From the NCBI RefSeq assembly GCF_004010195.1, contig NC_057751.1, forward strand, positions 4,435,246-4,479,400: a stretch of DNA of 44,155 bases. The letters run 5' to 3'. Within the stretch, counting starts at the first letter, position 1. Each line of letters begins with the position of its first letter. The position numbers were made by a program, and so were the translations under genes. Shown here piece after piece: positions 1 through 44,155 of this stretch. The notes beneath the pieces are model-generated. The model had not been told where the DNA came from. It did no database searches and saw only the letters and a program-made list of their open reading frames with translations. This DNA comes from Chiloscyllium plagiosum. Its lineage: Eukaryota.

Positions 1-330
1 TTTGGCTTCAGCGGTGTAGAGGTCAGTGCACCAGACTACCACTGCGCCCGCTTTATCTGCTGGCTTGATGGTGAGGTCGGGATTGGAGCAGAGGGGGTGG
101 AGGGCAGCGCTTTGTGAGGGTGAGAGTTTGGAGTGGGGGAGGGGGTTAGACAGGTTGAGACGGTTAATGTCCCGGCAGCAGTTGGAAGTAAAGGGGTCAA
201 GGTCCGGTAATAGGCCAGCGCGGGGTGTCCAGGTGGATGGAGTGTGTTTGAGGTGGGCGAAGGGGTCCTTGGAAGGTGGGCGGGAGTCCTGATTGTGAAA
301 GTAAGCTTGGAGGTGGAGACACTCTGCCTG
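1..330 (-). mobile_element. Penelope-like element (PLE), fragment of the RT N-terminal region, runs off the window start
   Basis: The minus strand translates to ...SKLSPSQSAALHPLCSNPDLTIKPADKAGAVVVWCTDLYTAEAK. IKPADKG-x-VVV is the typical motif just before the PLE RT core. Confidence 0.8.
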
Positions 331-422
331 TATTCCTGATGAAGGGCTTTTGCCTGAAATGTCGATTTTCCTGCTCCTTGGATGCTGCCTGAACTGCTGT
401 GCTTTTCCAGCATCACTCTAAT
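331..422 (+). mobile_element. Penelope terminal repeat with hammerhead-like motif, inverted relative to the adjacent ORF
   Basis: Near-identical to the 3' end of the Penelope copy at 38420-38511. Contains CTGATGA-A-GGGC-TTTT-GCCT-GAAA-TG-TC (336-363). Confidence 0.75.
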
Positions 423-429
423 CAAGATC

Positions 430-1050
430 CTGCCAGCATTTGGCCCATATCCCTCTAAACCCTTCCTATTCATACACCAATCCAAACACCTTCTAAATGA
501 TGTAGTTTTGTCCACCTCCACCACTTCCTCTGGCAGCCCATCCTATACACACACCACCATTTGCATGAAAAAGTTGTCCCTTAGCTCTGTTTTAAACCTT
601 TCCTTTCTTACTTAAAACCTATGCCCTCTCGTTTGGACTCCCCTACACTGGGACAAAGAGCTTGGTTTTCCACCCTATTCATGCCCATCATGATTTTATA
701 AACCAATAAGGTCACCCCTCAGTCTCTGACACTTCAAGGAAAATAGCCCCAGCCTATTCAGCCTCTTCCTATAGCAGCTCGGCAACATCCTTGTTAATTT
801 TTTCTTGAAGCTATTTGTTGAAGCTTAACAACATTTTTCATATGGCAGCAGGACCAGAACTGAATGCAGTATTCCGAAAGTGGCATAACCAATGTCCTGT
901 CCAGCCGCAACATGACCTCCCAACTGCTGTACTCAATGCGCTGACCAATAAAGGGAAGCATACCAAACGTCTTTTTCACTACTCTGTCTACATGAGACTC
1001 CACCTTTAAGGAGCTACCAATCTGCACTCCAAGGTCTCTTTATTCGGCAA
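430..1050 (-). mobile_element. CR1/HER1-like LINE 3' fragment, decayed
   Basis: ORF 794-1027 reads LRLDRTLVMPLSEYCIQFWS (CR1 RT C-terminus). Matches the reverse complement of 39640-40210. Confidence 0.85.
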
Positions 1051-1304
1051 GTTATTAGGTGCTGAGATTCATTGGTGAGAGACAGGCTTGTTGGTACTCA
1101 ATGACCTCGAAGAAGTTCTGTCTCTCCTGATATTGACAGCAACCACTGCAAAGCAGCAATGCACACTGGGCAAATGGGCAAGATATTGGCCCTTAAATCT
1201 TCAGGTTAAGGTTAAATAGAAATTGGTGTGTGTCCAAATCCAGATTGGAAACCATTAGCAAATAATGAGCAGAAAACACAAGACCCGATGACCACAAAAT
1301 CAAA

Positions 1305-1545
1305 TCCAAAAGAATTGCAGATGCTGTAAATCAAAATCAAAAATAAAAGTTGCTGGAAAAGCTCAGCTGGTCTGGCAGCATCTGTGGAGACAAATCAGAG
1401 TTAACATTTCAGATCTGGTGACCCTTCCTCAGAACTCAGACTTCCAGTTCTGAGTAAGGGTCACCAGAGTCCAAATTGTGAACTCGAATTTCTCTCCACA
1501 GATGCTGCCAGACCTGCTGAGATTTTCCAGCAACTTCTGTTTTTG
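1305..1545. mobile_element. Palindromic non-autonomous Penelope-derived element with two inverted hammerhead-bearing arms
   Basis: Arms at about 1340-1436 and 1446-1545 are imperfect reverse complements around a 9-nt spacer. They share the gatgctgcc-gacctgctg-ttttccagca tail with the PLE end at 38470-38500. Confidence 0.75.
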
Positions 1546-2269
1546 TAAAAAAAAGAGACAAATTGGTTTGTACTTCACCCATTCACTGCATGAACATACA
1601 AGTGTTTTTATGCTCCTTTGATTTTCCCTGAAATAGTGACTGAAGAACACCTGCAGATTGTAAACACTCCTGAATATGTAACTTCACATTGAATGACTTC
1701 TAACTAAGCAATCCACTGAACGAGGACTCTTTCACAACATTTACTGAGCTCTTCTTAAAGGGATGACATGACAAAGATATGTAGCTCCAAAATGGAACAA
1801 ATAAACCTGTATTCCATATGTAATGGGGTTTAATGTGTTCAGAACTATATTGAGAGTGCCATCAAAGCAGAAACTTGATTCCTCCTTTCCATTGAGGAAC
1901 GTAGTACATGTCACAGGGACAAAAACATTTCAACAAAGTATTTCATTGATTGAGTGCTACTGGATAAAGACCAGTTAATTCTTACACATTTGTTAACTCC
2001 AGTGCACTTCCCTTGCTTCCAATAGTAGCTGCCAAGATATACTGCCATACCAGTGAGACCCTCTGCACTTCCGATTTAAATTAATTCAACGTCTATTTTT
2101 ATGAAGCCTCTCAGAGCCAAGCTTCCTCCTTTCCTATTAGATTTTGACTCCTGATTAACAAGATTCCAGTGTAATGTCACACCTATTTGCACTGAAATCC
2201 TGGAACCCCCACCACTTCTTTACCATTCTGTGAGTATTCCCACACCACATGGACTGTAGGAGATCACCA

Positions 2270-2505
2270 TCATCAACTTTATTTCTCACTCAGAGGATGG
2301 TGTGTATGTGGAACAAGCTGCAGAGAAACTGGTAGAGGTGGGTACAATTACAACATTTAAAAGACATTTGAGCAGGTACACAAATAGGTAAGGTTTAGAT
2401 GGATATGGGCCAAATGCTGGCAAATGGGATGCAGTTCGGTTTTGGATATCTGGTCGGCATGGATGAGTTGGACCGAAGGGTCTGTTTCCATTCTGTAGGG
2501 CTCTA
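2270..2505 (+). mobile_element. CR1/HER1-like LINE 3' end
   Basis: Matches 40065-40295 (ggtacaattacaacatttaaaag...ggaccgaagggtctgtttcc). Confidence 0.85.
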
Positions 2506-3689
2506 TAATTAGAGAGGAGTGATAAATGCTAGCCCAGCCAATGCCACTGCCATACCAAGATCAACAACAATAAATAAAAGTGGTAACCTCAGCCCAGAAT
2601 CATATTGTCCTCATGATGGTGACAGCCAACTCAAATCTGTTTGGCCGTAACATGGCAGAAGCAGCATAGAGGCACGTGGAAAGCTTGCTACACACACTCA
2701 GTGAATGATTGACACGGCTGAGGGGATAAACTGGGTTACAATTGGTCCTCTGCACCAACCAGTTACTTCTCCAAGGTACAGGGCATTGAGACTCTTTTCT
2801 AGCCCCAGCTGGTTCAGTTCTTGTGCCCTTCATCTTTCCCCTGCAAATTCTCACCTCGCTAAAAGTTTATCAAGATTTGGTAGGTTAAAGGGAGTCCCAT
2901 TGTAAAGTGGTCTTTGTCCCTCTCCAGTAGTGCAGCTGCTTAGCAGCATTCAGTGTTAGTACTGATGGTCCAGTTTAATGCATCCTTAATTATATTCACA
3001 ACAGCTCTCACTCATTATGCAGTGGCTATTTGGATACAGGAGGCTTCTGACTCATTAGCTTCTGAATACAACTATAAGCTAATCACAGAACTGGGCTTCT
3101 TCTGATCAGTAGCCTGGAATTACAAGGCTTGTGTATTACTGGTGAGTCTGTGTACCAAACCTGGTATTCCCACTTCTCTCCCAGACACCCATACCACATC
3201 CTTAAGGATCAGATTGTCTATAATTGGTCAGATTGCCTTTTTGTAGGCCCCTCATTTCTCCAGGTTGAGTCTGAAATCTCTGCTGTAGTACAAACCATAG
3301 GAATCTGGCAGCAACCCTTGTCAGTCATAGTTTGCCTGTCAGTACTGTTGCCACTCACACCTCTCGACATTTTCAATTGGTCTGCTCACTGGGCTCTACA
3401 ACATCTGGGAGGCAAGGAACAGATTTTCTCTGTGAAATGCCATGAGTCAGGTTTTTAAATTCATTGGTTCAGGAAGCCTGGGACAGTTTGGCCCTTCATG
3501 AAGCAGTCAAACCCCGTTACCAATATAACATTCTCAAGTAGCACCTGGTTTGGCAGGGCACAAACTCCAACAGCAAGACAGAAATGGCTGAAATATTTAT
3601 TAGACAACACAAGCTTATTGTAATGGTGGAAATGGGGGGTGTCATTCAGTCTGTTCCACGAATCAGCCAGACCTTGTGGTTAGGTTGTC

Positions 3690-4150
3690 ATAGACTCATA
3701 GAGATGGACAGCACAGGAACAGACCCTTCAATCCAACTGGTCCATGCTGACCAGGTATCCTAAATGAATCTAGTACCTTTTGCCAGCACCCGGCCCATAT
3801 CCCTCCAAACCCTTCCTATTCATATACCCATCCAGATGCCTTTTCAAAGTTGTAATTGTACCAGCCTCCATCACTTCCTCTGGCAACTCATTCCATAAAC
3901 TGTCTGTGTGAAAATATTGCCCCTTACATCCCTTTTAAAATCTTCCCCTCTCATTTTAAAACTATTCCCTTGGGTTTTGGACTCCCCTACTTGGGGAAAA
4001 AGACCCGTTAATCTTTTCTGAACCCTTTCAAGTTTAACATCATCTTTCCAACAGAAGGATGATCAGAATAGAATGCAGTATTCCAAAAGTGGCTTAACTA
4101 ACGTCTTGTATAGCTGAAACATGACCTCCGTACTCTGATACTTGATGCAC
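3690..4150 (-). mobile_element. CR1/HER1-like LINE 3' fragment
   Basis: Reverse complement of the CR1 3' end seen at 39720-40300, with internal deletions. Confidence 0.85.
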
Positions 4151-4624
4151 TGACCGTAATTTGTCATTCAGCTCTATCTCCTCTCCACCGCCCAATTGGA
4201 CTCTACTCAGTTTGGAGGACCCCAGTAGATTCCTCTCAGGGCAGAGAGAGAGAGACCATTGCTGGTTTTCTATGGCTATCTCTATGACGAATTCTTCCTT
4301 GATCTGCCTATTTCTGACTTGAAGATCCCAGTATTCTTGCTCTCAGAGCAGAGAGAGTAGACTCTTTCTCTCACGAGTGTATGGAATCTCTTTACAGGCT
4401 TTCAAACACCTCAGTTGAAATTTTCCTGAATCTTAGACACAGCAACCAACAGTCTCCTGCTCTGAAGGCCTGGCAGTTATCCCTATGGGAGCACACTTAT
4501 GGCAGTGCCATTCAGGCAACAGAGAAATACTGCAAAACAACACCAGCAAAAGATATTTGAAGCTGAACCTAAGAAGTGCGAAAGTAAAAAGTCAGTTCAT
4601 CAGAAGAAACAGGCAGCAAACAGC

Positions 4625-5270
4625 ACCAGGGTCCATAGATTCAGAACAAGGGAGGCTATTTTGGAGCTGTCCAGGATTTCGGTTAGGCCACAGCTCCACA
4701 GTTCTGGTCACCACACTGTGGGAATGATCTGGAGGTACCAGTGTTGGATTGAGTTGAACAAATTTTTAAAAATCACACAACACCAGGTTATAATTCAACA
4801 GTTTTCTTTGGAAGTCCAAGCTTTTGGAGCACTGCTCCTTCACCAGGTAGCTAGTGTGATTTTTAACACAATAGGAGCGGGTGCAGAGGAGATTTACCAG
4901 GATGTTGCACAGGGCTGGAGTGATTCAGCTACCAAGAGAGACTGGGATACCCTGGGGGTGTTTTCCATAGTGCAGAGAGGGCTGGTCAGGAAGGGTGGGG
5001 ACTGATTTTATTGAGGTGTACAGAGTACTGTGGGACAGGGTGGATGAAGAGAACCATCTTCTCCCTAGTCAGAGAGGGACAGTCAATAATTAAGGAGTGC
5101 CATTCGAAAGCAAGGAGCATTGAAGGGGATTTGAGGGAAAGACTTCTCCCCCCCAAAAGGTGGTGGGCTGCCTAAAAAAAAGTTGTAGAGGCAGGAACAC
5201 CTGAAGGAGTGACCGCTTGAAAGGCCAATAGCAGACAAGGCTTGGGGAGGGGGGCTGGGAGAGAGTATTA
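4625..5270 (+). mobile_element. Old CR1-like LINE 3' fragment, interrupted at about 4735-4855 by a hammerhead-bearing repeat
   Basis: Decayed CR1 motifs such as gtgcagaggagatttaccaggatgttgc and ggggtgttttccatag. Confidence 0.65.
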
Positions 5271-5277
5271 GAATTGA

Positions 5278-5508
5278 TAACAAAAGAGAAAATGCTGGAA
5301 AATCTCAGCAGGTCTGGCAGCATCTGTAGGGAGAGAAAACAACTGACGTTTCGAGTCTAACTGAGCCTTACCTCCCTGTTTCTCCCTTTTTTTTTTAGCT
5401 TTCACAAAGGGTCAGCTCTTTTCTCTCCTTACAGATGCTGCTGAGATTTTCCAGCATTTTCTCCATTGGTTTCAGATTCCAGCATCCGCAGTAATTTGCT
5501 TTTATTAG
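5278..5508. mobile_element. Palindromic Penelope-derived element just upstream of the NEFL promoter, decayed
   Basis: aaaatgctggaaaatctcagca...gcagcatctgtagggagagaaaa (5290-5340) is mirrored by ttttctctccttacagatgctgctgagattttccagcatttt (5419-5460). Same family as 1305-1545. Confidence 0.75.
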
Positions 5509-5756
5509 AATTGGGTAGGTGGGGTAGGGTGTCGATGGACGGAAGGGCCTCTTCCTCCTGCGTGGAAGGCTGTCTGACTGTCTGGGATAAGCTGGCGAGG
5601 AGCAGCTGAGCTGGCTGCAGCTTCCCAGGCACGGTGTGGGGTGGGGGGTGGTGGCCAGATTTGGGAGGATGTATTGCAGTGTCAGGTGGGGAGGGAAGGG
5701 GAGGATCGTCAGAGCGCTGGGAGGGGTGGGGAGGGAGGGGGAGGGTTTGGGTCTGG

Positions 5757-5762
5757 TATAAA
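5757..5762 (+). promoter_or_regulatory. NEFL TATA box
   Basis: TATAAA 63 bp upstream of the ATG in a G-rich promoter. Confidence 0.8.
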
Positions 5763-5782
5763 TGGGGGGCGTGCAGCTCTCT

Positions 5783-5809
5783 CGGAGCACACCCGAAGCG
5801 GACAGCGCC
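5783..5809 (+). promoter_or_regulatory. Candidate split RE1/NRSE in the NEFL 5' UTR
   Basis: Perfect right half GGACAGCGCC (5800-5809). Degenerate left half CGGAGCACA (5783-5791) with an 8-nt spacer. Confidence 0.45.
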
Positions 5810-5819
5810 AGCACCAGCC

Positions 5820-6845
5820 ATGAGCACCGCGAGCTACGAGTCGTACTTCCACAGGAGGCGCTATGGAGACAGCGCGGCGCCCAGGAGCTATGGAGCTGTC
5901 CAGCATTTCAGGAGCAACTTCGGAGGCAATGTCAAAGCGGTCTACAGCTCTTACTCCAGCCCGGCCTTCACCGCTAGGAAGGCCCACAGCATCTCGTCCG
6001 CCCTGGACACCTTCGACCTGAGCCAGGCGAGCGCCGTGAGCAGCGAGTTCAAGGCGGTGCGGACCCAGGAGAAGGCGCAGCTGCAGGAGCTGAACGACCG
6101 CTTCGCCAACTTCATCGAGAAGGTGCACGAACTGGAGCAGCAGAACAAGGTGCTGGAGGCCGAGCTCTCCCTGCTCCGCCAGAAGCAGGGCGGCCCGTCC
6201 CGCCTCAAGGGCATCTACGAGCAGGAGCTGCGGGAGCTGAGGCTGGCGCTGGACGACGCCCGCCACGAAAGGCAGGCGGCGCAGAACGAGCGGGACCACC
6301 TGGAGGACAGCCTGAAGAACCTGCAGGCTCGCTACGAGGAGGAGCTGCTGAACCGGGAGGACGCCGAGGGCCGCCTGATGGAAGCCAGGAAGGGCTCGGA
6401 CGAGGCGGCGCTGGCCAGGGCCGAGGTGGACAAGCGGATCGAGAGCCTGATGGACGAAATCGCCTTCCTGAAGAAAATCCACGAGGAGGAGATCGCCGAG
6501 CTGCAGGCTCAGGTGCAGTACGCCCAGGTGTCGGTGGAAGTGGACATGGGCAAGCCGGACCTCTCCTCTGCCCTGAGGGAGATCCGCTGCCAGTACGAGA
6601 AGGTGGCGGCCAAGAACATGCAGTCGGCCGAAGACTGGTACAAGAGCCGCTTTGCCGTGCTGGCCGAGAACGCCTCCAAGGACAGCGACGCGACCAGGCA
6701 AGCCCGGGACGAGGTGATCGAGTACCGGCGCCAGGTCAAAGCCAAGACCCTGGAGATCGATGGCGTCCGGGGAATGAACGACGCCCTGGAGAGGCAACTG
6801 CTGGAACTGGATGAGAAACAGGGAGGCGAGATCAGTGCCCTACAG
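5820..6845 (+). CDS. NEFL: Neurofilament light chain, exon 1 (head and most of rod, 342 codons)
   Basis: The ATG is in gccATG context. MSTASYESY... head, then DLSQ...[36 protein letters not shown]. Ends CAG|gtaagg, phase 0. Confidence 0.97.
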
Positions 6846-7089
6846 GTAAGGGGAGGGCGGAGGGGGCACACAGGTTCACCGAGAGAGTGATACACACAAC
6901 ACTCAAGGAGGGTGTGTGTGTGTGTGTGACACACTGACAGGACACAGGCACCTAGCCAATAGAGCCGAAACCTTCGCGCTTTTGGGAGGCAGAGTTACAA
7001 GGGATGAGAAAGGGTAACGGGGTGGGGTCACTGACCATCTTTCTCTCTATTTCCCTCCCCCCTCCCACCCCTCCATCCCATTCCCACAG

Positions 7090-7214
7090 GATGCCATTAG
7101 CCAGCTGGAGAATGAGCTGAGAACCACCAAGAATGAGATGGGCCGCTACCTGAAAGAATACCAGGATCTCCTGAACGTGAAGATGGCCCTGGACATTGAG
7201 ATCGCGGCGTACAG
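7090..7214 (+). CDS. NEFL: Neurofilament light chain, exon 2 (125 bp)
   Basis: cccacag|GAT GCC...; [44 protein letters not shown]|gtaagg. Not present in the ORF track. Confidence 0.97.
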
Positions 7215-8112
7215 GTAAGGAGTGACACCGGGAGAGGCCGCTGGAAACTCCCGAGAGCTGGGAATGTTCCCTCCCTGGGCGGACCGAGTGCCATGCGCCC
7301 TTTCACTCCAGAGCTGAGCCCCCCACCCAGTGACCGAGCGGCTCCTCCCCCTCCCCCAGCCCTGCATTGCACCAGTTGGGTGTGGCACAGGGTGGAGTAT
7401 AACTCCGGTCTGGCGCAGTCTTTCTGCAATCCTCGGCCTGGGCCAAGTATCTGTCTCAGCTTTTACAAGAGGACAGACCTGCAGGTTGAAAGATACAATT
7501 TCATTCGGGAAGGAGAGGTTTGGGATGGGCTGGGGGGGTGGTGCAAGACAGAGGCTAAGAGGACGTGATAGCCTCAATGCGTCAGATACAGGTTTACCTC
7601 TACTGTCACACACTACAACAGCTCCCCACCCCACCCACCCCCCACTCCCCATCATTCCCAACACTGATCCCTGTATCGGCCTTTCTCCCAACAGTGTCCA
7701 TTGGGTTTCAGAGGGGACAGGATTTGCGGAGTGTCTTTTGGAGGGGTTTTGTTCGTGAACAGCGAGAGCTAATGCCGTGAACAGAGTTAAAACTGACATT
7801 GGATACGGGTCAGTTCCACAATCAAAATACACCGAGTGTTTCCTGCGTAGAAAGCACATTCACCGGCGTAAGGACATCTCAAAAGGAAATCAAATGTAGA
7901 TGTTCATGCACAAGAATAAAATCTGCATTGCAGGGCTCCTGGGAAAGAGCAAGGGATTGACCCCCTTACTAAGCATTGGCATAGGCAGACAGGGCCAAAT
8001 CTTTGCACAAAGCCCGGAGGATTAAAAGGTAACAAGGTGCCAACACCTCGGAGCTGCAGTGCAGGTTGGGGAATGATCTTATCGTTGTTGTCCCTTTCTG
8101 TTCCGTTCTCAG

Positions 8113-8375
8113 GAAACTGCTGGAGGGAGAGGAAACACGCATCACCTACACCAACGTGGGCAGCATGATCAGCGGCTACTCTCAGACTGCTGCCGCCCCG
8201 GTGTATAGCCGCTCCAGCTACTCCCTTCAGAGTAGCGCGTACGGCCTGTCCAGCAGAGCCGGCCTGTACAGCTCCTATCCCAGCAGCAGCCAGGTGGAGG
8301 AGGAGCTGGTTCAGCAGACCCGCTCATTGGCTGCGCAGCTCCAACCTCCAGCAGACAAGGCGGAAGACATGGAAG
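8113..8375 (+). CDS. NEFL: Neurofilament light chain, exon 3 (rod end and tail a)
   Basis: ttctcag|G AAA CTG CTG GAG; KLLEGEETR...YSQTAAAPVYSRSSYSLQSSAY; ends GAA G|gtaaga, phase 1. Confidence 0.95.
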
Positions 8376-8664
8376 GTAAGAACCTCTCACCAGGCCAGCC
8401 GTTCTCTAAACCAGGTGCCAACTCAATGACTGGCACAACTGGGAGCCAGAAGGGATGGTCTTGAAGTGGCATTGGAGGGTGCCACTCCCACAGCAGGAAC
8501 TGGGCAGGGACCAGGTCTCAAATGAAATGTGAAACTCAGGTTCTTTCGAGTCCTGTGGCAGACATGAAAGGAAATGCCCCATTGGTCTTTCATAAGAGAT
8601 CAGGGCTACTTTCAGTCCTCTCCAGGGCCGAGATCTATCTCACAACAAGAACCATTGATACAGT

Positions 8665-9100
8665 CACAGAATCATAGAGATATACAACATGGAAACAGAC
8701 CCTTCGGTTCAACATATCCATGCTGACCAGAGAACCCGATCTAGTCCCACCTGCCAGCACTTGGCCCATATCCCTCCAAACCCTTCCTATTCATATACCC
8801 ATCCAGATGCCTTTAAAATGCTGTAATTGTACCTGCCTCCATCACTTCCTCAGGCAGCTCATTCCATACACATACCACCCTCTGTGTGTGAAGAAGTTGC
8901 CCCTTAGGTCTCTTTTATATCTTTCCCCTCTCACTCTAAACCTATGCCCCTCTGATTCTGGATTCCATTTGGCCCATATCCCACTAAACCTTACCTGTTC
9001 AAATTTTTTAAAAATCTTCTAATTGTACCTGCATCTACCACTTCCTCTGGCAGTTCATTCCATGTACAAATGACCCTGTGTGAAAAGTTGTGCCTCCCCA
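8665..9100 (-). mobile_element. Two tandem CR1 3'-end fragments in NEFL intron 3
   Basis: Reverse complement of the CR1 3' end. The block ttggcccatatccc...gtgaa-aagttg occurs twice (about 8757-8900 and 8966-9090). Confidence 0.85.
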
Positions 9101-9346
9101 ACCCAGTCCACAACAAAGCAAAGGTCAGGTTTAAACTGTAAGCATGTTTCCATGCTGTATATCTCTATGACTCTGTGACTGTATCAATGGTTCTTGTTGT
9201 GATGCTGTTTATGTTGTTGGGCACCAACGTTGACTCTCATGTGTTCATGATCTTCTGTCTGCAATGCAGTCTTCATTTAGACAATGCAATCTTCAGAGGG
9301 AACATGCTTTGCACCAAAATTCTATCTTGATTTTTTGAATTTGCAG

Positions 9347-9588
9347 GTGAAGAGGGGGAAGGAGGAGAAGAAAATGGTGAAGAGGCAGAAGCAAAGGAGA
9401 ATGGAGAGGAAGAGGAGGAAAAGGAAAATGGAGAGGAGGCAGATGAGGAAAAGGAAGATGAGGAGGAGGAGAGCGAGGAAGGAGGTGAGGCTGAAGGAGA
9501 GAAGAAAGAGGAAGAAGAGAGTGAGAAACAGGAAGAAACTGAAGAAAAAGGAAATGATGCTGATAAACAGAGTGCAGAAAAGAAGTAG
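9347..9588 (+). CDS. NEFL: Neurofilament light chain, exon 4 (Glu-rich tail b, TAG stop)
   Basis: tttgcag|GT GAA GAG...; GEEGEGGEENGEE...DADKQSAEKK*. The four exons total 1656 bp = 551 aa plus stop. Confidence 0.93.
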
Positions 9589-9979
9589 ACAGGCCAAAAA
9601 AGGTCAACAAGGTATTGAATTCAAAAAGTGGGTAAACTAACTCCAGCCATCCAATCAAATCTGAGCCAAAGATACAATACAAAGATGATCCAATGAAAGT
9701 TTATGCTTTATGTGTTAAGATTGACTCCTTAAATAATTTAAGAAAAAAACAAAGAAATGCTTGTGCAGATTGCAAACTTAATGATGTGTAAGCATGGTTA
9801 ACTTTTGAGGAATGCAAGCCATGTGGTGTACAGAAATTCTAAAGTACCTGGTTATATTATTGTATCATTATGCAGTCGTTGTAAAACAAGGATCAATGTG
9901 CAATTATCTAGAAAAGTAATGCAGGACAATATGATACAAGTTTGTCACAGGGTCAATCACAATGGATGGTGCAATCAAC

Positions 9980-9985
9980 AATAAA
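9980..9985 (+). terminator. NEFL polyadenylation signal
   Basis: First AATAAA after the stop codon, followed by the GT-rich tttgtctggttt at about 10006-10017. Confidence 0.75.
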
Positions 9986-11558
9986 TACAACTCTCAGCAA
10001 ATACTTTGTCTGGTTTATTAACTCATTCACAGCCACTCAATATATATATAACCATAGTCTCTCTCAACTGTGTTCAAATGATGCCAGAGGAATAATTTTA
10101 GAAACAGGACTGGGATCTTTCACACTTAAATCAGATTGCAGTGTCAGTGACTGAAACAGGGGCAATAGGTTGGATGGTTTGAAGGGATCTGGCAACATGG
10201 TAATTGGTATGGGTGATCAAGATAATGCAGACTGGTTGGGTCCAATGGCGAGTTCAAGTTTTTTTAAAATTTTAATTCAACTTAGAGCAAGTTTGGAAAC
10301 TGCATGCATGGTAACACAAAGACCTCAGCACCAAACACACGAGCTGAGGATCAGGTCAGCCCTTGGAAGTTTGCATCTGCACTCACTGATGCTGTCAAAA
10401 AGCAGAATGATTTGTTGTGGAAAGCACTGTTTCAGGAAAGGGGATTCAGACGTTGAGGGATCCATATTCAATCTTTCATTTCAGTTGGTCGCACAGCACT
10501 CAGAGATGACACTCCTTACCCCTCATCCTTAATAATCTCAGTTTACAGTAGACTTGACTTTGGATTCCATATCCCAAGGCAGATAACAAAACTCAAAAAG
10601 GTAACATTGAGCAAAGCTCCAATCCAACCTTTAAACAATTTTGTGAACTTCTCAATACATGAGATCTCTTAATTTGAGAGGGAGAGTTATCAATTAATAA
10701 GTTGGGAAATGCAAAGCTAGAACTGCATTTGATCTCCATCACTTTCTATTTGGAGCTCATTTTTGGAGATATGTTGTTTTGCAGAAATGCACTCTTGTGC
10801 AGAATTGACCGAATTGCCACAGCACATCTGCCATTCTTGAACTCCAGATGGTTTTGGTGGTTTTGTTTTATTTCCTTTCTCAGGAAATAGTAAAAGCATG
10901 TGAAAAACAGAAAGATAAAACAAGGTCCCAAGCCTATTTCAATTTTCCACATCCTCCACATTGCTCCTGAAAAGCACATTCACCCAGCCTCTCAGCTTGC
11001 AGAAATGACAAAATCACTGAGGCAATTCATGGAAAGGGAGCCTTCAGCTAATGAGAAATGACTTCCAAAAGAGAACAATGCTCATGAGGAACATCTCACA
11101 TCCCCCTCATTTACAGAGATACATATACATCAATGGTCATTTTACATCTGCTGCATGAGTCAGCAAGTTGATCCAACCAGTAATAGGTTTCATGGAAAGG
11201 CACTAACAGTATCCAAGTTGGCCCCTTGTGTTTGTAAAGTGTAAACATGTACCATCCCTGTTCCTCAACACACAAGGAAATAACCCGCCCATGTCTACCC
11301 ACACTGCTTACCTTTACTAATTCAATCTTGTCACAAACTCACATTCTTCTCAAGACTACTGATGTATTGCTTTATGACTATCATGATTAGCAAAGGTATT
11401 CACATTGGCTCTTAAACTTCAGTTTTCTGGGAGTTCTCCAACACTTTTCTACATTTGACTTTTGAGTCACCTGAGCTGGACACACTACTTTGGATTTTGA
11501 GATTTAACTGTATCTATCTAATGACCCTTTCATAGTCATCATATTACAAGCATCTTGA

Positions 11559-11670
11559 GGGCTTTTGTGGTGCAGTGGCTATGTTCTCTTCTTGGAGTCA
11601 GGTGAGCCTGGGTTCAAGTCTCATCAACTCTAGTGGTGTATGACAACAGCTGTGAACAAATCGATGAGAA
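11559..11670 (+). mobile_element. Decayed tRNA-derived SINE 5' part
   Basis: A-box-like tggtgcagtgg and B-box-like ggttcaagtc, but no complete cloverleaf. Confidence 0.5.
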
Positions 11671-11709
11671 AATACAGACAAAAAGCACCTGATAATATCT
11701 CCGTACAAT

Positions 11710-11972
11710 ATTTTAACCTCCAAGTAGAACCAAGAGGTTCAAGAACAGCTTCTTCCATGCTATTATCAGACTGCTACAGGAACCTCTGTAACTTCAAATA
11801 ATGTTAATCATGCTTAGTGCACCCCGTGTCCAGTCATAACCTTGCATGCCTTGCTCTGTCAAAGCACCCTATGATCGATATGTCCTTGTTTGCTGTGATT
11901 TGCTTTTATTGCTGCCAAAATAAAGCTTTTCACTGCACTTATTAATATGTAACTACAATAAATCAAATCAAA
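11710..11972 (+). mobile_element. Rex1/Babar-like LINE 3' end
   Basis: Translates RTKRFKNSFFHAIIRLL, the typical C-terminus, and ends in caataaatcaaatcaaa. Confidence 0.6.
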
Positions 11973-12779
11973 ATTGTTGCTAATTTTTAATGTCAATGCA
12001 ACATTAGACTCCCCTTAACCATCAAGAGTGGAGTATCAAAGTAAACGGTTTTAATTTCTGAAATTGCAGACCCAGGTCACCTCAATTTGATTTTAAAAAT
12101 CTTATCTCCCTTAAAATCAGTTCTTCAGCTAATTCACCATGATCAGCTTAAGTGTTAATGACACACAGTATAAGCAGTAACTAGTCACAGGCCCAGGAGT
12201 AAGGACTACTGCAAAGGAGCCATTTAAAATCTTCACCCTACTTGGGGAGCACACGTGAAGGCATACTGGGAAATCTTTTGATTTCTTTGTGAGTTGTTGC
12301 CATTTGACTGACCAAAATATAAAAGCTTTTCAATTCCAAAATTTTCAACAATTTTAGTGCACCAACCTTGTGTCCTCCAACAGCAGCTTACAATGCTTTA
12401 GGATGAACAAATCATTTCTTCTCCAAAGTGTTTCCTTTCAAATTGCAAATGTATTTCCCTTCAAGTCATTAATGAATTTGAACATGACCAGTCAGCCATC
12501 TTGATTTATCACGTGACCTAATCTGATTTAAAAGAGCCAAGCCAGTTTTCACTTGAAATAGTTTGTATGTGTTTCATTTTTGATCTGCAATTGTGCTGAC
12601 CCCAACTAATTGCCCCATTCAGATTTGATTCTGTTAGTTCCTGCAAGTTAAGAACTGGGATTGATTATTCAGGTGTTGCACTGGGACCAAATCTTGAAAT
12701 GATCAAAAAACCTTTGAAATTACAGTGAAACATTTGGTTCTGAGCCTGTGAATCCGGAGCAGAGCTGGTCCATTTGGTG

Positions 12780-13280
12780 TCTTGAGGCTTTTACTGTGAA
12801 TCAATAATATCAGAGATGAGCTGACTGTCACCTCAAATCCACATTCTCACCAAAGCCTGATAAAACTTCACCCCCTCAGGTCAAAACAGTCTATCTACAC
12901 TGCCTTAAATATGCGGAAAAATTTCACTTCCATTGCCTTTTAAGAGAGTTCCAAAGACTCACCACATTCTCAGAGGAATAATTTTGGCTGAGCTCTGTTT
13001 TAAACCGATGACCCCTGATTTTCAAACAGTGAGACCTAGTTTTAGACTCTCCCTCACGAGGAAACATCCTCGCTGCATCCACCCTGACAAGACCAGTTAG
13101 GATTTTGCTCATTTCAATCACGTCACCTCTCACTTTTCTAAATGCCAGCAGAAACAAGCTGAGCCAGTCCAGTAAATCTTCTCCTGCCTTCAACACGTTG
13201 ATAATAACCTTCGTGAAATAAGGTGACCAACAACGTGAATAAGACTCCAAATATGGTATCATCAATTCTTTGTATAACTT
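12780..13280 (-). mobile_element. Old CR1-like LINE 3' fragment
   Basis: ORF 12924-13265 contains RGDVIEMSKILTGLVRVD...KTRSHCLKIRG, a CR1 ORF2 C-terminus. Confidence 0.75.
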
Positions 13281-13699
13281 AAGGACAATTCAAATGAGAT
13301 ACATTACAAACATGCTGCCCCAAATCAGCACCAAACCTACTTCAGTATCACTGTTTTCGTGGAATACTAGCAATAAGATAAAGCAATAGCCTTGTTGGAA
13401 GATGCCTTGTGTTGGCCAGCTGTTCAGATCTGTTTTACTGCAATATGCAATCTCATTTATCTGAGGTGTGATGATACTACAGCTTTATGAGATGTATTTT
13501 ACCCTTTTCAGATGAAGAACGGTTGAGACAGAGGTGTCAAGCAGACTGCTCAAAGACATTAAAGTAAACAGCTTGTACGAACTTTTTTTAAGTTGGAACA
13601 AAAGAAGCAGCCTGGGATAAAGATCCCACAGACTCAGGATTTTAGTTTTAGCATTATGCAGTAGCTGGGGTCGAGAAGCAGGTTTAGTGCTGATTTAGG

Positions 13700-16600
13700 G
13701 CAGAATGGCCCTTTGTAGAGCCTCCCACCCAACCACCTCCTCTAACCTTAAAGACCAGGGACATATCAGGTAAGCGTCTCTTCTTTTTGACTTTGTGACT
13801 AGGGGACTAGCAGGGATGGCAGTTCAGGGAGAACAATGTTCCTCCTGCATGATGTTTGAGGTGAGGAACGCCATTAGTGTCCCATCCAAGTACATCTGCA
13901 GGAAGTGCACCCAACTCTCACTCTTCCAAGACCGTGTTAGGGAACTGGTGTGGGAGCTGGATGAAATTTGGATCATTTGGGAGGCAGAGGCTGTGATAGA
14001 AAGGAGTTACGGGGAAGTAGTTACTCCGAGGCATGAATAAAGCTGGGTGACTGTTCGAAGGGGGAGAAAACAGTCAGTGGAGGGATCCCCTGTGGTTGTT
14101 CCCCTGAAAAACATGTATACCGTTTTGGATACTGCTGAGGACGATGACTTACCAGGGGTATGCAGTGGCACAGAGCCCGTCCCCGTTGCACAGAAGGGAC
14201 AGTGGAGGGATCCCCTGTGGTTGTTCCCCTGAAAACCATGTATACCGTTTTGGATACTGTTGAGGACGATGACTTACCAGGGGTATGCAGTGGCACAGAG
14301 CCCGTCCCCGTTGCACAGAAGGGAAGGAGGGAAAGGAGGAGAGTGTTAGTCATTGGGGACTCGATAGTTAGAGGCTCAGATAGAAGGTTTGTAGGGAATG
14401 AACAAGACTCGCGGTTGGTGTGTAGCCTCCCAGGTGCCAGGGTCCGTGATGTCTCGGATCATATCTTTGGGATCCAGAAGGGTGACCAGCCTCAAGTCGT
14501 TGTCCATGTAGGTACCAACGACATAGGTAGAATGATGGATAGGGATATAAGGCAGGATTTCAGGGAGTTAGGGTGGAAGCTGAGAGCGAGAACAAACAGA
14601 GTTGTTATCTCTGGTTTGTTACCCGTGCCACGTGATAGCGAGGCAAGGAATAGGGAGAGATATCAGCTAAACATGTGGCTACAAGGATGGTGCAGGAGGG
14701 AGAGTTTCAGGTTCTTGGATAATTGGGGCTCATTCTGGGGAAGGTGGGACTTGTACAAACAGGACGGTCTTCACTTGAACCAGAGGGGTACTAATATCCT
14801 GGGTGGGAAAATTGCTGGTGGTATTCGGGTAGGTTTAAAGTAGCTCAGCAGGGGGATGGGAACTGGAAGTGTTGCTGCATTGCACAGGAGGATGAGAGTA
14901 GGGAGGACAGGGACAGGATTTCAGGATCACAGGAATGTGCTGGCAGACAGTGAAGTGTTTTGAAGTGTGTCTACTTCAATTCCAGGAGTATCTGAAGTAA
15001 GGTAGGTGAGCTTGCAGCATGGATAGGTATCTGGGACCTCAATGTTGTGGCCATTTCAGAGACATGGATAGAGCAGGGTGAGGAATAGATGTTGCAGGTT
15101 CCAGGGTTTAGATCTTTCATTAAGAACAGGCAAGGCGGTAAAAGAGTGGGGGGGGGGGGGGGGGGGCATGGCCTTGTTAGTCAAGGATAGTATAACGGTG
15201 GCTGAGAAAACTTTTGATGAGGACTTGTCTACTGACGTAGTGTGGGCTGAGATTAGAGACAGGAGAGGAGAGGTCACACTGCTTGGAGTTTTTTATAGGC
15301 CTCCACAGAGTTCCAGGGAGGTGGAAGAGAGGATTAGCAAAATTATTCTGGGTAGGAGTGAAAGGAACAGGGTGGACATTATGGAGGACTTTAACTTTCC
15401 CAACATTGACTGGAAATGTTACAGCTCGAGTACGTCGGATGGATCAGTTTTTGTCCACTGTGTACAGGAGGGTTTCCTGACACAGAATGTCGAAGGGCCG
15501 ACAAGAGGGGAGGCCACACTGGATCTGGTGCTTGGTAATGAACCAGGCCAGGTGTTTAATTTAGTTGTAGGTGAGCACTTTGGATAGAGTGACCATAATT
15601 TAGTTACGGTTATTTTAGCGATGGAAAGGGATAGGTACATGCCACAGGCCAAGACTTATTGATGGGGCAAGGGCAATTATAATACGATTAGGAAAGAATT
15701 AGGATGCATAGAATGGGGCAGCAAAATGCAGGGGATGCAGACAATGGAAATGTGGAGCTGGTTTAAGGAACTGATATTGCGTGTCCTTGATAGGTATGTC
15801 CCTGTCAGGCAGGGAGGAAGTGATAAGGTAAGGGAACTGTGGTTTACTCGAGAAATTGCATCTGTTGTTAAGCAGAAGAAGGAGGCTTATGTGNNNNNNN
15901 NNNNNNNNNNNNNNNNNNNNNNNGTCTTTAGCAAATAGAATAAAGGAGAACCCTAAAGCTTTCCATAGGTATGTAAGGAATAAAAGGATCAATAGGGCCA
16001 GTCAAAAACAGTGGGAAGTTGAGTGTGGACCCTGTGGAAATTGGAGAGGGTGCTAAATGAACATTTCTCACAGTTTTCACTCAGGAAAAGGAGAATATTG
16101 TAGAGGAGAAGAATGAGGTACGAGATATTAGACAAGAAAGGATCAAGGTTAGTTACGAACAGGTATTATTAATTCAAGAAGGAGGGAAGGTAGACAAGTC
16201 CTCTGGGCTGGATGGGATTTATCCAAGGATTCTCTGGGAAGCTAGGGATGAAACAGCAGAGCCTTTGGCTTTGATATTTGAGTCGTCATTGTCTACAGAT
16301 TTGGTACCAGAGGACTGGAGGATTGCAAATGTTGTGCCCTTGTTCATGAAGGGCAGTAGAGATGATCCAGGTCAGTATAGACCAGTGGGCCTTACTTCTG
16401 TTGTAGGAAAGGTTTTGGAAAGGATTATAAGAGATAAGATTTGTAATCATCTAGCAAGCAAAATTTGATTTCAGATAGTCAACATGGTTTCGTCAAAGGC
16501 AGGTTGAGTCTCACAAACCTCATTGATTATTTTGAGAAGGTGACAAAGCAAGTAGATGAGGGTAGGGCAGTTGACGTGCTATACATGGACTTCAGTAAAG

Positions 16601-17384
16601 CCTTTGATAAGGTTCCACATGGTAGGCTGTTGGAGAAAATGCAGAGGCATGGAATTGACGGTGATTTAGCAGTTTGGGTTAGAAACTGACTTTCTGTAAG
16701 AAGACAGCGAATGGTGGTTGATGGAAAATATTCAGCCTGGAGTCCAGTTACTAGTGGTGAGCCACAAGGATCTGTTTTGGTACTACTGCTGTTTGTCATT
16801 TAAGTTCCGGAGCTGCAACATCATGATGCAACTATACAAAATGCTGGTGCGGCCACACTTGGAATATTGTGTACAGTTCTGGTCTCCATATTTCGGGAAG
16901 GATGTGGAAGCATTGGAAAAGGTGCAGAGGAGATTTACCAGGATGTTGTCTGGTCTGGAGGGAAGGTCTTATGAGGAAAGGCTGAGAGACTTGAACCTGT
17001 TCTCATTGGAAAGAAGAAGGCTAAGAGGGGATTTGATAGAGACATACAAGATGATCAGAGGATTAGATAGGGTAGACAGTGAAAGTCTTTTTCCTAGGAT
17101 GATGACGTCAGCGTGTACGAGGGGGCATAACTACAAATTGAGGGGTGATAGATTTAAGACAGATGTCAGAGGCAGATTCTTTATGCAGAGAGTGGTAAGG
17201 GCGTGGAACGCCCTACCTGCTAATGTAGTCAACTCAGCCACATTAGGGAGATTTACACAATCCTTAGATAAGCACATGGATGATTTTGGGATAGTGTAGG
17301 GGGATGAGCTGAGAATAGTTCACAGGTTGGCGCAACATTGAGGGCCAAAGGGCCTGTTCTGCGTTGTATTGCTCTATGTTCTAT
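13700..17384 (+). mobile_element. Near full-length, inactivated CR1-clade LINE (ORF1 zinc finger/leucine zipper plus SGNH esterase; ORF2 APE endonuclease plus RT)
   Basis: ORF1 has CSSC...CRKC, VIGDSIVRG, VHVGTND and DGLHLN. ORF2 has FYRPP, DFNFPNIDW, LDLVLGN, QHGFVKG, YMDFSKAFDKVPH and RPHLEYCVQFWSP. It carries many stops and frameshifts and has a ctatgttctat tail. Confidence 0.95.
14075..14324 (+). repeat. Tandem duplication, 2 x 125 bp, inside CR1 ORF1
   Basis: 14075-14199 and 14200-14324 differ at two positions. Confidence 0.95.
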
Positions 17385-17910
17385 ATTTGTAATGTATCCC
17401 ATTTGAATTGCGGAAGCTCTTATTCATCTTGGTGTTACAGCTAAAAGCTGGGGTGTGTCCTCCCCCTGCTAGAATTATATGTGAGACAGTCTATTTTACT
17501 GAACTTGCTTTTGCCAAGGGTGTGTTTATGGAAAATTACCATATTGGAACAGTTAATTAGTAGTCGTTAATATATCTATTATTTTGTTAAGCATTTTGAT
17601 GGCTACAGTTAAGGCAATTTTATTTGTTTATTTTTATTTTGTCTGTATTTTAACCAGAGTATAAAATAAAGTGTATCAAGTTGTTTTTCCCCGAATTGCA
17701 TCTGGAATGCAATGTCTGACACTTACCTTTAAAATAAGAAGTAGTTAGGGTCAATATTATCTTCATCATTTATTTTGAGGGGCTTTGGACTGGTCCCTGA
17801 CAGAGGAATTGGTTTCAGTTCTGTGATACTGTGCTTTGTCTCTTTTTGGTGATCTTGTTTTTCTTAACTCTTTAGTGTCCTGATTAGACATTCACTTTTC
17901 TCACCCTGTT

Positions 17911-19235
17911 CATGTACCATTATCCCAAACGTAAGCACCCCACCACTATCTGGACAAAGAAAAATGGCATCGACATCAGGAACCCATTCTGGGCTAAGAC
18001 TGGTGCACCGATTGTGTCATTGGTTCCAATGTGGACAATTACCTCTTGCTGGTCCCTCTCCCCCGTGAGAACATTCTGCACCCTCTCTGAGACATCCTTG
18101 ATCCTGGCACTAGGGAAGCAACACACCATTCTGCTTTTTTGCTGTTAGCCACAGAAACGTCTGTCTGTATCTTGAACTAGAGATTCCCCGAACAAAATTG
18201 ATCTCTTGGAACCCGATGTACCCCTCGTTACATTAGAGCCAGTTTCAATACCAGAAACTTGGCTGTTTGTGCTACGTTTCCCTGAGAATCCATCACCCCC
18301 TACATTTTCCAAAACAGCATATCTGTTTGAAATGGTTATATCCACAAAAGATTCCTGCACTAGGTGCCTATCTCTCTCACTCTTCCTGGAGTTAACCCAT
18401 CTATGTGACTGTATCTGAGACTTTCTATAACTGCCATCCTATAACTGCCATCCATTCCATACTATTGCTGTTGCAAATTCCTCATCACTTCTAACTGTCT
18501 CTCCAACCGATCCATTTGATCTGATAAGATTCACAACCACCAGTATTTATGGCAGATATAATCTGCAGTAACCCTTAAGCTCTTTTTAAACTCCCACATC
18601 TGACAAGAAGTACATATCATTGCAAAGGCCATTCTTGCTCCCTCACAATCTACAGACCCAGAAAATAACACAGTCTTATTCCTCTACAAATACTGCCCCA
18701 GGTTAAATTAATAGTTATGGCTTATATTTCAAGTTTAATAAAGAGACATATCTCCAAAAACATATAATCAAGAAAGAACCCACTCTACTCACTACTACAG
18801 ATTCTCTGTAGGCCACACTTAAAACAACGATTAACTTATCTGATTCTGTGCTGTGAACTTCGCCCAACAGTTCCTCCAAGATCAGTTGTGAATTTCACTG
18901 TTTGTTAATTTTCCCAGATGCACTCCGATGTCCAACGACACATTAATTCAAACAGCAAAGGCAGTAACTGTGCAGGTTCTCTCTCTCTCTCTCTCTCTCT
19001 GTCCTGCACTGACCTCACCATGTGCTTCCTTTGTCTGCTCTTCTCCCTTTTAAAACTGCTGTTGTTTTGACTTATTTTTTCCGAAGTTCCAAAACAGTGC
19101 AACAGCATTTAAAACAGTAATTGCTGCTCCTGTAATTTGAGGAAATCACCTCCAGCATCTAAAATACCTCAAAAAAGGAGCAGCTCTTACAGCCAGAAAT
19201 TTTTCCCGTCCTCCATCTTGGATTACCCAGAATCC
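17911..19235 (-). mobile_element. 5' half of a second CR1 family member (5' UTR plus decayed esterase ORF1), 3'-truncated
   Basis: Minus-strand fragments SNRYAVL, ILFGESLVQDTDRRFCG and VCCFPSARIKDVSERVQNVL...VIVHIGTND are homologous to ORF1 at 14160-14843. Confidence 0.8.
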
Positions 19236-19469
19236 TTGCTGTTAAAAACAACTAGCAAAGTTAGGTCCAGGTTACTTTCTTGAAATGTTTCGAGGGGTTC
19301 TGGCCTGGTCCATAACAATTATTTTAATGGATCTTAATTCAACAACTTCAACACTATTTTTTTTCATGATACCTAATACAGTGTTTTGCAAGTGGTGATT
19401 GGAAAGCAAGTATTTACAAGACCATTATTTATAAGTCATGATCGTCTGTGAGATTAAACTCTGAACTTC

Positions 19470-19900
19470 ATGCCTGGGCTCACTGAATGACATTTACCCC
19501 CTACTCCAGCAATATTTGGATTTCTAAACTCACATCTCTGTGCTCAAATCCCTTCAATGCCTCACCTTCTCTCTATCTCTGCAACCTGTTTCAGTCTCAG
19601 AATTCTGTTTTGTCCAACTCAAGCCTCTTGTGCTTTCCCAGTGTCCATTTCACCACCAGTGGAGGTCATGCCATCATTTTGTTATGCCCTAAACCAATTC
19701 CCTATAAGTAACCCTCTCCTAAACTCATTGTGTCCACATACATTTTTCCATCTTTAAGGAGTTTGATGAAGTCTTCTCTTTCACCAAACTTCTCATCATT
19801 TGTCCAAATGTCACTTTTTATCTGGTGAAGTGACACACTTTATTGGAAACGACCCTTGTGAAACACTGTGGAACAGTTTGTTACATTCAGAGTAGAAAAT
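19470..19900 (+). mobile_element. Old L2-like LINE 3' end
   Basis: caaatcccttcaatgcctcaccttctctctatctctgcaacct...cttgtgaaacactgtggaacagtttgttacatt resembles L2 3' ends (recognition only). Confidence 0.5.
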
Positions 19901-19960
19901 TAATCTTGGTGTTTATTTAAACACAGCAATAATTAGGATGAGATGAAGTACAGTCTAAAA

Positions 19961-20257
19961 GATTAGATTAGATTATCTACAGTGTGAAACAGGCCCTCCA
20001 GCCCAACCAACCTTCCAAAGAGTAACGCACCCAGACTCATTTCTCTCTGACTAATGCACCTAATCCTATGGGCAATTTAGCATGGCCAATTCATCAGACT
20101 TGCACATCTTTTGGACTGTGGGAGAAAAATCAGAGCATCTGGAGAAAACCCACGCAGACACAAGGACAATGTGCAAACTCCACACAAACAGTCACCCAAG
20201 GCTGGAATCAAACCTGGGATCCTTGTGCTGTAAGGCAGCAATGCTAAGCACTGTGCG
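19961..20257 (-). mobile_element. HE1-like V-SINE, near full length
   Basis: On the minus strand: tRNA head, V-domain (gtgtggagtttgcacatt...gtctgcgtgggttt), CR1-like tail and (gatta)n end. Confidence 0.9.
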
Positions 20258-21649
20258 ATCGATTTGATCAGCTCATGTACCAACACAGAAACTGTAAAAT
20301 GCTGTTTCAAATTATCAAACAGGTTAATAGATTTGGCAACAAGTTTCACTTAGTCTCATTTGTGTATAATATCATATCATCTATTAATCATAAGTACATA
20401 ATACAATATAATATTCATATGTAAATATTTATATTTATGTTATATTTATATCAATGTATCTTGTTCAGTATGCTGCTGGTAACTCTATTCCTTCATACAC
20501 ACCACCTTCTCCTCCCAAGCAGTTAACTTTACTGTCAGAGCCAGCAGACACCGAAGTGGTGGATAAGCAGTTGTGATCTCAGCATCTCTTTGTTCTTCTG
20601 ACAGCTGCTCCTTTTTGTGTGAAAGGAATGTGAGCTTGCATACAAGTAGTACATCAGATTACTGAGATGTGCAGCTCAGAAACAAGCCATCTGGCACAAC
20701 AAGTCAATGTTCCAACACTTTGTCAATGAACACAATCAATGCACCCTTTTATCCTTTCTCCTTTTTGTTTGCATCTAGCTGTGGGTGCACAGAGAGAGAT
20801 TTCAGAGACAGAAGGATCTTTTACTGAAGTTTGCAACTCTTCTGGATTCACTGGAAAAAACCTGAACTGGGAGAACTGGTCACTCCATTTCAATTGTTCA
20901 ATTAGACAAGGAGAAAATAACCTTTTTAAAGTCACAGCATTGTCAGTGTGTGTGTACCTGCCTTCTGAAGGGGATAGAATGATTGTGAATGCAGTGAGTA
21001 ATCAATATATGTGTAAGGCGGTATATTTTTTGAAAGGGTAATTGTTGTACTGCTTTGACCCTGGCCTCCGATCTCGTTTATCTGAATGATTCAAAAATGC
21101 ATCCAAGCACAGCACAGCACTGAAATGTTTCCATGTCAAGGGTGTGCAATGAACTCCGCTACCCCCGCCCCTCTGTATTTTTGCACACTGCGGGATTGTA
21201 ATCAGATCCTGTTCATTATGGGAGATGGAAGTGTTCGTGCTGAGGGAATGGGAGCAATTGTTAACAAAGCTGAATGACTGACTGAGTGAAAACAAAAAAA
21301 CACTGATGAAAGCTATGGTGCAGTCTGCCCATTCCCATTGACAATTCTGTCCTGCCATCCCCAGAGATAATTCCACAAAGCAGGAAACTGGTGGGATTGG
21401 GGTGATTGTGAGCAGCTCACAGTCAGGTTCAGACGGTTTCCATGATGGGGACTTTCTCATCTTTTCCAGCCCATTCCTTTAAACAGACCTACCCTCCTGC
21501 CCCAGGCAGTGGCTGCTCAGCTCTGGTGGGGAGAGTCCCCAAATGTACGGGGATTCAAGGGCAGTCCTGGTCAATGCTGTGAGCATCCAGGCCAGAATAA
21601 TGGGTAGCTTCAGCTGGTGATGTCAACAGCGTGGGTTCAAATCCCATAA

Positions 21650-22325
21650 ACAGGGTTGGAGGATTTGAGCGAAAGGGAGTTGCTGAATAGGCTGGGGCTG
21701 TTTTCCCTGGAGCAACGAAGGCTGAGGGGTGACCTTATAGAGGTTTACAAAATCATGAGGGGAATGGATAGGATAAATAGACAAAGTCTTTTCCCTGGGG
21801 TGGGGGAGTCCAGAACTGGAGGGCATAGGTTTAGGGTGAGAGGGGAAAGATTTTAAAGGGACCTAAGAGGTAACTTTATCACACAGAGGCTGGTACGTGT
21901 AAGGAATGAGCTGCCAGAGGAAGTGGTGGAGGCTGGTACAATGACAGGTTTTCCCCCATTATCTGAAAGTAGAGCATTCCTGTGAAACCATTCGTAAGCC
22001 AAAATAACAGAAAGTGAACAAGCATTAGTTTATATGCGAAAAATGTCACCCTTTCTCATCAAAGCAATAATCGTCTTCGGATTTCTTTCAGTTAGCAAAA
22101 ACAGATACTAACGTAAGCCTTTCATAAAAGTGAACTGGTGGAAAGCAAACAAAAGAAAGTGAGGAATACCTGTACAACATTTAAAAGGCACCTGGATGGG
22201 TATATGAATAGGAATACGGGCCAAGTGTTGGCAAAGGGAACTAGATTAGGTTAGGATATCTGATCAGCATGGATGAGTTGGACGGGAGGGTGTGTTTCCA
22301 TGCTATACATCTCCTTGACTGTATA
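21650..22325 (+). mobile_element. CR1/HER1-like 3' fragment carrying an internal MITE
   Basis: ERELLNRLGLFSLEQRRLRGDLIEVYKIMRG. Colinear with 39843-40295 except for the insert at 21945-22172. Confidence 0.9.
21945..22172. mobile_element. Tc1/mariner (Tigger/pogo-like) MITE, 228 bp
   Basis: Imperfect terminal inverted repeats CAGGTTTTCCCC / GAGGAATACCTG. Inserted at the TA of the CR1 sequence ggtacaatTAcaacattt; the right TA is retained and the left reads GA. Confidence 0.75.
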
Positions 22326-22734
22326 GTTGCTAATACAGTGAATAAACCAGCTTGCCTGAAGAAATGGTGGCCCTCAAGTTAAACTCATCATCTCCCTCCC
22401 CCTCTGCAAGGGGGGGGGGGTTGGTGCTATATCTTTAGCTTTACCTTTCGGACAGAACTTTCTGTCTGTCCACGTCACTTACCCTGGCTCTGAGGGAAAT
22501 CTCTGCTGCCCACATTCTAACTGGCATCCCCAGCCCTATTCACCAACACAGCCCTGTGATTTTGCTGAGTCACGTTGGCTCCCTGACCAACTTGTGAACC
22601 ATCTGATGCACTTCTTCCGTGTGAAACAACTCACAATTCTGTTCACATCAGGGTGCCCTTGGCTACACTGTGAGGCAGATACTGAATGCTGGCTCTTCCT
22701 CCCAGAAACTCCCAGGCTCTCTTTCCAGCCAAAA

Positions 22735-22825
22735 GTGGGGAGTTCAGATGCTGGAGATTAGAGTTGAGCAGATCATGCAGGAGCAGGAGAATTGACATTT
22801 CAGGCAATTGCCCTTCATCAGTATT
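22735..22825 (-). mobile_element. Penelope-derived arm with hammerhead-like motif
   Basis: Minus strand 22825-22790: AATA-CTGATGA-A-GGGC-AATT-GCCT-GAAA-TG-TC-AATT. Confidence 0.75.
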
Positions 22826-23172
22826 AATAAATTAATGCTTTTTCACTTTTCGCTATTTTGGATTAAGAACAGCTTCATAGGAATGCTGTACTTTCAGATA
22901 GCAGGGGAAACCTGTCATTGTACCAGCCTCCACCATTTCCTCTGGCAGCTCATTCCATAAACTCTCTGTGTGAAAAAGTTGCCCCTTAAACTAGATTAGA
23001 TTCCCTACGGTGTGGAAACAGGCCCTTCGGCCCAACAAGTCCGCACCGACCCTCCGTAGAGCAACCCACCCAGCCCCATTCCCCTACATTTCCCGCTGAC
23101 TAATGCACCTAACACTATGGGCAATTTAGCATGGCCAATTCACCTGACCTATTAGGTCCCTATTATATCTTC
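22826..23172 (-). mobile_element. Nested fragment: half MITE (22826-22914) and CR1 3' piece, interrupted by a partial HE1 SINE (about 22991-23150)
   Basis: 22826-22958 is a diverged reverse complement of 21900-22035. The SINE part matches 19961-20100. CR1 resumes at ttaggtccc (about 23152). Confidence 0.8.
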
Positions 23173-23177
23173 ATGAA

Positions 23178-23278
23178 GGATCCTGATGAACGGATTTTTC
23201 TTGAAACGTCGATTTTCCTGCACCTCGGATGCCGCCTGACCTGTTGTGCTTTTCCAGCACCACACTCTCCACTCAAAT
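23178..23278 (+). mobile_element. Penelope-derived arm with hammerhead-like motif
   Basis: GGATC-CTGATGA-A-CGGA-TTTT-TCTT-GAAA-CG-TC-GATTT (23178-23215), followed by the same tail as 364-420. Confidence 0.75.
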
Positions 23279-23591
23279 CTTTCAATGCAACCTCTTTGTG
23301 GACTCGGGTTTTACCGATTGTAACTCAGCTGCGATAGGGGAAATAGACCGGGTCAAAGTATCCTTACAGCAGCATGTCACCACAATCGGAAAATGTCTCT
23401 TCCTGCTCACCTCTCTCTGTGAGTGGGGGTCCTTGTGTCCGCCTCCATTCTTCCCCACCCTATCACTTGCTGCTGGACTTACAGAGACCAGAGAGGCGGC
23501 CCGGGACCATTCCCCAGGATTCAGCGGGGCAGTGAATTGGACCGGGAATTCACAGGAAAAGAGAACCCGTTTGGGAGCACATCCAAATTCA

Positions 23592-23844
23592 GGGAGACGA
23601 GAAGAAACCTGCCAAATCTGGGTCAGGGTTGGGGGCGCCTGCGCAGACGTAGAGAGAGGGATGAGGGCGCGGCCCCTTTAAATGCTGCGGCTCCCAGCGA
23701 AAGTCCATCGAGTCCCAGAGACAGAATGCAGCATTGTGGGGAGACGAGAAGAAACCTGCCAAATCTGGGTCAGGGTTGGGGGCGCCTGCGCAGACGTAGA
23801 GAGAGGGATGAGGGCGCGGCCCAGAGACAGAATGCAGCATTGTG
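23592..23844 (+). repeat. Tandem duplication (147 bp + 106 bp) with a 41-bp deletion in the second copy
   Basis: An 84-bp block is identical at 23592-23675 and 23739-23822. A 22-bp block is identical at 23717-23738 and 23823-23844. Confidence 0.95.
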
Positions 23845-24794
23845 CCTCGGTCTGTCTGTCTGACTCAGTGGGCGCGCACAGCCAACATGGGGAGGGTCAC
23901 TGAGAACTCACTCATTCCTCAACGCCTCCTGCGCTTCCCATTATCACACTGAAAACGATAATTGTGTCTGTGTGTGTGTGGAGGTTTATGGAGAGAAGCC
24001 CTCCCCGCCCCACCCCACCCCCACATTGGACCATCAGAATCCAGTGAAAATTGCAACCTGCCCCACTTCAGGTAGAGTTCAGGCACCGACGGAACTTTCC
24101 TGTTCTGTGTCTCACACCGACTGTGTCAAATTTCAGCAGATCGCGTTCCCTTCAGCCACTAGCCCCCCCCCCACCCCTATTCAGACCTACTCCACCTTCC
24201 CCCCCACACACAATCCCCCCTCACATGCTACCTGCTACCCTCAAAAGGGGGCTATTGCCAGCACAGTGTGCTGCCTGGTTGGGCAGGGCAGGGCAGGGCG
24301 GTCAGCCAGGAGGGGGAGCTCGGCAGAGAGGCCGGAGACAGCGAGGCGTGCGGAGAGGAATGCGGGGTTTTTTTTTAGTGCTTATTTTTCCCCAACACCC
24401 ATGGTGTGTGTGTGCAGGTGTGAGACACAGTCAGAGACACAAAGTGCACGAATCTTTATTCAGTTTTCACCACCAGGAAGAAAGGAAACACCCGAGTGGC
24501 CAGTGACAAGCACTGCCCTTCACATCAAAGGGCAGTGCTGTGTGATCAAACAGTGAAGGGGAGGGTAGAGACTAAATCAAAATAGAGTTGGAGGGAGAAA
24601 TGATGCACTCCACTCCCTGCGGTGCCCAGCTCTCCCTGAACAACTCCAGGGTGTTGGTGGACACCGCGTGCTCCTTCTCCAAGNNNNNNNNNNNNNNNNN
24701 NNNNNNNNNNNNNNNNNNNNNNNNNNNNNNNNNNNNNNNNNNNNNNNNNNNNNNNNNNNNNNNNNNNNNNNNNNNNNNNNNNNNNNNNNNNNNN

Positions 24795-24827
<33 letters not shown>

Positions 24828-25324
24828 TGGAGACTGTCATGAAGAGATGTCGCTGCAGTAAATGAAGTTTTTTCAAAAGAAAAATTCCCTTCGAAGAAAC
24901 ACACGTGAAAGACCAAATTGCTGCCGGTTTGTGAGATTATTAAAACAACAACAACAACAGAAATGAAGACATTCCGGGGGCAGGTGGGGGGGGGCAAAGT
25001 ACAGCCAACCTACACTTCTGCAGCCTGGGGACTGCGGACTGATTGTGAGATCTCCAAATGCTGGAGTTTTTGGGGGGAAGAAAATTTCCTCCAGACCGGA
25101 GCAGCGAATCCAAATTGTTGCTGCCAAGGGAAAGCCCCAGAAATTGCTGGAAAAGCTCGGCAGGTCTGCGCGGGGAGAAATCAGAGCTGCTCTGGGGACC
25201 TCAGCTCAGAACGAGCCTTGTTTGGCGAGGTGGGGNNNNNNNNNNNNNNNNNNNNNNNNNNNNNNNNNNNNNNNNNNNNNNNNNNNNNNNNNNNNNNNNG
25301 TGGGGGGGTGGGGAAGAGATCTAA

Positions 25325-25598
25325 TTCGAATCATACAATCACCACAGTGCGGAAAAAAAGGCCATTTTGGTCCAACAGGTCCATACTGACCCTCCGCAGT
25401 GTGTCTGGCCCGCTCAGACCCACCCCCCTTCCCAATTGCTCTATATTTCCCCTGACGAACGCACCTTTCCTACGCACCCCTGAGCACTGTGGGCAAGTTA
25501 GCACGGCCGAATCGCCTAACCTGTCCATCTTTGGACTGTGAGAGGAAACCGGAGCACCCGGAGGAAACCCACGCAGACACGGGGAGAATGTGCAAAAC
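25325..25598 (-). mobile_element. HE1-like V-SINE, 5'-truncated
   Basis: catctttggactgtgagaggaaaccggagcacccggaggaaacccacgcagacacggggagaatgtgcaaa is a V-domain matching 20105-20180. Confidence 0.85.
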
Positions 25599-26382
25599 TA
25601 CTGCAGTGTTCCGCGTCCCCCTCACTGAACACCACTGCGGGACAAGCAGGGAACCGATAGCCGACAGTTCTGAACCTATAAGTGCCAATGGGAGAGCAAT
25701 TACCTTTGGGAGCCTTTGCACAATTGCCGTATATCGCCCTCCCACCCCACCCCGACCCCTCCCTCCGTGAAAGTGTGCGAGCGCTGAAGTGCGGTGCATC
25801 AATGTATTTCCTCTTGAGTAGTTTGACCCTCTCTGGTTTGGAGCAGTGTGCTTTGATCAAAGTTGAAAGCTTTCCTTTCTGAGTGGCCCCTGGGACACGG
25901 CCGGATGTATAGGAGTTGACAGGAGCGCCGCTGGGAATCCTAATAGGTTCTCCAGGCTGGTTTATGTTGGGGAGGGCTGGGTGGTGGTGGTGGGATGCGG
26001 CGGTGTTTTGGAGGGTCTGCAAGTGATTCGACTCGAGCCCAGCTGGTTCCGCGGCCCTATGTAACTCACCGAAGGCCGGAAGCAAAGCTTTCAGCTCTCC
26101 CCGCCAGGGCTGTCTTTTCTTCGTGTGAGACTCGGTCTCGGTCAGCGCTGCCGGTTGGTGGCGTTGCGAACTGACTGTTCCTAAGAACTCCCGCCCAGTA
26201 GTTTAACGATCAAGGTGACTGGGCGCTTTGCTTAACCGGTTGACTCCAGGCTTCAAGACCAGCTGGGAGCACCAGTCCTGCACTGCGGTTGCACGGCCCT
26301 GAATGGGCTGCGACTTTTGACGTCCCCCCCTCGCCCCACCCAAGCAGTCCCTGAGCCAGAGCCTGGCCCCAGTTCAGGGACG

Positions 26383-26449
26383 GGAGCTGTCCGGGCGCGT
26401 GTGGTGCTGAACCTACACCGCGCCTCTGTCCAGCGCGGGGAGTGCTGAA
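26383..26449 (-). promoter_or_regulatory. Tandem pair of long-spacer (non-canonical) RE1/NRSE sites
   Basis: Minus strand: TTCAGCACT-N9-GGACAGAGGC (26449-26422) and TTCAGCACC-N10-GGACAGCTCC (26411-26383). Confidence 0.7.
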
Positions 26450-27588
26450 AACGCCGCGTCGCATGGAGGCTTTTGGTTTGAATGACAGGGAGGGCCCATT
26501 CTTAAAAGAAAACGCTGCGTCAACCTGAAGCCCAGTGTGTCTCCTGCACACATGTGCAGCACCAACATATTAGGACCCACACCCGAATTTAACTCTCTCA
26601 CACGATACTGACTACATACCCACTCCTCACCTCTGTAAGGCGTTGTGGCCCTGAAGCAGTTAATTCTGTGTCGATTCGTGTTTTTCTGCTGCATCAACAG
26701 CCTGCAGTTTCACACCAGCTGTCTCACTATCCCCCCCCCACCCTCCCGCCAAAGAGCTGCGGGAATCGGCAGACTTGTTAAAGAGAGCTGGGTGTGATTC
26801 TTAATTACATTTGCACCGAAAAGATCTGAGTCAACCGGAAGGAAATTAGAACTTCACAATGACCCAGTTTACAAATTGTGACTAGCTTCGGGAATGTGTT
26901 CCAGGTCACAGTTTGATGTCGCGACACCATATCATTATATATTGCTGATTGACACAATGCTGACGGAAAGTGAAGTGGCAAAAGTTGTGCTGAAATGCTT
27001 GAAAAGGCAGGGTGGAGGGGAGGTGAAACTTGAATTATTTTAACTATTATTATATTGGAATGCCGCTCATTGCTTATCCCAAAAAAAAAACACAGCGGCA
27101 ACTAGAGCTAGAACGACGTTCTTTCCCGCTGACCAAACCTTGAGTACGGCATTGCCAAGAGAATCAGATTCACTTCAGTTAACCCAGCATGCAAAACAAA
27201 ACGAGAAGTGTACCTTGACGCACATGTCCACAAGCTTTTCGGCGGCACCCAAGTGTCAGAGGTGAAAAGTCCGACCTTGCATGTAGCCATTTTCAAAATT
27301 TGGCACCCAAATTTTATTTGGAATCACCTCAAACATAAGAAGGTGAGTAGACTGGTCAAAACATCCAAACCATGATTTGGCAGCATTGGATATTAATCGC
27401 ACTCAAGGGAATAGGATTGTTCCAGAGATTGCACACAAAATAGGAGCCTCTCCCTTTCCTAATGGTGTCTCAATTAAATTCATCCAAAGGCTAAAAGATA
27501 TTCATGAGTCAACAAGATCCCACCGCATCCTCCCTCCTCCACATTTATTTGAAAGAATAAATCAGACATTAAGATTCAGAATATGACT

Positions 27589-27594
27589 TTTATT
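27589..27594 (-). terminator. NEFM polyadenylation signal (alternatives at 27783-27788 and 27544-27549)
   Basis: AATAAA on the minus strand about 540 nt after the stop codon. Confidence 0.65.
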
Positions 27595-28131
27595 CAGCAA
27601 ATACTGCAGTGAAGTTGCACATGGGGTGATACAGTGTGACGTGTTGGTGAATGATCAGTAAACCCTCCCTCCCACCAATGGAAGTCCATTTTAAAAGCAC
27701 TCGTGAGGTAAACATAGATTAATCAATGAGCAGTTTAAGGCTAAGGATTTTTTTATAGTTTTTTTCAAACTTTTTGGCTCAGTTTATTCTTTGCATAATA
27801 CATCTCTAGACTTTCTCAAAAGCGCCCCTCCGACAGCTCACAACCTTTCTTCAGCATATTGCTATTTGTCACGATTTGGTGCATATGTCTTCCATGCAAT
27901 TAAGTTGTTCAGTTGTGTTCTATTTTGTCCTTTCAGTGGTTCCTTGTATTTCAGCACTGTGGAGGGCACCTTTTTAAACTTGCATGCAGTTTCTTCTATT
28001 GCACAAAAGGAAAAGACGAGAAGTCTGGAGCTCCTCAACGGAGAACCCACTCTGCTCAAGGCCAGAAAAGCTGTCACACCCATGCATCTTTAGCTGTCAA
28101 ATGTCATCCCCTTTGCTTCATGAGGTTGTCT

Positions 28132-29332
28132 TCACTCATGATCCTCCTCCTTCTTTATGACTGAGTGTGAGGTTTTCTCCACCGTCTTAGTAGACACTAT
28201 CGTCTCCTGGACCACCTCTTCTGTCTCCTCCATTGTCTGAGTTACCGTGACAGATTTGGTGATCTCCTTGATGTGTTTGGTCATCCCGTCATCATCATCA
28301 ATGACCTTCTGGATAGTCTTTGTTGCAGTCTTCATGTGGGAGATGATGTCAGAGTCCTCCTCCTTTGTGGGACTCTGGTCAACCCCATTGGAAATGATTT
28401 GCGGCTCTTCCTCCTTGTCCTTGGTGTCATCCCCTTTCTCTTCAATCTCTCCATTGATGGTTGTGCCTTCATCTTTTGACTTGGCTTCATCTTTTGACTT
28501 GGCTTCATCCTTTGACTTGACTTCATCCTTCTTTTCCTCAGCTTCTGGGGATTTCTCTTCTTTTGGTGATTTGACCTCCACTTCTATTTTGGCTTCCTCT
28601 TTCTGTGGTGATTTGACATCGGTTCCTGCCTCCTTGCCCCCATCAACTGTGTCGACCTTTTTCTCAGAAACGACCTTCTTATCGACTGCTTCCTCACTCT
28701 TCTTAGCATCTTCCTCTGCTCCTTCCTCTCCATTTTCTGTGGCTGTCTTTTCAGGCTCTTCACCAGCTTCTTCTTTCTTGGTGACTTCTTCCTCTTCCTC
28801 CTCCTCCTCACTTGCTTCCTTCCCCTGCTCCTCTGGCACAGCTTTTGATTCCTCCACCTTCACGCTTTCAATCTTCTCCTCGGCTTCAGTTTCTTCTGCC
28901 CCTTCCTGCTCCCCTTCTGCCTGGACAGCATCACCTTCTCTTTCACCTCTCTCTTCTTCTTCTTTTTCCTCCTCCTCTTCTTCCTCCTTCTTTTCCTCAC
29001 CCTTTTTTTCTGGTTGAGCCTGGACTGCAGTCTTGACTGTGGCCACAATGACCTCTTCCACTGCTTCCTCTTCCTCGGCTATGGCTTCACCCGCAGCCTT
29101 TTCCACTGCCTCAGATAGGTTCAGCTCCCCCAGTTCCGCTTTCTCGTCCTCCACTTTGGTTTCTTCAATGATCTCTTCCACGAATTTATGCTGCACTTTC
29201 ATCTTGGGGGCTTCTTTGGTTTTCTGCACTTTAGCGGGGGCTGTGGGCGTGCTCGGGGGTCGATAGGGGAAAGAGGGACCAGTGATGCTTCCAGAGAAAA
29301 TATACCTGGATTCTTCACCTTCCAACAGTTTC
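28132..29332 (-). CDS. NEFM: Neurofilament medium chain, exon 3 (rod end and tail, TGA stop)
   Basis: ctgtgcag|[48 protein letters not shown], Glu-rich segment, KSP motifs, and the NF-M-type C-terminus ITKSVTVTQ...VSTKTVEK. Confidence 0.97.
28467..28530 (-). repeat. 18-bp coding tandem repeat, about 3.5 copies (KSKDEA)
   Basis: The + strand unit cttcatc(t/c)tttgacttg(g/a) starts at 28467, 28485, 28503 and 28521 (partial). Confidence 0.9.
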
Positions 29333-30104
29333 CTGCACAGGGGTGGGGGGTGGGGAGAGACCGAGGGAGAGGTAGAGAAGACAGCTGTTATTAAACCCTT
29401 ACAATGGAATGAAGGATAGGCACCAGGAGCAGAAGAGGAGACTACATTACTTACTGAGCGTATTATTGCCTGGAAAGGGTCCTATGTAGTTTTGGGAGGA
29501 ACAGTCTCTTCCTGTGCTGTTAGATTCGCCAGTTGTATGACACCATTGCCCGTTACTGGGGCAAGAACGCCATCAGCCCATGGGAGGCTCCGAAGGGAGT
29601 GCCCCCCCAGAACAGAGCCATGGTTTGCATTGATCAGAGGCTGGAAAGGGCTTGGGGGGGGGGGTGGGGGGTGGGGGTGTTGTAGGGCAAGGGAATGGGA
29701 GCAGACTCAGAGAGAGCAACAGAGTGGTCAGAGATGGCTTCACATGATGGACTGGGCGGCACCACTCCCCAACCCCTCAGATCATGGCTGGGGGTGGGTT
29801 AACAGACTCGCTCGCTGCCGAGTGGCCTCAGCTATTTCAGGCAAAGGCGGTTGCCCTCCTTTGACGCGGGGTTTCAACTGACCGCACTGGAGCCGCACAG
29901 AGAAAGACCAGCCGTGCACCCACCCCCCTGTCCTGCTGCAGCCTCGGGTGGGGAGGGGGGGGGGTGTAAGGGAGGGCTCCCTGTGCCGCACTCCCATTGA
30001 GGACCCCCTCAATGTCACGCAATGGCTTGGTTTTTTTGTCCTCCCTGGAGGTGTCGCCACACCCTCCGCCCCTCTGGGACCCCCCCCCCCCCCCCCCCAG
30101 TTAC

Positions 30105-30229
30105 CTGTAAGCAGCAATCTCGATATCCAAAGCCATTTTCACGTTTAATAAATCTTGGTATTCCCGCAGGTGACGGGCCATTTCCCACTTGGTGTTGCGC
30201 AGCTCATTCTCCAGCTGTTGGACTGTTTC
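30105..30229 (-). CDS. NEFM: Neurofilament medium chain, exon 2 (125 bp)
   Basis: ttttag|[53 protein letters not shown]|gtaact. Not present in the ORF track. Confidence 0.97.
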
Positions 30230-30597
30230 CTAAAATGTTTCCCAGACACAGAGAGAGAGAGAGAGGAAACTCATCAGTAAACCGCCGGAGAGACACCCTC
30301 CAGGCCACAATGACAAGCGGGTTCCGGGACCGGAGAGTTCCCTGAGCTGGGCAGCTTTGGAGGACAGTTTCCCAAATCCTGCCCGGGCACGGGCGCTCCT
30401 GCTCCCGCGGGCACGCCCCAGCCACTTCCCCGCTCGTCCTCAGCCGAGCCCGAAGGTTCGACAACGGCAGGCGGACAGCGCGACACTTCAGGCGGGCACA
30501 CACCCAGCCCCCTGTCCCCGCTCCCGCCCCTTACCGAGGCGCTAAGATCGAAACGCGAGGGAGGCGGGGAATGGACCACTTCGGAGAGAGCTGGGGA

Positions 30598-30760
30598 AGA
30601 GAGACACACACACACACACAGAGCCACCCACAGAGAGAGAGACAGAGTGAGGCAGAGAGATAGAGAAACACACACAGAAAGAAACAGACAAAGAGAGAGA
30701 GATACAGAGAGACAGATAGTGATAGACAGACAGAGAAATAGACAGAGAGTGAGAGAGAGA
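30598..30760. repeat. Compound (CA)n/(GA)n/(GACA)n microsatellite in NEFM intron 1, next to an assembly gap
   Basis: Seen directly in the sequence. Confidence 0.9.
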
Positions 30761-31027
30761 NNNNNNNNNNNNNNNNNNNNNNNNNNNNNNNNNNNNNNNN
30801 NNNNNNNNNNNNNNNNNNNNNNNNNNNNNNNNNNNNNNNNNNNNNNNNNNNNNNNNNNNNNNNNNNNNNNNNNNNNNNNNNNNNNNNNNNNNNNNNNNNN
30901 NNNNNNNNNNNNNNNNCTGGTGGGAGGGGGTGGGGTGGGGGGGAATGGTGGGGAGATGCTGGAGGTCGGGGCAGGGGCTTGGAGAGGGAGCCCAGGGGCG
31001 GTCTTGGGGCGGCGGGGAGCTGCTGAC

Positions 31028-32068
31028 CTGGTAGTTGGACACATCGGCGTTGTGGCGGTCCTCGATGTCGCTGATCTGCCTCTCCAGGGACTCCTTGGTG
31101 CCCCGGACCGACTCCAGCTCGATGCACTTGGACTGCAGTTGGCGGCGGTACTCATTGATCTCCTCCCGGGCCGAGCGGATCGCGTCCTTGTTGAGCTCGG
31201 CCGCCTCGTTCAGCTTGGCGTAGCGGCACTGGAACCACTCTTCGGTCTGCTGCAGGTTCTTGGTCGAGTGGCCCTCAAGCTGCGAGCGGATCTCCTTCAG
31301 CGCCGAGCTCAGGTCGCCCTTGAGCGGTTCCTTGCGCTCCAGCGTGACCTGGGACGCCTGGATCTGGGCGAAGAGTTCGGCCAGCTCCTCCTCGTGGTTG
31401 GCCCGGAGGAAGGCGAGCTCCTCTTGCAGGGACTGAGCTTTCTTCTCCATCTCCAGCTTGATGAGCGCCGACTCCTCGGTCTCTTTCCGGAAGGCCCTGA
31501 CGTGAGCCTCGGTGTCGTCCCTCAGCCTGGCCTCATCCTCACAGCGTTCCCTGAGGCGCTGCAGGTCCTCCTCCAGGTGCTCGCTCTGCAGCTGCAGCAG
31601 CGCCTTGTCCTGGTTCACCTGCTCGATCAGGCTCCGCAGTTCCCTCAGCTCCTGCTCGTACACCTCCCCCAGCTGCCCGTGGCCGGCCTGCTTCTGCCGC
31701 TGAGCCTGAATCTCAGCTTCCAGCTCCTTGTTGTGCTGCTCCAGGTAGTGCACCTTGTCGATGTAGCCGGCGAAGCGGTCGTTCAGCCCCTGCAGCAGCT
31801 CCTTCTCGTTGCGGCTGCCGACGCCCCGGTAATCTCCGTTCAGACCGCTGGACTGACTCAGGTCCAGGCTCTCCGAGGAGCTGTAAGCGCGGGGAGCCTG
31901 CACCGCGCTCGCCAGGCGCCGGTAGGACGCCGAGGTGAGCACCGGCGCTGGTGCACTAACCCGAGACCACGGCTGAGGGCGAGAGGCGACCGCCCGGCTG
32001 CTGTAAGTCCGGCTCTCCAGCCTCCGGTAGGAGGAAGGACTGCTCACCGTCTCTAGGATGTAGCTCAT
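31028..32068 (-). CDS. NEFM: Neurofilament medium chain, exon 1 (347 codons)
   Basis: aag[19 protein letters not shown]...[12 protein letters not shown]...[34 protein letters not shown]; ends CAG|gtcagc. The three exons total 2367 bp = 788 aa plus stop. Confidence 0.97.
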
Positions 32069-32163
32069 CTTCAGCGGGGAGGGTGGATGGCTGTTGGTAG
32101 GGGAAAGGGAGGGGAAGATGTGTGTGTGTATATGCGTGTGCGAGCGGCCGGCCTCATCCTGTC

Positions 32164-32170
32164 TTTTATA
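32164..32170 (-). promoter_or_regulatory. NEFM TATA box (GC box at 32193-32198)
   Basis: TATAAAA on the minus strand about 100 bp upstream of the ATG. Confidence 0.8.
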
Positions 32171-32507
32171 GTGAAAGCGCCGGGGCAGAAATGGGCGGGA
32201 GGCCGGACCGGGAGCTGCTGATTGATGTGCCCAACTGCAAGGGGAGGGCACACTGTGGGCACACTGCCAATCCAGTCCGGTTAGCCAGCAACACGGCCTG
32301 CAAGCCAACAGCCCCCAACCCAATGAAACAATGGTCGGGGAGGGGTGTATACATACACAGACACACATACAGAGGGGAGTGAATATTAAAGTTGGGGGGG
32401 TGGGGGTGGGGAGAGAAAATAAACAGCAACTATGCTTCACCAAGGCCGAGGGTCATTTTGAGACTGAAACCGTCCTTTTATTTGCAAGGTAAGATTTCAC
32501 CGTGTTC

Positions 32508-32800
32508 TGGGTGTGTGTGAGATTGAGGTGGAGGGAGGAGGTGGGGTGGTGTCCGTAGACTGGGGGTGTGTGTGTGTCAGGGAGACTTGGATTGTGTCTC
32601 TGTAAGACCAAGGTGACTGAGAGACTGTGTGTGTGTGTGTGAGATTGGGTGTGTGTGTGTCAGGGAGACTTGGGTTGTGTCTCTGGAAGATCAAGGTGAC
32701 TGAGAGACTGGGTGTCTGTGTGTGTGAGACTGCGTTGTGAGACTGTGTGTGTGTGTGTGTGACTGAGTGTTTGTGTTACTGGGTATGTGTCTGTGTGTGT
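32508..32800. repeat. TG-rich array containing an 83-bp-period duplicated unit
   Basis: cagggagacttgg-ttgtgtctctg-aaga-caaggtgactgagagactg starts at 32578 and 32661, embedded in (TG)n. Confidence 0.85.
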
Positions 32801-32804
32801 AACT

Positions 32805-33075
32805 TAGAACCAGCATTTGTTACCCATCCCCAGTTGCCCTCAAACTGAGTGGCTTGCTTGGGCCATTTCATAGGGCAATTGTCAGCCACATTGCTGTGGG
32901 TCTGGAGTCACGTGTCGATCAGTCCGGGGCAGGGTGAACCAGATGGGGTTACCACAAGTGACAGTGATGATGTGGACACCATTCACAATTCACAATCTGC
33001 CACACTGGAGCTCAAAGCTATGTCCCCAGAACATGGGGGTTTCGAGATGATTAGTCCAGTAATATTACTGCCTGT
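32805..33075 (-). mobile_element. Deu-domain (SacSINE1-like) SINE, decayed
   Basis: ccacattgctgtgggtctggagtcac...ggtgaaccagatggg is shared with 42590-42860. Confidence 0.65.
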
Positions 33076-34129
33076 GTGTANNNNNNNNNNNNNNNNNNNN
33101 NNNNNNNNNNNNNNNNNNNNNNNNNNNNNNNNNNNNNNNNNNNNNNNNNNNNNNNNNNNNNNNNNNNNNNNNNNNNNNNNNNNNNNNNNNNNNNNNNNNN
33201 NNNNNNNNNNNNNNNNNNNNNNNNNNNNNNNNNNNNNNNNNNNNNNNNNNNNNNNNNNNNNNNNNNNNNNNNNNNNNNNNNNNNNNNNNNNNNNNNNNNN
33301 NNNNNNNNNNNNNNNNNNNNNNNNNNNNNNNNNNCCCGACTTGTGGGACTATATGTGGGGAGGCAGATGTGTGTTGAGGCGTGGAGGTTAATGGGGGGGA
33401 GGGAGGTTTGGGGTTGTGTCTGTGTTGGAGGTGGAGGGAGGGGTGTGAGTCGCTCCGTTCCTTTCAAACGCCAGGTTCACAATGCGACAAAGTTCTCCAC
33501 CTCCTCAGTGTGTGAGTGAGCAGCTCAGCACCATCAGGGTGCGTGTGTATGTCTGTGAGACCCCCTTCCCCCTCCCCCACCGCCACTTCAGGGAGTAGCC
33601 TGTTGGCCAGACGAGCATCCTGAGTGAATCTCCCCTCCCCCAGCCCTGCCGGACTCGGGCGGTGCTGAAACACTTCCTGATGCAATGCAGCGGAGACGGG
33701 GAGGGGAACAAATCAGACAGAACTCAGCTCCCTGAAAGCAGGGAGTGTTACCAGAGGGAATGTTCACTCCCCCCTTCCCCCCAGGGTCTGCGGGGGGACT
33801 GGGGAATGCTAACACAGGCTGCAGCTCCGAGCTGAGCCCGTTCAGTCCGATCCAGTGGCATTGCAGTATTTTGCTGAGTCATCTCTCACTGCTGGCGCGA
33901 ACAAAGTTATTTTCGCTTTTCATAAAGGATGAAGAGAGAAAGCAAGGGGAAAAGAAATAAACCCATACAAGATCATGACAGGGTCACTTTCCGTGTCATT
34001 ATAAATCTGTGTGAGATTGTTTCAGTCACTTTCAAGTGACAGCAAATTCTCACTCGGGACTCCGATATTGCCATCCTCTTGCTCTGTGTATCTTTCCCAT
34101 TTGCTCTCTCTCCATTTTCTTGGAGGACA

Positions 34130-34600
34130 GCATCGCAGTCACAGAACTATACAGCACGGAACAAGAACTCGTCGAGATATCGTCAATTAATCTAGTCCCA
34201 TTTGCTGGACGCTTCTATCCCTCTAAACCGTTCCTATTCACGACCCATCCAGATGCCTTTTAAATATACCAGCCTCCACCACTTCCTCTGGCAGCTCATC
34301 CCATACACACTCCACCCTCTGTGTGAAAATGTTGGCCCTTACGTCCCTTTTAAATCTCCCCCCCCCCCCCCCCCCCCCTTCACTTTAAAAGTGTGCCCCC
34401 GAGTTTCGGACTCCCCTCTCCTGAGGAAAAGACCTTGTCTATTTATCCTATCCATGATTTTATAAACCTCTATAAGGTCACCCCCTCAGCCTCCAGGGAA
34501 AACAGCCCCAGCCTGTTCAGCCTCTCCCTCTCGCCCGAGCCCTCCAACCCTGGCAACATCCTTGTCAATCTTTTCTGAACCCTTTCACGTTCCACCACAT
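34130..34600 (-). mobile_element. CR1/HER1-like 3' fragment
   Basis: RVQKRLTRMLPGLEG...ERLNRLGLFSLE on the minus strand. Confidence 0.85.
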
Positions 34601-35539
34601 CCTTGCCTGCAGCAGCGGGTCTTTGAGGATGGACCGGAGCAGGCCTGTGTTGGACTGAGCACTGAGCCATGGGTGTGCCCTCTGCTGCTGTGAAAGTCAG
34701 AGCTGGAAACAGTGAACTCTGTCTCCATTGGGTTCTGGTTCCAAGGAGCGGGGTTGAATGCACCCTCTGATGCATCCTCCCTGACTATGTCCTGATGCAG
34801 GATGTTTCAGTTTCTGAGAGCCCAAAGGGCTATTGAACATGAATGAGGTTCCAAACCTGCAGACTGTGCAGAGGGAGCTGCTGCTCTCGGTTCGATCCAC
34901 CTTCCCCGCACACATGTCTCCGGCCAGCTCCTCTCCCCGGGACAGGGCTCGGCCCACACTGGCTGTCTGAGCCGGGCCAGGCTGAACTGCTCCTCGGGAT
35001 CCCGAGCTCAGAGCGGGCTACAGTAGTTTAGTTCCCCTTCAGTACGTTAGACCGCGGTGGTTGGGAAAGAAAAATGCATGACTGGTCTTGGAGGGAGGGC
35101 AGGGTCCCAGACAGCAAGGAACAAAGACAGGTTGTTCTCTCCCATTGCTGCTGGTGGGATCTTGCTGTGCGCCAAGGGTTCGCTCACGGCCAGCGGCCCT
35201 GGGCTTTGGAGCCGCGGATCGGGAACCTCTGACGGTTCAGATCTCGGCGGCACCGTCTCCCAGGTGAGCGCTTCATGTCTGCCCTGAGTCCATAAGGCTG
35301 ACACAGTGTGTCTCACAGAGTACCAGCAGAAATCCCATCCGTTTGAACGGCAGCAACAGCTTGCGTGAGAAACCAAACCGAAATTGACCTTCATGTCTCC
35401 GTTAGCATAGACCTGCAAGCGGCAATTAAGGCCCAGGCTGGATTCCGAGCAGATACCCTCAAACACCATCAGGAGATGCTGATGGGAACTCAGTTATGAG
35501 TCACCTCCTTTTTGCAAACTGCACAGGCTGGAACATTAC

Positions 35540-35656
35540 TCGGAGAAAGTGGCGGCTGCAGAGGCTGGAGAGGCTGGTGCTGGAAAAGCACAGCCGGCCG
35601 GGCAGCATCCCAGGAGCTGGAGAATTGACGTCTCGGGCATAATCCCTTCATCAGGA
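35540..35656 (-). mobile_element. Penelope-derived arm with decayed hammerhead-like motif
   Basis: Minus strand: TC-CTGATGA-A-GGGA-TTAT-GCCC-GAGA-CG-TC-AATT, followed by the common tail. Confidence 0.7.
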
Positions 35657-35789
35657 TGATGCATGACTTGGAACATGACTCGAGCTAATAAGCTATTTAT
35701 TGTAACTTGTCAAGCTGGTTCTCGCCGAACAGACTGCAGAATTTTGAGAATCTGTTCAACACACAAAAGACTAAACGGACAGAACTCAT

Positions 35790-36210
35790 AATCTGGAACA
35801 AGAGGCCTTGCGTTTACTTATCACGACCTCAGGATGCCCAGCAGCGAATTAGTCACTTTTTAAAGCTGTTGGTACATGACGAAATGCAGCGCCAACTTGT
35901 GCAGCAAGATCCCACAGACAGCAGTGACAATAATTGTTCTTGTCTCTGTGATGTTGTTTTAAGGGTAAACATTGAGGGCAGGAGACAAGGAAAGGTCTCT
36001 TTCATTTTCTTTTTGAAATATTGGCCACCGAACCCTTTCCAACCGCCTGGGAGGGGGAGATGGGGCATCATTTTAACATGGTACTCAGAAGAAGGTACCG
36101 CCCAGAGTGCAGCACTTCCCCAGCGCTGCACTGAGGCAGCCAAGAGCAAGTGCAAATCTAAGTCCAAGCTAAGTCAAGTGTTGGCAGTGGGACATGAACC
36201 TACAACCATA
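35790..36210 (-). mobile_element. Old tRNA-derived SINE, family uncertain
   Basis: B-box-like ggttcatgtccc on the minus strand at about 36190. The internal blocks cagcaagatcccaca and agtgcagcact recur near 35155-35170 and 37066-37080. Confidence 0.45.
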
Positions 36211-36219
36211 CCAGGCACC

Positions 36220-36495
36220 TTTAGAACACAGTACATAGAACATTACAGCGCAGTACAGGCCCTTCAGCCCTCGATGTTGTACTGACCTGTGGAACCAATC
36301 TGAAGCCTTTCTCTCCTCAACTATTCCATTCTCATCCATATGTTTATCCAAGGACCATTTAAATGCCCTTAAAGTTGGCAGGCATGCCGTTCCACACCCC
36401 TATTACTCTCTGACTAAAGAAACTACCTCTGACATCTGTCCTGTATCTATCACTCCTCAATTTAAAGCTATGTCCCCTCGTGCTAGCCACCCGAG
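36220..36495 (-). mobile_element. CR1 3' end, similar to the tail of the 13700-17384 element
   Basis: MDKHMDENGIV on the minus strand. Reverse complement resembles 17100-17384. Confidence 0.85.
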
Positions 36496-36539
36496 GATGC
36501 ATTTACCAGATGCCTTATCTGTGACAATCTCTGCTGCTT

Positions 36540-36800
36540 TGTTATCCCTAGGTACTGTCCAGGCCTGAATGACACTGTTCAAAAGTCTTGTTAGACCCTG
36601 AGCTCATCCTCTGAACCCCGATGCTGCCCAGCAGTTCCATTCGACTGCCTGGCCCGGCACTTTCTCTGTCCATGTGCTGGTGAAGTGCCCAGCTGTTCCA
36701 ACAAGCTCTCCAATCTGAATGCTCTGCTGGGCAACCCCCCAGTTTCCACTTTGCAGAAATTCCAGCTCTTCAAAATTCTCATGCTGCAGTTCCTCCATCG
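36540..36800 (+). mobile_element. Highly decayed L2-like RT C-terminal fragment
   Basis: LNALLGNPPVSTLQKFQLFKI resembles the L2 motif NALLAGLP..TL.KLQLIQN. Confidence 0.45.
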
Positions 36801-37772
36801 ACTTATCTTTCTCTTTTACCTCCTCCAAAATAACAATCATCCCCCTCTGCAATCCTCAAAACCTGAATCCCATGTGGACTTCCCTAGTTCCTTCTTCCTC
36901 ACTGTTAGTGATGTTGCTTTGTGTTTTCGTAAATTCACTGTGGTAATGGGCAAAAACAGACTTGCTCACAATAATGTCCTGTTGTATACTCACCCATTAG
37001 TGTGAATGACATTGGCTCTGGAATGAATATGGTCATGATACACTTTCCTTCGACCTACCTACCTGACAGTGCAGCACTCTCTCTGTTCTCCATTCTCACC
37101 ACTATCTGGGGCAAGTCACAGCCCATTCCCCATTCTCACCAATCTCTGGGAAAAGAAGTTTCTCCTGAATTCTTTGGGGAATTTATGAGTGATACCCTGA
37201 TACACTTATGAGCCCCATTTCTGCTCTAGTTCTGAAGTGGAAATATCTTCTGTACACCTTTCCTATCAAAGACCTTCATAATCTTTGTGTTCTCTATGAG
37301 ATTATCCTCTGCATGTTGAAATGTTTCTGATGAGTGTTACTTAACAGGCTGATGCCATTCAGCAGTCCCATTTCTCAAACTGCCTCCCTATCTTTCTGAA
37401 GACATGGAGACCAGAATGTGGTACAGCCCACATTGCCCAGCTAAGGTTCTCTACATTTAATTCACTTCTCAGCTTTTCAGTTCTGTCCCTTGAGAAATGA
37501 GGCTGGTAGGTATAGAGAATGCTGGATAACTAAAGAAAGTGAGCGTTTGGTTAAGAAAAAGAAGGAAGCATATGTCAGGTATGGACAGGAGAGATCGAGT
37601 GAATCCTTAGAAGAGTATAAAGAAAGTAGGAGTGTACTTAAGAGAGAAATCAGGAGGGCAAAATGGGGACGTGAGATAGCTTTGGCAAATAGAATTAAGG
37701 AGAATCCAAAGGGTTTTTACAAATACATTAAGGACAAAAGGGTAACTAGGGAGAGAATAGGGCCCCTCAAAG

Positions 37773-38511
37773 CTACCTCCAAATGGACCCCACCACCAAG
37801 GATATATTTCCCTCCCCTCCCCTATCAGCATTTCGTAAAGACCTCTCCCTCCGTGACTCCCTCGTCAGATCCACACCCCCCACCAACCCAACCTCCACTC
37901 CCGGCACCTTCCCCTGCAACCGCAGGAGGTGCAAAACTTGCGCCCACACCTNNNNNNNNNNNNNNNNNNNNNNNNNNNNNNNNNNNNNNNNNNNNNNNNN
38001 NNNNNNNNNNNNNNNNNNNNNNNNNNNNNNNNNNNNNNNNNNNNNNNNNNNNNNNNNNNNNNNNNNNNNNNNNNNNNNNNNNNNNNNNNNNNNNNNNNNN
38101 NNNNNNNNNNNNNNNNNNNNNNNNNNNNNNNNNNNNNNNNNNNNNNNNNNNNNNNNNNNNNNNNNNNNNNNNNNNNNNNNNNNNNNNNNNNNNNNNNNNN
38201 NNNNNNNNNNNNNNNNNNNNNNNNNNNNNNNNNNNNNNNNNNNNNNNAATTCAGCACCGCCTTCCTAACCTGCAATCTTCTTCCCGACCTCTCCGCCTCC
38301 ACCCCAGTCTGACCTATCACCCTCACTTTGACCTCTTTCCACCTATCACATTCCCGACGCCCCTCCCCCAAGTCCCTCCTCCCTACCTTTTATCTTAGCC
38401 TGCTGGACAAACTTTCCTCATTTCTGAAGAAGGGCTTATGCCCGAAACGTCGATTCTCCTGTTCCCTGGATGCTGCCTGACCTGCTGCGCTTTTTCAGCA
38501 ATACATTTCCA
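37773..38511 (+). mobile_element. 5'-truncated Penelope-like element with an 11-bp target-site duplication
   Basis: IFPSPPLSAFRKDLSLRDSLVRS...GTFPCNRRRCKTC is the PLE linker Cys motif before GIY-YIG; the nuclease region falls in the N gap. GCCCCTCAAAG occurs at 37762-37772 and 38512-38522. Confidence 0.88.
38420..38455 (+). ncRNA. Minimal type I hammerhead ribozyme-like motif at the Penelope 3' end
   Basis: ATTT-CTGAAGA-A-GGGC-TTAT-GCCC-GAAA-CG-TC-GATT. The core is intact, helix II is a perfect 4 bp and the cleavage triplet is GUC. Helix I is weak. Confidence 0.65.
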
Positions 38512-41134
38512 GCCCCTCAAAGATCAGCAAGGTGGCCTTTTTTTGGAACTGCAGGAGATGGGGGGGATACTGAACGAGTATTTTGCATTAGTATTTACTG
38601 TGGAAAAGCACATAGAAAAAATAGGATGTAGGAAAATAGATGGTGACATCTTTAAAAATGTCCAGATTACAGAGGAGGAAGTGCCGGATGTCTTGAAATG
38701 CATAAAAGTGGATAAATCCCCAGGACCTTATCAAGTGTATCCTAGAACTCTGTGGGAAGCTAGGCAAGTGATTGCTGGGCCTCTTACTTAGATATTGGTA
38801 TCAGCGATAGTCACAGGTGAGGTGCCGGAAGACTGGAGGTTGGCTGACGTGGTGCCACTGTTTAAGAAGGGTGGTAAGGACAAGCCAGGGAACTATAGAC
38901 TGGTGAGCCTGACATCAGTGGTGGGCAAGTTGTTAAGGGAATCCTGAGGGACAGGATGTCCATGTATTTGGAAAGGCAAGGACTGATTAGGGATAGTCAG
39001 CATGGCTTTGTGCATGGGAAATCATGTCTCACAAACTTGATTAGATATTGGTATCAGCGATAGTCACAGGTGAGGTGCCAGAAGATTTTGAAGAAGTAAC
39101 AAAGAGGATTGATGAGGGCAGAGCGGTAGATGTGATCGATATGGACTTCAGTAAAGTGCTTGACAAGGTTCTCCATGGGAGACTTGGTTAGCAAGGTTAG
39201 AACTCACGGAGTACAGGGCGAACTAGCCATTTGGATACAGAATTGGCTCAAAGGTAGAAGACAGAGAGTGGTGGTGGTAGTGGAGGGTTGTTTTTCAGAC
39301 TGGAAGCCTGTGACAAGTGGAGTGCCACAAGGATCAATACTGGGTCACTACTTTTCATCATTTATATAAATGATTTAGATGAGAGCATAAGAGGTATAGT
39401 CAGTAAGTTTGCAGATGACACCAAAATTGGAGATGTAGTGGACAGCGAAGAGGGTTATCTCAGATTACAACAGGATCTTGATCAGATGGGCCAATGGGCT
39501 GAGAAGTGGCAGATGGAGTTTACTTCAGATAAATGCCAGTTGCTGCATTTGGGAAAGCAAATCTTGGCAGGACTTATACACTTAAGGGTAAGGTCCAAGG
39601 GAGTGTTGCATGAAGTGCATGACATGCAGGTTAATAGCTCCTTGAAAGTGGAGTCACAGGTAGATAGGATTGTGAAGATATTGGTCAGAGTATTGAGTAC
39701 AAGAGTTGGGAGGTCATGTTGCGGCTGTACAGGACATTGGTTCGGCCACTGTTGGAATATTGCGTGCAGTTCTGGTCTCCTTCCTATCAGAAAGATGTTG
39801 TGAAACTTGAAAGGGTTCAGAAAAGATTTACGAGGATGTTGCCAGGGTTGGAGGATTTGAGCTATAGGGAGAGGCTGAACAGGCTGGGGCTGTTTTCCCT
39901 GGAGCGTCGGAGACTGAGGGGTGACCTTATAATAGGTTTACAAAATTATGAGGGGCATGGATAGGATAAATAGACAAAGTCTTTTCTCTGGGGTCGGGGA
40001 GTCCAGAACTAGAGGGCATAGGCTTAGGGTGAGAGGGGAAAGATATAAAAGAGACTTAAGGGGCAACTTTTTCACGCAGAGGGTGAAATGTGTATGGAAT
40101 GAGCTGCCAGAGGAAGTGGTGGAGGCTGGTACAATTGCAACATTTAAGAGGCATTTGGATGGGTATATGAATAGGAAGGGTTTGGAGGGATATGGGCCGG
40201 GTGCTGGCAGGTGGGACTAGATTGGGTTGGGATATCTGGTCGGCATGGACGGGTTGGACCGAAGGGTCTGTTTCCGTGCTGTACATCTCTATGATTCTAT
40301 GACTAAGTCGGGAGCTTTGCGTTTCTTGAATGGCCTCACTGATGTGCAACACCGCTTTGAGTATCGTCCCCAATCACTCCTCCAGTTCTTTCACTTCACT
40401 GCAACATTTGTGGTCTTCTTAATCTTCCGACGAAAAGGCAGCCACTCAAATTTCTAAGTACTGTAATTGCATAGCTGTTTGGCCAGTTGGGCACACTAAG
40501 AATGCAGGCAAATTGGCTCCGAGTGAAGATATTTCTGACTCCATTTTACGACCTGGTTTATTGGTCATGGCTCACGTATCCAGAAGTAATGATATCTCTC
40601 TTTCAAAGTGAATTGGCACAGTGACTGCTGCATGATAATTAGTGAGATTTTGGCTGGTAGGAACTCTGTTACTGATGACACTTAGGAGTAAAACGTCTCA
40701 CACATTCAGTTTAAACATTACAATCTTCAATAAAACACACAGAGGCACGGATTCTGTCTGTCTGTCTGTCTGTCTCGCTCTCTTTTTATCTTTTGAACAT
40801 CCAAACATCCTTGCACCCAACTTGTCACAGAGCTCCTTATCCAGCTGCATTCCAAGCTGATGTGTTATGATCTCATCGCAATGTATCCTTCAGCAATTCT
40901 GCAATGCACTGTGATACACTGAAACTCCCATTTCACTGCAACTGAAAGACTTTTAGTGTTAAATCAATGTTCAGCTGCAGTGAAAAAAAAATACAGACAA
41001 CAACTGGGCATCGCTGTCCAAAGTGCTGCAAGTGTCTAACAGGTCATTGAAAAACTCAATCGCTAAGATTTTTGGAGACTAATTTCTGCCAATAATTGGT
41101 GCCAGTTTGCAATGTTTATTTTCACACAATCACA

Positions 41135-41470
41135 AGATGTGGGCATCGCTGGCCAGGCCAGCATTTATTGCCGGTCCCTGATTGCGGAGGTGGTGGTAGT
41201 GGACTGCTCTCTTGAACCACTGTAGCCTGTGTGCTGTAGGTAGATGCATCATGCCCTTCAGGAGGGAACTCTAGGACTTTGACACAACAACAGTGAGGCA
41301 ACAGTGGTATATTGCCAAGTCAGGTTGGTGAGTGGCTTGGAGGGGGAACTTGCAGGGGGGTGACTGTTGTCCTTGTCCTGCTAGACGGTAGTGTTCGTGA
41401 GTTTGGATGGTGTTGTCTAAGGAGCCTTGGTGAATTTCGGTGGCGCATCTTGCAGATGGTACTGACAGTA
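41135..41470 (-). mobile_element. Decayed LINE 3' end (CR1/L2 group, family uncertain)
   Basis: gatgtgggcatcgctggccaggccagcatttattgcc; related pieces lie on + at about 2190-2270 and 2515-2560. Confidence 0.55.
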
Positions 41471-42589
41471 GGAGTGAAGAGGGTGAACAGTTGAGGGAAT
41501 AGATGTGGTCAGGCTTTGTGTTTAGTGTTGCTGAAGGTTCAGAAGGGGCAGGTCTGAGTGCTATTTCTGATTCGATGAAAGTCTCACAACTCAGAGTCTT
41601 TAAGCAACCGCAATGTGACTTCATTCAACCTGAATAGAGAAAACAATTTGAATCTTAAATAGCTCCCCAAAAGCTCCAAGTGAACTGTGCAAAGCCTGAT
41701 TGATGATATCTTCAAAAATCTTCAGATCTGAATGTTGGGATGTTTTTATTGGAATCCTTGAAGTCGTGTTGCTTTGAGAGAAATTCAGATTTTTTTGTGT
41801 GACATTCCTTTAAAAGTTTGTGATGGTTCTCGCCCGTGATCGGGTTGAACACACTTCACAGTTTGTTTTCTTGAAAGAAGGGAGAGTTGTTTCTTAGTGT
41901 TCCGAGAGTTCATCTTGCATTAACCTCAACCTCTCATGAGTCAGGTACAGCATTCAGGAATAGGAGCGTGAGGCCGTTCTGCCCATCAGACCAGTTCCTG
42001 GCTGATCTGTGTCTCTCCTCAATGTATCCATCACAGTTATGTGTCCATTCACATGTTTTCTGATGGAATAAACTCTCCACCTCAGGCTACAGGATTTGTG
42101 GGCAGTCCCCAGTATTTACAGGGAGATAGAGAGAGGAAGAGACAGTCCAGGATGTGAACAATTATTTCAGGTTGTGAGTGAAATTCCAGACTCTAATTTA
42201 AAGATTTTGCCTCTGCCATTGGGGAACAGTATCTCTTTCACACCCTGATAGAAATTTTTCTCATTTTAAAATAATTAATTAGATCACATCTCAATCACTT
42301 AAACTCCAAGGAATAATAACGTGCCTTCAAGACTTCATCCTTCTCATATCATGCAATCCACAAGTTCACTTCAGCTGATTAAACTCCCTGGCGCCCCCGA
42401 TCATTCACCCAGCTTAACAGTGGTTGGATCTTGCTGTGCACAGATTGCTCAATTCCTGTATCAAACTAGTAGCTGGATTTGTTAAATTCATCCACTCTCT
42501 CCAAGGCTAACATCACATCTCTTTGTTGAGATATGGTGTACATGGGATAATGTTTTCTTCTGTACATGTTCATTGCATGTGTGTCAACA

Positions 42590-42860
42590 TCTATCGCCCA
42601 TCTTTAATTGCCCAGAGTGCTGTTAAGAATCAACCACATCACTGTGGGTGTGGAGTCATGTGTAGGCCAGACCAGGTCGGGATGGCAGATTTCCTTCCCT
42701 AAAGGATATTGGTGAACCAGATGGGTTTTTCCTGACATTCAGGTAGACAGCCCCAGACTCACATTTTAGTTCAGTTTGTTTTTTAAAAAAAAACTGAAAC
42801 CCAATTTTACCAAGTTCCTAGAAGGTGAACCTGTCACCAGCTCAGTGACATTACCACATT
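42590..42860 (-). mobile_element. Deu-domain (SacSINE1-like) SINE
   Basis: caaccacatcactgtgggtgtggagtcatgtgtaggccagaccaggtcgggatggcagatttccttccctaaagga; homologous to 32805-33075. Confidence 0.7.
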
Positions 42861-43076
42861 CCTGATGCAGAATACAGTGTCCCACACCAACACTCTGCTC
42901 ATCTGACCCATCGCCTGCTGTCTCTTTGTGAGATTTAGAAGTGCTGGTCATTTGAGCAGAGTGTAGTGTTTTTAACAAGGTCAGCCAGAGGGACCTTCGA
43001 GAATCTGAGTTCCATGATAGGGGCCATTGACCTGGTCCAATCGGGGAGCCCTGGCTGACAGATTAAAAACAGGAGT

Positions 43077-44155
43077 TTTCGCGACGTTCCGCCTTCAGAC
43101 CTTGCAGCGATACCTTTACGTCGAGCCTCCTCCTAGGTGGTGCGCCCTGGCGATGTATTTTTTCCGCCAGGTGCATAACCTCAACTACGACATGTAGCTC
43201 CTGTTCGTCGACCGTGACGGTTTGGAGGTCGCCCTCAAGACGCTGCCTGTCTTTTACCAGGACCTGATCACTGTCTGGAACATGGTCGAGTCACGCCACG
43301 CCTACCCTCCGGCTGGAGTAGCGGCTGTCGTCAGGGAGCCGTTGCTCAGGAATCCGTACCTCCATACTCGCGGGTTCGAGTGGCTGTCGGAGGGGAGGGC
43401 CGCGGCGGCGAGGGTGACCAGGGTCGGGGACGTGCTGGGTGCCGGGGGCCTGGGCTGGACGCTGCTGCAGGACATAGCGAGCAGGGCAGCGGTAGACGTC
43501 TGGTAAATGGCCACCGCCATCCGACGCCTTAAAACAGCGGTGCTCAGACCCGACATAGTGCACCAGTTGGAGGACGCTCAGGTGTGCGGTGGGATACCGT
43601 CCGCGCTCACCCCAGCCCGGACGGAATTTCACATTGGCCCCAAGGTCCCGTACTTCCCGCGGGAGTCTGTGCCCCACAACCTGAGCCGCCTCTGAAATTT
43701 TAATTTTGCTTTGTTTAGGGAGGTGAAGAGAAAGGCCCTGTATCGACTGCTGCTGCACACCATCCACCTCTTCTCCCTCATCCACCGTCCGGACACGCCT
43801 TGGCGTCCCCATTTGCCACCGGGCGGTGGGGATCCCCAGTGGAGGGCTCTCTACACGGGAGTCCTCCCCCTTTCTCTCGGGGATCTGGGGTGGAGGGTGC
43901 TGCACGCAGCAGCCCCCTGCAACCGCAGATTGCGGTGGTTCACGGACTCCCAGCCCAACTGCTTGTTCTGTGGCGCTGTGGAGTCCGTGGACCACGTGTA
44001 TATTGGGTGTGGGCGTTTGCACTCCCTTTTTGATTTTCTGAAAAACCTTCTCCTCTGCTTTTGGCTGCACTTCAGTCCCACGCTCCTGATCTTTGGGCAC
44101 CCAGTACGGAGGAAGGAGGGCAGGTCTGAAGACCCCCTCGTGGGTCTGCTCCTGG
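43077..44155 (+). mobile_element. Tx1-like (L1 clade) retrotransposon, 3' part of ORF2, 5'-truncated and pseudogenised, runs off the window end
   Basis: Reads FRLQTLQRYLY, LPVFYQDLITVW, EPLLRNP, then DLGWRVLH...CLFCGAVESVDHVYIGC (C-terminal CCHC zinc knuckle). There are in-frame stops and an abrupt rise in GC/CpG. Confidence 0.85.

Follow-up and report, generated by a model that had tools for sequence, protein, structure and literature searches.

Hammerhead motifs scattered through a shark genome are probably decaying insertion stumps of Penelope-like elements

Metazoan Penelope-like elements, including Xena, Poseidon and Neptune, have been described as carrying minimal hammerhead ribozymes (min-HHR) in their terminal repeats (pLTRs) in fishes, the coelacanth and Xenopus (Cervera and de la Pena, 2014, PMC4209133). 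The link between ribozyme and retroelement is therefore already published and established, and no shark hammerheads were found in the main text of that survey or in the one supplement file searched. In PAc, a Poseidon element of the green anole, both DNA strands are cut and extended from two internal reverse transcription start sites, and the hammerhead, which overlaps the ORF start, is dispensable in vitro, with no reads at the cut site (Frangieh, 2024, PMC11167929). Penelope insertions, in those parts of two accounts drawn on here (Arkhipova, 2013, PMC3846280; Craig, 2021, PMC8557442), have an inverted 5′ pLTR, duplications of 8–10 bp and, at one end, a tail of 30–40 nt; their pLTR holds TATA and initiator words as well as the first codons. 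A CX2-5CxxC linker before the GIY-YIG domain is a Neptune feature common to Nematis too (Craig, 2021, PMC8557442). Non-LTR retrozymes, which are non-coding, hammerhead-bearing and related to Penelope-like elements, consist of head-to-tail tandem repeats (Cervera, 2020, PMC7229834; Li, 2026, bioRxiv 10.64898/2026.07.22.740005).

The window analyzed here is a 44,155-nucleotide stretch of the Chiloscyllium plagiosum genome, in which an earlier note had listed nine hammerhead-like motifs, five intact and four with mutated cores; all nine were read at their positions. A descriptor combining CUGANGA, helix II (at least three of four pairs) and GAAA-NN-UH recovered exactly the five intact cores, whereas 40 dinucleotide-shuffled sequences gave a mean of 0.075 (maximum 2). 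When a single core mismatch was allowed, 8 matches were found vs 1.5 in shuffles (maximum 5). Profile searches placed the four core-mutated copies in the same families (E 2e-24 to 4e-14) and added two copies, at 5406–5462 (+) and 25138–25211 (−), giving 11 copies per 44 kb. An Rfam search returned no hammerhead family match even at E ≤ 10, and seven weak unrelated matches. Judged by their sequence, the motifs have the minimal type I hammerhead pattern and lie in the ends of Penelope-like elements: the min-HHR core with helix II and a closing helix I is present in five window copies and in 128 of 391 copies sampled across the genome, and like published min-HHR they have a type I core without a true helix III, a palindromic 15.2–16.2, a bulged base after A9 and G10.1–C11.1. 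Several families per genome, mostly single and truncated copies and some opposite-strand pairs are further points of agreement with that survey (PMC4209133).

The assignment of the motifs to Penelope-like elements, proposed in the earlier note together with at least three subfamilies, is supported by linkage to coding sequence, and three families (A, B and C) occur in the window. A gapless 3.5-kb copy at locus L138 contains an inverted arm, reverse transcriptase (RT), GIY-YIG, CCHH and a 3′ hammerhead, in an order that is kept while the frame is broken; its RT matched PF00078 above the cut-off (E 2.6e-7) and its GIY-YIG fell under it (E 0.0055), and homologues carry PF00078 together with PF01541. 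GIY-YIG remains also lie upstream of family B, C and D pLTRs. RT with a C-terminal GIY-YIG/CCHH upstream of a pLTR, direct or inverted pLTRs, a tail at one end and a short target-site duplication, the hallmarks of endonuclease-bearing (EN+) Penelope-like elements, were thus all observed. The reading frame begins at an ATG within the pLTR (142 codons), as in the frame described by Arkhipova (2013, PMC3846280) in the part of that paper used here. As in PAc, the hammerhead overlaps the ORF start and no reads mark the cut site; unlike PAc, families A and C have a CX4CxxC linker (Neptune/Nematis type) and ORFs that begin after the cut site. The PAc-like family is D, which is absent from the window, lacks the linker motif and shows no pile-up of stumps. 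No intact full-length ORF was present in 40 targeted loci, where the longest gap-free frames were 250–482 aa; assembly gaps interrupt most long copies. A Pfam search of short pieces gave no informative match, and a genome search with PF01541 yielded one match among 150 scored, which is too insensitive for element counts.

Two window copies, at 1–444 and 37773–38513, still have element coding sequence attached and target-site duplications on their flanks. The first is a 5′-truncated family A copy that runs on into an assembly gap to the left of the window: an open frame at 1–327 (−) encodes the N-terminal region of a Penelope-like RT with a DKA/DKG-type motif (150 scored matches among 13,612 genome candidates), and its same-sense hammerhead lies beyond the gap (L111:7759, −). 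The hammerhead and downstream pLTR at 331–426 (+), with a short end, form its inverted 5′ arm, followed by a 14-bp target-site duplication at 431–444 whose partner (L111:7616) lies left of the long, tailed arm. The second, a young family A copy, comprises coding sequence of the RT–EN linker that includes the CX4CxxC motif (37773–37951, +), an assembly gap (37952–38247) and a 3′ pLTR with a short end (38248–38513, +; 40 scored matches at 97–100%), flanked by 11-bp duplications (37762–37772 and 38512–38522); its hammerhead, at 38420–38455 (+), has a predicted cut after 38451.

The other window copies are shorter. A tailed family B arm (1300–1436, −) and a tailless one with core mutations at G8 and G12 (1446–1548, +) are the left and right halves of a head-to-head palindrome predicted to fold into one hairpin (−143 kcal/mol). 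A second palindromic family B insertion (5266–5513) has an arm at 5282–5378 (−) and a tailed arm at about 5384–5502 (+), and an 11-bp duplication surrounds it (5266–5276 and 5503–5513). The tailed family C hammerhead at 4724–4856 (−) begins about 10 nt before C3, is mutated at A6 and G12, and has AGCU as helix III. Family A stumps are found at 22747–22825 (−; decayed, core intact, first helix I pair lost), 23178–23280 (+; helix II damaged) and 35575–35657 (−; core A14>G), the last two beginning 2 nt before C3, and a family B-like remnant absent from the earlier note is the profile match at 25138–25211 (−). Several of these copies lie within LINE sequence. That position is what might suggest chance matches or the tails of CR1 or L2 LINEs, an explanation we consider extremely improbable and reject, given the excess of intact cores over shuffled sequence, the copies' own duplications interrupting the LINE sequence, and the GIY-YIG linkage.

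The stems covary between families. At the family level, stem positions were paired in 44 of 50 cases vs 27.6 in shuffles (five groups, with kinship ignored), and compensatory changes between families were seen at 2.1–1.1 (UA/CG/AU), 2.2–1.2 (UA/AU/CG), 10.3 (GC/AU/CG) and in the palindromic helix III at 15.2–16.2 (CG/GC). This bears out the earlier description of covarying stems, three details of which did not hold. Alignment of the 23178 copy to other copies begins only 2 nt before C3 and GGAU therefore falls outside the aligned element, which removes GGAUC/GAUUU as a family helix I; this copy also has a C–U mismatch at 10.1–11.1. Helix II GCCC>GCCU is CpG decay, not covariation, and helix III is AUGU rather than ACGU in copies 331, 1399 and 22790, the last of which has A–A in place of the first helix I pair. 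No compensatory change was found within a family, and the differences among copies of one family are, as read from their CpG sites, neutral decay. TG:CA ratios were 26:30 (C11.1–G12), 27:38 and 29:24 in family A and 12:9 and 13:11 in family C. In family A, substitutions abolishing the catalytic G12 (30) were as frequent as harmless substitutions (26). A rival reading, in which the host has co-opted a large number of the dispersed copies as functional ribozymes or as RNA hairpins that act as signals, would have in its favor the presence of copies on both strands in polyA RNA (1,197 of 12.96 million records) and about 62 hairpin-forming pairs per Mb. However, 95–98% of the matched reads continue into unlike sequence, as expected of passenger transcription, the motif within a palindrome is predicted to be buried in duplex, and the equal CpG fates argue against selection, although such an average would miss a few co-opted copies. 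We therefore reject host selection on the dispersed copies, and co-option is very unlikely.

In 1.14 Mb sampled at preset positions we counted 391 copies (343 copies/Mb, or one per 2.9 kb), in agreement with the very high copy number proposed in the earlier note and corresponding to about 1.0–1.3 million copies per genome. Intact cores are estimated at about 380,000 (0.31–0.45 million), vs about 4,000 in the coelacanth and 9,000 in Xenopus in a survey whose methods differ (PMC4209133). Head-to-head pairs hold about a third of the copies, with 71 pairs in the sample. No same-strand neighbors were found within 20 nt, vs about 70 head-to-head, and none of the 128 intact cores had an intact same-strand partner of its family within 500 nt, which makes cleavage in cis as a dimer unlikely for the dispersed copies. 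Palindrome centers lay anywhere between about −87 and +57 nt, with differing sequences among the 73 listed pairs.

These observations bear on whether the stumps could form a non-autonomous family, similar to SINEs, MITEs or retrozymes, in which short copies drive their own amplification through active ribozymes. Stumps exceed coding bodies by about 100:1 in read depth, a few internally deleted non-coding derivatives exist (L160; L116/L147), one 327-nt two-unit tandem with a mutated first core occurs in the targeted loci, retrozymes are reported in one chondrichthyan (Li, 2026), and truncated copies that keep a promoter could act as sources in trans. The varied centers, however, contrast with the single palindromic unit and shared center of a MITE, and the copies, non-coding and hammerhead-bearing like retrozymes, are solo or head to head and do not show the head-to-tail repetition of hammerhead-bearing units that marks a retrozyme. 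Together with stumps that begin at −4 without upstream promoter words, and neutral decay, this leads us to reject a MITE or retrozyme family, and self-amplification of this kind appears unlikely. The short copies, as stumps of RT/GIY-YIG-coding elements with varied palindrome junctions, are thus, for the most part, by-products of an element already known rather than a separate family or the largely non-autonomous system suggested earlier.

The reading of the copies as element stumps is further supported by the structure of the pairs. The 3′ ends fell at two discrete positions, roughly 90 and 126 nt downstream of C3, with one of each per palindrome. Among assignable pairs, one arm had the known tail and the other lacked it in 47 of 49 (47 vs 2, P 4e-12); the 43 family A pairs comprised 35 long plus short, 6 long plus unassigned, 1 long plus long and 1 short plus short, and the 13 family C pairs 12 long plus short and 1 unassigned. 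Exact flank repeats of at least 8 nt bordered 22 of 37 family A and 7 of 12 family C pairs, vs 0.7% and 0% in 300 mismatched pairings. Both arms of one insertion can run past −4, and no association was seen between long or short end and upstream extension (12 vs 13). Relative to the Penelope insertions outlined above (PMC3846280, PMC8557442), the whole insertion here is often cut down to two pLTR arms, so that pairing rules become countable.

The 5′ ends of the stumps likely mark where the element RNA begins rather than the ribozyme cut site, as judged from their distribution. In family A, 60 of 177 uncensored copies ended at −5 to 0, compared with 4 at +27 to +29 and 13 at +27 to +35, around the predicted cut at +28; short copies are under-detected, and the few ends at +27 to +29 therefore indicate rarity, not absence, of cleavage fossils. 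Among the 75 copies at least 92% like the reference, 26 ended at −5 to 0 and 2 at +27 to +29. Family C ended at −12 to 0 in 21 of 45 copies and family B at −9 to 0 in 28 of 91, the latter resting on three old references and given little weight; family D had 0 of 21 ends at −12 to 0 despite TATA-like words at −46 to −53. TATAAA occurs at −38/−40 in 14 of 19 long family C copies and at −33, with TCAGTT at −6, in 2 of 3 long family B copies; family A has TTTATC/CTTATC at this position, not TATAAA. Many arms end inside the core or extend far upstream. A polyA single-cell raw library, of a kind that does not capture ends left by self-cleavage, contained no site where many RNA molecules begin.

The same pile-up could arise in the same elements if RT stalls or switches template at the folded hammerhead, or primes itself on the antisense template, a reading that is possible but that we regard as somewhat doubtful. 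Ends spread from −12 to +10, junctions often fall within the self-complementary core, family A has no canonical TATA, and Arkhipova (2013, PMC3846280), in the part used here, interprets junction palindromes as self-priming. Against stalling, the edge moves with the TATA box, ends lying near −2 to −6 in family B (TATA at −33) and out to −12 in family C (−38/−40), and family D shares the core but shows no pile-up.

Taken together, it is highly probable that the motifs belong to the pLTRs of Penelope-like elements with an endonuclease, in three families, and that the dispersed copies are neutrally decaying stumps. These were likely produced by the element's own enzyme, which would have primed reverse transcription of uncleaved RNA at the two ends of a staggered cut. 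For priming, each DNA strand would use one of the pair of internal start sites known from the anole element, the cDNA would extend to the 5′ end of the RNA, a TATA/initiator start 4–8 nt before the core, and the two cDNAs would then join head to head. In PAc, likewise, two internal start sites bound the tail and both strands are extended, but no difference in start site between the strands was seen there, and the rule of one long and one short arm is therefore unexplained by that work. Any role of the ribozyme would be confined to the RNA of master elements, where it would probably act as a dimer or be aided by protein; in the dispersed copies it would have none. As a warning, counting hammerheads in such genomes amounts to counting dead repeats.

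More tentatively, and with rather less than even confidence, we suggest that the million copies preserve, like fossils, a record of the Penelope transposition cycle, in which two-end priming, nearly always one per start site, used uncleaved RNA begun 4–8 nt before the hammerhead. Neptune-type elements would have shed stumps and some 200,000 hairpin palindromes and the Poseidon-type family none, and the hammerhead may serve to process or disable the 5′ end of the RNA that carries it, instead of making the template. Strict long/short pairing, uncleaved templates, the candidate start site and the contrast between clades are testable with the published in vitro system, and the copy number in this shark makes questions about this cycle, and about what the hammerhead does in it, accessible to counting.

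Nine hammerhead-like motif stretches had been proposed in an earlier note; all were found in place and read as described, and a descriptor search of the window recovered the five said to have intact cores and no others, compared with a mean of 0.075 and a maximum of 2 in 40 dinucleotide shuffles. A shared downstream word matched the window 8 times, compared with 0.45 by expectation; one of these matches is probably due to chance. Profile searches with families of endonuclease-bearing Penelope-like elements (PLE) that carry hammerheads identified 11 copies in the window (five of family A, five of B and one of C), in line with the three or more subfamilies previously suggested. A Rfam search of the window returned no model matching these motifs, and the helix I assigned to the motif at 23178 falls beyond the aligned element. 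The motifs are very probably PLE stumps, short dispersed copies of the terminal repeat (pLTR) of these elements.

The window also holds two convergent neurofilament genes (5820-9640, + strand, with a Pfam Filament match, and 28132-32070, - strand), which by likeness we take to be light-chain-like and medium-chain-like. A palindromic insertion at 5266-5513 ends about 250 nt upstream of a TATA word at 5757. LINE 3' fragments, presumably of CR1/L2 type, lie at 429-950, 3687-4155, 8662-9080, 21741-22033, 34205-34604 and 39679-40304, and two hammerhead-bearing insertions sit within them. A LINE-like remnant at 14021-17300 contains frames resembling esterase, endonuclease and RT, together with a direct repeat of 125 nt (14075-14324).

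Two of the window motifs were linked to PLE coding sequence. Positions 1-327 (- strand) form an open frame bearing a PLE DKA/DKG-type motif, and beyond the window's left edge a 2.2-kb gap is followed by a same-sense hammerhead, with a 14-bp duplication framing the whole; we therefore read the motif at 331 as belonging to a truncated element, of which it is the 5' arm in inverted orientation. A young copy carries the motif at 38420 in its 3' pLTR and is arranged as linker coding sequence (37773-37951), gap, pLTR and 11-bp duplication; this pLTR had 40 scored genome matches at 97-100% identity. A gapless 3.5-kb copy at L138, a further locus of the same genome, comprises an inverted arm, RT (over the Pfam cut-off), a CX4CxxC linker, GIY-YIG with CCHH (under the cut-off) and a 3' hammerhead, and is interrupted by frameshifts and stops. 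GIY-YIG remains also occur upstream of families B, C and D, and the family A frame starts at an ATG within the pLTR, downstream of the cut site. Among named proteins, the RT of the element is most like carpet-shark homologues (82-90%), which makes a shark host probable. The linker motif is treated as a clade criterion in Craig 2021 (PMC8557442); by this criterion, families A and C are putatively of Neptune/Nematis type and family D of Penelope/Poseidon type. Family C has a (CA)-rich tract that separates the end of the endonuclease from its pLTR (L212-L234).

Abundance was estimated from 120 stretches of 10 kb each, placed on large scaffolds at round positions fixed in advance and totalling 1,141,122 called bases; unplaced small contigs lie outside this sample. 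In these stretches 391 copies were counted (A 208, B 99, C 54, D 30), and the core was intact in 128 of them, which bears out the very high copy number proposed earlier. Bootstrap densities of 299-387 copies/Mb and 92-133 intact cores/Mb correspond to 1.0-1.3 million copies in the genome, 0.31-0.45 million with an intact core.

Family A 3' ends fell into two classes, at about +88-95 (short) and +125-130 (long, with the known tail) after C3 of the hammerhead core, and families B, C and D had corresponding pairs. Same-family copies lay head to head within 60 nt in 71 pairs (142 of the 391 sampled copies), with centres that varied between pairs, and same-strand neighbours within 20 nt were absent from the sample. 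Family A pairs (n = 43) were long with short in 35 cases, long with an unassigned end in 6, and long with long or short with short in one each; 12 of 13 family C pairs joined long with short. Excluding pairs with an unassigned end, exact flank repeats of at least 8 nt were found in 22/37 A and 7/12 C pairs, compared with 0.7% (A) and 0% (C) in 300 mismatched pairings, and were AT-rich (69-75% vs 59%). The pairing of end classes and the flank duplications thus indicate that each palindrome is a single insertion with two 3' ends facing outward. Several seemingly solo copies retain a short remnant of a second arm, and the two window palindromes are predicted to fold into long hairpins (-143 and -90.5 kcal/mol).

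For family A 5' ends, 212 aligned copies less 5 from the window and 30 near gaps or locus ends left 177, of which 60 ended at -5 to 0 relative to C3 and 4 at +27 to +29, around the predicted cut site (+28). Among copies at least 92% like their own reference the figures were 26/75 and 2/75, a persistence that limits artefacts from missing subfamily references. Family C ends lay at -12 to 0 in 21/45 copies, family D ends in 0/21. TATAAA occurs at -38/-40 in 14/19 long C copies, and two of three long B copies have it at -33, in both cases with initiator-like words 29-30 nt further on; the initiator and TATA spacing rules applied here are general knowledge. In family A, 77 of the 93 long references have TTTATC/CTTATC at -35 to -37; these references include many near-identical young copies chosen by search. 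On balance we mildly favour the view that transcription starts immediately upstream of the core. At 38420 (-4) the loose ends of raw RNA reads are heterogeneous, an independent sign of a junction.

The stems had been described as covarying. Between families this stood, the stems changing on both sides (44/50 family-level pairs vs 27.6 in shuffles; 0/20,000 reached the observed value, kinship being ignored and groups few). Within families it did not: the GCCU/AUGU variants reflect CpG decay, and structure-keeping CpG changes were no commoner than structure-breaking ones (family A: C11.1-G12 26:30, 15.2-16.2 27:38, C17-G1.1 29:24; family C: 12:9 and 13:11). The fold was therefore kept in replicating masters and not after insertion. 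Within 500 nt, no intact core among the 128 had an intact neighbour of its own family on the same strand; within 4 kb 18/128 did, a count subject to edge loss in the 10-kb stretches.

Family D (L065, L078, L152, L163, L111:594 and others) had no copies in the window and 26 copies/Mb in the sample. Its hammerhead has an ATG within the core, a U bulge and a longer helix II, and its head-to-head spacings are 180-875 nt, without a 5' pile-up. A 327-nt partial tandem at an element 3' end (L116:6716-7130; L147 about 2755-3100, - strand), with an identical mutated first core at both loci, is a deleted derivative; it is close in size to the mean retrozyme unit of 363 nt that Li 2026 (bioRxiv 10.64898/2026.07.22.740005) reports from one chondrichthyan. 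An internally deleted element with three hammerheads (L160:5050-5870, - strand) runs from inverted arm to direct pLTR, ~520 nt of ORF start and a 3' pLTR starting 8 nt before C3.

About 2% of one polyA single-cell RNA run was read, giving 1,197 and 1,439 records aligned to element sequences, from both strands. Of these, 95-98% continue into unlike sequence, and stumps had ~100x the depth of the ORF start, a pattern that fits passenger transcription. Read starts and ends showed no pile-up, although a library of this type can reveal neither cleavage nor the point where transcription begins. The commonest read differences on repeats were A>G and T>C (L160 comparison); many copies map, so that reading these as editing would require DNA of the same individual.

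The linkage, the duplications, the 3' end classes and their pairing, the 5' pile-up and neutral decay are established in this analysis. We propose that priming would occur from two DNA ends, with one start site each, that cDNA would be copied as far as a transcription start immediately before the core, and that the two cDNAs may then be joined head to head. For an anole element, Frangieh 2024 (PMC11167929) describes a tail delimited by two internal start sites for RT, extension of both strands, uncleaved RNA as the main substrate and a protein-assisted hammerhead. Expanded Penelope-like elements in whale-shark introns are reported in a whale-shark preprint, and a paper devoted to shark PLE hammerheads was not found in the open-access literature. 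The hammerhead motifs are real and very abundant, and the result worth retaining is the set of insertion rules that can be counted from them.

Follow-up and report, generated by a model that had tools for sequence, protein, structure and literature searches.

A putative tandem RE1/NRSE element with expanded gaps downstream of NEFM in the shark Chiloscyllium plagiosum

The intergenic DNA between the neurofilament genes NEFM and NEFL of C. plagiosum carries two gapped RE1/NRSE-like units in tandem. They probably constitute a non-canonical RE1 silencer that is occupied by at most two REST molecules, in progenitors as well as in non-neuronal cells, and that acts mainly on NEFM. REST silences through its corepressors. 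This reading draws on comparison with published REST sites and on direct observations of the motif anatomy, its excess over chance, its single-copy context, a CpG peak and the identities of the neighbouring genes within the window, i.e. the whole analysed stretch of 44,155 bp. The element is a likely REST silencer of a kind that is invisible to fixed-length matrix scans, located in a cartilaginous fish beside one of the classic REST targets, and it suggests that a gapped, two-molecule mode of REST binding is in use across jawed vertebrates.

Anatomy of the element and length of its gaps

On the minus strand, positions 26383-26449 read as left half, 9 bp, right half, 10 bp, left half, 10 bp and right half (Table 1). 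The pitch of the units is 38 bp from left half to left half and 39 bp from right half to right half. Lying head to tail on the same strand and less than 100 bp apart, they form a tandem RE1 array in the sense of PMC1557810, where at least two sites head to tail within 100 bp define such an array. The left core CAGCAC and the right core GGACAG are intact in both units (no core mismatches), with left before right on one strand. Half-sites were scored as letter matches to the consensus printed in PMC3529185, and not with a matrix; the 9-bp unit agrees with it at 16/19 letters and the 10-bp unit at 18/19. One consensus miss in the 9-bp unit falls on position 9, which in gapped REST sites is barely conserved or not read (PMC8096226). 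Unit 2 can alternatively be read with a gap of 7 bp, at the cost of one mismatch in the cores. GCGCG is present in each spacer, and on the plus strand the word AC(A/G)CCGC follows both units, at offsets 3 and 1.

Table 1 Positions of the tandem element, its genomic neighbours and further RE1-like sites in the window
Feature	Position	Strand	Remarks
Unit 1, putative gapped RE1	26422-26449	-	left half 26441-26449, 9-bp gap, right half 26422-26431
Linker between units	26412-26421	-	10 bp, from sequence reading
Unit 2, putative gapped RE1	26383-26411	-	left half 26403-26411, 10-bp gap, right half 26383-26392
CpG-rich intergenic patch	25500-26550		element at its NEFM-side edge; from CpG counts in 200-bp windows
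NEFM coding span	28132-32068	-	three exons; nearest gene; best named matches of first exon are shark/ray NEFM, 68-77% identity
NEFL-like coding span	5820-9588	+	convergent with NEFM; Filament and Filament_head domains; best atlas cluster neurofilament light-like
Consensus RE1 right half (5800-5809) with weak left half 8 bp upstream	5783-5809	+	between NEFL TATA-like box and start codon
Canonical-gap RE1-like site	41010-41030	-	both cores intact, weak at position 9 and both ends; about 9 kb upstream of NEFM
Lone RE1 left half	33661-33669	-	about 1.4-1.5 kb upstream of NEFM, without convincing right half
Lone RE1 left half	33524-33532	+	about 1.4-1.5 kb upstream of NEFM, without convincing right half
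Lone left half near NEFM 3' end	26987-26994	-	run X9 of related organism B has a 9-base deletion here, unlike at the tandem pair
Lone left half near NEFM 3' end	27950-27970	+	

The first-pass annotation of this DNA had reported two split REST motifs of the same orientation, 38 bp apart and with N10 and N9 spacers, together with the two shared words; coordinates, gaps and words were all verified. It had also predicted that the pair would escape a standard scan. Neither unit has the 2-bp gap of a canonical RE1, and a canonical-gap scan with up to three mismatches listed neither of them, giving 7 matches elsewhere in the window against 5.0 expected. A gapped core pattern (1-20 free bases) matched twice in the 44,155 bases, and both matches are the units of the element. 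Dinucleotide shuffles (n=100) yielded a mean of 0.09 and a maximum of 1 match to this pattern, with two matches in 0/100. By a Markov estimate, 0.013 single units with a gap of 7-11 bp are expected per window; for independent tandem pairs the estimate is 1.2e-7, a figure that exaggerates the evidence should one unit be a copy of the other.

How REST reads gapped sites is described in PMC8096226: the left half is contacted by fingers 7-8 and the right half by fingers 3-5, long gaps are bridged with finger 6 flipped out, and the gaps seen by ChIP-nexus are 2 or 7-9 bp. Binding of REST to non-canonical gaps of 5-11 nt is reported in PMC2926608, along with binding of Fugu REST to a site with an 8-bp gap and the prediction of NRSEs in elephant shark; similar gap ranges are given in PMC2573930 and PMC4055426. 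In the reporter screen of PMC9903721, which uses the same half-site boundaries as this study, repression was obtained with 8- and 9-bp gaps only. The first-pass annotation had regarded both spacers as being of REST-binding size. This holds for binding as such, since gaps of 9 and 10 bp both lie inside the reported range (5-11 nt, with 11 bp bound at CELSR3) and beside a known REST target. It does not extend to silencing: the 9-bp unit is inside the 8-9 bp silencing range and the 7-9 bp ChIP-nexus range, and the 10-bp unit in its main register is outside both. Judged by sequence, the unit with the 9-bp gap is a gapped silencer motif of textbook form and the 10-bp unit is borderline.

These ranges bear on a reading that overlaps with the tandem silencer and is possible, if doubtful, namely that only the 9-bp unit silences, the 10-bp unit being a passenger or a half-site binder without repression. 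The 8-9 bp rule of the reporter screen (PMC9903721) and the ChIP-nexus gaps of 7-9 bp (PMC8096226) both favour it. However, the 10-bp unit has the better half-sites of the two, its 7-bp register fits as well, and the 11-bp-gap units of human CELSR3 were each shifted by REST in EMSA (PMC8096226). The 9+10 pair is a natural test case of whether tandem placement rescues long gaps, because 10-bp gaps in single sites fail in the human screen, whereas gaps of 11 bp both bind and matter in the CELSR3 tandem.

The NEFM-NEFL interval and its REST sites

The location of the element between NEFL and NEFM, as first annotated, was borne out by sequence and domain matches of the flanking genes. For the minus-strand gene an atlas search placed NEFM at rank 19, and its identity was settled by sequence search. 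The same convergent NEFM/NEFL gene pair occurs in frog (PMC4430910). The element is located 1.7 kb past the NEFM stop codon and probably outside the NEFM transcript, since it lies about 0.9 kb beyond the last of four polyadenylation-like hexamers (27313-27788). Its distance to the start region is 5.7 kb for NEFM and 20.6 kb for NEFL.

The element sits at the edge of the most CpG-rich part of the interval. Among 174 intergenic 200-bp windows, the three richest start at 26001, 26301 and 26101, with 14-16 CpG and an observed/expected ratio (o/e) of 0.71-0.92; the median window (n=174) has 2 CpG and an o/e of 0.30. As inferred from sequence, the patch is a possible candidate for an unmethylated enhancer or silencer. 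In ES cells, hypomethylation is seen at REST peaks (PMC4499139), and the CpG peak would fit a long-standing occupancy by REST; it is no proof of it, because repeat-like DNA at 43-44 kb is equally CpG-rich. That region (43000-44155) appears from its sequence to be a broken retroelement coding region and not a promoter. A second CpG-rich intergenic patch contains a near-exact local duplication of about 80 bases (23587-23720 and 23735-23825). With a consensus that we take to be that of CTCF, nine matches with up to two mismatches were found, one of them at 26259; their number is indistinguishable from chance and none in the patch is better.

Further RE1-like sites are listed in Table 1. The site at 5783-5809 is, by its sequence, a candidate NEFL-proximal REST site, and a canonical site holds a similar promoter-proximal place at frog nefl. 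In the readable sequence of the window no consensus canonical RE1 was seen near the NEFM or NEFL promoter; unread bases lie about 1 kb upstream of NEFM, at the position of the mammalian site. Should the shark promoters turn out to lack canonical sites, the locus would clearly exemplify a binding site that moved while its regulatory link persisted.

In other vertebrates the known sites are on the promoter side. The human peak table of PMC4055426 has a REST peak at the NEFM promoter in 16/16 cell types, with three more rows just beside it. This promoter peak is marked as conserved in mouse, and NEFM is bound by REST in mouse ES cells (PMC4499139). Canonical RE1s of mouse are located 879 bp 5' of Nef3 and 3,363 bp 5' of Nefl (PMC2573930), the Nefl site being labelled 3' proximal in one sheet of that source. 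A gapped human NEFM site was considered and dropped, because the mouse site is canonical. In frog, a canonical site lies 88 bp from nefl, in a screen that saw canonical sites only (PMC4430910).

The first-pass annotation had looked to REST peaks downstream of NEFM in human and mouse, and the tables give no support for such peaks. No peak between NEFM and NEFL is listed in the human table (PMC4055426), where row 28952 belongs to the region 5' of NEFM and the very next row, 28953, already to the NEFL promoter; this result depends on the rows being numbered without a break and sorted by coordinate. The mouse ChIP-PET tables (PMC2573930) likewise hold no cluster flanked by the Nefl and Nef3 pair. 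None of the entries listed in the reporter-screen tables (PMC9903721) falls in the human NEFM-NEFL interval, which is uninformative, as these tables exclude sites up to 5 kb upstream of starts. A conserved position of the site between the two genes in vertebrates is unsupported by the human and mouse peak tables. The exact bounds of the human NEFM and NEFL genes are those we assumed. Compared with the mammalian and frog RE1s of NEFM and NEFL, the shark element shares the targets and the repressor; the former are single sites with a 2-bp gap on the promoter side, none being listed between the genes.

The interval between two convergent, co-expressed genes could also host a common 3' regulatory hub, through which the REST pair would silence NEFL as well as NEFM; a silencer shared by both genes was suggested in the first-pass annotation. 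An RE1 at a distance need not act on the nearest gene (PMC9903721), several remote promoters are repressed by the gapped NRSE of the HS5-1 enhancer (PMC8096226), and the window shows no consensus canonical RE1 close to NEFL. We nonetheless consider such sharing unlikely: NEFL starts 20.6 kb away against 5.7 kb for NEFM, it carries a consensus right half of its own in the 5' leader, and both mouse and frog have a canonical site 5' of Nefl. A silencer acting mainly on NEFM is the reading we retain.

Origin of the two units and look-alike arrays

Aligned with each other, the units are identical at 14/14 core letters and at 13/22 of the other aligned letters, with three small gaps. The difference between core and non-core identity (Fisher p 0.005) is biased, since the units were picked for their match to the motif. 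Outside the half-sites the similarity is modest, with p values of 0.012, 0.038, 0.026 and 0.053 under four nulls, so that the old local duplication proposed in the first annotation is weakly supported (p 0.012-0.053). Identity concentrated in the cores is what one would expect of an ancient duplicate whose cores were retained by selection. Just at the element's end a 14-base direct repeat begins (26447-26460 and 26508-26521, 13/14 alike); its 26508-26521 copy contains a change in B, a related organism.

The contigs of organism B are about 93-96% alike to this part of the window, and two of three runs cover the element (run X12 does not). Among the listed changes, none falls in the 38 half-site bases and two fall in the 19 spacer bases (2/29 non-motif bases), at 26398 (spacer, in both runs) and at 26440 (spacer edge, in one run); 3/15 differences of the covering X11 contig are unplaced. 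None of the listed indels is in the element. The contrast between half-sites and non-motif bases has the right direction and is not significant (P 0.09-0.20 for 0/38; Fisher p 0.18), being based on one close relative and on a listing short of 50 substitution rows and 8 indel rows. Contigs of organism B break into unlike sequence at 26211 and at 26348-26367, one of them running into letters that resemble a repeat near 35570. From their sequence these breaks beside the element are possibly insertions, with the element itself retained.

Arrays that look alike were sought by a metagenome scan with a three-half-site pattern, which found at least 117 loci. Among the 117 loci listed, none is similar to the window (blastn) or to the two neurofilament proteins (tblastn). 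A fourth half-site is present in 14/117 of the listed loci, as part of plain 39-41 bp repeats in unrelated DNA. Two of these four-half-site loci, L037 and L021, are ordinary 39-bp repeats, which we read as plant-like DNA and as a 13-codon coding repeat, respectively; Pfam returned no family. Four-half-site arrays thus arise without REST, as look-alikes occur in plant-like and coding repeats. Their repeat units are alike along the whole length (35/39 and 36/39), whereas identity within the shark element is concentrated in the cores. On the window, Tandem Repeats Finder did not call the pair. L037 (3960-4080) shows how the duplication of 39 bp of plant-like DNA can pass for a tandem gapped RE1 whose gaps are 8 bp long (6/117 of the loci listed), and duplications of this type are a useful false positive for motif scans.

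Such repeats are the model for a neutral origin of the shark pair, in which a chance motif was doubled by a small local duplication and REST controls the locus from elsewhere. The duplication signal outside the cores and the duplicated look-alikes of plant-like and coding DNA are in keeping with it, as are the other candidate sites in the window and the unread bases about 1 kb upstream of NEFM, at the mammalian site position. A single unit is nevertheless expected only 0.013 times per window, the element adjoins a REST target within a CpG peak, and its units differ from the look-alikes in where their identity lies; we judge the neutral origin very unlikely.

The surrounding interval is rich in repeat remnants and includes a SINE-like piece at 25487-25596 (self-comparison). 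Over the element itself there were no repeat matches, and self-comparison of the window revealed no second copy. One contig of 3,683 bases from run X2 spans the part around the element, and no second contig of this run matches 26041-27300 at 80% likeness. The element is apparently single-copy, although an old and diverged repeat family could escape these comparisons. An import of the motifs by a transposable element, for which the RE1s carried in mammalian LINE2 and SINE copies (PMC1557810) and the remnant-rich interval would provide a setting, is most improbable given these results and the absence of Rfam matches in the window (0 RNA families).

Proposed mode of action and comparison with known REST sites

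For the tandem silencer we propose the following course. The pair would have arisen by local duplication and would then have been kept by selection on its cores. In progenitors and in non-neuronal cells, shark REST would sit on one unit or on both, the 9-bp unit serving as the main silencer and the 10-bp unit adding occupancy. REST bound there may work as it does at the HS5-1 site: it would damp a CpG-rich regulatory patch 3' of the gene, which would itself be in contact with the NEFM promoter, and thereby help to keep NEFM, the nearest gene, off outside neurons.

A wider proposal has two parts. The shark pair may take the place of the canonical RE1s that frog and mammals have on the promoter side, with site and binding mode changed and REST control of NEFM-NEFL kept; and the 38-39 bp pitch common to the shark element and CELSR3 may be a packing rule for two adjacent REST molecules, letting gaps of 10-11 bp work in tandem though they fail alone. 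We regard this combination, drawn from comparison of the sites, as quite unlikely. Support for a 39-bp packing rule from the metagenome was tried and rejected: a 39-bp period is found in 60/117 of the listed loci, but coding repeats explain it.

A paper on an element 3' of shark NEFM was not found in the open-access literature. The architecture itself has already been published for human CELSR3, of which, by comparison, the shark NEFM element is a further instance. According to PMC8096226, the CELSR3 array (left-11-right-9-left-11-right) binds two REST molecules. Similar to the shark element, the tandem NRSE in CELSR3 exon 1 consists of four half-sites in two gapped units, placed head to tail with a short linker at a neuronal gene, and its pitch, with halves assumed to be 9 and 10 bp wide, is 39 bp against 38-39 bp in the shark. 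The two differ in gaps (11 and 11 bp in CELSR3, 9 and 10 bp in the shark), linker (9 and 10 bp) and location (exon 1 and intergenic 3'), and binding was shown for CELSR3 and is predicted for the shark.

With the non-canonical RE1 class, as described in PMC9903721, PMC2926608, PMC2573930 and PMC4055426, the shark units share intact cores, canonical order and orientation and a longer gap, although the 10-bp-gap unit is outside the 8-9 bp silencing range of that class. The PCDH-alpha HS5-1 NRSE (8-bp gap; PMC8096226) is likewise gapped and located downstream of its target gene, possibly, as in the shark, in a distal regulatory patch. In contrast to the shark pair it is a single unit, and its enhancer activity and CTCF looping were shown, whereas enhancer activity of the shark patch is an inference. 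Lastly, 27 head-to-tail RE1 pairs within 100 bp, without fixed spacing, are described in PMC1557810, with tandem duplication proposed as their origin. The tandem RE1s of SNAP25 and L1CAM (PMC1557810) resemble the shark element in arrangement and proposed origin, and differ from it in having canonical 2-bp gaps.
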